From the IMG/VR virus record IMGVR_UViG_3300027852_000009, positions 1 through 45,729 of that record: 45,729 bases of DNA, one strand, 5' to 3'. This DNA is from a virus. The translations under genes were made by a program, and so were the position numbers. The notes beneath the pieces are model-generated. The model saw only the letters and a list, made by a program, of their open reading frames with translations, was not told the origin of the DNA and made no database searches. Below, piece by piece: positions 1 to 45,729 of the stretch. Within the stretch, counting starts at the first letter, position 1. Every line of letters starts with the position of its first letter.

Positions 1-651
1 GGTAATGAAGTTGATGGCTCTACAATCGACGCACAGGTGACACGTTCACTGTCAGGCGGTGACAAGGGCCAGATGTCAATGAACGATGCCTTCAAGCGTG
101 AAGACAGTATCCTGGGAAATCGTGGTACACTTGAAAGTCTCGACAAGGTATCCCTCGGTCTCCAAGACACATCCTATGGTGCCGAAGGCGTCATCGCTGA
201 CCTCAACCTATTTGCGAAGACACTGTTGTCGCGTGGTCTGACTGAAGACGAAATGAACCGACCTCTGACCCAAGCTAGAATTCAGGGCCTCATTGGTAAA
301 ACCAAAGACGATGTTGTTGGTCCCGGTGTTATGACTGAAGCCGATGCTGGCCGTGTTATCAGCGCCCTCGGTGGCGACCTGAAGTCAATCCTTGCCAACC
401 CTGAACTGGGTGTGGAACTGCTTGCTGACATGCACCGGAAGACAAAGCGTAAATATGACTTCGAACGGGGCCAATGGGACACCATGAGGGAAGCATATCC
501 CAACATCCCTTATTCCGATCTAGGTGCCCGCTACGAGTCTCCTGAGTGGCGTAAGAATGGTTCCAAGCCAAGCCGGGGTGCCCTGTCTGATGACACCATC
601 TCAGGTGGTGGGAGTGTTGACGACATCCTCAAGGGCTACAATATCAACTAA
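1..651 (+). CDS. C-terminal part of the SLT-domain internal virion protein (same ORF as 44747..45729, read across the circular junction)
   Basis: Frame is open from nt 1 (GNEVDGSTIDAQ...). It is in phase with the ORF starting at 44747 once the 23-bp end overlap is collapsed. Stop at 649-651. Confidence 0.8.
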   Translation, partial: GNEVDGSTIDAQVTRSLSGGDKGQMSMNDAFKREDSILGNRGTLESLDKVSLGLQDTSYGAEGVIADLNLFAKTLLSRGLTEDEMNRPLTQARIQGLIGKTKDDVVGPGVMTEADAGRVISALGGDLKSILANPELGVELLADMHRKTKRKYDFERGQWDTMREAYPNIPYSDLGARYESPEWRKNGSKPSRGALSDDTISGGGSVDDILKGYNIN

Positions 652-661
652 AGGAAACTGA

Positions 662-3600
662 ATGTCCGACCAACTGCTGCGCCTTGAACAAGGCATCAGA
701 GCGGCACATGAAGCGGGCAATGCAGAACACGTCAAGGTACTGGGGGCGGAATATCGCCGCCTTCAGTCCGAGATGTCTGCACCTGCCCCTGAACCTGCCC
801 CAGAACAAAAAGCTGCTCCTGCAACTGGCTTTGGTGACGCCCTCCAATTTGGATGGGACAACGCTGGCCGTAACGTGGGGGGTGGCCTCGAAAGTATCGG
901 TGAACTTCTTGATTGGGATGCTGCGAAGATCGTAGGCAACCACCAGAAGACAACCAACCAGCGTGAAATCGACGCTGCGAATTACTCCCGCCCTGAGGGT
1001 GCTGATGGCGTCCTTACAAACCTCATGCAAGGCGACTTAGCCAATGCTGGGAAGTCCCTCGGCTATGCTGCTGCTGAGAGTGGACCATCAATTGCAACTG
1101 GTGCCTTAGCATCTGGCGCTGCTGTAGCAAGTGGCCCTGTGGCCCTCGGAACCGCTGTTCTGGGTACTGGCGCAACTGCGCTCCAAGCACTCGGTGAGAA
1201 CCGACAGGAGAAGGTAGAGAAGGGTCTCGACCCAACAGCCACATACACAGACCTCGCCTCGGCTGTAGCCTCTGGCGCTGTTGAACTCCTGCCACTCGGT
1301 AAAGCCGGTGGTGGTTTCACTTTGAAGTTCACAAAGGAAGGTCTGCAAGAAGCTGGACAAGAAGGTCTGGTTATCGGTAGCACTGCTGTCCAAGGTGGTG
1401 AATATGTCCCTGAGGAAATCGCCAATCGTCTAGGCGAAGCCTTCGTCGTCGGTGGTGCAATCTCTAAAGGTATGGACGCGACCGTGAACACTGCTGGCAA
1501 AGTTGCTGGTGCTGTTGTTCCAAGCCGAACAGACAACCGGGAATTCACTGGTGACGAAGTTGCTGCTGCTGAACGTATCAAACGTCATGCAGATGGTAGT
1601 GATAAAGTCCTTGGAAACGTCAACGATGATGGGGCAGGGACAGCCAAAGGCGCAGCCAACGCAGCCCTTAGGGAAGCCCGTGCTGAAGCTGAAGCACTCA
1701 CTGCTGATCTGAAGGCAGTTGCCAAGATCACCGATGGTGCTGGTGACGCTGATGTAGCCCTCAAATCACTGGGAAAGATCAAGAGTCACCAAGGGTCAAC
1801 GACCTCTGAACACGCTCTGGATCGTGTTTCTACCGCCCTTCCAGACAACACTGATGTTGCTCGTCTCCGGTCAGTCCTGAAAGAGATTGATGCAATTCAG
1901 GAGTTCACTAAAGGCTCCGACAACGACATGGGTGGCGTATCACGCCTTGCCAAGAAACTTGATCCTCTGGACAAGCGGAACAATAACGCCTTTGGGACAC
2001 ACGCACTTCTCGCTGGTGGCCTTGTCCGTGGCTCTGTTGCCAGTGCTATGGCTATCCCAATTGCAATCAACCGGGCCTCCCGCGTTCTGGATCGTCTGAC
2101 TAATCGCCGGTCTCGTGTGAAACGCTTTGTTGATAGTGCCAAGAAGTCTGGAACCGCTGCAACGCAGATTGATGGACCGACATCTGGTGACATCCTGACG
2201 AAGCTGAAGACTGACCAAGCTGCTATCAAGATGGCAGATGCAAATGCCAAGGTAGCCAAAACTGCACAATCGGACGCCCAGAAGGCCCACATGGCCTATG
2301 AGAAGGCAATGGGCACAAATATCCCTCAAGGCCCTGTGACCCCCCGTAGACCGGCTGACATAGCCCGTCAGGCACAAATGGCTCAACAAGCTGGCATTCC
2401 ATCAGTCCGTGAAGTGACTATGAAGGCTAGAGCAGAGAAAGCTGCCTTGGATCAATCCAATGCAACCTCCCAGGACGCCCGTGGTCTGAAGGCCCAGAAC
2501 CAATTGGCGACTGAACAACAACGTGCCCAAAAGCTGGCCATGTCCCAACAAGCCTTGGACAAGACCCAAGCTGCTGCCCAGCGCCAGACCGAAATGAATA
2601 AAGTCATCTATGACGAAATGTTCAGAACCGGGAAGGTGCCTGAAGGACGTGCGTTCAAGACGTATCAGTTGATGGAACATGCCACAGGTATGAACCCCAA
2701 GAAGGCCGCTCAGACACTCGATCTGCTGGCTCAAGAGGGTCTTATTGACCCAATGATTGCTGAGAAGTTTAAGACTGACCCTGATTGGTTCGCAAATAAC
2801 CCAAAGGATGCCTACAAGGCCCAAGAACTGGTCCGACAGGCTGCTAACCCTGAATACACCGCCCCCCCATTTGTGAAGGACAAGGCGAAAGCCCCCGTAC
2901 ACCCTGACGAGGTTCTGAGGAAGCTGGAAATGGCCGCTGCACGTCCGACATCAAGTCGTCGGAAGCAGAAGGCAATGGAAGGTGATCTGAGGTACAAGCG
3001 TATCCTGCAAGAGATTGCCAAAGCTGAAGGCTCACTGCCCACAAACCAATACAAAGGTTTGTTGCAACTGGTCGAAGAGATGAACCGCCCAGATAGCAAT
3101 ATCACAGACAGGTACACCCTGATCAGCGAGGGCCTGGACATCATCTTTGATGGTAACCCAGCAATGAAGGCATTTTGGGACCGTAAGCTGGCCCCTCTGG
3201 CCGCTATCGGAAACGATCAACGAATTCACCACGCCAAGGTGGAAACCGATCCGGTTCAGGATCAAATGGAAGTCGCCTTTGAAACGAAGGTGAAGAAAGC
3301 TAAGAAGCGAAAAAAGAAACCGGAACTCCCGAAAAAGCCCTCACAAGAGGTGCCAATTACGCAAGAGCCGGATGCCCCTGCTGTAACCCCAGCGGAGAAG
3401 GCGCTCAAAAAGCTGAACAAACCCACACCTGAACCGGAACCTGCCTTGGATCAGTCCAACGCAACCACGACACAGGACCAGCAGGAACCCGTCAAGCCTG
3501 TCAAAACGAAGGCAAGGAAGACCCTGAAGGACCGTACTGATGCTCGTATTGATGACCTGCACTACATGGTCTATCTGGCCGAGACTGAAGGCGACAACCT

Positions 3601-5965
3601 GTCCCAGCACATCGCTAAGTTGGGAAAGGGTTCTGTATCCCGTGTCGAAGGTCTGATCTATCAGTTTGCATCTGATCGTGTGACTGTGAACCAACTGGTT
3701 GATGCCTACAGCACTGAGTATGGAATTCCCCCACAGGACGCCGCAAGGATCGTCAATGACGCCTTGGGTGTTATGGAATTGGAAGGTCAACTCAAGCGCT
3801 TCACTCCAAAGCATTCCGACAGACTGATCTACGATGGTAAGATGGTGAAGACCGAAGACGGAAAGACTGTCTCGGTACTCCAATTACAATTCATGGATGG
3901 ACCTCTGAAGGATCGTGTGGAAGTGGCCAAGGCTGTTCGCTGGACCGAGAAAATGGTCCCAATGGACGCACCAGACAAGAACTTCGACCCAAACTATACC
4001 CAAGATGGAGCGTTCAACGCCTTCAAAGGTATCCCCTCAGATCGTGTGGATGGCACCTTTATGCCGTTGCTGAACATGCTGAACTCCATGCGTAACTCGA
4101 CTATGGCTGTGTCCTCCAAGATGCTAACCCAGATCGAAGATGCGCTGGGCGGTACAGGTGCCAAACGTCAAGGTACAATCAACGAGGTGATGACCCCAAA
4201 GGACAAGCATGGGAAGCCGGATGAAAGTCCGATGCGTACCGTGGCTCAGTTGATCTTCCAGCTAGGCCCTCAGGATGACCGACCCAGCAATCTGATCCGA
4301 CAGGAATGGATGTCTGGCGACAACGGTCGCATCTACTCAAAGAACAGCCTTGCACACTCGCAGGCCGGTGACTTGATGAAGGGTATCCTCAGAACCAACG
4401 AGAAACATCCTGTAGGTGGTGAACCGGGCATGAAAATGCTTATGCACTCCATTGGGAACCTCTTGGGCTTTGACAAGCTGGCTCCGTCATATCGACGTTC
4501 TGCCATCTTCGATCACAATCTGGTCGATGGTTTGGTGAAACTGGCTAATGACCCGTTTGGCAGACAGACCTTGAAGAACGAACGCACCGGGATCACACCT
4601 ATCGGTAAGATGGTCAAGGATGGCGAAGGGTTCTTCCAAGTCCTGAATGCTGCTCATGAAGTCAAAGATATGGTTGATTGGGCGCGTGAACGCCACACCG
4701 ACATGGACGAACTGTCCAATTCTGAACTGCTATCTCACCCTGACGTGGTGGATGACCTGGGTCGGAACTATACGACAGATTTTGTTGTCCAACTTGATGC
4801 CAAGAACAACGCTTACCAGAACCTCGGGATGATGATGGGATACGACAAGGTGCTACGGGAAACCGGAATGCTACCTATGTCACCTGACAACGACCCCGAC
4901 AGTGGTGAAGTTGCTGACATCTACATCAAACCAGCCGTTGGCGTAGCTGAACGAATTCCTGAGTTGTCCGAGTTGGCACTCCCTCAAGGTAAATTGAGGA
5001 AGCTGTTCAAAGGCCCCATTGGGACGTACCTCTACGCCGCTGCATTCAACAGCCGAAAGAAGTCCTTCAGGGACACGCTTGAGGACATGACAGACGGTGC
5101 TGAACTGTTTGGAATGGATGGTGAGGATGCCATGATCAACATTGATCCGGCCCTAAGTGCAGCAATGCTCTCTGAGGAAGGTCATACGTTTGTTGATGAG
5201 CATTACGATGTGAATGGTGATAGCAAGTCAACCAAGGCGACACGGAAGCGTGTTGTGGAAAAAGGTGGCAAGTTCCAAGTCCAGAATGCCGAAGGTGCCG
5301 CTGGCGCTTGGAGTGCTGGTGGGATGAAGTTCAATAGCCCTCAGGAAGCCGTAAAGGAGACCTACTCGACCAACCTCTTTGCTCGTATGAGCCGAGAATT
5401 GGTGAGGGAAATGAACACGCTGTATCCTGATGTGCAGAAGTACCTGAACTACGCTGAGATTGTGTCCAAGGTTGTCAAAGATCGTGGTGGTGCAGACATT
5501 ATTGTACCGACCGCTGATGGCATTGACCTTCGCTACTCCTTTAAGCAGACACCCGGTTTTGAAGCTGCCCCTGTCACCCTTGGTGATGGACGTGTGGTTG
5601 ATCTAGGTGTTCGCAACGCTGACGAGAAGCTGGCTGGCCGTGGCCTAGCTGCCTTCATGGCTCACCAAATGGACGCCTTTGTCCTGAGGGAGACCCACAA
5701 GCGTATGGGGGATATGAAGTCCTTCAACCCAATCCATGACAGCTTTGGCTTTCATCCTTCTGACGCCCAGCGCGGACAGGAGACATGGGTAGGTGTGATG
5801 CAAGAACTTGGTGATGCGAACTACAACATCTTCCTGAATATCCTCGAAGCCAACGGCGTAACGCTTGAGGAATTCGTGGGCGCTGGTGGTGACCCCTCGG
5901 TCATCCTCGGTCGGCAAGGTGTTGCACCCGTACCGGCAGGCCAAATCCCTACGGCTTTGTCGTAA
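662..5965 (+). CDS. Giant virion-module protein (1767 aa) with a C-terminal T7/N4-type single-subunit RNA polymerase domain (putative virion-packaged RNAP)
   Basis: aa ~1120-1767 match T7 RNAP motif by motif. LNMLNSMRNSTMAVSSKML matches YKAINIAQNTAWKINKKVL. SGDNGRIYSK...AGDLMKGIL matches MDWRGRVYAV...GNDMTKGLL (T/DxxGR). VVQLDAKNNAYQNLG is motif A. KGPIGTYLY is motif B (K-N7-Y). NPIHDSFGF is motif C. The N-terminal ~1100 aa are Ala/Gly/Gln-rich and low complexity. The gene lies between the SLT internal protein and the terminase genes. SD AAGGAA precedes the ATG at 662. Confidence 0.85.
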   Translation: MSDQLLRLEQGIRAAHEAGNAEHVKVLGAEYRRLQSEMSAPAPEPAPEQKAAPATGFGDALQFGWDNAGRNVGGGLESIGELLDWDAAKIVGNHQKTTNQREIDAANYSRPEGADGVLTNLMQGDLANAGKSLGYAAAESGPSIATGALASGAAVASGPVALGTAVLGTGATALQALGENRQEKVEKGLDPTATYTDLASAVASGAVELLPLGKAGGGFTLKFTKEGLQEAGQEGLVIGSTAVQGGEYVPEEIANRLGEAFVVGGAISKGMDATVNTAGKVAGAVVPSRTDNREFTGDEVAAAERIKRHADGSDKVLGNVNDDGAGTAKGAANAALREARAEAEALTADLKAVAKITDGAGDADVALKSLGKIKSHQGSTTSEHALDRVSTALPDNTDVARLRSVLKEIDAIQEFTKGSDNDMGGVSRLAKKLDPLDKRNNNAFGTHALLAGGLVRGSVASAMAIPIAINRASRVLDRLTNRRSRVKRFVDSAKKSGTAATQIDGPTSGDILTKLKTDQAAIKMADANAKVAKTAQSDAQKAHMAYEKAMGTNIPQGPVTPRRPADIARQAQMAQQAGIPSVREVTMKARAEKAALDQSNATSQDARGLKAQNQLATEQQRAQKLAMSQQALDKTQAAAQRQTEMNKVIYDEMFRTGKVPEGRAFKTYQLMEHATGMNPKKAAQTLDLLAQEGLIDPMIAEKFKTDPDWFANNPKDAYKAQELVRQAANPEYTAPPFVKDKAKAPVHPDEVLRKLEMAAARPTSSRRKQKAMEGDLRYKRILQEIAKAEGSLPTNQYKGLLQLVEEMNRPDSNITDRYTLISEGLDIIFDGNPAMKAFWDRKLAPLAAIGNDQRIHHAKVETDPVQDQMEVAFETKVKKAKKRKKKPELPKKPSQEVPITQEPDAPAVTPAEKALKKLNKPTPEPEPALDQSNATTTQDQQEPVKPVKTKARKTLKDRTDARIDDLHYMVYLAETEGDNLSQHIAKLGKGSVSRVEGLIYQFASDRVTVNQLVDAYSTEYGIPPQDAARIVNDALGVMELEGQLKRFTPKHSDRLIYDGKMVKTEDGKTVSVLQLQFMDGPLKDRVEVAKAVRWTEKMVPMDAPDKNFDPNYTQDGAFNAFKGIPSDRVDGTFMPLLNMLNSMRNSTMAVSSKMLTQIEDALGGTGAKRQGTINEVMTPKDKHGKPDESPMRTVAQLIFQLGPQDDRPSNLIRQEWMSGDNGRIYSKNSLAHSQAGDLMKGILRTNEKHPVGGEPGMKMLMHSIGNLLGFDKLAPSYRRSAIFDHNLVDGLVKLANDPFGRQTLKNERTGITPIGKMVKDGEGFFQVLNAAHEVKDMVDWARERHTDMDELSNSELLSHPDVVDDLGRNYTTDFVVQLDAKNNAYQNLGMMMGYDKVLRETGMLPMSPDNDPDSGEVADIYIKPAVGVAERIPELSELALPQGKLRKLFKGPIGTYLYAAAFNSRKKSFRDTLEDMTDGAELFGMDGEDAMINIDPALSAAMLSEEGHTFVDEHYDVNGDSKSTKATRKRVVEKGGKFQVQNAEGAAGAWSAGGMKFNSPQEAVKETYSTNLFARMSRELVREMNTLYPDVQKYLNYAEIVSKVVKDRGGADIIVPTADGIDLRYSFKQTPGFEAAPVTLGDGRVVDLGVRNADEKLAGRGLAAFMAHQMDAFVLRETHKRMGDMKSFNPIHDSFGFHPSDAQRGQETWVGVMQELGDANYNIFLNILEANGVTLEEFVGAGGDPSVILGRQGVAPVPAGQIPTALS
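2447..2460. repeat. TTGGA-N4-TCCAA element, copy 1 (intragenic)
   Basis: TTGGATCAATCCAA inside the 1767-aa CDS, read in frame as L-D-Q-S-N. Confidence 0.9.
3446..3459. repeat. Element copy 2 (intragenic)
   Basis: TTGGATCAGTCCAA in the same CDS, again L-D-Q-S-N. About 26 nt of extended similarity to copy 1. Confidence 0.9.
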
Positions 5966-5984
5966 ACAAAAATGCCCCCCTCCC

Positions 5985-5998
5985 TTGGACTAATCCAA
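5985..5998. repeat. Element copy 3
   Basis: TTGGACTAATCCAA. Arms extend to 14 nt (5976-6007). The 3' arm contains the SD for the 6021 start. Confidence 0.9.
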
Positions 5999-6020
5999 AG
6001 GAGGGGGATGGAGAGAAACA

Positions 6021-6731
6021 ATGACCCCTCAAAACCCAAATGTCTGTCCGAGAACAGGTAGGTTGCTCACCGAATGGTTTGAGTACCCAGAAAAGACTGA
6101 TGAAGATGTGATCAAAGAGGCTTGTGAAGAGGCAGGAACTACAGTGGAAGACCGGCCAATGATCCGTGCTGGTGACACCCTACATCCTGACTTTGAACTG
6201 GCTCAAAAGGTCAACTCTCTCATCGCTGGCCGCAAGAAGCGGGCATGGAAAAACGGGATGTCTCAACAGGAAGTAGCCCAAAGAATGGACCAAGCCACCA
6301 AAATGGTGAACCCAGACAACTACAAGTTCTTGGATGATGGTATCCGTGAGCGGACTGGTCTGGAAGTGAACCCACTATGGATGATCGAATGCCTTGTGCG
6401 TTCCGGTGTCCTATCCCCAAAAGAGCAGGTTGCAGCCTTAAAGGAATTGGCCGGTTATACCCATTCCAAGGCTCCCAGCATTAGCCATTCGACCACAACC
6501 CAGATGAACCCAGAGGATTGGCTTCTGGAACTGGCCAAGGACGAATACACAGAAATTGACTTCAAACAGCCTATGCAGCCCGTTGAGAGGGGCATGGGCA
6601 AGACCTACGAAAGCAACATCCTAAAGCGCACCAAAGAGACCGACGCGCTTGCAGTCCACGCTGACGAAGACCTCAAAATGATGATGCTAGAGGTTGATGC
6701 TGAGTGGGAGGAAGAAGACGACGATGACTGA
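6021..6731 (+). CDS. Hypothetical protein in the small-terminase position
   Basis: 236-aa ORF immediately upstream of and overlapping the large terminase. Acidic C-terminus (EEEDDDD). SD GGAGGGGGA in the 3' arm of the upstream hairpin element. Function inferred from position only. Confidence 0.4.
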   Translation: MTPQNPNVCPRTGRLLTEWFEYPEKTDEDVIKEACEEAGTTVEDRPMIRAGDTLHPDFELAQKVNSLIAGRKKRAWKNGMSQQEVAQRMDQATKMVNPDNYKFLDDGIRERTGLEVNPLWMIECLVRSGVLSPKEQVAALKELAGYTHSKAPSISHSTTTQMNPEDWLLELAKDEYTEIDFKQPMQPVERGMGKTYESNILKRTKETDALAVHADEDLKMMMLEVDAEWEEEDDDD

Positions 6732-8304
6732 CCCCCAGACCGCAATGGTCGGGGTTCGAAAGCGTCTGAAAGAAGATTTTGCATTCTATGCTGAAAAAGC
6801 CCTGAGGATCAGGACGAAGAAAGCAGAGATTGTTCCCTTCCGACTGAACCCCGCCCAGTGGGTTCTCCATGAGGCGATAGCTGAGAGCATCAGGAATACC
6901 GGACGTGTCCGTATCATCATCCTGAAGGCTAGACAGCAAGGTCTATCCACATATGTGGGTGGTAAGCTGTATCATGGTGTGAGCCAGTCAGAGGCCCAAA
7001 AGGCCATCGTGGTAACCCACAAGGCTGACAGTACCACGGCTCTGTTCAACATGACCAAACGGTATCATGAGAATGTCCCTGAAATCCTCCGACCCTCAAC
7101 CTCATACTCATCAAAGAAGGAATTGACTTTTGACAAACTGGATAGTTCGTACATGGTCGCTACTGCCGGTGGCGATGGCATTGCCCGTGGTGAAACGATT
7201 ACCCATGCCCACCTGTCCGAGTTAGCATTCTGGAAAGAAAGCTCGGCGCGGGCCAACCTGAACGGTCTGTTACAGTCCGTCCCTGAAGTCCCAGGCACTG
7301 AAGTTTACATCGAAAGCACAGCCAATGGTGTGACCGGCCCATTCTACGAGATGTGGAAAGGGGCTGTTAAAGGAACCAACGGATACACCGCTGTGTTCAT
7401 TCCGTGGTTCCTCGACCCTGAGTACCGCCGTAAGGCCCCCGAAGGGTTCCAAAGGACACCTGAGGAAGAGAAGCTATCCCAGACCTATAACCTTGACGAT
7501 GACCAACTCTATTGGCGTCGTGTGAAGGTGAACCAGAACGGTCTGGACCTCTTTAAGCAGGAATACCCTGCCTACGCCGACGAAGCCTTTCTAACTACTG
7601 GTCGGCCTGTCTTTGATCCGGTCCAACTGACCGATTGGATGGCCCTCAAGACACAACCAAAGACCCGCATGGCTCTGACGTTGGATCGTTGGGAAGAACA
7701 CCCAGTAGGTGAATTGTTGATGTATAGGGAGCATGATCCCGGTGAAACTTATTACATTGGAGCTGACGTTGCTATGGGGGTCCGTGGGGGTGACTTTAGT
7801 GTCGCCCAAATCCTCGACAGTCAGAAGAGACAGGTAGGAATGTGGCGAGGCCATGTCCATCCTGACTATTATGCTGAAGTCCTCTACCGGCTCGGTATGC
7901 TCTACAACGAGGCGCGCATTGCTGTTGAAAGCAACAACCATGGCCTGCTGACGGTAACCCTTCTCTACAAGACTTGGGATTATCCAAACGTCCATACAAA
8001 CGTCCATGAAGACAAGATCACTGACGTTGAAACGCCCAATCTAGGCTTCCAGACGACTGCCAAATCCAAGCCAATGATCATTGATGATCTGAGGGCATCA
8101 CTCCGCAAGGGTGAGATGGAACTATTCGACCATGTGACGATGCAAGAGATGCTGACTTACGTGGTGAAAGAGAGTGGGAAATTGGAAGCTGAAGGCGACT
8201 GCCATGATGACTGTGTGATGTCTCTGGCCATCGCTAATCACGTTCATGACGGGGTTTGGACACCCATCGAAATAACGGCGGATCATTACGTCGAAGCAAT
8301 CTAA
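6724..8304 (+). CDS. Terminase large subunit
   Basis: Walker-A-like RIIILKARQQGLST. Conserved C-terminal nuclease-type acidic residues (GADVAMG..., CHDDCVMSLAIA). Start chosen at the ATG with GGGAGGAAG upstream; in-frame alternatives at 6694 and 6697. Confidence 0.9.
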   Translation: MTDPQTAMVGVRKRLKEDFAFYAEKALRIRTKKAEIVPFRLNPAQWVLHEAIAESIRNTGRVRIIILKARQQGLSTYVGGKLYHGVSQSEAQKAIVVTHKADSTTALFNMTKRYHENVPEILRPSTSYSSKKELTFDKLDSSYMVATAGGDGIARGETITHAHLSELAFWKESSARANLNGLLQSVPEVPGTEVYIESTANGVTGPFYEMWKGAVKGTNGYTAVFIPWFLDPEYRRKAPEGFQRTPEEEKLSQTYNLDDDQLYWRRVKVNQNGLDLFKQEYPAYADEAFLTTGRPVFDPVQLTDWMALKTQPKTRMALTLDRWEEHPVGELLMYREHDPGETYYIGADVAMGVRGGDFSVAQILDSQKRQVGMWRGHVHPDYYAEVLYRLGMLYNEARIAVESNNHGLLTVTLLYKTWDYPNVHTNVHEDKITDVETPNLGFQTTAKSKPMIIDDLRASLRKGEMELFDHVTMQEMLTYVVKESGKLEAEGDCHDDCVMSLAIANHVHDGVWTPIEITADHYVEAI

Positions 8305-8314
8305 AGGAAACTGA

Positions 8315-10324
8315 ATGGCTAAGGAACTGAGTGACGATAAACTCGCCACCATCCTCGAAAAAGCCATCTCCAACTCTGAACACATGCACGATGGCGCTCT
8401 GGCAAAGGAGCGTCAAACGGTAGGCGAATATTACCGTGGTGAACTACCCAAGCCCCTCCATAAAGGTGACAGCAAGTATGTCTCACGCGATGTCTTTGAC
8501 ACCGTGGACAGTATGCGGGCCACCGTTGTGGAAGCCTTCTTGGCGAATAACCGCATTGTGTATTTCCGCCCTGAAAAGGGTGAGACAGTTGAAGGTGCAA
8601 AGCAGGCTACAGAATACACCCGTCACGTCTTCTTCAAGGAGAACAAGGGTGAAGAACTTCTGTATGACACCTGCACAGATGGACTGATGAACCGCTTTGC
8701 CGTGGTCAAGGTCCGGTTCGAAGAAACCCCTGAGGATGAAGAATACGAATTCGAAGGTTTGACACCTGATGAACTGACAATGCAGGTTGCTGGATACACC
8801 GAGTTCGAATTCAAGGACGCTGAAGTCTCAGACAATGGGCTGTATTCAGGAACCTTTATGGTCCCGAAGAAGACCCAAAAGATCGTCTGTGAGAGCGTCC
8901 AGCCTGAAGACTTTCTGGTCTCATCCCGTTGTGCTGATCTATCTAAGGCAAAGTACGCCATCCATCGGACGGAGAAGTCCAAATCCCAACTGATTAAGAT
9001 GGGCTTCCCCCGCAAGATTATCGACAAGATCACCTTCAGCACCCGATCTGACCTGTCTCTGGATATGGAAAAGGATGCTCGGTTTGAAGGTCTGGATGAC
9101 ATCATTCCTACAGATGAGGACTATGACGACAGTGTTGGCCAAGTGGTCATGTACGAAGTCTACATCCGGATCGACATGGAAGGCAAAGGAACAAACTCAA
9201 TCTGGAAGGTCTGCTACGCGGACAACAAGATTTTGGAAAAGGAAAAGGTCTCCCGGTTCCCCTTCGCTACCTTTGTACCGCTCCCTCGTGCCCACACATT
9301 CAGTGGTGAGAACTTTGCCCATGCAGTGATCCCCGTGCAGAACGCTCGGACGGTCCTGATCCGGCAAATCATCAACCACTCACTGATCACCAACAACCCT
9401 CGACAGATGGTCATGAATGGCACCATGAGGAACCCCAATGAACTCCTTGAGAACCGTATGGGTGGTGTGGTGAACGTGACACGAATGGATGGTATTTCGC
9501 CTATCCCTCAGGCCCCTTTGAACCCCTTTATCTTCAACCTCATCGCCATGATTGACGAGGACAAGGAAGAGACCACAGGTATCTCAAAGCTGTCCCAAGG
9601 GATGAACAAGGACGCTGTATCCACCCAGAATAGCCAAGGTATGGTCGAACAGTTGATCAATCAGTCCCAACAGAGGACGAAGATCATCACTCGCCGCTTT
9701 GGGCTGTTCGTCAAAGAAGTTTACGGCCTGATCAATCAGATGGCTGTTGACTATGTGGACGAGGCAGAATTCCAGTCTGTCACTGGCGAGTATGTCGAAG
9801 TCAACCCGTCCGAATGGATGGAGCGAACCCCTGCCAGTATTGAACTGACACTTGGCTATGGTGAGCAACAGCAGGAGAGCGACAAGTGGATGCAGATCGA
9901 CCAATACCTAGCCCAAGACCCTGAGTTGAAGCCCGGTTATGGTTACGCCCAGCGCTATGAGGTGATCAGTCGATCCCTTGAGGCCCGTGGTGTTGAGGAT
10001 ATGCAATCCTTCATGACGCCACCAGAAGAGATGAAACCGCCGGAGCCAAACCCAGCGGAAGAACTGCAACTTGCCCAGCTACAGGCCCAGGTTGAGGTGA
10101 CCAAGGCACAAGCCCAAGCCACCATGATCAAAGCCGAGACTGACCGCATGAAGGCCCAAGCTGACCTTCTACGTGCGCAGTCTGATGCTCAATTCAAGCA
10201 GAACGACATCGCTATGTCGGCCATCCAGTTTGACCATGATCGTTACATCGACACGGAAGAACTCAAGGCTGCGAAATCACTGCCTGAAGATCAAGTATCG
10301 GCATCGTTCAACCCGAACGAATAA
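8315..10324 (+). CDS. Portal protein
   Basis: 669-aa ORF directly after TerL, with a coiled/acidic C-terminal tail. Size and position are canonical for a portal. The junction sequence CTAAAGGAAACTGAATG is shared with the start at 662. Confidence 0.75.
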   Translation: MAKELSDDKLATILEKAISNSEHMHDGALAKERQTVGEYYRGELPKPLHKGDSKYVSRDVFDTVDSMRATVVEAFLANNRIVYFRPEKGETVEGAKQATEYTRHVFFKENKGEELLYDTCTDGLMNRFAVVKVRFEETPEDEEYEFEGLTPDELTMQVAGYTEFEFKDAEVSDNGLYSGTFMVPKKTQKIVCESVQPEDFLVSSRCADLSKAKYAIHRTEKSKSQLIKMGFPRKIIDKITFSTRSDLSLDMEKDARFEGLDDIIPTDEDYDDSVGQVVMYEVYIRIDMEGKGTNSIWKVCYADNKILEKEKVSRFPFATFVPLPRAHTFSGENFAHAVIPVQNARTVLIRQIINHSLITNNPRQMVMNGTMRNPNELLENRMGGVVNVTRMDGISPIPQAPLNPFIFNLIAMIDEDKEETTGISKLSQGMNKDAVSTQNSQGMVEQLINQSQQRTKIITRRFGLFVKEVYGLINQMAVDYVDEAEFQSVTGEYVEVNPSEWMERTPASIELTLGYGEQQQESDKWMQIDQYLAQDPELKPGYGYAQRYEVISRSLEARGVEDMQSFMTPPEEMKPPEPNPAEELQLAQLQAQVEVTKAQAQATMIKAETDRMKAQADLLRAQSDAQFKQNDIAMSAIQFDHDRYIDTEELKAAKSLPEDQVSASFNPNE

Positions 10325-10338
10325 CTCAAGACCCTCCT

Positions 10339-10352
10339 TTGGACTTATCCAA
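10339..10352. repeat. Element copy 4
   Basis: TTGGACTTATCCAA after the portal stop. Arms extend to 12 nt (10332-10359). Confidence 0.9.
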
Positions 10353-10376
10353 GGGAGGGCATCACAAGGAGAGATT

Positions 10377-10652
10377 GTGACACCTATCACCGAACAAGAA
10401 GCGGTTCGTATGGGTATGGAGTTCCGGAGGCTGACTAACAGCCCTGACTTCGACACCGTGATCGAAATGCTCAAACACCAATACCAATCACAGATCAGTG
10501 GTTCAGACCTAGCCGACAAGGCAGGCCGAGAAGCCTCATTCCAACAGATACGATCCTTGGATGAACTGATCACAACTTTCAACACATTCATCGCAATTGC
10601 AGAGGCCGACATCTTGGACGCCCCCTTCGATGAAGACAACATTTTTGAATAA
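10377..10652 (+). CDS. Hypothetical small head-module protein
   Basis: GTG start preceded by AAGGAGAG. In-frame alternative ATG at 10410. Lies between portal and scaffold. Confidence 0.5.
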   Translation: MTPITEQEAVRMGMEFRRLTNSPDFDTVIEMLKHQYQSQISGSDLADKAGREASFQQIRSLDELITTFNTFIAIAEADILDAPFDEDNIFE

Positions 10653-10666
10653 GGAACATCTATCCA

Positions 10667-11692
10667 ATGGACGATGATCTAACTTTTCTGGCCCAAGAGC
10701 CGGATGAACTCGACGCTGCTGAAGCGATGCTGAAGGCAATGGACACCGACGATGAAAATCTATCGGACGACGATGCTGACAACGACCCCGACAACCAAGG
10801 GGATGACAATGAGGATACCTCCGAGAACGGCGAAGACCCTCAGGACGACGAAGACCACGACCCAGAAGCTGACGACACTGACGATGACGATGACGATGCT
10901 GGTGACGATGATGATGACGCTGATGCAGATGATGCAGATGCCGAACCGTCTGACATTGCCGACGAAGTTGAAATTCTGGTCAAGGTCAACGGTAAGGACG
11001 AACGTGTATCTATCGGAGACCTGAAGCGACTTGCCGGTCAAGAAGTTTCCCTCGGCCAGAAGGCACAGGCTGTTGCTGAACAACGCCGTACCCTCGACGC
11101 ACAAGGCGTATATGTTGCCAAGATCATGCAGACCCGTTGGGACGCCGCTAAGGCCGAACAGGCGAAGTATGCCAACGTAGACCTCTACCGTGCATCCCGT
11201 GAATTGGAGACAGACGAATTTGAAGCCCTCAGGGCGGCAAAGGAAGGTGCTGACAATGAAATCGTAGCCATCGAACGTGAAGGCGCTGAATTCATCAAGA
11301 CCACCAATGACCACAAACAGAACCTCCTTCGGGAGCAGGCCAAGGAAAGCCTGAAGGTCATCGCTGAGAAAATCCCTGATTGGTCAGACAAGCTGTACGA
11401 CGAAGTTCGCACGTTTGCCATTGGCCAAGGTATGGACAGCCAACAAGTCAATGAAATTGTGGACCCCGGTGCCATCATTATGATGCACAAGGCGATGCAA
11501 TTCGACAACCTCCAATCCTCGAAAGCCAAGGTCACCAAAAAGGTCACCAAGGCCCCTCGCAAGTCCGTCTCTGCCTCAGTGAAGGCCACGGACGCGAAAG
11601 CATCGAAACTCAAATCCACCCGCCGCACAGCGGTTGAAACAGGCGACGTTGATGATGTCACCGCTCTGTTTCTTGCAACAATGGAAGAATAA
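10667..11692 (+). CDS. Scaffolding protein (putative)
   Basis: 341 aa with an extremely acidic N-terminal Asp/Glu tract, then a helical Lys/Glu/Ala-rich region. Lies immediately upstream of the major capsid gene. Confidence 0.6.
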   Translation: MDDDLTFLAQEPDELDAAEAMLKAMDTDDENLSDDDADNDPDNQGDDNEDTSENGEDPQDDEDHDPEADDTDDDDDDAGDDDDDADADDADAEPSDIADEVEILVKVNGKDERVSIGDLKRLAGQEVSLGQKAQAVAEQRRTLDAQGVYVAKIMQTRWDAAKAEQAKYANVDLYRASRELETDEFEALRAAKEGADNEIVAIEREGAEFIKTTNDHKQNLLREQAKESLKVIAEKIPDWSDKLYDEVRTFAIGQGMDSQQVNEIVDPGAIIMMHKAMQFDNLQSSKAKVTKKVTKAPRKSVSASVKATDAKASKLKSTRRTAVETGDVDDVTALFLATMEE

Positions 11693-11701
11693 GGAAAATA
11701 A

Positions 11702-12589
11702 ATGCCTACTCATGTAAAGACTTTCGATCTGGTCGGTAAAAAAGAAAGCGTTTCCGAGTATATCTCTCTGATCACCCCTTCGGACGTTCCTTTCCTGTCC
11801 TCGGTCAAGTCGGAAAAGATCACCTCGACCCTGGAACAGTGGCAGGAAGACCAGTTGCGCGCCGTGACCAAGAACACCAACCTTGAAGGTGCCGACGCTG
11901 TAGATAGCAACCGTGACCAGCCTTCGATGCGTCAGAACGGCACCCAAATCTTGGAAGAGACTTTCAAGGTGTCTGGTACTTCTGAAGCTGTGAAGCTGTA
12001 TGGCCGCGCCTCGGTTGTCGCCCGTGAAACCATGAAGACCGGCAAGTTGCTGAAGATGGACATGGAACACTCGCTGGTTGGTACTGGTCAGACCTACGTT
12101 GTCGCTGCTGCTGCCACTGAAGGTGAATTCGCTGGTGTGCAGGCTCAGATCGCTGCTGGTGTGACCACTACTAACGTGTCCACTGCGCTGACTGAAGACA
12201 ACATCGTTGATACTCACGAACTGATGTATAACGAAGGCTCTGACGCTGGTATCCTGATGGTTAAACCTTCGGACACCAAGATCATCTCTGCCTTTGCTCA
12301 GGCGTCCGGTCGGACTGCTGACGTGAAGAATGGTGACAAGAAGCTGACTTCGGTTATCAACGTCTACGAAGGCCCCTTTGGTACCGTCCGTGTTGTCAAG
12401 AACCGCCGTATCCGTGCTACCGATGCGCTCCTGTATGATCCCAAGAACTGGAAAATCCTGACGCTTCGGAACTGGTTCCGTACCAAGCTGGCGAAGACCG
12501 GAGATGCCGACCGTTGGCAGGTTGTTGGTGAATTCTCGCTGAAGCACGTCAACCAGTTGGCCACCGGCCTGATCACCGGCCTGTCGTAA
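11702..12589 (+). CDS. Major capsid protein (HK97-fold type)
   Basis: 295 aa. Follows the scaffold gene and is followed by a strong intrinsic terminator. The N-terminus (FDLVGKKESVSEYISLITPSDVPFLS...EQWQEDQL) resembles the podoviral DUF5309-type coat family from memory. Confidence 0.8.
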   Translation: MPTHVKTFDLVGKKESVSEYISLITPSDVPFLSSVKSEKITSTLEQWQEDQLRAVTKNTNLEGADAVDSNRDQPSMRQNGTQILEETFKVSGTSEAVKLYGRASVVARETMKTGKLLKMDMEHSLVGTGQTYVVAAAATEGEFAGVQAQIAAGVTTTNVSTALTEDNIVDTHELMYNEGSDAGILMVKPSDTKIISAFAQASGRTADVKNGDKKLTSVINVYEGPFGTVRVVKNRRIRATDALLYDPKNWKILTLRNWFRTKLAKTGDADRWQVVGEFSLKHVNQLATGLITGLS

Positions 12590-12607
12590 GGCCCAACCAA
12601 AGCTGCC

Positions 12608-12621
12608 TTGGATTAGTCCAA
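12608..12621. repeat. Element copy 5
   Basis: TTGGATTAGTCCAA between the capsid stop and the terminator. Outer arms GCTGCC / GGTAGCAGC. Confidence 0.9.
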
Positions 12622-12633
12622 GGTAGCAGCCTA

Positions 12634-12670
12634 GCCGCTCTGGTGTCTCTCCCACTAGGGCGGCTTTTCT
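12634..12670 (+). terminator. Rho-independent terminator after the capsid gene
   Basis: 12-bp stem GCCGCTCTGGTG / CACTAGGGCGGC (two G-U pairs), 7-nt loop, then TTTTCT. Confidence 0.75.
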
Positions 12671-12694
12671 ATGCTTGGAGAGGATGGAGAGAAT

Positions 12695-12985
12695 ATGAAA
12701 TTCATCGACCCAACTGAAAACCTGATCCTTGGTGAAGATACTGACGTTATCACGTCCAGCCAAGTGATCACAGACGACTTCCTTGATGACTTGGAGCAAC
12801 AGAAAGAAGACTTCCGGTTTCGACTGAACGGTCTGACATCCGTGGCCAGCATCCCTGAAAGCGTTGTCAATAAATGGCTCCGAGAAGGCTTCGACTTCTG
12901 GAACGCCCCCGCAAAAGACATCCTCCGCAAGATGCGAGTGGATGAATATCAAAAGTTCATCATCTCAGGCAACAAGACGTTCTGA
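12695..12985 (+). CDS. Hypothetical virion-module protein
   Basis: ATG at 12695 preceded by GGAGAGGATGGAGAG. 96 aa, acidic. Confidence 0.55.
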   Translation: MKFIDPTENLILGEDTDVITSSQVITDDFLDDLEQQKEDFRFRLNGLTSVASIPESVVNKWLREGFDFWNAPAKDILRKMRVDEYQKFIISGNKTF

Positions 12986-12988
12986 CCC

Positions 12989-13002
12989 TTGGACTAATCC
13001 AA
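12989..13002. repeat. Element copy 6
   Basis: TTGGACTAATCCAA followed by AGGAGACCAAATG (start at 13013). Confidence 0.9.
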
Positions 13003-13012
13003 AGGAGACCAA

Positions 13013-13603
13013 ATGACTTACGGCGAACTCCGTGAACAATTCCTAGAACTTCTAAACCGTAACGACTGTGATACTGCACTTGCTGATAGGTTCATTGAAA
13101 TGGGCCTTCGTCGTATAGAACGATTGCTCAGAACCCCACTTCAACGCTTCCAACAAGACACAGTGGTTGGTGTTGGTGGTATGACTGAATTCCCAGTACC
13201 CACAGATTATCTGGCCATGCATTATCTCAAAGTGGATGACGTAATGGTCCCTCGGATAACCCCCAACCAATTTGATGACTTCTCTGGTTGGTTCATTGAG
13301 GACGCCTCGTTTCGTTTCTCCTATGAAGTCCCTGAGGGAGCCGCAGTCAGCCTTGTCTACTACAATGAATTCCTTTTTCCAGCCGTGGCTGATGGTGACA
13401 TCACCGAGTACACGTTGGTCCTCCCAGACATCATGATCTACTCCGCAATGTTCTTCGCCTGCACCCACTTCATGGACGACCGTAAGTCTGGTTTTGAAGG
13501 TGATCTGAGTGTCTTGATTCAGGAGCTTCAGATGATGGTCAACTTGGACGAGTGGACAGGAACTGGCCTACAAGTAACCCCACAAGGAGGGGGTATCGTA
13601 TGA
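13013..13603 (+). CDS. Hypothetical head-tail adaptor-like protein
   Basis: 196 aa. Start preceded by element copy plus AGGAG. Function guessed from its position between the capsid and fibre genes. Confidence 0.35.
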   Translation: MTYGELREQFLELLNRNDCDTALADRFIEMGLRRIERLLRTPLQRFQQDTVVGVGGMTEFPVPTDYLAMHYLKVDDVMVPRITPNQFDDFSGWFIEDASFRFSYEVPEGAAVSLVYYNEFLFPAVADGDITEYTLVLPDIMIYSAMFFACTHFMDDRKSGFEGDLSVLIQELQMMVNLDEWTGTGLQVTPQGGGIV

Positions 13604-15666
13604 CTGAACCACACAGAAATGCTACATCCCTATATGCCATCAAAGGTGGTCAGATTGGGAACAACATACTTACTGAACTCCTTCGCGGCCTCTCGTCCTA
13701 CAATCTCTGGATTGAACTTGGGAATGAGGGAACAGAAGAGGACTACCTAGAATGGCTCAGAGGCCCTCAAGGAATCCCAGGTATCGGAATTCAAGGTATC
13801 CAAGGCCCACCCGGTCCTGAAGGCAGTGTAGCCTCAGACCCAGGTTCATCCTTCGTCATCTATGCTCAGAAATACGCTCCTAGTTCATCTGGCCATTTAA
13901 CAATCGGGGCCACAGATGGTGACCCTAATGCAGTCTTTGTGGCACCTGTAGGGTTCCATATGGATTGTCTGACATTCGCTACAAGCGCTGAGGCAGGTCT
14001 TACCTATGATATGACGGTAAAGGTCTGGGTCAACGGTGTGATGAGACATGGTAGTGTCATCGCTTCTGGGACTGGGAAAACCACCATAGTTGATGACGGG
14101 ATAGATGTGGCTGTTTCTGCTGGCGACACTATCAACCTAACGTACACTTGTGGTGGTGTGAACAGCAGCCTAACCATTACAACAGCCATTCACTGTTCCT
14201 CTGGACGTGGTGGTGGTTTCTTTGACCTACGATGTGCCCAAGCACAGTGGTCAGATAATGGTTTCTGGATGTCTTGGGGTGATCGTAATGCGTATGGCAG
14301 AGAAGGTATGCCTGCACCTATGAACTACCAACTAGACACAATAACACTTGGGTTTGACCGCGCGCCTGATTACGACACGGGTACTCTGGAAGTCTACATT
14401 GATGGGGCTGTTGTAGCGACTGCTAATGTGTCTAACACTACCGAACAGACTCTTGGGCCTTTTGGCTTGGACGTATCCAAAGGAGACCGTATTGGTTTCA
14501 AAGTAATTGGCGACTTGGATGGCTTAGGTGGTACTCTAAACTGTAAATTACTAGCCTCATGTTTTGATGCTAATGGCGATGGCGGTGTGTCGCAACACAT
14601 GGTTGTTGGGTCTAATAAGGACATGGACAACGGTGAGGCGTATGGTCATTTAGGAGCCTATGTTGTCCCTAAGGATTGTACGATGACCGCTGTTGGCATG
14701 GGCTTCTACGAGTCAGTATCGGTGACAGAGCATATACTGTATTACTCGTTAAATGGTGGTACTTCTACTGAACTAATGACTCTCCCTATCGGCTATCAGG
14801 GTTTAAGTTCTACTGGACTGTCTTTGGCTCTTTCTGCTGGTGACATTATTGAATTTACCCACACTGGTGGGGATAGTGGCACCACTGGTACTGCAAGTGT
14901 CGTTTTCGAATACGCTGCCACTGGTGTCGTGGACTACCCTAAAGTTCCTTTAATCACTTCAGGGACCACAGGGTATGCTATCACTGTCAATGCAACTGAA
15001 GACGCCTATGAGTTGACAGGGCCATACTCTGATGGCGCTGACGGTCTTGATGGTGCTACAGGTCCAGCAGGCGCTGACGGTCTTGATGGTGCTACAGGTC
15101 CAACAGGTCCAACAGGTCCAGCAGGCGCTGACGGTCTTGATGGTGCTACAGGTCCAACAGGTCCAGCAGGCGCTGACGGTCTTGATGGTGCTACAGGTCC
15201 AGCTGGTCCAGCAGGCGCTGATGGAGTTGATGGTGTGCTTTCTGGGACCGTAGCAGAATTCAACACGGCTTTGTCGGATGGAGACTTTGCAACTCTAAGT
15301 GGCGTTGAAGACCTAACCTTTAAAACGCTATCTAGGCCCTACATTATCCATGGTGTTGATTGGTCAACCTCCACCGCTAGGACATTGGTTATCACAGACA
15401 TTGCTAAGAAGATTTTCATGGTTAGTGCTTCTCCCAACACGGTAACAATCCCAACAAATGCATCTGTACCGTTCTTAGCTGGTTCTATCATAGGTATCAC
15501 CACGTATGGCGCTGGTACAACTTCAATTGTGGCTGACACAGGTGTGTATGTGAATGGGGTTTTGGCTGGTGCCACTACAATCCTTAATCAGTATTCAGGT
15601 GTCACGCTAACTTATGTAGGGACAGATACATGGGTGCTGGAAGGTAATCACGGTGTAATTTCATGA
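13600..15666 (+). CDS. Tail fibre with collagen-like Gly-X-Y repeats
   Basis: ATGA overlap with the upstream stop and SD AAGGAGGGGG. Contains GPQGIPGIGIQGIQGPPGPEG and a long (GADGLDGATGPxGP)n block. Confidence 0.8.
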   Translation: MTEPHRNATSLYAIKGGQIGNNILTELLRGLSSYNLWIELGNEGTEEDYLEWLRGPQGIPGIGIQGIQGPPGPEGSVASDPGSSFVIYAQKYAPSSSGHLTIGATDGDPNAVFVAPVGFHMDCLTFATSAEAGLTYDMTVKVWVNGVMRHGSVIASGTGKTTIVDDGIDVAVSAGDTINLTYTCGGVNSSLTITTAIHCSSGRGGGFFDLRCAQAQWSDNGFWMSWGDRNAYGREGMPAPMNYQLDTITLGFDRAPDYDTGTLEVYIDGAVVATANVSNTTEQTLGPFGLDVSKGDRIGFKVIGDLDGLGGTLNCKLLASCFDANGDGGVSQHMVVGSNKDMDNGEAYGHLGAYVVPKDCTMTAVGMGFYESVSVTEHILYYSLNGGTSTELMTLPIGYQGLSSTGLSLALSAGDIIEFTHTGGDSGTTGTASVVFEYAATGVVDYPKVPLITSGTTGYAITVNATEDAYELTGPYSDGADGLDGATGPAGADGLDGATGPTGPTGPAGADGLDGATGPTGPAGADGLDGATGPAGPAGADGVDGVLSGTVAEFNTALSDGDFATLSGVEDLTFKTLSRPYIIHGVDWSTSTARTLVITDIAKKIFMVSASPNTVTIPTNASVPFLAGSIIGITTYGAGTTSIVADTGVYVNGVLAGATTILNQYSGVTLTYVGTDTWVLEGNHGVIS
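14467..14480. repeat. Element copy 7 (intragenic)
   Basis: TTGGACGTATCCAA plus AGGAGACC inside the fibre CDS, read as L-D-V-S-K. No start codon follows. Confidence 0.85.
15034..15234 (+). repeat. In-frame tandem DNA repeat encoding a collagen-like triple-helix segment
   Basis: About 4.5 copies of GGCGCTGACGGTCTTGATGGTGCTACAGGTCCA plus a variable number of (ACA/GCA/GCT)GGTCCA units. Confidence 0.95.
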
Positions 15667-16367
15667 GTCTTTTAGCGTTCCAAAATCAGAGGTGGGGTAT
15701 AAATTCCGTATCATCGCCGCCTGCTGTCCCCGTGCTAACTTTTAACTCCGCTACCTTGATCAGTAGCTCTGACGATGTTGTCGTAGCATACCCAACTGGT
15801 ATTGCATCAGGGGATTTGATTGTCGTCTACGCGGCCTCAGACAGTGTGACAGGTATTAATAACTTCCTCACACCATCTGGATACACCTTACACAGCAGTA
15901 CAGGTAGTGACACTACTGACTCTATGATTAACATTTTCAGCAAAAGCGCTGATGGGACTGAAACTGGTAACCTAACAGTTGAAGCCCTTGGGACTACCAA
16001 TGTGGATCGTGCTGTCTATGTGATGAGGCTGACAGATGGAACCAACGGAGTATCTATGGGTGTTGTAGGGACGCCTGCTGCTTATAAATCAGATAGCAGC
16101 GTCACAATACCATCAATCACGACGACTGAGGATAATAGTTTGCTATTGGCTATGGTCTCATTTGACGGTTCTGACGCTACTGCTTGGTCCTATACCAACT
16201 CCTACACTGAAGAAGGTTCAGCCTCCATAGGCGGGGCTGGTGGTATTGGCTCGTCCTTCGCTTCCAAACCCCATGCAACAGCAGGGGCCTCTGGTACAAC
16301 CACAGCATCTCAAACCCTAGCTGACGGTATTGGTGGTATCCAAATCTCTGTCCATTCAACCCCATAA
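15663..16367 (+). CDS. Hypothetical tail-associated protein
   Basis: 234-aa ORF with ATGA overlap to the fibre gene. Ser/Thr/Gly-rich. Confidence 0.5.
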   Translation: MSLLAFQNQRWGINSVSSPPAVPVLTFNSATLISSSDDVVVAYPTGIASGDLIVVYAASDSVTGINNFLTPSGYTLHSSTGSDTTDSMINIFSKSADGTETGNLTVEALGTTNVDRAVYVMRLTDGTNGVSMGVVGTPAAYKSDSSVTIPSITTTEDNSLLLAMVSFDGSDATAWSYTNSYTEEGSASIGGAGGIGSSFASKPHATAGASGTTTASQTLADGIGGIQISVHSTP

Positions 16368-16377
16368 AGGACAACCT

Positions 16378-16590
16378 ATGCCCAACCAAACCGTCCCTGA
16401 CATCTTAAATAATCACGGAAAGGAAGTAGCCGACTTGGCCGCTGCATCTACAGCGCTGGGCGCATACTTGTCATGGCTCCCTGAAATAGCGGCCTTATTG
16501 GCAATCATCTGGACTGGCATTCGCATAGGTGAATGGGTCTATGAAAAACTCAACAAAATCTTTCGGAAGGAGAGTAAACCCGATGGATAA
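16378..16590 (+). CDS. Small membrane protein (holin/antiholin candidate)
   Basis: 70 aa. SD AAAGGA. One clear hydrophobic segment (LPEIAALLAIIWTGIRIG) and a basic C-terminus. Overlaps the endolysin start. Confidence 0.5.
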   Translation: MPNQTVPDILNNHGKEVADLAAASTALGAYLSWLPEIAALLAIIWTGIRIGEWVYEKLNKIFRKESKPDG

Positions 16591-17224
16591 CTTCGACAAA
16601 TCATTTGAGCATACAGTGGGCCACGAAGGTGGCTTCACTCGTAACCGTAAAGACCGAGGCAACTGGACATCCGGTGTGGTCGGTAAGGGGGCCTTAAAGG
16701 GCACCAAGTATGGCATCTCAGCGATGACCTACCCTAACTACGATATTGAGAACCTGACACTGGACGTGGCCAAGGACATCTACCAGCACGACTTCTGGGC
16801 AGCTTCTGGCTGTGAAGGTCTGCCTATCGGGCTGGACTTCCTTGTCTTCGACGCTGCTGTGAACCATGGCCGGTCCCGGTCCATTAAGTTCCTCCAAGAA
16901 GCTATTGGGGCTGTCCCTGATGGTGTCCTTGGCCCTCGGACTATGAAGCGGGTCAACCAACGTGGCACCTTTGAGATGATCCAAGAGTTCTCGGTCCGCC
17001 GGGGGATGTTCTATGCAGGCATCAGCACGTTCGCCACCTTCGGGCTGGGATGGATGCGTCGTCTTATGGATACCACGGCTGAAGCCCACGTCATGCTTCG
17101 TGAGGATACTCTATCAACTATAGGGGCCTTGGACATCCCTGTGAACACCAACGCTCCATTGGATCAATCCAATGCAGAACCAGAGGCTCCCTCTCGAAGC
17201 TGGTTTCGGAGGTTCGTAGCGTGA
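16583..17224 (+). CDS. Endolysin (GH108-type lysozyme N-domain plus peptidoglycan-binding C-domain)
   Basis: FEHTVGHEGGFTRNRKDRGNWTSG...GTKYGIS matches the GH108 signature. Followed by FLVFDAAVNHG..., which looks like PG_binding_3. SD GGAAGGAGAG. Confidence 0.85.
   Translation: MDNFDKSFEHTVGHEGGFTRNRKDRGNWTSGVVGKGALKGTKYGISAMTYPNYDIENLTLDVAKDIYQHDFWAASGCEGLPIGLDFLVFDAAVNHGRSRSIKFLQEAIGAVPDGVLGPRTMKRVNQRGTFEMIQEFSVRRGMFYAGISTFATFGLGWMRRLMDTTAEAHVMLREDTLSTIGALDIPVNTNAPLDQSNAEPEAPSRSWFRRFVA
17159..17172. repeat. Element copy 8 (intragenic)
   Basis: TTGGATCAATCCAA near the endolysin C-terminus, read as L-D-Q-S-N. Confidence 0.9.
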
Positions 17225-17631
17225 ACATTCTAGCAGTCCTACAGGCCATCGCTCCGTCGATCTTCAAGATCATTGATGACGCTGTAGAAGACAAAGACAT
17301 GGCGAACAAACTCAAGAACGAAGTCTCTATGCAGATGCTCAACAACCAGTCGTCCATTGCTGATGCCTCAGCCAAGGTCGTCATGGCCGAAGCCTCAGGT
17401 GAAAGCTGGCTGCAACGCAACTGGCGTCCTATGCTCATGGTCTGGTTCTCCATCCTGATCGGGGGCTACTGGTTTGGCTTCGTACCTATCAACATGCCTA
17501 TCGAAATTGTAGGCAAGTTGTTCAACCTTGTGACCATCGGTGTAGGTGGTTATGTGGGCGGACGTACCGTTGAGAAAGTAGCCACCACTATCGCTCCAAT
17601 GCTTGGGAAGGTGACCTCTAAAGGGGCCTGA
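17221..17631 (+). CDS. Holin-like membrane protein (3-TM, GTA-type family resemblance)
   Basis: GTGA overlap with the endolysin stop. AEASGESWLQRNWRPMLMVWFSILIGGYWF plus further hydrophobic segments. Confidence 0.55.
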   Translation: MNILAVLQAIAPSIFKIIDDAVEDKDMANKLKNEVSMQMLNNQSSIADASAKVVMAEASGESWLQRNWRPMLMVWFSILIGGYWFGFVPINMPIEIVGKLFNLVTIGVGGYVGGRTVEKVATTIAPMLGKVTSKGA

Positions 17632-17739
17632 CGCTCGCTGTAAGGGGGTCCACAGTTCGATCTTCATCTTTCATAGGTGGATATCCCCTGTGGACCCTAA
17701 GGCTCCTGTACGGGAGCCAATGTACGATTTAAGTCTCTC

Positions 17740-17753
17740 TTGGATTAGTCCAA
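17740..17753. repeat. Element copy 9
   Basis: TTGGATTAGTCCAA plus AGGAGC between the holin stop and the bidirectional terminator. No gene follows in either direction. Confidence 0.9.
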
Positions 17754-17761
17754 AGGAGCAT

Positions 17762-17817
17762 AAAAAAGCCCCACAAAGATACCTCATTACGAGGCGTCCT
17801 TGTGGGGCTTTTTTTTT
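17762..17817. terminator. Bidirectional intrinsic terminator between the convergent arms
   Basis: AAAAAA-GCCCCACAA...TTGTGGGGC-TTTTTTTTT. A 9-bp GC-rich stem flanked by an A-run and a T-run. Confidence 0.85.
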
Positions 17818-17819
17818 GT

Positions 17820-18029
17820 TCATATCAGGTCGTCAGTCTCGACAACCTCTTCGACTTCAATACGCATGATACCATCAACAGGGATCATGACAATACGTTC
17901 TGGTGTAGTGAATGTGCTGACACACAGGAACCCCTCGTTGATGTTGATGTTGTTGGTGTCATCCAGGGTGAATTGTTCTTCCCCACCGTGATCGTTAATC
18001 ACAGTCAGGTTGTAGGTGTTGTTGTTCAT
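17820..18029 (-). CDS. Hypothetical protein (last gene of the leftward arm)
   Basis: 69 aa. ATGA overlap with the upstream gene. Stop abuts the bidirectional terminator. Confidence 0.5.
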   Translation of the reverse strand: MNNNTYNLTVINDHGGEEQFTLDDTNNININEGFLCVSTFTTPERIVMIPVDGIMRIEVEEVVETDDLI

Positions 18030-18232
18030 GTTGCATCCTTCAGTTCATACCGGGCGTACCGGCTTTTGGTTATTGCGTGGGTCTTCATCACGGCATCAAT
18101 GTCATGCCCAGCGTCCTTCAGGTCTTTGATACGTGCAGCCAATCGCGTGATGTTGTAGTCACGGTAGGCTTCGGCCTGAGAGATTGAACCAAGGCGTTTA
18201 AGATGCTTCAGCACTTTTTGGGCTTGTGTCAT
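18026..18232 (-). CDS. Small winged-helix DNA-binding protein (HTH_39-like)
   Basis: VLKHLKRLGSISQAEAYRDYNITRLAARIKDLKDAGHDI pattern. ATGA coupling on both sides. Confidence 0.5.
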   Translation of the reverse strand: MTQAQKVLKHLKRLGSISQAEAYRDYNITRLAARIKDLKDAGHDIDAVMKTHAITKSRYARYELKDAT

Positions 18233-18447
18233 TTGGGTTCCTTCGGGATTTCAGCCCATGAATGAAACCGACATACATCTCCCCAACCACCAACGATCCA
18301 GCAATGGCGACCTTCGACCATGTGGAACAGGTCATGGGGGATGGTGTGGGATAGCTGGACGCCGCAACAACCACCCACTTCAGAGAGGGTCATACCGTTC
18401 TTGGTGATCTGTTGGACGTACATGAGGGTGCGAGGTTTCTCTGCCAT
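18229..18447 (-). CDS. Hypothetical protein
   Basis: Internal ATG at 18447 preceded by GAGGAA. TAATG overlap with the upstream stop. Confidence 0.5.
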   Translation of the reverse strand: MAEKPRTLMYVQQITKNGMTLSEVGGCCGVQLSHTIPHDLFHMVEGRHCWIVGGWGDVCRFHSWAEIPKEPK

Positions 18448-18653
18448 TATGGGTTCCTCATGAGCCAAGCCTTGCGGCAATGTTGTGGATCGAACCAAAA
18501 GATACGATCTGTGATTTTGGTGAACAGGTGACTGCGCTTGCAGCCATTCAGTCGTCGTTCATGCCAACGGGCACACAGGGAGTATCCCTTAGGCCCCAAG
18601 GTCAGGTGGTTGGTGGTCACACTTAACCAGACCACCCAAGCGGGTAGCTCCAT
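18447..18653 (-). CDS. Hypothetical Cys/His-containing small protein
   Basis: 68 aa. ATG preceded by AAAGGAGAG. Confidence 0.5.
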   Translation of the reverse strand: MELPAWVVWLSVTTNHLTLGPKGYSLCARWHERRLNGCKRSHLFTKITDRIFWFDPQHCRKAWLMRNP

Positions 18654-18672
18654 CGTTCTCTCCTTTGGGTTT

Positions 18673-18864
18673 TTAGTGGATTGTCACTTCGTCAACCGAA
18701 AGGTCCAGAATGCTGGACAGTGGGATGACGACAACTGATACAGGCTCCGGTGCTTCAGCCAAGGTTAGCGCCAAGACACCATCTTCGATCTTCATATGTT
18801 CTGGGTCTGTGACTTCCCAAGAGGCTGTGTAACCATTGTTATAGTTGACGAAAACTTCGTACAT
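18673..18864 (-). CDS. Hypothetical protein
   Basis: ATG at 18864 preceded by element copy plus AAAGGAGAA. 63 aa. Confidence 0.55.
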   Translation of the reverse strand: MYEVFVNYNNGYTASWEVTDPEHMKIEDGVLALTLAEAPEPVSVVVIPLSSILDLSVDEVTIH

Positions 18865-18874
18865 GATTTCTCCT

Positions 18875-18888
18875 TTGGATGAGTCCAA
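18875..18888. repeat. Element copy 10
   Basis: TTGGATGAGTCCAA, upstream of the 18864 (-) start. Confidence 0.9.
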
Positions 18889-18946
18889 GGGACACCTGAA
18901 GAAAGGCAAAGTCTGACTTGCTAGGTGCCCCAAGGTTTTCGTTTCA

Positions 18947-19141
18947 TTAACTTTTGGGGTTCTCAAGGTTGGCAATGCGGTCCCAAAGCCCTTCGATCAG
19001 GTCAGCCATCATGTGGCGTTCCAATTCGGACAGAGGTTCACAGTGATCATGCCTCAAGAGGTCAACAACAATGGCAGGGTCAAACCCGTCTTCCATGTTG
19101 TTGATCTGGTTCAGGAGCCTCAAGGCGTGTGGGTTAGACAC
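18947..19141 (-). CDS. Hypothetical protein
   Basis: ORF overlapping the RNR stop. GTG start at 19141 (GTGTCTAA overlap) is my choice; an alternative ATG lies at 19096. Confidence 0.4.
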   Translation of the reverse strand: MSNPHALRLLNQINNMEDGFDPAIVVDLLRHDHCEPLSELERHMMADLIEGLWDRIANLENPKS

Positions 19142-20840
19142 CACAAGAACCCCCTTTGCCAGAGATGTCACAGATGTCGTGGGTCTGCACGGCCTCCGAG
19201 AACTCCTGCCCAAGCTGGGTCACAGCCTCGTTGTAGGGTACGTGGGTTAGAGGTTGGCCACCCCTTGCGCCATCGGGATAGCAAGTGAAACCACGTAGTC
19301 TGGGAGCGTAACGAGCCAGAGTACCGGCGAAGTCAGAAACAGTGTCTTCATTGTTGTTCTCCGACCCCCAAGCGGGGAGGTTGATGGTTGAGGAAATAGC
19401 TTGGTCAACATAGTCCTGAACATCAGCTTGGAACTTAATCCGGCGCTCATAATCAAGAGCTAGATCACCAGCACTTTCAATCTTGTCAGGGTCAGTTCCA
19501 TAGCGCTCAATCATCTCTTGGGCTGTGCCATCGACCACATACTGGTACACCCATTCAGATGTCCCCTTCAGGTATCGTCGCTTGTAGGCAACGGCATAGA
19601 GGGGTTCGATCCCAGTGGTTGTTCCAGCAAGGATACCAATGGAGCCTGTTGGTGCGATAGCCCGGTTAGCCACGGGGCGGCTGACGCCAAGGGCATCTGC
19701 TGTTGATCGTGAAGTCTGATCAGAAACTGACTTCCAGATGTCGAGCCATTCGTGGAGTTCAGGGACGACTTCATAACGGTAGCCACGTTGTAGCAACCAT
19801 TCGTGAACCCCCATAAGGCCAAGACCCAATCGGCGGTTCTTTTGACGTACCAAGTCGATCTTGGCAAAAGGCATTTCTGCCTTCAGGGTGCCACAGATCA
19901 GAAATTTGGTGGCCAGTGCTGTAACGTCTTCCAGATCGTCTTGCGACGTGATCCGTGCCAGATTGAGAGAGCCAATATTGCAGACATCACTATCATCTTC
20001 AGACGTGACTTCCGTGCAGGCATTGCGAAGTGTTTCATTTTCTTTCTCGAAGAAGTTGAAGGAGAAGCCCGGTTCGGCTGTGCGAAGGGCTTGCTGGACG
20101 TTCTTGATGAACACAGGATCAGTGGCATTACCTGTGAAACGGTCACACAAGTGGTGGTCATCCATCGGCATCAGCCAATCGGTCTTGTAGTTGACCGAGA
20201 TGTTCGTCATGTCCAGCGGGGCAGGGAAGTTGAAGTCCTCCTGCTTAATGTCCCAAAAGGTCTTCCCAGTGTTCCCCACGGGCATCTCATCCCAGTTCTT
20301 GCTGGTCATGAAAGCGAACACGTCAGGATGTGTCCTGTCCAGTGAGGCGTAGAGGGCAGATCGACGGGAGCCACCTTGCATGACATTCCGACCAATCTCA
20401 TTGATCATCTGCATCTTCGGGATAGGCCCAGAGGCATGACCACCTGTGCGGGCGATGATGGCTCCGCTATGACGATAGCGGCTATAGTCGTTGCCAATAC
20501 CGCCTCCGGTCATCAGAGCATTCTCTACCTTCCATGAGAGGTCTGCCCAGTCTTGTCTTGTATCCTCTTCAGAACGGAACAGGTAGCAGTTGTTGAAGTA
20601 TTTGTGGGGCCTGCCAGCGTAGTAGAGATAGCGACCACCGGGGACGAACTTCAGGTTGGTGATGGCGTCAATGAGGGCTGAGATTTCATCGGCGGGTAGT
20701 AGGTCACCACAGACATCACGAACGAGAGTGTCAGCCAGCTTGGCCCATGTCTCAGAACCTTCGTGAGCATATTTGTGGTTGAAGATGTCCTCGCTAAATT
20801 TGGAGCGGAACATTGGGTTGATGTTAGATTTGAATGGCAC
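19134..20840 (-). CDS. Ribonucleotide reductase catalytic subunit (class II-like)
   Basis: GGGIGNDYSRYRHSG..., QGGSRRSALYASL, active-site-like RNACTEV, C-terminal Cys pair CDISGKGGSC. GTG start with AAAGGAAG. No separate beta subunit gene was seen, which fits class II. Confidence 0.85.
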   Translation of the reverse strand: MPFKSNINPMFRSKFSEDIFNHKYAHEGSETWAKLADTLVRDVCGDLLPADEISALIDAITNLKFVPGGRYLYYAGRPHKYFNNCYLFRSEEDTRQDWADLSWKVENALMTGGGIGNDYSRYRHSGAIIARTGGHASGPIPKMQMINEIGRNVMQGGSRRSALYASLDRTHPDVFAFMTSKNWDEMPVGNTGKTFWDIKQEDFNFPAPLDMTNISVNYKTDWLMPMDDHHLCDRFTGNATDPVFIKNVQQALRTAEPGFSFNFFEKENETLRNACTEVTSEDDSDVCNIGSLNLARITSQDDLEDVTALATKFLICGTLKAEMPFAKIDLVRQKNRRLGLGLMGVHEWLLQRGYRYEVVPELHEWLDIWKSVSDQTSRSTADALGVSRPVANRAIAPTGSIGILAGTTTGIEPLYAVAYKRRYLKGTSEWVYQYVVDGTAQEMIERYGTDPDKIESAGDLALDYERRIKFQADVQDYVDQAISSTINLPAWGSENNNEDTVSDFAGTLARYAPRLRGFTCYPDGARGGQPLTHVPYNEAVTQLGQEFSEAVQTHDICDISGKGGSCGV

Positions 20841-20874
20841 TTACTTCCTTTCGTATAGTTGCAATGAGGCTCCC

Positions 20875-20888
20875 TTAGATAAGTCCAA
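20875..20888. repeat. Element copy 11 (variant arm)
   Basis: TTAGATAAGTCCAA. Outer arms GAGGCTCCC / AGGAGCCTC (20866-20897). Upstream of the RNR start. Confidence 0.85.
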
Positions 20889-20902
20889 AGGAGCCTCGGT
20901 GT

Positions 20903-21016
20903 TCACAGTGCGATGAGCAGGGTGAGCCAGACCGGAGCGGTCATGGCTAGGACAACCACAGCAAAGAAATAGAAGATGATTGCCATCCCCATGGCGTTAG
21001 TAATGAGCGCCTTCAT
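20903..21016 (-). CDS. 37-aa hydrophobic micro-protein
   Basis: MKALITNAMGMAIIFYFFAVVVLAMTAPVWLTLLIAL. ATGA overlap with the MazG-like stop. Below the ORF-track size cutoff. Confidence 0.45.
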   Translation of the reverse strand: MKALITNAMGMAIIFYFFAVVVLAMTAPVWLTLLIAL

Positions 21017-21570
21017 GCAGCGACCTTTGCGCGTTCCTGCATTGCCAGGTATTGCCTCAATACATGCTTAGCCACTTCGGACATGTCAGGTTCGACATAG
21101 TTTGGCCCTTTGGTGACCTTTCCCACTTCGTTGCGGATAGGGTTACCATCGTCATCTAGTTTGGACATGTTGCTGTCATGGACCAGTTCAAACGAGTGCA
21201 TGATGTCGTGTCCGTCCAAGAATTCCTGCTCGGCCAGAGTGATCAGGTTGTTCGTATACGCAACCAGCCCCAAAAGTTCCCCATCGTCCACCAGCATGGC
21301 ACCAGCGGCTTCCTTGGCGTCATCATCAGCGTATTCCAAGGCCACCAGAAGGCCGGTAACGACATAGAGGTAGTCACCAATTTCTTTCATCAGGTTGCCA
21401 GCGTTCTCGGCATTGACATCGGCCTGCATGATCTGGGCCGCTTCAATGACTTCCTTGGCCTCTTCGCGGATCAGTTCGTACTGGAAGATTGGTGTGACCG
21501 AGACATCAAAGGCTGTGTTGAATTCCTTCACCATTGCAGTGAAGGCAACAGCGTGTTTTGGATTAGGCAT
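21013..21570 (-). CDS. MazG-like nucleoside triphosphate pyrophosphohydrolase
   Basis: All-alpha NTP-PPase pattern EEAKEVIEA...MKEIGDYLYVV and C-terminal VHDSNMSKLDDDGNPIRNEVGKVTKGPNYVEPD. ATG at 21570 preceded by AAAGGA. Confidence 0.6.
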   Translation of the reverse strand: MPNPKHAVAFTAMVKEFNTAFDVSVTPIFQYELIREEAKEVIEAAQIMQADVNAENAGNLMKEIGDYLYVVTGLLVALEYADDDAKEAAGAMLVDDGELLGLVAYTNNLITLAEQEFLDGHDIMHSFELVHDSNMSKLDDDGNPIRNEVGKVTKGPNYVEPDMSEVAKHVLRQYLAMQERAKVAA

Positions 21571-21751
21571 TGGTCGGTCCTTTCGACTTTGGGGCTTTCT
21601 TGGGTGTAGCTTTGGTTTCTTTTGGCGGGGCAGGGGCCAGCATTCCAGCAGCTTCAAACAGCGTGTCGGCATCGGGGGTTCGTCCCCACAGCATTTGCAG
21701 TTTATTAGCGATGTTGGTCAGTCGGAGATGGATGGGATCATTGGGGTTCAT
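21563..21751 (-). CDS. Hypothetical protein
   Basis: 62 aa with a Lys/Pro-rich C-terminus. ATGA coupling to the upstream gene. Confidence 0.5.
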   Translation of the reverse strand: MNPNDPIHLRLTNIANKLQMLWGRTPDADTLFEAAGMLAPAPPKETKATPKKAPKSKGPTNA

Positions 21752-21903
21752 GCGTTTGCCTCCGCATCGGAGCGCCCAGCATCGTAACCATCGTCGTAGC
21801 CAGCATCATAGCCTTCGGTGTGACCATCGTCGTAGCCATCCTTACGGGCCTCGTCAGTCAGTGCTGTCAGTTCAGCAGAGGTGAGTGTTGTTTCAAGTTT
21901 CAT
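21748..21903 (-). CDS. 51-aa protein with a (D/E)GYD(D/A)G repeat tract
   Basis: MKLETTLTSAELTALTDEARKDGYDDGHTEGYDAGYDDGYDAGRSDAEANA. ATGA overlaps at both ends. Below the ORF-track cutoff. Confidence 0.5.
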   Translation of the reverse strand: MKLETTLTSAELTALTDEARKDGYDDGHTEGYDAGYDDGYDAGRSDAEANA

Positions 21904-22712
21904 CGTGTAAGAGCCTTCCAGCTATGTGGATAAAGGGGTTTGATGATTTCAGCGACTTGTGTAGCGACCAGTTGGATTTCCTTCTGGGCATGGCTGTCAG
22001 ATCGTTGGATGAAGAATTGCGCCCAGCCATACAGTGATCCGGTCATGTGGAATTCAGTGTACATAGACTGAGGGAGGACCATTCGGGCCTGTTCGGCACA
22101 GATGCCAGCGTCGATCATAGAGATATATGTATCTACAGCGTCGTTCATTGCTTTACAGGCATTCGCACGGTGCCAATCGTTGTCTTGAATAGCCTCGTCA
22201 CTGGACCCTTGCTTCACATTGTCAGCAGCTTCACGCCATACCTCAGGCATGAAAAAATCAGGCTCATCAGTAACGTACCGACGACTGATTTCATTGACAA
22301 CAAAGCCAACCTGATGCTTGTGGATTTGACGTGCGACGAAGATAGGAACCTTCATGTGCAGGGAGATTTGGCAGTGACCAAAGGGGGTCCAATGGGAGGG
22401 CATGGATTTGACGTGGTTCAGGAGGTACTCAACATCTTGTTCATCACCATAAATCGCCCACTGCTCAAGTTCATCCTTAATTCCCTCCCAATCCCCTGAG
22501 GTACACCCACGGGCTAGGAAGTCGATCAGTCCTTGGTCGGCCTTGGATAGAGTTCCACCATTAAGGTCTTTCTCCCCAGCGGTTAAGTTGGGCCAAATAT
22601 CATCACCAATATACCCACCATTTTCCCACTCACTCGTCTTCCCAAAGCTGACCCGTGCAGCATTCACCACGGACAGATCGGTGCCCATGTGGTCGATGTA
22701 TGTGGTTTTCAT
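21900..22712 (-). CDS. thyX: FAD-dependent thymidylate synthase ThyX
   Basis: MKTTYIDHMGTDLSVVNAARVSFGK..., ...ISRRYV (variant of the RHRxxS...SxRY motif), FIQRSDSHAQKEIQ. ATGA overlap with the upstream gene. Confidence 0.75.
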   Translation of the reverse strand: MKTTYIDHMGTDLSVVNAARVSFGKTSEWENGGYIGDDIWPNLTAGEKDLNGGTLSKADQGLIDFLARGCTSGDWEGIKDELEQWAIYGDEQDVEYLLNHVKSMPSHWTPFGHCQISLHMKVPIFVARQIHKHQVGFVVNEISRRYVTDEPDFFMPEVWREAADNVKQGSSDEAIQDNDWHRANACKAMNDAVDTYISMIDAGICAEQARMVLPQSMYTEFHMTGSLYGWAQFFIQRSDSHAQKEIQLVATQVAEIIKPLYPHSWKALTR

Positions 22713-22966
22713 TTGTCCAAACCTTCCATACGAAACTGACACGCAAGCAGAGCGTCATGTTCCTCTTTGGTGATGATCACACACGGAACCACTTCCAAGA
22801 TTTCCTGATCATCAAACCGGTCTTGTTTGCGGCCATAGCGGTAAGGCTGTGCGTTGTTCCAAGCGTTCTTGGCGTGACCAGGGGCTGACCACACCTGCTT
22901 ACCGCGATGGGTTTTGAAGCGATCACCAGTGGTCTTGTTTTGGATTGCAAATATGTTCATGTCCAA
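22709..22966 (-). CDS. Hypothetical protein
   Basis: 85-aa ORF translationally coupled to thyX. Confidence 0.5.
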   Translation of the reverse strand: MDMNIFAIQNKTTGDRFKTHRGKQVWSAPGHAKNAWNNAQPYRYGRKQDRFDDQEILEVVPCVIITKEEHDALLACQFRMEGLDK

Positions 22967-23274
22967 TCTACTCCATTATCAATGATGTGTTTCCGATAGA
23001 CAGCCCGCTTGAGCCTCAGGGCCTCCACAGCGCTATCAATGACGCTGCTCATGTCAGCGAATGTTTCGGCCAACAGTTCCCACTCAAGCAGAGAGTCGGG
23101 ATTGTCGGTCATGTCGGCCTCTTGGAAGTCCTCGGCAAATGCTTCGAACAACTCTTCTCGGTCGATGGTCAGAGAGCCAAGTTCCACGTCTGTGTCACCC
23201 ACATTCAGGGTGCAGACTATGGAGCCATCTTGGGTGTCCCAGTTCAGGTTCAGTTCAGTGTCAGCCATTGCCAT
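22957..23274 (-). CDS. Hypothetical acidic protein
   Basis: 105-aa ORF overlapping its neighbours by a few codons. Confidence 0.5.
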   Translation of the reverse strand: MAMADTELNLNWDTQDGSIVCTLNVGDTDVELGSLTIDREELFEAFAEDFQEADMTDNPDSLLEWELLAETFADMSSVIDSAVEALRLKRAVYRKHIIDNGVDWT

Positions 23275-23488
23275 TCATCCATCTTGTTTGTGTGATTTCA
23301 GTGATTTCTTCGAATGCCTTTATGGCGTCCTTGGATTTGGTGTACCGTCGATCAATTTGATCAACAGAGAACGGACCCATTACTGGTCTGAACCTCCTAT
23401 AGACCTCCGCGTTACAAAAACGCGACAACAGGTCTGGGGGTACGTCTGTTGTTGGGATTTCTCCCCAGATTGTTGCGAAGTATTCCAT
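23261..23488 (-). CDS. Hypothetical protein
   Basis: 75 aa. ATG preceded by element copy plus AAAGGAA. Confidence 0.5.
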   Translation of the reverse strand: MEYFATIWGEIPTTDVPPDLLSRFCNAEVYRRFRPVMGPFSVDQIDRRYTKSKDAIKAFEEITEITQTRWMNGNG

Positions 23489-23497
23489 GGGATTCCT

Positions 23498-23511
23498 TTG
23501 GATTAATCCAA
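23498..23511. repeat. Element copy 12
   Basis: TTGGATTAATCCAA, upstream of the 23488 (-) start. Confidence 0.9.
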
Positions 23512-23518
23512 GGGAGCC

Positions 23519-24220
23519 TTAGACGTGTTCACCACGTTGGTGCATTTCGATCATTTCTTCAGCGAACATCTTGATCTTGTTCAGATCATACAGAGGATCG
23601 ACGCCCTCTTTTTCACCCAGCCGGTAGCAAGCCTTGAAGACGTTTCCACGGGCAAAGGACATGCGCTGGGCGCTGATCAGATGTCGTAGTTCAGAGGCGT
23701 GTGCTGGGAAGTCGTAGTATGTAGTGTCAGCAGAACCGTCTGAGGTGCCTTTGGGGGCGTGTGTGGCCAGATTATCAAAGATAGCACCCACGGCCTGTTG
23801 TACGGGCTGTGTGGCCACCCTGAAGGTTGATGATGTGGTTGAGAAATTTGTCTCAGGTTTGTTGGTTTTGAGGGCTAGGCCCATCCAGCCTGTGGTAACT
23901 TCATACGTCTCACCCACGGTGAAGGAAGCGGTGTCAGTGGAGACACACACCAACTTGTCACCGAGGATGGTCTCAAGGTCTTGAAACGCCGCGACTTGGT
24001 TCTTATCCACGATGAATAGGGAATGGCTGTACTGGCTGTTTCGGCCCCGCTCGTTGGTTACATAGAGGTCAGAGTGGGTGCCATCTTGGCAAACCAAATA
24101 ACGCTGAGAGAGTGTGAAGACTTTGGTGCCGGGTGACTGCTTAACGCAGATCAGCGTGTCACCCTGTCGGGCACTACCGTTGTTCAGGATTTCTTGGAGA
24201 GTTTGGCCTTGGGTTCCCAT
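23519..24220 (-). CDS. Hypothetical protein with a C-terminal DUF3310-like domain
   Basis: C-terminus YYDFPAHASELRHLI...FARGNVFKACYRLGEKEGVDPLYDLNKIKMFAEEM matches my memory of the DUF3310 pattern. The N-terminus has two similar small beta-rich repeats. Confidence 0.5.
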   Translation of the reverse strand: MGTQGQTLQEILNNGSARQGDTLICVKQSPGTKVFTLSQRYLVCQDGTHSDLYVTNERGRNSQYSHSLFIVDKNQVAAFQDLETILGDKLVCVSTDTASFTVGETYEVTTGWMGLALKTNKPETNFSTTSSTFRVATQPVQQAVGAIFDNLATHAPKGTSDGSADTTYYDFPAHASELRHLISAQRMSFARGNVFKACYRLGEKEGVDPLYDLNKIKMFAEEMIEMHQRGEHV

Positions 24221-24960
24221 AGGGTCACTTTCTTTGTTTCAAAATCATAATCCCCATGTCTCAGAATGCGGGCCACACGGGCCATTGTCAGAGCGTATTC
24301 AGGGGTGAGGTTTTTCTGGATGAAGGCAGCTTCAGTAGCGGCCCAGAGTTGGTCGAGAGGGGCGATGTCAGGGATGACCTTGGTGGCCCCAACGATCCCC
24401 ACACGGGGGATACCCTTGTAGTTGTCGATGGTGTCTCCTGTCATGGCCTGACGCAGCCAGTTCAGGTTGGCTTCATCCTCAGTGAAGTGATGCCAATCAG
24501 CATGTTTCCGGCCATGAGATGACGGGATCATGAGGTTGCAGGGGATGGTAGCGAAGTCCTTGTCAGCAGAGATAGCCAAGGTCTTCTCAGGGAACTCAGA
24601 GCATCGAATGCCAATCAGATCATCAGCTTCAATACCCTCTTCGAAAATGGCGTCCATCCGGTCAATGACTTCGGCTTTCAACCCATCAAAGCAGGGGTGA
24701 CGTTCGATGTCCTTACGGTTGGCTTTATAATCTGGGTAGAGGTCATGTCGGAAGTTCTTGCCAACTGAATAGACCATATAGAAGTCCTTCAGCTTGCCAG
24801 CTTCCTTGAGCCACTTCGCCAGTATCCAATCGAAGTAATAGAGAGCCTGTTTCCAGTCGTAATTAGGCTCTCCATCAAAGTCCCTGTCCACGAATGACAC
24901 CGCCCTGTGAAGGATGATGTCAGCGTCGATGAAGGCGACGGGGTTCTTAGGTTTTACCAA
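24184..24960 (-). CDS. 5'-3' exonuclease / flap endonuclease
   Basis: N-terminal FIDADIILHRAV and the GIEADDLIG motif. TTG start overlapping the upstream stop (no nearby ATG). Confidence 0.75.
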   Translation of the reverse strand: MVKPKNPVAFIDADIILHRAVSFVDRDFDGEPNYDWKQALYYFDWILAKWLKEAGKLKDFYMVYSVGKNFRHDLYPDYKANRKDIERHPCFDGLKAEVIDRMDAIFEEGIEADDLIGIRCSEFPEKTLAISADKDFATIPCNLMIPSSHGRKHADWHHFTEDEANLNWLRQAMTGDTIDNYKGIPRVGIVGATKVIPDIAPLDQLWAATEAAFIQKNLTPEYALTMARVARILRHGDYDFETKKVTLWEPKAKLSKKS

Positions 24961-25238
24961 GATGAGGTGTCTGGGGTGTAGTCCATGCTACTGAGTGTCA
25001 TTTGTGATTCCACAATGTTAGTATTGAATTTCACCACACCAGCATCAGAAAGTGCCTTGCTAATGCCTGACACACAGTCACGATTACCGCCCGGTCCATC
25101 ATAGCCCCCAACCCGCCAAAGGATGGCTTGGAGTGTTGAGGCTTCATCCACAGTCATCAGCAGTTCGATCATGGGGGTTTCAATGGTCTCTTCGACCATC
25201 TTTGTTTCGAGTTTGGTTGTCTTGTTTGCTTGGGCCAT
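24954..25238 (-). CDS. Hypothetical protein
   Basis: 94 aa. ATG preceded by element copy plus AAAGGAG. Confidence 0.5.
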   Translation of the reverse strand: MAQANKTTKLETKMVEETIETPMIELLMTVDEASTLQAILWRVGGYDGPGGNRDCVSGISKALSDAGVVKFNTNIVESQMTLSSMDYTPDTSSW

Positions 25239-25249
25239 GGTTGGCTCCT

Positions 25250-25263
25250 TTGGATTGATCTAA
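25250..25263. repeat. Element copy 13 (variant arm)
   Basis: TTGGATTGATCTAA, upstream of the 25238 (-) start. Confidence 0.85.
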
Positions 25264-25487
25264 TGCAGCCTCTCAAAGTCGCTGTTGGTCAGCGGACTGG
25301 ATGGCCGGTTGTCATTGAAGTGGTTGATTACTTGGTAGCCTTGGAACTCCCCACGGGATTTCCTTGGTTTAACCACAGATTTACTGACGCGATCTGGGTA
25401 CTGAGATTTCACCAGACGTGCAGCTTTGTCAGCCGCCCCCTCCGACACGAAGAGAGCGACCGTTGGGTCAGAGTTGTCTTGAAGCAT
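25260..25487 (-). CDS. Hypothetical protein
   Basis: Internal ATG at 25487 just after the DNA polymerase stop (TAAGGAACCAATG). The longer ORF-track version would overlap the polymerase by 80 nt. Confidence 0.45.
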   Translation of the reverse strand: MLQDNSDPTVALFVSEGAADKAARLVKSQYPDRVSKSVVKPRKSRGEFQGYQVINHFNDNRPSSPLTNSDFERLH

Positions 25488-25494
25488 TGGTTCC

Positions 25495-27321
25495 TTAATG
25501 TGTGTCAGCCCACGAAAGGCCGATATCAGCAGAGCCAACCAAAGGACAACGAATGCCCAGCGCTTCACCAGCAAGACGAATACTGTCCTTGCCTAGATCA
25601 GCAATTGGGGATGTCAGTTTTCCATCGACCTCCTTGACAAGATTAGGATGGACAGAGACTTGGAATTCGTCATGCACGTTGGCACAGAAGAACACTTGGT
25701 CGAGCAGTTGTTGTTTCTCCAACTCGCTCCCAAAGATATTCAGGGCCTTCTTCATGACGATTGAGCCATTGCCTTGCAGCAAGGTATTCAAGGCCGAGTG
25801 ATCAGACGCCGATGGTATCCACCGATTGTCGTGACCGGGCAGGGCACCATATTTGTTGTGGGCCTTCTTAGACTTGGCGATGAGTTCACCGAGACCGACA
25901 ATACCGACTTCAATCTTGGACCTCAGGATTTTCCCAAGGGCACTAGGGGAGCCTTTAGGGATTTCCATTCCGGCTTCCCGTGCGTCCTCTTGCACGATGA
26001 TCCCCAGCTTCTTATCGAAGCATCCATAGTTGTGGGCATAGATCATCGTCTTGGCACTAGGCCTCAGGAATAGTCCCGCAGCCTTCATATTCATCGTGTG
26101 GATGTCGGTCCCTAAGGACTTGTCACCAGAGTGAACAATATCGACATACAGACCATCATCATATGGTTGTAGAAAGTGGGCCAGTTCGCGTAGTTCAAGA
26201 CCTTCAGCATCAATCCCTATGAGATAATGTCCGTGGTCAGGGAGCCACAAGGCCCTCATACAATGATCACCGTCAGCTTGTGCCACATTTGGTTTGAAGT
26301 GGCTCATGCGGTGTGTTCTTGCACCTAGAGTGTTGATCTGGCCGTGGATGAAGTGGGTTCCATCAGGGCGTAACTTAGCCATGTTCAACCAAGAGTTCTT
26401 TCCGTCAGCTATCATCCCCAGCTTCTTACCGATGGTGAGGTATCGGGCTATCACCTTGGCCTCAGGGTAGGGGAGGTCTCCCAGGATCGTTTCATCAATC
26501 TTGGGGATGCCTGTCTTGGTCTTTAATTCAGGCTTCCAACCATGGGCTGTGATCAGACGGTCAGCAATCTGTTGACGTGAACCGACATTAAAAACCTCAA
26601 CGCCATCTTTCAGACGTTTAGGCTTACCTGTGATCTTGTCGAATTGCTTCTCAGAGTAGCGTTCAATGGTGATGGGGGGGAATAACTCACGCATGTCCCT
26701 TTCAATCTCAAGGCTCTCAACCCTCAGATCAGTTTCAAGACGCTGGGCACCCTCATAGTCAAACCGGAACCCATGTTGCGATTGGAGGCTTATCCAGTAG
26801 GCGGTCTCGAATTCAAGTTCGCAGGCGACTTTGTATTTCTCGTAAAAGGCTCCCATCGCTTTGACCTTGCGGCCATTCTTGTGTTCACCCTTCCATGCTT
26901 GTTGCAGGATGCGTACATCTTGGATGCCGTAGGTAACCATTGCTTTGGAGAAGTGGTCGAAGTCATGGAAGTCTCCTTTGGGATACCCAAGGGCCTCACC
27001 AATGTCAGCCAGAGCGTGGCGTTTGGCTGTGCTATCCATGAGGCGTGAGATGATGAGAGTGTCAATGATCTGCTCCCGACGAAGTGTGCCGGGGTACAGT
27101 TTGTTTATGGCGAAGAAGTCGAAGCCAAAGGCATTGTGGAAGGCCACCTTTTCAGCAGCCTTCACGATGCCCAAACCTTCTGCCAGAGATGGAAAGCCCG
27201 GTTGATCTGCGTAGACCGTTACCGGACCATCCACCTCTGTAGCGAGTTGGAGCGTCCACATTGTCGTGATGTCTTCAAGAAAGTTGTCCCCTTCGCAATC
27301 AGCGAAAAGGATTTCAACCAT
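25495..27321 (-). CDS. Family-A DNA polymerase (T7-like, with 3'-5' exonuclease)
   Basis: Exo I FADCEGDNF. Motif A IGIDAEGLELRELAH. Motif B RPSAKTMIYAHNYG. Motif C CANVHDEFQVSV. Confidence 0.95.
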   Translation of the reverse strand: MVEILFADCEGDNFLEDITTMWTLQLATEVDGPVTVYADQPGFPSLAEGLGIVKAAEKVAFHNAFGFDFFAINKLYPGTLRREQIIDTLIISRLMDSTAKRHALADIGEALGYPKGDFHDFDHFSKAMVTYGIQDVRILQQAWKGEHKNGRKVKAMGAFYEKYKVACELEFETAYWISLQSQHGFRFDYEGAQRLETDLRVESLEIERDMRELFPPITIERYSEKQFDKITGKPKRLKDGVEVFNVGSRQQIADRLITAHGWKPELKTKTGIPKIDETILGDLPYPEAKVIARYLTIGKKLGMIADGKNSWLNMAKLRPDGTHFIHGQINTLGARTHRMSHFKPNVAQADGDHCMRALWLPDHGHYLIGIDAEGLELRELAHFLQPYDDGLYVDIVHSGDKSLGTDIHTMNMKAAGLFLRPSAKTMIYAHNYGCFDKKLGIIVQEDAREAGMEIPKGSPSALGKILRSKIEVGIVGLGELIAKSKKAHNKYGALPGHDNRWIPSASDHSALNTLLQGNGSIVMKKALNIFGSELEKQQLLDQVFFCANVHDEFQVSVHPNLVKEVDGKLTSPIADLGKDSIRLAGEALGIRCPLVGSADIGLSWADTH

Positions 27322-27601
27322 CCTTGTTTTCTTCCTTCCGGTAGTCGTTGAGGCTGATCACGTTACCAGAGTTCAAGGCGTCCTCAGGGTCTCCCTCAGG
27401 TTCCTCTTCCAGTGCTTGGCCCAGATCAATCAGAGGATCACGACCATCAAGGAACAGGTAGATGGTACGGGTGTCCTTCATGGCGTCCTCAGGATACCCA
27501 TTGGGGCCTGAGTGCAATTTGTGGGCATAGTTCATCGCCGTGAGTCGCTTGTTCAGATCGGCATCAAGTGGTGGTGCTGTTTCTGCATTGGATTGATCCA
27601 A
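27314..27601 (-). CDS. Hypothetical protein
   Basis: TTG start inside element copy, with GAAGGA upstream. Overlaps the polymerase start. Start uncertain. Confidence 0.4.
   Translation of the reverse strand: MDQSNAETAPPLDADLNKRLTAMNYAHKLHSGPNGYPEDAMKDTRTIYLFLDGRDPLIDLGQALEEEPEGDPEDALNSGNVISLNDYRKEENKDG
27588..27601. repeat. Element copy 14
   Basis: TTGGATTGATCCAA, one nt after the primase-helicase stop. Forms the first codons (L/M-D-Q-S-N) of the next ORF. Confidence 0.9.
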
Positions 27602-27602
27602 G

Positions 27603-29297
27603 TCAAAATCCTTCTGTCATGTCTGTGGGGGTGCCAGAGGTTCCAGTGAACCCCACTGCACTTGGCAGAACGATCCGTCCGGTATCACTGTCGTATCCCA
27701 ATGTGAGGGTGTGGCCAGTTGCTTGGCCGGTGTAACGGTCCTTTAGAACCCTGAAGGTTGTCTCTTGCCTCTCAGCCTCGTCTTCAGCCTGTTGATCCCT
27801 TTCGAGACCGAACATGAAGAAAGACCAGAAGCCAATGGCACGACTGCCTTTGAAGTGTCTGATCATAACTCGACCACCTTCCTCATGGGGTGTCCCATCA
27901 GGCGTTGTCAGGTGTGAGATGAAGTGGATGATCAGGCTCAATTCGTTAGCCAGCCCAGCCATCTCTTTCATGATCTGTTCAAGAGAACCTTTTTCGTCGG
28001 ACGTGTCAGCCATCGCTGTCAGGTGATCGACATAGAAAATCTTGATGTCTTCAGCCACGGCCATGTGTCGGATGCGATCTTTGACGCCTTCCCACTCTGT
28101 CTGTCCAAAACTGTCATAGAAGATGATCTTGCCCTGTAGAGGTTCACAGGCTGTCACCAGTTCCTCAGGGGTCCACCCAGAGTCAGGGATGTGGAAGCGC
28201 TTTCCAGCTACCTTTCCAGCGATCCTCTTGACGGTCTCAGTGGGCTTTTGTTCCAGATAGAGAACCCCGACCTTCTTACCTAATTTAACAACATCAAACT
28301 CCACTTGCTCGGTAAATATGTCAGTCTTGCCTGTCCCGGTCCCACCACCCAGGCCATAGATTTCGCCATAGCGTCGGCCATAGGTCAGGTCAGTTAGTTC
28401 AGGGATGAACCATGGTAGACCCCACTCGACGGGCTTCATGGCTTCTTCAAGGATGTCGTTGACGTGGACTAGGCCATCAGGTCTGACTTCTTCAGCTTGA
28501 AACACAGCTTCCATAGCAGCCTTGTAGGCACCAGCCATCATTGCTTCGTTCAGGTCTTTGAACTCCTGAGGGAGCGATGCAATGAACATCTTCTTTGGCG
28601 ACAATAGGCCCCGGCAGGCTTCAACAGCGATCTGCCCCGGCTCGTCATTGTCGAAACAGAAGACTACCTTTTCGAAACTTTCGAGCCATTCAAGGTTGGC
28701 TTTGATAGCCCCTTTGGCACTCTCGGCACCATTCGGGATGGACACAGCAGGCCAACCTTTACGCATCTCAGCGTAGGACATGGCGTCTATTGCACCCTCA
28801 GTGATGACCAGAACCTTGGAACCACCAGCCTTAACAGCGTGTTTGCCAAAGAGCAGCTTCGACACGTTACCAATGGCAGCGAAGTTCTTGTCCTTGTCTC
28901 TGATCTTCTGACCGGCAAGGGCACCAGTTTCGTCATAGTATTGTTCGATGTGGACTGTCTTACCTTTGAAGTCGTACATCGCCGTGCCTTCTTTGGCAGG
29001 ATAGTCCTTTGGAACCTTCCCAACCACATAGCGATAACGTTTGGCTACCTCTTCGGAGATACCACGGGCTGTTAGTGCCATGACTTCCCCTTCGATGAAT
29101 TGATGATTTGCCACTTTTCTTCCTTGGATTGATCCAACTGAGGTAGGGGCATTGTCATCCTTCCAGCTTTTGCAGCCGGGGGTGAAGCATTTGTACCACC
29201 CACGACTATTGAGGCTTACGTTGTCGTCTGACCCACAGTGGGGGCAGGGGAGATTATTACGGACGAAGTAGCTTTCTCCGGATTCGCTTTGATCCAA
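27603..29297 (-). CDS. Bifunctional primase-helicase (T7 gp4-like)
   Basis: Zn-finger CPHCGSDD...CFTPGC, a TOPRIM-like middle region, Walker A GLGGGTGTGKT, DnaB-type C-terminus. TTG start with AAAGGA 7 nt upstream. Confidence 0.93.
   Translation of the reverse strand: MDQSESGESYFVRNNLPCPHCGSDDNVSLNSRGWYKCFTPGCKSWKDDNAPTSVGSIQGRKVANHQFIEGEVMALTARGISEEVAKRYRYVVGKVPKDYPAKEGTAMYDFKGKTVHIEQYYDETGALAGQKIRDKDKNFAAIGNVSKLLFGKHAVKAGGSKVLVITEGAIDAMSYAEMRKGWPAVSIPNGAESAKGAIKANLEWLESFEKVVFCFDNDEPGQIAVEACRGLLSPKKMFIASLPQEFKDLNEAMMAGAYKAAMEAVFQAEEVRPDGLVHVNDILEEAMKPVEWGLPWFIPELTDLTYGRRYGEIYGLGGGTGTGKTDIFTEQVEFDVVKLGKKVGVLYLEQKPTETVKRIAGKVAGKRFHIPDSGWTPEELVTACEPLQGKIIFYDSFGQTEWEGVKDRIRHMAVAEDIKIFYVDHLTAMADTSDEKGSLEQIMKEMAGLANELSLIIHFISHLTTPDGTPHEEGGRVMIRHFKGSRAIGFWSFFMFGLERDQQAEDEAERQETTFRVLKDRYTGQATGHTLTLGYDSDTGRIVLPSAVGFTGTSGTPTDMTEGF
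29124..29137. repeat. Element copy 15 (intragenic, different frame)
   Basis: TTGGATTGATCCAA inside the primase-helicase CDS, read as V-G-S-I-Q-G. Confidence 0.9.
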
Positions 29298-29611
29298 TTG
29301 CCATTCCTTTCGATTTTGGCGATCAGTTCAGCGCCCATCTTGACGCGCAGTCCTGAAAGGAAGGGTGACAAGAAGAGAAGGGCTGTACGAGTGTCGTCCA
29401 TAGCGTTGGTCCTCCACATCCAGATCGGACGGGGGCATCCTTTCTTTTCACGCTGAAGTAGGGTTCCCACTTGGACGATTTCATGGAAGCGTTCCATCAT
29501 AGGACGCTCAACACTTTCGACCTTCAGAATTAACCCGGTCTTGGGCCACATGCAGCGACCTTCGAAGATACCAGCCGCCCATGCCCGTTGTAGGGGGTGG
29601 ACTTTTTTCAT
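29216..29611 (-). CDS. Hypothetical protein with degenerate LAGLIDADG-like features
   Basis: AWAAGIFEGRC resembles LAGFVDGDG, and ...LLFLSPFLSGLRVKMGAELIAKI resembles the I-CreI C-terminal helix pattern. ATGA overlap with rusA. The 3' end overlaps the primase start by 82 nt. Confidence 0.3.
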   Translation of the reverse strand: MKKVHPLQRAWAAGIFEGRCMWPKTGLILKVESVERPMMERFHEIVQVGTLLQREKKGCPRPIWMWRTNAMDDTRTALLFLSPFLSGLRVKMGAELIAKIERNGNWIKANPEKATSSVIISPAPTVGQTTT

Positions 29612-30048
29612 TGTTCAAACATCCTGTCTACATAGTCTTCAATGTCCTCAGTCACGATGGTTGCTCGGACTTCGGTGTGAGGTGCTTCACCTTCCCTTGC
29701 GAAACGCTTGTAGGCGTTCAGAGCGATGATCATGTGGTCATCAGCCCAATATCTCTGATCCTCACCAGACTTCGCTTTGGTCATACAGTCCAAAGGTAGC
29801 TTGGCGAGGTTATCCACGTCAGATCGGTGGACGGGATGGTCAGAGGTTTTGTATCGAGGCATGACGAATTTAATCCGCACATCCACAGCACCTGGGGCCT
29901 TCAACGCTGGCGCTGTCTTCAGCACCTCGTCAAGAAAGCCTTTATATTCGGTGTGCTTCTTGGGATAGAATGTCATGCCCCTTTGGGTCACCCGTGGTCG
30001 GGCAGCAGGGACAGGATCAGCTTCGATTTGAAACTGAACCGATGTCAT
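29608..30048 (-). CDS. rusA: RusA-type Holliday junction resolvase
   Basis: PVPAARPRV...FYPKK...DVDNLAKLPLDCM signature. ATG sharing one nt with the SSB stop (TGATG). Confidence 0.8.
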   Translation of the reverse strand: MTSVQFQIEADPVPAARPRVTQRGMTFYPKKHTEYKGFLDEVLKTAPALKAPGAVDVRIKFVMPRYKTSDHPVHRSDVDNLAKLPLDCMTKAKSGEDQRYWADDHMIIALNAYKRFAREGEAPHTEVRATIVTEDIEDYVDRMFEQ

Positions 30049-30665
30049 CAAAAGGGAATTTCGTCATCGTCGTCTTCTTCTGACGGAGCAGGGGCAACAT
30101 AGCCACCTTCTTCATCGTCAAAGCCCTCGGTGTTGCCACCTTCTGAGAAAGAAGTGTTCTTTTCGATCAGTTGTACCATTTTGATCCGCAATGTGACGCC
30201 AGAACCAAAGCCTTCATAGGGCATGGCCTCGGCCTTCACACGGATCACATCACCACCCATGATCTTGACATCATCCGGCAGAGATTGCCGTTGGCTGTCG
30301 ATCAGACCGGGCTTGTACTTGCCCTTGGCGTCAAAGTAGATTTTGTCAACGTGGTCTTCGTCCAGCTTTGGCTTGTCTTTACCATCTTCAGGAACGAAGT
30401 CATCCTCGTCCTGATCTTCAGGGTATTCAAAGGGCGACTTGTGGACCTTCTTCAGCTTCACACCATTCTTCTTGGCTTCAGCCCGAACGCTGTCCATCAC
30501 GTTGTCCAGAAAAGCCCGAACTTCAGGGGTGTCTTCCAGAATACAGCGTGTCTTGAACTTGGGATCACCCTTGCCTTCAAAGGCTTCTTGGGGTTCGTTC
30601 AGGTAGGTAAACTTCGCCATCCCAGCAGGGAAAACGAATTCTTTGTATCGTGGCTGTTTTGCCAT
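30048..30665 (-). CDS. Single-stranded DNA-binding protein (T7 gp2.5-like)
   Basis: 205 aa. OB-like body with an acidic tail ending in an aromatic residue (EEDDDDEIPF). Position is upstream of the replication genes. Confidence 0.75.
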   Translation of the reverse strand: MAKQPRYKEFVFPAGMAKFTYLNEPQEAFEGKGDPKFKTRCILEDTPEVRAFLDNVMDSVRAEAKKNGVKLKKVHKSPFEYPEDQDEDDFVPEDGKDKPKLDEDHVDKIYFDAKGKYKPGLIDSQRQSLPDDVKIMGGDVIRVKAEAMPYEGFGSGVTLRIKMVQLIEKNTSFSEGGNTEGFDDEEGGYVAPAPSEEDDDDEIPF

Positions 30666-30667
30666 GT

Positions 30668-30874
30668 TTATTCCTCAATGATCTTGTTGATGTTGGTGAG
30701 GACTTTCGAGGCCCGCTTGTTGTCAAACAGCATGGCAGAGTTGGTCGCCTGAATTTGGGCAACCTTTTCGGCATTGTTGGTGATTGTTGTGACATTGGCG
30801 TCAATGAACTTGTTCAGATCAGATGCGGTCTTTTCGAAAGTCTTCAAGATGGTCGAAAGGCTCTTAGTGAACAT
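30668..30874 (-). CDS. Hypothetical helical protein
   Basis: ATG at 30874 preceded by element copy plus AAAGGAGAG. The longer ORF-track version (to 31006) runs through the terminator and was rejected. Confidence 0.55.
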   Translation of the reverse strand: MFTKSLSTILKTFEKTASDLNKFIDANVTTITNNAEKVAQIQATNSAMLFDNKRASKVLTNINKIIEE

Positions 30875-30886
30875 CCATTCTCTCCT

Positions 30887-30900
30887 TTGGATAAGTCTAA
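30887..30900. repeat. Element copy 16 (variant arm)
   Basis: TTGGATAAGTCTAA between the minus-sense terminator and the 30874 start. Confidence 0.85.
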
Positions 30901-30901
30901 G

Positions 30902-30928
30902 ATAAAAAAGCCAGCCGTGAGGCCGACC
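30902..30928 (-). terminator. Intrinsic terminator (minus sense)
   Basis: Minus sense GGTCGGCC-TCAC-GGCTGGCT followed by TTTTTTAT. The stem includes G-U pairs. Confidence 0.6.
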
Positions 30929-31192
30929 AGTGATGAGTGGGGGCAAGCAGTAACCAGACATCCCGTGGGTCTGGGATTTGAACCCAGTGCTTGTATTCAA
31001 CCCCACTCATTGGATAGGCCGACCCTGAGGTTTGGAGAACCAAGGGAGGGGGCGGGGCGGGCCAGCCTATCTAAAGAAGGGGGTTTGTGTGGGTCTCTCC
31101 CCACTTGTCACCGTTAGCCTTACGGTCTGGACCGGGGCGCTACCCCGACATGCTCTGAGCCGTTCCCCAGTGAAGGGAAACGGAATTAAATT
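30929..31192 (-). ncRNA. Candidate structured non-coding transcript between the RNAP gene and the replication genes
   Basis: No SD-preceded ORF. GC-rich. Bounded by the 39-bp promoter-like repeat and a terminator. Several strong hairpins (31160-31183; the 10-bp stem 30933-30942/31001-31010). Confidence 0.3.
30961..30990 (-). other. tRNA 3'-half-like segment (canonical T-arm), possible attP core remnant
   Basis: Minus sense CTGGG-TTCAAAT-CCCAG followed by ACCCACG. The T-loop matches T54-T55-C56-R57-A58 with G53:C61. No complementary 5' acceptor strand or D-arm nearby. Confidence 0.35.
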
Positions 31193-31231
31193 TCGGATGA
31201 TACTCCTAGTGTGTCTAAGTATTGTCCCATC
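31193..31231 (-). promoter_or_regulatory. 39-bp repeat copy 1 (phage-RNAP promoter-like)
   Basis: Minus sense GATGGGACAATACTTAGACACACTAGGAGTATCATCCGA. Identical to 35192-35230. Lies 8 nt downstream of the RNAP stop. Confidence 0.5.
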
Positions 31232-31238
31232 GACTGCC

Positions 31239-32981
31239 TTATGAGAAGAAAAACTCACTTTTCAGTATGTCTTGGACATTAAAGAGGCCCAACTCAGGTG
31301 CATCAGGCATGGTTAGCCCACTGTAACGCTCAACACTCTCCTTCCAGACTGCAAGGTAATCATCGTCGTACATATCGACCATTGATTGACGAAGAATGTC
31401 ACGCATTGTGCCAACATGAGCGAAGGGACACCCAAAGCTATCATGGATCATGCTGAAGTCTCTGATTCCGATGTCGTGCATACGATTGACCGTGATCTGT
31501 AGGTGAGAGGCATCACAGGAATGGACAACATTTGGTGGCGCTGCTGTTGCCATCTTGCCTTTGTCGATCCCTACACGTCTGAGGAAGTCAACCTCTTCTT
31601 CACCCTCGTCTGGCTCCATGTAGACTAGGAACCGAGTGTCAAATGAGGTGATCCTTTTTGAGATAAGGTTCCGATAGGCTTGGGTGACCTTGGACCCAGC
31701 AGGAGTATCCCAGCACAGAGGTAGGTTGTTCTCTGCACACAGTGCAGCACATTCCATGAACCAAGCCTGTAGGGCCTTACCACGGTTCAGGGTCTTGTCC
31801 ACCGCCTCCAAGATCAAGTCCCTCATGTACTTAGCCTGATCCCACTTGTCTGGACCGGGTTCAACGTGCTTGTCTGCAATCATGAAGTCAGCAACACCAC
31901 GGGCTGTGACCCCATAAGGCACAGTCATGACAGACCGTTTGACCACCTTACGGCGTTTACTAGGGTCTGACATTTTGGCTGACCATTTAAGGGCCATAGG
32001 ATCATCATTGGCAGCGTCAATCTGTATCTGTTCCCAGACACGATCAGCAACTTCCATGTAGAGGTCTTCCCTTGGCCCTGTCATGCAATTGGTAGCCTTG
32101 GCTCCCACAAGGTCACAGGCCATGACACTCAGATGTTGCGCGCCATTGCATGAACCATCTAGGTTGCCGGGTAGGTGCGACATGAAGTCTTCAGGGTCAC
32201 CCAAACGCCAAGCAAAGACCCACTCATAAGCCACGGCTAGGAATTGGAATGGTTTGTCAGCCTTGAGCCATCCTCTGTTCTTCATTGGGTCATCCACCCA
32301 CGAACCAATCAATGCCAGGTTTTCAACTGCCCATTCCATACGCTCGTCAGGGTGTAGCTTATCCTCACCAAAGTGAGTGGCAACTGTGAACCCCATCCAG
32401 TAGACCCCTTCGGACCCCAGCCGGGTAGGCTTGGCAAACCTTAGGAGACCCTTGGCCAGATCACTTGATTGTGGTGTGAGGTCTGAGGGGATGGGATAGA
32501 TGCGTGTTCTGAAGTCCATGTTGTGGGGAAAATAGAACTTATCGAACTCCCACATCTCGCGGGCTGTTGATAGGATGCGTCTTGCAGACCGGGCCTCACC
32601 TAGTTGGGATTTGTAATCTTCATGGATGATTTGCTTGGCCTGCTTGTTGGCCTTCTTATCATCTGGTGACATCTCATCCCAGACCTCAGGGTCAAACCAA
32701 AGGTCTTGTAAGGCTGACGTGGTAGCTGGGTTGATAGGCTCATCCAACCTCAGGACAACCTCTCCATCATGTATGATGTCCATCTTACGATCAAGGAACT
32801 GATCTAGGATGTTGAGAATTTGGCCATTAACTGTCCAAGCTGTTTCTTGGACGTAGTTGACTGCGTTGACTGTGTAGTTTGAAATTTGGGTCATGTCGGT
32901 TGCCGTGTGGCCGCTGCCACCTACACCACGGACTAGGTTTTCGTTGTGGAGGAAGTAACCTCCTGAATATTGAACTGTCAT
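31239..32981 (-). CDS. T7-like RNA polymerase, large (catalytic) subunit
   Basis: SGGYFLHNENLV aligns with T7 GGGYWANGRRPL. MDFRTRIYPIPSDLTPQSSDLAKGLL is T/DxxGR. NLDGSCNGAQHLSVM is motif A. KRSVMTVPYGVT is motif B. MIHDSFGCPF is motif C. C-terminal DILKSEFFFS aligns with T7 DILESDFAFA. Confidence 0.95.
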   Translation of the reverse strand: MTVQYSGGYFLHNENLVRGVGGSGHTATDMTQISNYTVNAVNYVQETAWTVNGQILNILDQFLDRKMDIIHDGEVVLRLDEPINPATTSALQDLWFDPEVWDEMSPDDKKANKQAKQIIHEDYKSQLGEARSARRILSTAREMWEFDKFYFPHNMDFRTRIYPIPSDLTPQSSDLAKGLLRFAKPTRLGSEGVYWMGFTVATHFGEDKLHPDERMEWAVENLALIGSWVDDPMKNRGWLKADKPFQFLAVAYEWVFAWRLGDPEDFMSHLPGNLDGSCNGAQHLSVMACDLVGAKATNCMTGPREDLYMEVADRVWEQIQIDAANDDPMALKWSAKMSDPSKRRKVVKRSVMTVPYGVTARGVADFMIADKHVEPGPDKWDQAKYMRDLILEAVDKTLNRGKALQAWFMECAALCAENNLPLCWDTPAGSKVTQAYRNLISKRITSFDTRFLVYMEPDEGEEEVDFLRRVGIDKGKMATAAPPNVVHSCDASHLQITVNRMHDIGIRDFSMIHDSFGCPFAHVGTMRDILRQSMVDMYDDDYLAVWKESVERYSGLTMPDAPELGLFNVQDILKSEFFFS

Positions 32982-33007
32982 GATTTTCTACCACCGTTTT
33001 TTTTTCT

Positions 33008-33021
33008 TTGGATTAGTCTAA
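33008..33021. repeat. Element copy 17 (variant arm), at the RNAP split point
   Basis: TTGGATTAGTCTAA. Encodes L-D-stop of the small subunit. Followed (minus sense) by an A9 run (32997-33005) and the large-subunit ATG. Confidence 0.85.
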
Positions 33022-38998: not shown

Positions 38999-39871
38999 TC
39001 ATGCAAGCGATGCAAGATAGTCGATTTGGCTTTGCTGACCTTTGTGTTCAGTAAACATCTCTTTCAGACAGTCAGCCAGTTCGACAAGGCAGTCATCTTT
39101 GTCGTCATGTTGCCCGACATAGGCGATAAGACTTTTGATTGCCTTAGTGGTGGCTGTCTTCATCTTGCGATCAGCAGCAGCCTTTTCAGCTTCATCTACA
39201 TCTTTGCAAGCCTGTTCTTCATCGCTTGTGTCGATACCTTTGTCGGTAGCCTTAGCCAGCTTATCGGCCTTCTTTGTGGCTTCCTTGTAGGCGCGTTTGA
39301 TCACTGTCGGATTGCCAGACTTGTAATCGGCAATCTGATTGACCCCCAGCACGATGAGTAAATCTGAACCATCAGCGCCATCGACGTTTACAGCTTCATA
39401 AAGCCACTTGCAGTTTGAACGCAAAGCCGGGTCAAGTGTTGCAGATGCAGGTGCGGCCTTGGCCAAGTATTGACCATAGAGTTTTGTGGACTTGAACAGT
39501 GGCGCAACACCAGAGGCGAAAGAGCCAAGGGCCATGTATGAGTCAAGCAATTCACCATCTTTGTCGGCAATCGCTTGTGCAGCCTTGGCTACCTCATCGG
39601 AGGCTTTTTGGATTGCCGCAACGTCTGCACCTTCTTTCAGGTCATATGACACGCCATCGACTGCAATGGTGATAACGGTGGGGACAATCTTTGGTGTTGG
39701 TTCTGGTTTAAGATTAACAAGGTTTGCAGGTGCCTTAGTGGCCGGTTTGGCCTTCACCTTTGCAGGTGCCTTGCGTGGTTTTGTGGGGGCTTTGGTGGCC
39801 ATTGTGATGACTTCCTTTGTGGCTTCGGTGGTTGCGGTTGTAGTGGCTTTACGAGTGTTGCGAGTTGTCAT
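38999..39871 (-). CDS. Early protein with a Lys/Ala/Pro-rich (histone-H1-like) N-terminus
   Basis: KAPTKPRKAPAKVKAKPATKAPANL..., then a helical Ala/Lys/Asp-rich body. Monocistronic: it has its own upstream control region and its own terminator. Confidence 0.6.
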   Translation of the reverse strand: MTTRNTRKATTTATTEATKEVITMATKAPTKPRKAPAKVKAKPATKAPANLVNLKPEPTPKIVPTVITIAVDGVSYDLKEGADVAAIQKASDEVAKAAQAIADKDGELLDSYMALGSFASGVAPLFKSTKLYGQYLAKAAPASATLDPALRSNCKWLYEAVNVDGADGSDLLIVLGVNQIADYKSGNPTVIKRAYKEATKKADKLAKATDKGIDTSDEEQACKDVDEAEKAAADRKMKTATTKAIKSLIAYVGQHDDKDDCLVELADCLKEMFTEHKGQQSQIDYLASLA

Positions 39872-39901
39872 GATATAAACCTTTCCGGGTTTTGTTGTCT
39901 A

Positions 39902-39915
39902 TTGGATAAGTCCAA
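39902..39915. repeat. Element copy 25
   Basis: TTGGATAAGTCCAA, 31 nt upstream of the 39871 (-) start. Confidence 0.9.
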
Positions 39916-39937
39916 CAGAGGGACGTTTAGGGGGCTT

Positions 39938-39967
39938 TGGGACAATACTTGGACACATAGTGATACA
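39938..39967 (+). promoter_or_regulatory. 30-bp element related to the 39-bp repeat (copy A)
   Basis: Identical to 38756-38785. Lies in the divergent control region, ~70 nt from the 39871 start and ~540 nt from the 40510 start. Confidence 0.45.
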
Positions 39968-40106
39968 CCAGCCGAATGGGCTTAGAATACCTGTGAGATT
40001 GTCACTACTAGCATGAGGATTAATGCAGCTTCATACATGTGTTTGATCCTTCGTTGTTAAAAGACATTAGGTGGAGGAAAAACCGATTTGAGGATTTTCT
40101 GTCGTC

Positions 40107-40130
40107 CACTATGGCCACAACGCGCCACAC
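40107..40130. repeat. 24-bp box, copy A
   Basis: CACTATGGCCACAACGCGCCACAC. See 38622-38645. Confidence 0.85.
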
Positions 40131-40140
40131 TGGCCTTGCC

Positions 40141-40154
40141 TTGGACCTATCCAA
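40141..40154. repeat. Element copy 26
   Basis: TTGGACCTATCCAA plus TGCAGCC in the divergent control region. Confidence 0.9.
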
Positions 40155-40509
40155 TGCAGCCTTGTGCCTATATGTCTGGCCACGCTATGGGACACACTAC
40201 CACAACTGACCTGCTAACCTATTGAAATCATTACGCTTTATCCACCTGTCCACATATTGCGAGGTTAGATTGCAAGGCAAATTAATGCCGGAAGCTAGAA
40301 GGGCCGGGGGGTTTTTGAGGGTTCAATTCAAAAATAAGGGTTATTGTTATTATTGATTATTTCGATTTTTTCCCGTCTTGAAGGGGAGGGGGATCACAGT
40401 AAAATCCCCTATAGTGGAAGGCCCCCATGGACCTCCTAAGGTTCCCTATGGTACTCCTTGGTCCCTACCTTGGCTCTCCCTGACATCTCCCCAATGAAAG
40501 AAACCCCCA

Positions 40510-40779
40510 ATGATCCCATCCCGAGAACTCCCTGACATCCTCTCCCAAAGTGTCCTTGGACACCCATACGACCCCCAATCAACTTTACCCGAACGCTTCG
40601 AAATCGACTTCCTGCAAGAGCAAGTTGAGAATTGGGAGCAAGGGTCAAACCCGACGAAGAACCTCTTGGCTACTTTTGAACAGCACAACACTGGTGACTT
40701 TGACCTGATGCAATGGATGCAAGGTTGGGTCGATCAGGATGTCTATGAATGGCCTGAAGAGGAAAACCCAGAAACGTAA
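40510..40779 (+). CDS. Hypothetical acidic protein (first gene of the rightward arm)
   Basis: 89-aa ORF. Weak SD. Confidence 0.45.
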   Translation: MIPSRELPDILSQSVLGHPYDPQSTLPERFEIDFLQEQVENWEQGSNPTKNLLATFEQHNTGDFDLMQWMQGWVDQDVYEWPEEENPET

Positions 40780-40795
40780 TCCTTGGAGTTCTCCC

Positions 40796-40809
40796 TTGGA
40801 TTAGTCCAA
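40796..40809. repeat. Element copy 27
   Basis: TTGGATTAGTCCAA plus AGGAAG, upstream of the 40820 start. Confidence 0.9.
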
Positions 40810-40819
40810 AGGAAGCCTT

Positions 40820-41674
40820 ATGGCACTTGAAACCGGAACCTATATCGACTCCCTGACGGAGACCAACCCCACCTCATCGGACAACGCCGCCCAAGGTGAT
40901 GATCATCTTCGTCTGATTAAAGCTACCCTGAAAGCCACCTTCCCTAATCTGGTCGGGGCTATGACAGCCACTGAAGCCCAATTGAATTCTGCGATTGTCT
41001 CAGTGGCAGAGACCGTCAAAGGTAACTCTGCTGCTACTGACGAGGACACTGCTGATGTGTCCATGACCGACCTGAAGAACATGCTTGGTCTTGGTGCATC
41101 TGCTTTTGAACCATTAAACACATTCGCTGCTGCTGCTCACGAACATGATGCTTCCTATGCTGGCTTATCCCATACACATACTGCTTCCCAGACAGTCTCC
41201 GGTGAATTTGACCCTGCACGTCTACCTGCTGCCACCATTTCTTCAATAGGTGCTGTTGAGAAAGCTACAACCACTGAAATGGAAGCTGGTACGGCTGACA
41301 AATTCCCTGACGCTGCCAAGGTGAAATCCTTTGTGGATGCTTCTGTAGCTGCTACCACCACAGTAATTGAATTTGCTGTACCCGCATCAGGTGTGACTGC
41401 ATCTGCACCCCATGGGCTATCGGTGGGCAACTCTAAGAACTGGAATGTGCATCTTGAGTGTATTAAGGACACTGGCATCTTTGTTATAGGTGATCAGGTC
41501 TCCCCTCCCGGTAATTATAGTGGTGCTGGTTTGTATTTTGGGGCCATACCGTATGTGACAGCAACACACGCCAAGTTCTTCATTGAGGCTAATGGTATGC
41601 GTTTAGGTCATAATTCCGGCTCTGGTATAGAACAGGGTGACCTCTACTGGAAAGTTGTATTCACGTTCAATTAA
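40820..41674 (+). CDS. Tail fibre / receptor-binding protein
   Basis: N-terminus MALETGTYIDSLTETNPTSSDNAAQGDDHLRLIKATLKATFPN is the widespread phage fibre N-terminal motif. ATG preceded by element copy plus AAAGGAAG. Confidence 0.6.
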   Translation: MALETGTYIDSLTETNPTSSDNAAQGDDHLRLIKATLKATFPNLVGAMTATEAQLNSAIVSVAETVKGNSAATDEDTADVSMTDLKNMLGLGASAFEPLNTFAAAAHEHDASYAGLSHTHTASQTVSGEFDPARLPAATISSIGAVEKATTTEMEAGTADKFPDAAKVKSFVDASVAATTTVIEFAVPASGVTASAPHGLSVGNSKNWNVHLECIKDTGIFVIGDQVSPPGNYSGAGLYFGAIPYVTATHAKFFIEANGMRLGHNSGSGIEQGDLYWKVVFTFN

Positions 41675-41686
41675 GAAAGCAAACCC

Positions 41687-43306
41687 ATGACAATCATCCC
41701 AACTCGTGAGATTGGTAAGCTGGGTGTTATCTCTGATCAGAATGACCACGACTTACCCGGTGTAGCGTGGTCTGATGCCAACAACCTCAGGTTTTCCCGT
41801 GGGGTAGTTTCTAGGTACTCGGTATTCAAGTATTTTGATAAAGCCTACAATTATGCCGCCCAGCGCCCTGTAGGTATTGTTGAGGCCGGTGGAACTGAAG
41901 GTACTGGTTTTGTTGTTACCGTCATGAATGATGGTTCTATGGAACAGAGAATTGACGCCACAACTACTGATGTGACCCCAACGGGCACCCTAACAACAAA
42001 CAATGGCCAGATCACAACCTGTGAACTTGGTACTCTAACATATGTAAATCGACATGTGGATGTTCCGATATACCGGGAAAACCCTGGGGATGGTGCTTTT
42101 GTTCCGATCCCCGGCTGGACCTCAACCGACCGATGTAGATCACTCCGGTCCTATAAGGACTTCCTGATCGCCCTAAACGTGACCAAAGGGTCCGTGTCCT
42201 ACCCCTCCATGATCAAATGGTCCGATGCTGCCCAAGTGGGCGCTCCCCCAGACGATTGGGATACGACTGATCTGTCGTCCCTATCTGGTGAGAACGTCCT
42301 GAACGACTGCCGTGAAGGTCTGGTCGATGGTCTATCCTTGGGTGACACCTTCATCCTCTATGGGGCCTCCCAGACGTTCCGTATGGACTTCATTGGGGAG
42401 CCTTTGGTTTTCCGAACAGCCAAGGTCTTTGATGACCAAGGCGTGATGGCTCCGAACTGTGCCGTTTCTGTTGAAGGCCGACACTACGTGTTTGGAAACT
42501 CCGACATCTATATGCACGATGGCTTGTCCAAGAAGTCTATCGCTGATGGGCGTGTCCTTGAGCGTGTTATGAATGAATTGGACTGGGAAAATCGTGATAG
42601 GTGTTTTGTCTACCATGACAACATTATGGGTGAGATAGGGTTTTGTTACCCCTCCAAATCTTCAGACGCTAAGTGGCAACTTGAGAAGGTCAATGGGTGT
42701 AACCGAGCGATGGTCTATAACTATCGGTCAGACACATGGTCTCCCGTAGACATGCCTTCAGTTGTCGGTGTGACAGAAGCCTCACAAGCCGACACCCAGA
42801 CATGGGCTGATATGCCTTCTAAATGGACCAAGGCTCGTATGACATGGGATAGCCTACAAAGCGTAAACCCATCTGCACTTTTACTTTGCTCAACTGGTAA
42901 TGGAGCAGTAGCAGGACAGCCTTACTTCCTAGACCTTATTTCAAGTGGTCGGATTAGTGCTGAAGAAGCTGATGAAGTTCTATGGTGGGCTTGGGGTAAG
43001 ATGCTCTACAAGGATATGGATGAACTCGGTGTTGAGTTGTATGGCCGAAAGTTAATACGTTCTGTTGACCTCCAATTCGGATCAAAGGATAGCGAAAGCG
43101 AGATTAGGTTTCGACTTGGGCAATCCCGAGGCCCTAACACAGCTATCAAGTGGGGCCGAAAAGCCTCCTTCAATGCCTGGGGTGAAACCCGGTATGATTG
43201 CCGCATCAACGACAGATACCTAGCCCTAAGGATAGAATATCCCAGTGGTGTTGATGTTGATTTTGGAGGCTTTGATCTGGACTTTAATATGATTGCTAAA
43301 AGGTAA
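41687..43306 (+). CDS. Virion structural protein (tail tube/nozzle candidate)
   Basis: 539-aa ORF in the tail module. No motif I can name. Confidence 0.4.
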   Translation: MTIIPTREIGKLGVISDQNDHDLPGVAWSDANNLRFSRGVVSRYSVFKYFDKAYNYAAQRPVGIVEAGGTEGTGFVVTVMNDGSMEQRIDATTTDVTPTGTLTTNNGQITTCELGTLTYVNRHVDVPIYRENPGDGAFVPIPGWTSTDRCRSLRSYKDFLIALNVTKGSVSYPSMIKWSDAAQVGAPPDDWDTTDLSSLSGENVLNDCREGLVDGLSLGDTFILYGASQTFRMDFIGEPLVFRTAKVFDDQGVMAPNCAVSVEGRHYVFGNSDIYMHDGLSKKSIADGRVLERVMNELDWENRDRCFVYHDNIMGEIGFCYPSKSSDAKWQLEKVNGCNRAMVYNYRSDTWSPVDMPSVVGVTEASQADTQTWADMPSKWTKARMTWDSLQSVNPSALLLCSTGNGAVAGQPYFLDLISSGRISAEEADEVLWWAWGKMLYKDMDELGVELYGRKLIRSVDLQFGSKDSESEIRFRLGQSRGPNTAIKWGRKASFNAWGETRYDCRINDRYLALRIEYPSGVDVDFGGFDLDFNMIAKR

Positions 43307-43309
43307 CCC

Positions 43310-43483
43310 ATGGCATTCGTAAAAACTATAATACCTCGTAGGTATTCACCCAGCCCAACCCCTGTCTTAGATTCCGACCAAAGGCGTCACATGGATAGGG
43401 AGTTGCAAGACATCCGTTCAGCAATTGACGCACTCGTCATAGCTGTATCCGAAATTCAGGACTATCTTGAAACACCCACATGA
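43310..43483 (+). CDS. 57-aa hypothetical virion-module protein
   Basis: ATG 4 nt after the upstream stop. MAFVKTIIPRRYSPS...LQDIRSAIDALVIAVSEIQDYLETPT. Below the ORF-track cutoff. Confidence 0.45.
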   Translation: MAFVKTIIPRRYSPSPTPVLDSDQRRHMDRELQDIRSAIDALVIAVSEIQDYLETPT

Positions 43484-43892
43484 ACCAACCCGATATACCA
43501 TTCTGGATAACCACGAATTCCTCCTGACGGGGGAGTGGGTGGCCGATGGTGAGTTTTGGGTTCTACATTGCACCTTCTTGGTGCCTTGGACGAAGGGCTT
43601 GAGAAAGCGTTTTACCAATTTGCTACGAAGTGTGTCGGCCCGTACTGACTACCCGTGCTACGCTTTCCAAGCCCCTTCGTGTGACCCATTGAAACGTAAA
43701 TTCATCCAACAGGTTGGGGGCGTCTTCGAACACTACGCTACCTCCGATGAAGGAGAAGTTTGCGAGATGTTCCGCTTCCTCCCTTGGACTAATCCAAAGG
43801 ACCAACATGAGTTCTCTATTCAAATCAAAAACGAAGACGGTGCAGAACCCATTCGAAAGCAACCCTTGGGAGGCCCAGCAAGACTACCTTAA
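43467..43892 (+). CDS. Hypothetical protein (start uncertain)
   Basis: 141-aa ORF with only a TTG or other non-ATG start. The 3' end overlaps the next gene by 86 nt and contains an element copy. Confidence 0.35.
   Translation: MKHPHEPTRYTILDNHEFLLTGEWVADGEFWVLHCTFLVPWTKGLRKRFTNLLRSVSARTDYPCYAFQAPSCDPLKRKFIQQVGGVFEHYATSDEGEVCEMFRFLPWTNPKDQHEFSIQIKNEDGAEPIRKQPLGGPARLP
43784..43797. repeat. Element copy 28
   Basis: TTGGACTAATCCAA plus AGGACC, upstream of the 43807 start. Read as P-W-T-N-P-K in the overlapping upstream ORF. Confidence 0.9.
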
Positions 43893-44745
43893 AGAAGGTT
43901 TTGACAAAAGCACAACTGCCCTCAACAATGGCCTAAATACGTCAGGGGGTATTACTGACTACACCGCTGACCTAAATGCAGGCCAGCTTGGCTCTCTAAA
44001 CAGCCTTACAGAATTTGGTAATGGTGCCGCACAGGATGTAGCTAGTACCTTCACTAGCCAAGGGAACGCCACGGTTGGTGACCTTAGTCGGTCCTCGACA
44101 GAAGCTAACGCTTACATGGACCTAGCCAATACTGACCGCACTGGTCAGATAATTGATCGCGCCACGCAATACGCTGAAAACCCCTATATGCAATCTATGA
44201 TTGACGGGGCGATTAGCGACGTGAACAAAGGGTTCCAAAGGGACCAAGGTGGTATTAACTCGGCTGCGTCAGGGACAGGGAATATCAACTCATCTCGTGC
44301 CGGTGTGATGGAAGCCTTGGCCCTTGATGACGCCATGGATCGCTCTGGAAGTATCTCTTCGACCATGAGAGGTAATGCCTATGAAAATGGCCTGAACCGC
44401 TCGTTTATGCAGGATAGCCAAGGCATGGCTGAACGTCTGTCTGGTATCGGTGCCCTATCTCAAACTGGTGCTGTTGGTGCTGATATGCTGACTGCTGGTC
44501 TGAATACTTCGCAAGGCGGTTACAACACGGCCCTTGGCGCACAGTCGATGTTGCAGGCACAAGCCCAAGCTGAGATTGAGGGTAAGCGCACACAGTCCCG
44601 TGAAGAGTTGGACCTCGTTCAACAGTACATGAAGAGTGTGGGTGGTAACTACGGCTCCCAAGGGTTCCAATCTCAAACAACCCAGTCGGCATCACCATTC
44701 CAGCAAATTACTGGTGTTGCTTCATCGCTGATGGGTGCCTTCTAA
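43807..44745 (+). CDS. Internal virion / ejection-type protein (Gly/Ser/Asn/Gln/Ala-rich)
   Basis: ATG at 43807 preceded by element copy plus AAAGGA. 312 aa. Immediately upstream of the SLT protein. Confidence 0.5.
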   Translation: MSSLFKSKTKTVQNPFESNPWEAQQDYLKEGFDKSTTALNNGLNTSGGITDYTADLNAGQLGSLNSLTEFGNGAAQDVASTFTSQGNATVGDLSRSSTEANAYMDLANTDRTGQIIDRATQYAENPYMQSMIDGAISDVNKGFQRDQGGINSAASGTGNINSSRAGVMEALALDDAMDRSGSISSTMRGNAYENGLNRSFMQDSQGMAERLSGIGALSQTGAVGADMLTAGLNTSQGGYNTALGAQSMLQAQAQAEIEGKRTQSREELDLVQQYMKSVGGNYGSQGFQSQTTQSASPFQQITGVASSLMGAF

Positions 44746-44746
44746 A

Positions 44747-45729
44747 ATGGCCTCCTATCAGGAGATGGCCCGAGGCCACGCCATTAGAGCGGGAATTGAC
44801 CCTGACAGGTTCCTCAGACAGATCAATCAAGAGAGTGGGTGGAACCCTAAGGCCCGATCCTCTGCGGGGGCCTATGGTCTTTCACAGGCTATGCCTGACA
44901 CTGCCCGACAGCCGGGTTATGGTGTCCGACCTCTGACAGACATCGACAACCCAGATGAACAACTCCGATTTGGGGCTGACTATCAAGCAGCCATGATTAA
45001 AGCCAATGGGGGTGACACTGACCGAGCCTTAGCAGCTTACAACTTTGGTCAGGGTAACCTCGACAAACACGGCATGGATAACCTGCCCGAAGAAACCCGT
45101 AATTACATCAACATAATCAACGGCAACGGCATCCTGCATGGAGGCACTGGTGATGATAGGCTGTTTGGTGGTCAAGGAGAAGATATGATGGGATCAGGTA
45201 ATCGCCCCCGCCTAGACATTACCCCGCCGACTATTGGTGAGGGTCTGAAAAACGGATCGCTAAGTATGCCTGATGACCTCATGGGGAGAATGTTCCCTGA
45301 TGAGAGCAAAGGTGAAATTGGCTGGTTCAAAAACCTCAACCCCAACCTTTCCTCGGACGGTGTGGACAATCGACTACTGGCCATTGGTGCTGGTCTACTG
45401 TCCGGTGATGATTGGGCTTCAGGCTTTGCTGCCTCTGCCCAGAACCTCAATAATGTTGTCAGTGGTGAACAGGCCGACCGTAAGAATGAAGATGCGACCA
45501 ATGCTGAATGGGATTGGAGGGCTGATCAGGACAAGCGAGATAAAGACTGGCGCTCAAGGGAGAGTGCCCTCGGTCGTGCATCTGCTGAACGCCGCGCTGC
45601 TGAAGTAGGCAACCGAAAGAAGCATTTAGGTAACGTGAAGATGGCTAATGGTGAATTCCGTGCTGACATCTCCGTAGACCAAAATGGCCAATTCTGGGAC
45701 AGCGCTGGTAATGAAGTTGATGGCTCTAC
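44747..45729 (+). CDS. Internal virion protein with an N-terminal soluble lytic transglycosylase (SLT) domain; continues into 1..651
   Basis: QINQESGWNPKARSSAGAYGLSQAMPDTA...ALAAYNFGQGNL (catalytic Glu, GLxQ and AYNxG motifs). Not in the ORF track because it runs off the window end. Confidence 0.9.
   Translation, partial: MASYQEMARGHAIRAGIDPDRFLRQINQESGWNPKARSSAGAYGLSQAMPDTARQPGYGVRPLTDIDNPDEQLRFGADYQAAMIKANGGDTDRALAAYNFGQGNLDKHGMDNLPEETRNYINIINGNGILHGGTGDDRLFGGQGEDMMGSGNRPRLDITPPTIGEGLKNGSLSMPDDLMGRMFPDESKGEIGWFKNLNPNLSSDGVDNRLLAIGAGLLSGDDWASGFAASAQNLNNVVSGEQADRKNEDATNAEWDWRADQDKRDKDWRSRESALGRASAERRAAEVGNRKKHLGNVKMANGEFRADISVDQNGQFWDSAGNEVDGS

Follow-up and report, generated by a model that had tools for sequence, protein, structure and literature searches.

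The giant gene described here is found in a circular phage assembly of 45,729 nucleotides (IMG/VR record IMGVR_UViG_3300027852_000009), which is called the window below and whose ends overlap by 23 nucleotides. The gene begins with ATG, encodes a 1767-residue protein without cysteine, and follows a gene for a 537-aa SLT-type lytic transglycosylase that runs across the window ends. The protein has an N-terminal module resembling a DNA-injection protein and a C-terminal T7-type single-subunit RNA polymerase (RNAP) core. The phage is temperate and short-tailed, and it also encodes a second T7-like RNAP that is split into two subunits and lies ahead of a T7-like replication module comprising primase-helicase, DNA polymerase and exonuclease. 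However, the portal, capsid and adaptor are of the SU10/LUZ24 type, and the gene order differs from that of T7-like phages (Autographiviridae).

Table 1. Features of the window that bear on the giant gene
Positions	Strand	Feature	Supporting observations
662..5965	+	Giant gene, 1767 aa, no cysteine; ejection-type N-terminal module plus C-terminal T7-type RNA polymerase	Open reading frame, PHROG match, cysteine count
662..2311	+	aa 1-550: alpha-helical, Ala/Gly-rich N-terminal module with two hydrophobic Gly/Ala segments (aa 144-178, 449-467)	BLASTP 36-40% identity to the relatives P0025/P0034; hhalign to tf gp51; hydropathy; AlphaFold2
2405..2629	+	aa 582-656: single long helix, Gln/Ala-rich; in-frame copy of the TTGGA-N4-TCCAA motif at nt 2447-2460, encoding LDQSN in a low-confidence linker	AlphaFold2; motif search
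2639..3211	+	aa 660-850: compact helical middle domain, function unknown	Block-mean pLDDT mostly 72-96, one dip to 53 near aa 740-750; no significant PDB fold match
3230..3481	+	aa 857-940: mostly low-confidence Lys/Pro-rich linker; second in-frame motif copy at nt 3446-3459	pLDDT<50 at 857-864, 883-908, 920-940
3524..4066	+	aa 955-1135: conserved helical plus winged-helix-like domain preceding the polymerase core	AlphaFold2 pLDDT mostly >85; weak PqqD-like Pfam hits in 3 of 25 members; weak winged-helix fold hits
4067..5962	+	aa 1136-1767: single-subunit RNAP core (thumb, palm, fingers, specificity-loop-like beta hairpin); SGDNGRIYSK (aa 1218-1227) nt 4313-4342, R1223 nt 4328, D1379 nt 4796, K1450 nt 5009, Y1458 nt 5033, H1668 nt 5663, H1692 and D1693 nt 5735-5740 (D1693 nt 5738)	PHROG, profile, hhalign and fold matches
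44747..45729	+	5' part of the 537-aa SLT-type lytic transglycosylase gene, continuing at the window start	A homolog carries Pfam SLT; 0 Cys
1..651	+	3' part of the SLT gene (first 23 nt duplicate the window end)	
41687..43306	+	539-aa virion protein, homolog of phage tf gp57 particle protein	BLASTP E=2e-60
43714..44745	+	343-aa protein, first in the three-gene block 343 / SLT / giant	Only a weak match to tf gp54
31239..32981	-	C-terminal subunit (580 aa) of the second, split T7-like RNAP	Aligns to T7 318-882
33013..33840	-	N-terminal subunit (275 aa) of the split RNAP	Faint or weak Pfam RPOL_N on the homologs
34098..35192	-	Tyrosine integrase	
35192..35230	-	T7-promoter-like element GATGGGACAATACTTAGACACACTAGGAG... 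ending at the integrase ATG	Perfect 39-nt repeat of 31193-31231
31193..31231	-	Second copy of the T7-promoter-like 39-mer, just downstream of RNAP-C and ahead of the replication genes	
5985..5998	.	One example of the 28-31 copies of the palindromic element CT-N3-TTGGA-N4-TCCAA-N3-AG, right after the giant gene's stop codon	14-position stem (one C.A mismatch)

The family of giant proteins, which includes for example WP_306680456.1, is small (~45 clusters) and almost wholly metagenomic, with one prophage in the sequenced lysogen Pseudogemmobacter lacusdianii CPCC 101601. Among 1.84 billion representatives, 45 match at E<=1e-10, and apart from truncated fragments the polymerase domain always sits at the extreme C-terminus of a 1660-1965-aa protein. 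The same synteny holds in a member at 28% identity. Megablast of the gene against 50,697 phage records found nothing, as did tblastn of the C-terminal domain, of the N-terminal 513 aa and of an RNAP-less relative. The inter-domain linkers contain in-frame copies of an element that otherwise sits between genes, which suggests that an ancient fusion of separate genes produced the reading frame. An assembly or frameshift artefact joining a structural gene to a separate RNAP gene is nevertheless very improbable, because the uninterrupted architecture appears in about 50 independent sequences from different samples and assemblers and in an NCBI bacterial genome, and the exact 1767-aa protein is on record from JGI, Logan and ENA.

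The C-terminal polymerase domain

The first-pass annotation proposed that the protein ends in a T7/N4-type RNAP catalytic domain, and this observation is confirmed. The four motifs that it named are present in the order it gave: SGDNGRIYSK, then VVQLDAKNNAYQNLG containing D1379, then KGPIGTYLY running from K1450 to Y1458 with the same 8-residue spacing as T7 K631-Y639, and finally NPIHDSFGF containing H1692 and D1693. However, the first of these, which had been read as a T/DxxGR motif, is degenerate. The family consensus is NLRVY, and only the Arg and Tyr (T7 R425 and Y427) are invariant. R1223, Y1225, D1379, K1450, Y1458, H1668, D1671, H1692 and D1693, which map to T7 R425, Y427, D537, K631, Y639, H784, D787, H811 and D812, are invariant in 25 sequences that are 37-58% identical.

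The match is far beyond chance. The PHROG family phrog_414 'RNA polymerase' is matched at E=1.6e-25, and hhalign against the phage's own T7-like RNAP family gives 97.2% probability and E=4.5e-11 over 425 columns, aligning aa 1136-1707 with T7 ~316-826. A single-sequence phmmer search of PDB was marginal (E=0.03), whereas a family profile matched PDB T7 RNAP at E=1.5e-6. Pfam gave nothing useful on the full-length protein, and the isolated C-terminus scored below threshold for PF00940 (19.5 bits against a cut-off of 22), although PF00940 is found at E<=0.01 in 18 of 25 family members (best 3.2e-7). Detectable homology starts at about T7 residue 316, and the second RNAP of the genome is split at about T7 residue 280, so the two boundaries are similar but not, as the annotation had it, exactly the same.

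An AlphaFold2 model of aa 1071-1767 has pLDDT 88.3 and pTM 0.85. Foldseek returned 74 PDB hits at E<1e-3, of which the top 50 are all T7 or mitochondrial single-subunit RNAPs (E 8e-16 to 4e-13, TM 0.52-0.60), with T7, POLRMT and yeast mitochondrial RNAP at E~1e-15. In the viral library, T7-like phage RNAPs head the list, and N4-like vRNAPs rank below them (E 1e-10 to 1e-6). Identity to T7 or mitochondrial RNAPs in structural alignments is only 12-15%, and the domain carries a large insertion at aa ~1470-1570. The T7 N-terminal promoter-binding domain is replaced by ~1135 aa of unrelated helical domains, the last of which may substitute for it. This divergence, together with loss of the T/DxxGR Asp, could indicate that the fold is retained as a DNA-binding or DNA-guiding pseudo-enzyme, for example to hold the leading DNA end. 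However, this seems unlikely, because both catalytic Asp residues, the motif B Lys and Tyr, and the equivalents of T7 H784 and H811 are invariant across sequences down to 37% identity, and pseudo-enzymes normally lose these residues.

The N-terminal module and the injection hypothesis

The N-terminal 1100 aa were first described as low-complexity sequence, but they are predicted to fold into several conserved alpha-helical domains. The N-terminus (aa 21-288) is homologous to that of phage tf gp51 (residues 15-297), the LUZ24 gp50 homolog, with an hhalign probability of 95.6% and E=1.1e-8. That protein is annotated as a phage particle protein from SDS-PAGE size estimates and similarity to LUZ24, and the homology covers only ~290 aa. 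The gene also occupies the syntenic slot in which tf and LUZ24 encode this ~1000-aa protein, since the homolog of tf gp57 is followed by the SLT gene, the giant gene, the terminase, and an SU10-type portal and capsid. A Foldseek search with the model of aa 1-1135, which has low global confidence (pTM 0.36), found no solved ejection protein and nothing with E<0.9.

Relatives of ~1110 aa lack the polymerase. All 30 of those at the same locus keep the N-terminal module but carry a conserved HExxH region instead of the RNAP. Pfam detects no metallopeptidase in them, so only the conserved motif supports such a function. PHROG 6958 'virion structural protein' matches two of the three RNAP-less relatives tested.

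Cysteine is nearly absent from the family, with 4 Cys in 88,368 residues of 51 members, whereas the rest of the proteome has 0.96% and the paralogous, co-resident cytoplasmic RNAP family has 1.39%. At 0.96%, about 17 Cys are expected in this protein, so the probability of finding none is about 4e-8. The same suppression is reported for the ejection proteins N4 gp50 and DEV gp71/72/73 (PMC11445570).

These observations support, although only indirectly, the proposal in the first-pass annotation that the protein is a virion RNAP fused to an ejection-protein-like N-terminus. The gene probably encodes a virion-packaged ejection protein that carries a catalytically competent T7-type RNAP at its C-terminus, although presence in virions, ejection and enzymatic activity are inferred. 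In this model, the protein would be made late, packaged in a few copies, and expelled at infection through the tail together with the 343-aa and SLT proteins. Its hydrophobic Gly/Ala-rich segments would stay with the envelope channel, while the ~830-aa RNAP module, which must refold after ejection, would reach the cytoplasm and transcribe the entering DNA without host RNAP. This would start the early genes and the integrase/split-RNAP operon, and might help to reel the genome in. The split RNAP would then take over middle and late transcription from the T7-like promoters.

Perhaps the polymerase acts mainly as a motor that stays tethered to the envelope channel and pulls the genome in by transcribing it, with gene expression as a by-product. 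This possibility differs from the preceding model only in emphasis and remains tentative. The RNAP is covalently linked, through long helices and disordered linkers, to a module with hydrophobic membrane-type segments, and the block 343 / SLT / giant resembles the vRNAP and two partner proteins for which a transcription-linked 'genome ejection motor' has been proposed in the N4-like phage DEV (PMC11445570). However, there is no evidence on topology, no promoter has been located near a defined genome end because the assembly is circular, and internalization of T7 appears to use host and phage RNAPs that are not tethered.

Alternately, the protein might be a cytoplasmic, non-packaged late RNAP or primase-like enzyme that works only in the producing cell, for example in late transcription, replication priming or packaging. 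The location of the gene in the late, structural strand block next to the terminase is compatible with this role, and some marine Autographiviridae carry additional free-standing ~650-aa RNAPs of unknown role (PMC12361551). This reading is doubtful, because it does not explain the near-total absence of cysteine from the polymerase domain, the obligatory fusion to a particle-protein-type N-terminus in all complete members, or the replacement of the RNAP by a different C-terminal domain in relatives.

Promoter-like elements

The T7-promoter-like sequences lie directly upstream of the integrase/RNAP operon, and a second RNAP to which transcription could be handed over is confirmed directly on the Pseudogemmobacter scaffold. 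A search for related loci in IMG/VR with RNAP-C as the single-protein query matched no pattern. The orientation of the T7-like 20-mer was settled for the copies at 31.2 and 35.2 kb by comparison with a relative, but it is ambiguous for those at 38.7 and 39.9 kb, which are inverted relative to the early genes. No promoter could be assigned to the giant polymerase. Moreover, a phage that already encodes a T7-like RNAP, and whose early region carries sigma-70-like sites, does not obviously need an injected polymerase.

The palindromic element was considered as an N4-style hairpin promoter for the giant polymerase, because it is absent from one RNAP-less relative and its mismatches would be wobble pairs on the template strand. 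However, it is also absent from a distant RNAP-bearing member, it overlaps ribosome-binding sites, and it occurs about 30 times across all gene classes. This reading is therefore not adopted.

A more speculative possibility is that a lineage of temperate podoviruses has fused a T7-type RNAP to a membrane-inserting ejection protein independently of N4, and that the enzyme, delivered through the periplasm and still tethered to the entry channel, both reels in the DNA and fires the T7-like promoter in front of the integrase/split-RNAP operon. Both the lysis-lysogeny decision and the T7-type cascade would then be independent of host RNAP. Because the same N-terminal module carries an HExxH domain in sister phages, it would be a general, exchangeable platform for delivering cargo into the cytoplasm.

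Comparison with known polymerases and injected proteins

Coliphage N4 gp50 and other Schitoviridae virion RNAPs, such as Pseudomonas phage DEV gp71, likewise embed a T7-type RNAP in a giant, cysteine-free, alpha-helix-rich ejection protein, with putative membrane segments in the N-terminal part and genes for other ejection proteins nearby. N4 also appears to have a second, two-subunit T7-like enzyme in its heterodimeric RNAPII. However, the present protein is half the size (1767 aa against ~3400-3500), its RNAP is at the extreme C-terminus rather than central, and it has no large C-terminal encapsidation or gp72-binding domain. N4-like RNAPs are almost always fused to a metallopeptidase (PMC5512222), but HExxH occurs in only 4 of 51 members of this family. 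The sequence is also closer to T7-like RNAPs, with E=1.6e-25 for phrog_414 against 0.31 for the N4-like phrog_2166. The virion module is SU10/LUZ24-type, and the phage is temperate with a ~46-kb genome, whereas Iyer et al. found N4-like vRNAPs only in N4-like phages and prophages. N4-like phages are apparently the only group previously known to inject a T7-type RNAP, and no description of the present family was found in an incomplete literature collection. A second, much smaller fusion in an unrelated virion lineage would show that injecting a polymerase is a recurrent solution.

The domain shares with T7 RNAP and Autographiviridae RNAPs the predicted thumb, palm and fingers fold, catalytic residues, motif order and spacing, and a specificity-loop-like beta hairpin. 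Its gene, however, is in the structural block rather than ahead of the replication genes, a position taken by the split RNAP. LUZ24 gp50 and tf gp51 (~1020-1050 aa) are also alpha-helical and Gly/Ala-rich, and have the same position relative to tf gp57, gp54 and gp52 homologs, but proteins of this type have no polymerase. Hardies et al. 2016 describe internal virion proteins of podoviruses (IVP-D-type) as hosts for lysozyme domains and for cytoplasm-destined domains, including the N4 vRNAP (PMC4819975).

Polyvalent proteins (Iyer, Burroughs, Anand, de Souza, Aravind 2017) are likewise large multidomain proteins predicted to be delivered with the DNA and to carry an early-life-cycle enzyme. UniRef names the Pseudogemmobacter homolog 'Large polyvalent protein associated domain-containing protein', but no LPD Pfam domain was detected here, and that survey listed RNAP modules only of the N4 type, in N4-like contexts. 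In crAss-like phages, a virion-packaged giant protein (phi14:2 gp66) also supplies the first polymerase, but that enzyme carries the DFDxD catalytic motif of cellular multisubunit RNAPs and is not of the T7 type (bioRxiv 10.1101/2020.03.07.982082). The additional ~650-aa RNAPs of marine Autographiviridae groups AG-10.1 and AG-14 are a further case in which a divergent single-subunit RNAP sits beside the canonical one in a T7-like replication context (PMC12361551). Those RNAPs are free-standing genes near the early or metabolism modules and are not fused to a structural protein.

Genome context of the giant protein gene

The first and last 23 nt of the assembly are identical, so it is a circular assembly of a 45,706-bp phage genome. 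One strand block runs from ~40.5 kb across the junction to 17.6 kb and encodes the virion and lysis genes. In order, these are proteins of 89, 284, 539 and 343 aa; an SLT transglycosylase whose gene spans the junction; the 1767-aa giant protein; a 236-aa protein, large terminase, portal, scaffold and major capsid; and a 196-aa virion protein, a collagen-repeat tail fibre and the endolysin. The other strand carries small early genes, including one for an ArdA antirestriction protein, and genes for a tyrosine integrase, a T7-like RNAP split into 275-aa and 580-aa subunits, a primase-helicase, DNA polymerase, exonuclease, thymidylate synthase and ribonucleotide reductase. The tail-fibre gene contains collagen-like 9-nt (Gly-X-Y) repeats.

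Homologous loci carry SU10-type portal, capsid and adaptor domains. The nearest isolates by portal are below 30% identity, and include the Pseudomonas phages UFV-P2, tf and PaP3-type phages, and Pelagibacter phage HTVC106P. The genome therefore combines a T7-like transcription and replication module with an SU10/LUZ24-type virion module, and it is temperate. The split of the conventional T7-like RNAP falls at about T7 residue 280. About 70 related clusters of the split RNAP C-terminal subunit (RNAP-C) exist, and more distant phages also have ~555-570-aa split forms.

Coordinates of features in the phage genome and in two related loci
Feature	Position	Strand	Remark
Terminal overlap	1-23 and 45707-45729		
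SLT transglycosylase gene	44747-45729 plus 1-651		537 aa, cysteine-free; the ORF listed at 37-651 (204 aa) is only its tail
Palindromic element, copies inside the giant ORF	2447-2460 and 3446-3459		In low-confidence inter-domain linkers at aa 596 and 929
In-frame GTG preceded by CAGGAA	~3488		Follows the second in-ORF copy
Palindromic element, further in-ORF copies	14467 and 17159		Tail fibre and endolysin, respectively
Palindromic element, examples of the 28-31 sites	5985, 10339, 12608, 12989, 17740, 18875, 20875, 23498, 25250, 27588, 30887, 33008, 33852, 35280, 35943, 37097, 37764, 38530, 38932, 39902, 40141, 40796, 43784		
Collagen-like repeats	15029-15262		In the tail-fibre gene
Region with no obvious ORF	31009-31192	minus	~180 nt
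T7-promoter-like element, 39-nt direct repeats	31193-31231 and 35192-35230		
T7-promoter-like element, early-region copies	38756-38775 and 39938-39957		
Split T7-like RNAP genes	31239-32981 and 33013-33840	minus	
Region corresponding to the implied attP	33841-34097		
ArdA antirestriction gene	37141-37644	minus	
Conserved 28-mer	38622-38649 and 40107-40134		
Intrinsic-terminator-like hairpin	38961-38984	minus	
RNAP-less relative of the giant protein, example	4399-7728 of L003		L003, locus of an RNAP-less relative
Related locus	94-116 kb of JAVDBT010000008.1		Pseudogemmobacter scaffold (L012)

The polymerase domain and the rest of the protein

The ORF and its four polymerase motifs lie where the first-pass annotation placed them, and the observation that the protein ends in a single-subunit RNAP domain is confirmed. 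The PHROG 'RNA polymerase' profile gives E=1.6e-25. Pfam PF00940 is just below threshold for this sequence, but is found in 18 of 25 relatives. A family profile hits T7 RNAP in the PDB at E=1.5e-6, and hhalign of the family's C-terminal alignment against the phage's own RNAP family gives 97.2% probability, E=4.5e-11, over 425 columns, pairing aa 1136-1707 with residues that correspond to T7 ~316-826. An AlphaFold2 model of aa 1071-1767 is confident (pLDDT 88.3, pTM 0.85), and its top PDB matches are only single-subunit RNAPs, namely human and yeast mitochondrial RNAP and T7 RNAP (E 8e-16 to 4e-13, TM 0.52-0.60).

Residues of the giant protein and the T7 RNAP residues to which they map through these alignments
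Giant protein	T7 RNAP
R1223	R425
Y1225	Y427
D1379	D537
R1446	R627
K1450	K631
Y1458	Y639
H1668	H784
D1671	D787
H1692	H811
D1693	D812

All of these residues are invariant in 25 homologs that are only 37-58% identical to the query. The Tyr that discriminates ribo- from deoxyribonucleotides is kept, so this is an RNA polymerase. However, two details of the first-pass annotation require minor correction. The T/DxxGR motif was listed among the hallmarks present, but its Asp is not conserved. Homology was also said to begin at exactly the boundary at which the second RNAP is split, whereas it begins near T7 residue 316 and the split lies near residue 280.

The AlphaFold2 model of aa 1-1135 is all-alpha, with good local but poor global confidence (pLDDT 76, pTM 0.36). 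It resolves into an Ala/Gly-rich module (aa 1-550) with two hydrophobic Gly/Ala stretches, a 75-residue helix, a compact domain (aa 660-850), a mostly disordered Lys/Pro linker, and a helical, winged-helix-like domain (aa 955-1135) that abuts the polymerase. No solved structure matches significantly.

Resemblance to ejection proteins, and distribution of the family

The interpretation of the protein as a virion RNAP fused to an ejection-protein-like N-terminus is supported, although the evidence is indirect. The 539-aa protein is a clear homolog of phage tf gp57 (E=2e-60). In tf, the following genes end with gp52 and the 1021-aa gp51, both of which are annotated as particle proteins, and the record notes gp51 as similar to LUZ24 gp50. 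Here, the corresponding slots hold the SLT protein and the giant protein. Moreover, the family profile matches the N-terminus of tf gp51 at 95.6% probability, E=1.1e-8, although the tf annotation rests on SDS-PAGE sizes and on similarity to LUZ24.

The protein is also free of cysteine, and in the family the Cys-poor state extends through the polymerase domain. Cysteine suppression is a conserved feature of the ejection operon of N4-like phages, and has been suggested to reflect passage through the periplasm (PMC11445570).

Cysteine content of the giant protein, its relatives and other proteins of the phage
Protein set	Cys	Residues
Giant protein	0	1767
51 family members	4 (0.0045%)	88,368
30 RNAP-less relatives	0	34,057
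SLT protein	0	537
Other proteins of this phage	0.96%	
Split RNAP-C family	578 (1.39%)	41,656

About 30 proteins of ~1110 aa (P0025-P0054, the RNAP-less relatives) sit at the same locus in related SU10-type phages and share the first ~500 aa at 36-40% identity. In place of the polymerase, every one of them carries a region with an invariant LHE[MI][GA]H (HExxH) motif at aa ~890-990. One delivery module therefore carries alternative C-terminal domains. The motif may indicate a zincin-like peptidase cargo, but Pfam does not recognise it.

The architecture of the polymerase-bearing form is fixed. A search of 1.84 billion representatives found 45 relatives of the polymerase domain at E<=1e-10, and, apart from fragments, each is the C-terminus of a 1660-1965-aa protein. 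Ordinary ~800-aa RNAPs appear only at E 1e-6 to 1e-3. A seawater member at 28% identity has the same gene neighbourhood.

All close relatives are metagenomic, and there are six IMG/VR contigs. The one exception is an integrated prophage in Pseudogemmobacter lacusdianii CPCC 101601, whose protein is called hypothetical by NCBI and 'Large polyvalent protein associated domain-containing protein' by UniRef. A distant UniProt relative from an uncultured phage is auto-annotated as a phage-type RNAP. The split RNAP co-occurs with the giant protein. In the integrated prophage (L012, and also L004, another related locus), the gene for the RNAP N-subunit (RNAP-N) lies at the left end, directly next to host genes, which suggests that attP lies between the integrase and RNAP-N.

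Functionally, the closest system is N4 gp50 / DEV gp71. The giant protein differs from that family in size and domain order, in having no metallopeptidase fusion, in a sequence that is closer to T7-like RNAPs, and in belonging to a different virion lineage. Iyer et al. found N4-like vRNAPs only in N4-like phages and prophages (PMC5512222), and Hardies et al. had noted that internal virion proteins host cytoplasm-destined domains, including the N4 vRNAP (PMC4819975). The present protein is a second and apparently independent instance of that principle. A 2025 survey of marine Autographiviridae reports extra RNAPs, but these are free-standing (PMC12361551). No paper describing this family was found, within an incomplete collection of literature.

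Probable mode of action and candidate regulatory elements

An intact T7-type polymerase is covalently attached to a particle-protein-type, cysteine-free carrier that is encoded among the ejection genes. Most likely, the protein is packaged and is ejected with the 343-aa and SLT proteins, its N-terminus stays with the envelope channel and the polymerase reaches the cytoplasm. There it would transcribe incoming DNA without host RNAP, and the split RNAP would then take over. These steps are inferred; presence in virions, ejection and activity have not been demonstrated experimentally.

A suggestive detail is the T7-promoter-like element GATGGGACAATACTTAGACACACTAGGAG, which lies immediately upstream of the integrase/RNAP operon and recurs as a perfect 39-nt repeat just after RNAP-C. 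A relative has ...AAACGTACTCACTAGAGGAAG at the same two positions, and this sequence is close to what is probably the T7 consensus, TAATACGACTCACTATAGGGAGA. A phage-type promoter in front of the phage RNAP genes needs a starter polymerase, and an injected one would serve, although which promoter the injected enzyme uses could not be established. The element is present in four copies. The two 39-nt direct repeats bracket exactly the integrase, RNAP-N and RNAP-C block, in the sense orientation of those genes, and a relative (locus L011) has a T7-consensus-like promoter at the same two positions around its integrase/RNAP block. The other two copies lie in the early region in the opposite orientation, where they would be antisense to the 290-aa early gene and point towards the structural genes. 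Downstream of the second copy of the 39-nt repeat, the region with no obvious ORF is GC-rich with inverted repeats, and could be a small RNA or a replication origin.

A palindromic element, CT-N3-TTGGA-N4-TCCAA-N3-AG, has 31 core matches in the genome against 1.3 expected. Most copies lie in gaps just 5' of start codons, with the 3' arm overlapping the Shine-Dalgarno GGAG. The core is conserved in relatives (loci L001, L002, L004-L008 and L010), and the flanking arm positions covary (CTCC..GGAG against CTGC..GCAG). On the sense strand, A.C mismatches outnumber G.T pairs 38 to 18. The element is absent from an RNAP-less relative (L003) and from a distant RNAP-bearing member (L015). It could be an RNA processing or translational control hairpin, an operator or stoperator-like site, or a polymerase signal.

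In-ORF copies of this element are always in the frame that encodes L-D-x-S-(N/K). About half of 51 family members have xLDQS(K/N) at aa ~525-660 and/or ~817-894, against none of the 30 RNAP-less relatives. Perhaps these copies are relics of gene fusion at intergenic elements; alternatively, they could be internal expression or processing sites, or cleavage sites.

A conserved 28-mer (sense strand GCCWGTGTGGMGCGTTGTGGCCATARTG) lies upstream of the two leftward early transcription units, and one copy overlaps a sigma-70-like site (TTGCCT-17-CATAAT). It is a candidate early promoter for host RNAP or for the injected polymerase. A strong intrinsic-terminator-like hairpin with a U-run follows the 290-aa early gene, which appears to be a separate early transcription unit.

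Follow-up and report, generated by a model that had tools for sequence, protein, structure and literature searches.

What is the role of a short palindrome that recurs 28 times along the genome of an uncultured phage with a temperate lifestyle? We addressed this in a window of 45,729 nucleotides (the whole stretch of DNA analysed), which represents a circular 45.7-kb integrase-bearing podovirus genome. Prophage relatives of this phage were found, and because these belong to Paracoccaceae, the host group is probably Paracoccaceae. Alongside the integrase gene, the phage carries genes for an XRE-type HTH protein (35308-35649), an Enc34-type SSB, RusA and a T7-type primase-helicase. From the pattern, orientation, positions and conservation of the copies we infer promoter function, the start site, the polymerase that reads it and hairpin recognition: on balance, the element is probably a promoter for a phage-encoded RNA polymerase (RNAP) of the single-subunit type, and its recognition as a template-strand hairpin, as in N4, is proposed more tentatively.

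Definition of the element

Exact copies of TTGGA-N4-TCCAA number 21 in the window, against 0.08 expected and a maximum of 1 in 100 dinucleotide shuffles, and seven further copies (at 20875, 25250, 30887, 33008, 33852, 35280 and 37097) differ by a single transition. A preliminary description of this DNA had reported the same counts and positions, and the enrichment holds against the shuffled control. Additional one-mismatch matches at 7974, 16330 and 29009 are within chance (2.4 expected). The core proposed previously was also correct, but its length was underestimated, the real unit being a near-palindrome of 24-26 bp with the consensus CT-S-C-N-TTRGA-(3-5 nt)-TCYAA-N-G-S-A-R. The stem comprises 5 bp, invariant at four of the five pairs, the loop is 3-5 nt, and the copies have a mean spacing of ~1.6 kb. 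Read in the gene orientation, the window copies have T at -4 (27/28), G at +2 (27/28), A at +4 (28/28) and a purine at +5 (26/28), and the G at +2 and purine at +5 are compatible with a start at a defined G in the motif. Many window copies additionally have GACT 7-8 nt upstream of GGAG.

Two earlier details did not survive. A copy had been claimed for every gap longer than 20 nt, yet the 75-nt gap at 21673-21747 holds none; and at least six copies that lie inside or overlap ORFs had been overlooked. All six of these (2447, 3446, 14467, 17159, 37764 and 33008) are in frame as TTG-GAx.

Distribution of copies in the window

In the rightward-reading part (+ strand), two copies lie within the 1767-aa RNAP-domain ORF (662-5965). 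The one at 2447-2460 encodes LDQSN, has the flanks CTGCC/TGCAA and is conserved in position in relative L047 (6489). The second, at 3446-3459, has an L047 orthologue (7462) with a 3-nt centre and another peptide (LDSPK), indicating that conservation acts at the DNA level. Copy 5985-5998, between this ORF and gene 6021-6731, has arms that reach 15 bp and is followed by T5 on the - strand; its L047 orthologue (10045) has a 3-nt centre. Copy 10339-10352 is located 3' of the portal gene and 5' of gene 10377-10652 (orthologues L001 2035 and L047 14396), and copy 12989-13002 lies 10 nt 5' of the ATG of the adaptor-like gene 13013-13603 (orthologues L001 4689 and L047 16982). Between the capsid stop codon and the terminator at 12633-12665 we find copy 12608-12621, with reversed asymmetry and orthologues at L001 4301 and L047 16580 (5-nt centre). 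Further copies are found within the tail-fibre ORF 13600-15666 (14467-14480, encoding LDVSK), within the end of the endolysin ORF 16583-17224 (17159-17172, 48 nt 5' of the start of the holin gene at 17221), in the divergent control region with GCAG-type flanks (40141-40154), 10 nt 5' of the ATG of the tail gene 40820-41674 (40796-40809), and 9 nt 5' of the ATG of the ejection-protein gene 43807-44745 (43784-43797, orthologue L047 2181).

The copies of the leftward-reading part (- strand) begin with 17740-17753, which adjoins the bidirectional terminator (about 17762-17815) where both arms converge and which, read on the - strand, lies directly 3' of a T-run. Many of the others precede a start codon at close range: 18875-18888 (10 nt 5' of the ATG at 18864); 23498-23511 (9 nt 5' of the ATG of gene 23261-23488); 25250-25263 (TTAGA variant, 11 nt 5' of the ATG of gene 24954-25238 and upstream of the exonuclease gene); 29124-29137 (9 nt 5' of the GTG of the primase-helicase gene 27603-29114, orthologue L002 13838); 33852-33865 (TTAGA, 11 nt 5' of the ATG of the RNAP N-terminal subunit gene); 37097-37110 (TTAGA, 12 nt 5' of the ATG of gene 36848-37084); 37764-37777 (within the last 10 codons of 37748-38233, 12 nt 5' of the GTG of gene 37641-37751); and 38530-38543 (12 nt 5' of the ATG of gene 38230-38517). 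Copy 33852 has orthologues at L002 8962 (centre N4), L005 8954 (centre N5) and L043 3767. At the head of the leftward arm, copy 39902-39915 lies 30 nt 5' of the ATG of gene 38999-39871.

Copy 30887-30900 (TTAGA) lies directly 3' of a terminator (30928-30909) and 12 nt 5' of the ATG at 30874, and heads the SSB-RusA-primase block; the same layout of terminator and element after the RNAP gene occurs in L002 (12017), L006 (12242), L008 (11839) and L039 (7351). Copy 20875-20888, a TCTAA variant in the gene direction, precedes the RNR gene 19134-20840, and copy 27588-27601 directly follows the stop codon of the primase-helicase gene, with a small ORF and PolA downstream of it. Copy 33008-33021 (TTAGA) occupies the gap between the two RNAP genes, the TAA of its loop being the stop codon of 33013-33840. 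Copy 35280-35293 (TTAGA) separates the XRE and integrase genes, with arms that reach 12 bp on the + strand, and copy 35943-35956 lies in a poorly coding stretch (35771-36121). Finally, copy 38932-38945 is directly 3' of the terminator at 38984-38961.

Association with start codons and terminators

Pooling the window with its relatives gave a family-wide set of 113 non-redundant copies. We scored a copy as start-associated if TCCAA was followed, at a distance of 6-16 nt, by the start codon of an ORF with 35 or more codons. By this measure 57/113 copies are start-associated, against 13.7% for random positions, in agreement with the earlier observation that the 3' arm runs into an SD and start codon, and about half of the set end 9-13 nt 5' of a start codon. 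The orientation of the element follows that of the genes, in favour of a promoter: 69 copies have a positive asymmetry score and 17 a negative one (p=1e-8). Of the copies noted before as not start-associated, 12608 and 17740 lie by terminators, 38932 after one and 40141 in the control region.

Such positions would suit a hairpin in the sense mRNA between cistrons, which might occlude or present the SD, or act as a processing or stability site or a protein-bound translational operator. About half of the copies have the SD as their 3' flank, 9-13 nt before the start, and some adjoin or form the tip of a terminator at 3' ends (window 12608; L044 3111 and 12342). A promoter is favoured by the intragenic copies, which keep G at +2 and A at +4 where an SD is not needed, GCAG or GCAA being present in 15/17 non-start copies. 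Furthermore, in at least 11 copies of the window and relatives the order is terminator T-run, element, gene, as in window 30887 and 38932, L002 3467, 6686 and 12017, L006 12242, L008 11839 and 21393, and L039 607 and 7351. The element stands directly behind the terminator, and there is no space for a further promoter; an mRNA hairpin would still leave these genes without one. For this reason and those of pairing given below, we consider an mRNA hairpin unlikely.

Some positions count against a promoter: in the + direction, copies 12608 and 17740 immediately precede terminators, no gene follows copy 38932, and several copies are intragenic.

Conservation across relatives and host

The element is present in every examined relative whose RNAP is at least 48% identical except L045, which lacks it at 49% identity; L044, at 48%, has it. 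Copies occupy orthologous early and late positions, as comparison with related genomes confirmed, and the centre is 3, 4 or 5 nt at orthologous sites. The TTAGA form accounts for the majority of copies in L004/L005, L008 and L038, and in L038 both bases of the pair at arm position 3 have changed, from G:C to A:T. Another window repeat, GGGACAATACTTRGACA, has four copies and was absent from all relatives in which it was sought, leaving the 28-copy palindrome as the only repeat family common to them. We found no copies in the host flanks scanned, and the three matches in 483 kb of distant T7-like prophage loci were counted as absence.

A miniature mobile palindrome (MITE or REP-like) spread through the genome, one of the roles considered previously, would likewise be short and present in many copies. 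We rejected it because the copies are positionally orthologous in relatives whose protein sequences differ by 40-55%; the SD/ATG register is moreover fixed, flanking duplications are absent, the host flanks lack the element, and the ORFs scanned yielded neither a transposase nor a RAYT gene. We thus regard a mobile element as barely credible.

Conservation of a symmetric sequence, with T:A at +-4 in 101/113 copies and C:G at +-2 in 77/113, rather than of a covarying stem, would be expected of protein recognition, and the element could be an operator for a dimeric DNA-binding protein, with genome-wide silencing or roadblocks as at stoperators or the Cluster O dyads. In the 5-4-5 layout the two half-sites are centred about 10 bp from each other, the phage has prophage relatives and carries integrase and XRE-type HTH genes, and stoperators (~30, in short intergenic gaps, oriented with transcription; PMC9283540, PMC6550527) are comparable. 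Half-site spacing nevertheless varies over 3-5 nt, orthologous sites included, which argues against a rigid duplex spacing. L002, L038 and L043 encode homologues of the XRE protein with 66-69% identity, but a search for one in the element-bearing L005 and L039 was negative, so that a cognate repressor does not accompany every element-bearing genome; a search among the relatives for an accessory DNA-binding protein co-occurring with the element found none either, a result that also favours a promoter. The sequence is constant across phages whose core proteins are only 45-60% identical, whereas immunity specificities normally diverge. An operator does not predict the gene-directed asymmetry and would leave the phage RNAPs without an identified promoter. 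This earlier suggestion is accordingly weakened, and we consider it improbable.

Lower still do we rank a DNA cruciform or hairpin with a role outside transcription, for example in replication priming, recombination or packaging. It would accommodate the ~1.6-kb mean spacing, the conserved intragenic copies and the phage-encoded SSB, RusA and primase-helicase, but it leaves unexplained the start-codon register, the gene orientation and the promoter equivalence in L041 described below, and RusA would cut extruded cruciforms.

RNA polymerases and the sister phage L041

The phage encodes a T7-like RNAP split over two genes on the - strand, and a second RNAP domain. The N-terminal subunit, with the promoter-binding domain (33013-33840; Pfam RPOL_N, E=4.5e-8), is a separate gene in all relatives. 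The catalytic subunit (31239-32981; Pfam RNA_pol, E=8e-87) aligns to T7 RNAP residues about 280 to 883, and has about 70 homologues of 559-606 aa among the matches listed. The second domain lies at the C-terminus of the 1767-aa protein of the virion/ejection module (662-5965, + strand; PHROG_414 'RNA polymerase', E=4e-24), in which T7 RNAP motifs, IHDSFG included, can be aligned. This protein has 45 cluster representatives, mostly of 1650-1965 aa, and shows no detectably greater similarity to N4 vRNAP than to T7 RNAP; the position of its gene suggests that it is packaged in the virion. Promoters for these RNAPs must exist in the phage.

The sister phage L041 shares the synteny and has a split RNAP that is 38% identical, but lacks the palindrome. 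It contains ~14 co-oriented copies of ACACGACTACGCATA followed by GGAG, abutting GGAG-N-ATG. This motif, ACGACTACGCATA followed by GGAG, is close to the ACGACTCACTATA followed by GGGAGA of T7 and has the appearance of a textbook T7-type promoter. It is located before the RNAP N-subunit gene, the SSB gene, PolA and the exonuclease block, in slots that match those of window copies 33852, 30887, 27588 and 25250; for the last of these, L002 has the element (18215) where L041 has the T7-type motif (17133). That the element sits where L041 appears to have T7-type promoters favours a promoter.

Strand asymmetry, pairing and folding

Mismatched stems differ between strands. In the sense strand, A.C exceeds G.U at three positions (30/7, 66/16 and 32/13; 128 vs 36 in total), and sense RNA of the six TTAGA variants has A.C in place of a wobble pair; on the template strand the same mismatches are G.T. 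This argues against a selected mRNA hairpin and favours a stem on the template strand. Pairing at +-1 is depleted (20 observed vs 31 expected by permutation), and covariation beyond conserved bases is weak (73.7% paired vs 70.8% after shuffling; outer flanks 0.150 vs 0.116).

For an mRNA hairpin, the RNA of perfect copies folds at -8 to -20 kcal/mol, the 3-5-nt loop and the A:T double change of L038 fit a stem-loop, and extended complementarity is slightly above shuffles. Against it, the A.C excess and the depletion at +-1 are joined by the TTAGA copies, the majority form in some relatives, whose sense RNA folds no better than -1 to -2 kcal/mol for the copies of the window. An invariant stem over hosts of 47-60% GC would need a conserved RNA-binding protein, and none was found; the stem in sense RNA, 10-12 bp at most, is short for RNase III; and no Rfam family matches the element. 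Of the roles suggested previously, an mRNA hairpin is least compatible with the pairing data.

Folded as single-stranded DNA, weakly flanked TTAGA copies reach only 0 to -1.4 kcal/mol, whichever strand is taken. In 5/8 pairs the template strand exceeds the sense strand in stability by 0.7-3 kcal/mol, and several copies fold poorly on both strands. Weak single-stranded DNA folds, weak covariation, a ~10-aa insertion in the RNAP specificity loop that does not track the element, and the lack of the element in L045 count against a promoter or its hairpin.

A model for transcription from the element

The two RNAPs, the shared slots of L041, the 3-5-nt loops and the template-strand asymmetry together favour the remaining suggestion of the preliminary description, a DNA-hairpin promoter, in a qualified form. 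The split T7-like RNAP would most likely be the reader, with the RNAP domain of the 1767-aa protein as a possible reader of some copies or even of all. Transcription would start within or just after the G-S-A-R tetranucleotide, which before genes is GGAG or GGAA and could double as an RBS 4-8 nt 5' of the start codon. Every non-overlapping gene block would in this way receive its own transcript. T7-group promoters are not palindromic, and a near-palindrome could fire both ways, which counts against a promoter.

The 3-5-nt centre, the A:T double change of L038 and the G.T tolerated on the template strand make hairpin recognition possible: the template strand may extrude a hairpin whose 5-bp TTGGA/TCCAA stem is bound by the polymerase, in the manner of the N4 virion RNAP. 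The template-strand bias matches the N4 rule, by which binding involves the hairpin of the template strand and that of the non-template strand is melted (PMC4496689). With N4 geometry, a start after GGAG would leave the SD missing from transcripts, yet GGAG tracks start codons, a further observation against a promoter.

Speculatively, a Paracoccaceae family of temperate ~45-kb podoviruses might run most of the genome from N4-style template-strand hairpin promoters with a 24-bp dyad. The heterodimeric T7-like RNAP and/or the 1.7-kaa ejected RNAP would read them, and the 3' arm of the promoter would double as the SD of the driven gene. If true, hairpin promoters would be known for the first time from phages that are not N4-like, and for the first time in genome-wide use, for early and late genes.

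Comparison with known systems

T7 RNase III sites are RNA duplexes of about 20 bp or more, unlike the stem here, and pairing of the element is not kept by G.U as in structured RNA, A.C being greatly in excess. Cluster A stoperators (PMC9283540, PMC6550527) resemble it in number (~30), short gaps, temperate phage and orientation with transcription, but are asymmetric 13-bp sites for a monomeric repressor, with a sequence that varies with immunity group, and no cognate repressor tracks the window element. The 17-bp Cluster O repeat TGTTCGG-N3-CCGAACA (PMC4351075) is likewise an invariant inverted repeat with a variable centre, in more than 30 copies, many intergenic and about a third in coding regions; it differs in its fixed spacing, without orientation to transcription or a tie to starts, in phages without RNAP.

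The SAS/ESAS of Cluster K (PMC3203893) are closer in arrangement: an RBS-including repeat directly 5' of many start codons, in one orientation, conserved across subclusters before unrelated genes, with inverted repeats of variable spacer in ESAS. However, the SAS has an asymmetric core, GGGATAGGAGCCC, in mycobacteriophages, whereas the element has another sequence and a Paracoccaceae host; the 17-bp ESAS repeats lie upstream of SAS, in phages without a phage RNAP; and in our case the SD is part of the dyad, with a third of copies not start-associated.

T7-group promoters span about 23 bp, from -17 to +6 (TAATACGACTCACTATA followed by GGGAGA). Here too a T7-family RNAP is encoded and a motif of similar length occurs in many co-oriented copies, after terminators and before gene blocks, with the G-rich G-S-A-R at the proposed start, GACT a short way 5' of GGAG in many window copies and a near-T7 consensus in the same slots of L041. 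The element differs in its dyad over about 24 bp, its centre of 3-5 nt and its abutment on the SD; the window RNAP is split into two genes, and the fixed spacing and asymmetric sequence of T7 promoters are not found.

N4 vRNAP initiation depends on supercoiling and SSB. The early promoters of N4 are read by the virion RNAP as template-strand DNA hairpins (PMC4496689); N4 has three, at one genome end only, against 28 copies here before early and late genes, with a 3-nt loop against 3-5 nt, sequence similarity is absent, and some window copies are predicted to form unstable hairpins. Both systems nonetheless have an inverted repeat with a 5-bp conserved stem and a short loop; in N4 the other stem positions need only pair, which may also hold here, and the template-strand bias expected in N4 is observed for the element. 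The distance of about 4 nt (N-G-S-A) from stem to purine resembles the -4 to -1 ruler, and the heterodimeric T7-like RNAP, together with the RNAP domain in the large virion-module protein, parallels the RNAPII/vRNAP pairing of N4.

Genome organization and polymerase genes

The window is a circular contig (23-nt terminal overlap, 50.7% GC). Its rightward genes begin near 40510 and continue past the contig junction as far as 17631; its leftward genes span 39871 down to about 17671. Genes for tail and ejection proteins, terminase, portal, scaffold, capsid, tail fibre, endolysin and holin are found on the rightward arm; in the tail-fibre gene, 15029-15262 (+) contains collagen-like repeats (Gly-X-Y) with a 9-nt period. 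On the leftward arm lie genes for an ArdA-like protein, an XRE-type HTH protein (35308-35649), a tyrosine integrase, an Enc34-type SSB, RusA, a T7-type primase-helicase, PolA, a 5'-3' exonuclease, ThyX and RNR, and a T7-like RNAP split between RPOL_N (33013-33840, -) and a catalytic part (31239-32981, -). The whole family shares this division of the RNAP into genes for a promoter-binding N-terminal domain and a catalytic subunit; about 70 homologues are listed, 559-606 aa in length, among them those of Pseudogemmobacter and Paracoccus prophages. N4-like phages likewise have a heterodimeric T7-like RNAP, the N4 RNAPII (PMC4496689).

We additionally identified a second RNAP domain, in the C-terminal half of a 1767-aa protein (ORF 662-5965, +) that occupies the ejection or internal-virion-protein slot. 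This half matches PHROG_414 (E=4e-24), T7 RNAP motifs including IHDSFG align with the protein, and PF00940 is present in its homologues. An exhaustive search with the C-terminal domain recovered 45 cluster representatives, a compact family with nearly all members of 1650-1965 aa; a word-indexed search queried with the central part of the protein gave zero matches. DSS3_VP1, a match considered as an N4-like vRNAP, was ruled out, since it is the usual RNAP, 733 aa long, of a siphovirus in the Naomviridae. Judged from gene position alone, the 1767-aa protein may be packaged and ejected as the injected RNAP of this 45.7-kb integrase-bearing podovirus. Coliphage N4 is known for pairing a heterodimeric T7-like RNAP with a large virion-module RNAP (PMC4496689).

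Neither an Rfam gathering scan nor a tRNA scan of the window returned matches. A sequence at 30965-30995 (-), CTGGGTTCAAATCCCAG followed by ACCCACG, resembles a tRNA T-arm and 3' acceptor strand; it sits in a 365-nt non-coding stretch past the RNAP gene where ARAGORN calls no tRNA, and may be an attP core or what is left of one. In the Pseudogemmobacter prophage (L006/L007, about 8130-8950), host genes stop just 5' of the gene for the RNAP N subunit, with the integrase not adjacent, an arrangement that suggests an attP between the genes for integrase and RPOL_N. The counterpart of this region in the window (33841-34097) contains CACGCTATGGGACAC-like repeats, also found at 40181 and 40107.

Copy number and placement of the dyad element

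A pattern scan identified 21 copies of TTGGA-N4-TCCAA in the window, versus 0.08 expected and a maximum of 1 in dinucleotide-preserving shuffles. Permitting one mismatch added ten matches, of which seven are G-to-A (or C-to-T) transition variants and the remaining three are at chance level, confirming the 21 exact and 7 transition copies of the preliminary description. Its statement that gaps longer than about 20 nt hold a copy is correct in general, with the exception of a 75-nt gap at 21673-21747. It overlooked that several copies lie within or overlap ORFs. Copies 2447 and 3446 are within the 1767-aa ORF, 14467 within the tail-fibre ORF and 17159 within the endolysin ORF, while 37764 falls in the final codons of 37748-38233 and the upstream gene takes its stop codon from the loop of 33008; all six share a single frame, TTG-GAx-xxx-TCC-AAx. 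Elsewhere, copies 12608 and 17740 are immediately 5' of rightward terminators, and 38932 is 3' of a terminator without a gene after it.

Several other features were noted in the same regions. A 17-mer, CCCCAATGATCCCATCC, occurs at 40503-40520 (+), at the start of gene 40510, and again at 21722-21738 (-), in the sole element-free 75-nt gap. Two apparently non-coding regulatory regions (38545-38998 and 39872-40509) contain two element copies each, and have paralogous repeats in common (38622-38649 with 40107-40134, and 38757 with 39939). An A9 run, without GGAG, separates element 33008 from the start of the catalytic RNAP gene (32982-33007, -).

Distribution and orthology in related phages

None of 50,697 phage records was a close relative at the DNA level, and the phage collection contains no cultured relative, the best RNAP protein identity there being 33%. 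Close prophages were identified on contig JAVDBT010000008 of the cultured Pseudogemmobacter lacusdianii strain CPCC 101601 and in one Paracoccus MAG. The element is present in related loci L001-L008, L038, L039, L043, L044 and L047, whose RNAP catalytic subunits are 48-66% identical to that of the window; L044 (48%) has the element and L045 (49%) does not. An insertion of about 10 aa in the RNAP specificity loop was ruled out as a correlate, since L043 and L044 have the element without the insertion and L045 the insertion without the element. Phylogenetic profiling of all leftward-arm proteins identified no accessory protein co-occurring with the element.

The copies in relatives are gene-oriented and occupy orthologous positions. 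Around the RNAP genes, these are before the N-subunit gene, between both RNAP genes, and after the RNAP gene and its terminator; in the replication genes, before the primase-helicase and before a small gene upstream of the exonuclease; and in the structural genes, after the portal, after the capsid and before its terminator, before the adaptor, and before the ejection-protein gene. This positional orthology excludes a MITE or other mobile element, to which we give next to no credence. The element was not found in host DNA flanking two prophages and has just 3 matches across distant T7-like prophage loci totalling 483 kb, which rules out a generic host repeat.

Both copies within the 1767-aa gene keep their position in L047, where one has a 3-nt centre that changes the encoded peptide from LDQSN to LDSPK; this comparison of sequences places the presumed constraint on intragenic copies at the nucleic acid. 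An assembly gap (N run) at about 7300-7460 of L047, inside the orthologue of this gene, accounts for an ORF called there from the TTG of an element copy. Centre length is 3, 4 or 5 nt and varies among orthologous sites, and 7 of the 12 L038 copies have A:T as third pair, both sides having changed.

Anatomy, pairing and strand asymmetry

The gene-oriented consensus is longer than 14 nt, reading g-C-T-(C/G)-C-C-TTRGA-YNNR-TCCAA-N-G-(G/C)-A-(G/A). Among the 28 window copies, the flanks have T at -4 (27/28), G at +2 (27/28) and A at +4 (28/28), and the stem is followed by N-G-S-A and then a purine in 26. Pairing was counted over the window and eleven related loci, which together gave 113 non-redundant copies. 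The inner stem has five pairs, all invariant but the third, for which 76 copies have G:C or A:T, 30 have A.C and 7 have G.U. The centre always begins with a pyrimidine and ends with a purine, this terminal pair being A.C-type in 66, G.U-type in 16 and Watson-Crick in 30. At the stem-flanking ±1 pair, A.C occurs 32 times, G.U 13 times and Watson-Crick pairs 20 times versus 31 by permutation. Two flank pairs are conserved in sequence (±4 T:A, 101/113; ±2 C:G, 77/113), and there is modest covariation at ±3 (p=0.02) and ±6 (p=0.01), with none at ±5. Across 99 aligned copies, 73.7% of cells are paired versus 70.8% when shuffled, with a covariation score of 0.150 versus 0.116. By asymmetry score, 69 copies agree with gene direction and 17 oppose it (p=1e-8). 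Taken together, the pair counts, modest covariation and asymmetry show that the element is mainly a conserved dyad-symmetric sequence, with weak extra complementarity and systematic strand asymmetry. The outer CT-S-C...G-S-A-G symmetry may aid extrusion, or pair in read-through RNA.

These data make a hairpin in the sense mRNA unlikely. The overlap with the SD and the copies near terminators are consistent with such a hairpin, but its mismatches would be A.C instead of G.U, pairing at ±1 is avoided, and the asymmetry would be unexplained. Moreover, TTAGA copies, the majority form in several relatives, reach just -1 to -2 kcal/mol when folded as sense-strand RNA. A role as operator for a dimeric DNA-binding protein appears more doubtful still: symmetric sequence conservation and a temperate lifestyle would suit it, but the spacing varies, and the sole HTH candidate, the XRE-type protein, is missing from the element-bearing loci L005 and L039 and so is ruled out as a universal binder.

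Association with start codons

A start codon lies 9-13 nt past TCCAA in 50 of the 113 copies, and 6-16 nt past it in 57, versus 13.7% for random positions. Of 63 start-associated copies, 48 have GGAG or GGAA as their 3' flank, and GCAG or GCAA flanks are nearly confined to start-free copies (15/17). This register to start codons would be unexplained by a cruciform-dependent DNA process other than transcription, which we regard as very improbable. The TCCAATGCA class was ruled out as leaderless ORF starts, the ORFs being merely 10-23 codons.

Upstream motifs in relatives without the element

L041 has the same synteny as the window, an integrase and a split RNAP (38% identical), and lacks the dyad. 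It contains about 14 co-oriented copies of ACACGACTACGCATA followed by GGAG, in register with the T7 promoter (ACGACTCACTATA followed by GGGAGA). Every copy adjoins GGAG, with a start codon 6-10 nt beyond, and copies are found before many small early genes, upstream of the RNAP N-subunit gene, and before the SSB gene, PolA and the exonuclease block, the same kinds of slots as the dyad occupies in the window clade. Two further relatives have non-palindromic upstream motifs of their own, tAGTATAAGCAAC in L045 (4600-6680) and CGCCTACTAC in L046 (5840, 11460), which are probably the RNAP promoters of those phages.

The window also contains a 39-nt perfect direct repeat (31193-31231 and 35192-35230, 3999 nt apart) that brackets the integrase and RNAP genes. 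Its - strand reads GGGACAATACTTAGACACACTA then GGAGTATCATCCGA, reminiscent of SP6/K11-type promoters, and the + strand has two further copies of GGGACAATACTTGGACA, one at 38757 and one at 39939. The 39-nt repeat and the four-copy motif GGGACAATACTTRGACA were ruled out as RNAP promoter, both being window-specific and found in none of the relatives.

A predicted phage promoter and its possible recognition

We predict, on balance, that the element is the promoter of a phage-encoded RNAP, with the split enzyme and the 1767-aa protein as candidate readers. This reading follows mainly from positional equivalence with the T7-type motif of L041, and also from the need of the phage for promoters for its own polymerases and from the element being the only repeat common to the relatives. 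Furthermore, at least 11 copies sit directly past a terminator T-run and before a gene, leaving no space for another promoter. Copies 33852 and 33008 would imply a phage promoter 5' of its own RNAP gene, for which LUZ100, a temperate-like T7 relative, is a precedent (PMC10134795). If the prediction holds, the element and its polymerase form a new pair of RNAP and promoter, from phages that are widespread (about 70 RNAP clusters) though uncultured, with an unusual architecture of dyad symmetry, flexible centre, and fused start signal and ribosome-binding site. It could then serve in alphaproteobacteria as an expression part that is compact and possibly orthogonal.

More tentatively, the element could be recognized as a template-strand DNA hairpin, by analogy with N4. 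The N4 virion RNAP binds a template-strand hairpin, the non-template hairpin being melted by SSB; conserved stem bases are contacted, others merely pair, and transcription starts a fixed few nt past the stem (PMC4496689). Tolerance of a 3-5-nt centre favours a stem-loop over rigid recognition, whether of a T7-like duplex promoter or of a dimer operator, and the A.C mismatches of the sense strand correspond to G.T wobbles in the template. In single-stranded DNA folding, the template strand exceeded the sense strand in stability by 0.7-3 kcal/mol in 5 of 8 pairs. However, this gain is small, four TTAGA copies barely fold (0 to -1.4 kcal/mol on either strand), and covariation is weak. A start after GGAG would also strip the SD from the transcript, yet GGAG tracks start codons. 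Were the element read as a hairpin, structure-dependent initiation would be recurrent among single-subunit RNAPs rather than an oddity of coliphage N4, here with lysogeny. Evolution from a T7-type duplex to a hairpin promoter would also become testable, as sister phages retain a T7-type motif in the same slots.

Comparison with known systems

Among known systems, the element behaves most like a phage-RNAP promoter. Asymmetry and fixed spacing, two features that define T7-group duplex promoters, are missing from it. With N4 hairpin promoters it shares an inverted repeat that could form a 5-bp stem and short loop, but it has no sequence similarity to them and a very different distribution. It resembles the Cluster K SAS/ESAS in start association (PMC3203893), the Cluster O dyad repeats in symmetry and copy number (PMC4351075), and stoperators in distribution (PMC9283540), although it is a member of none of these.
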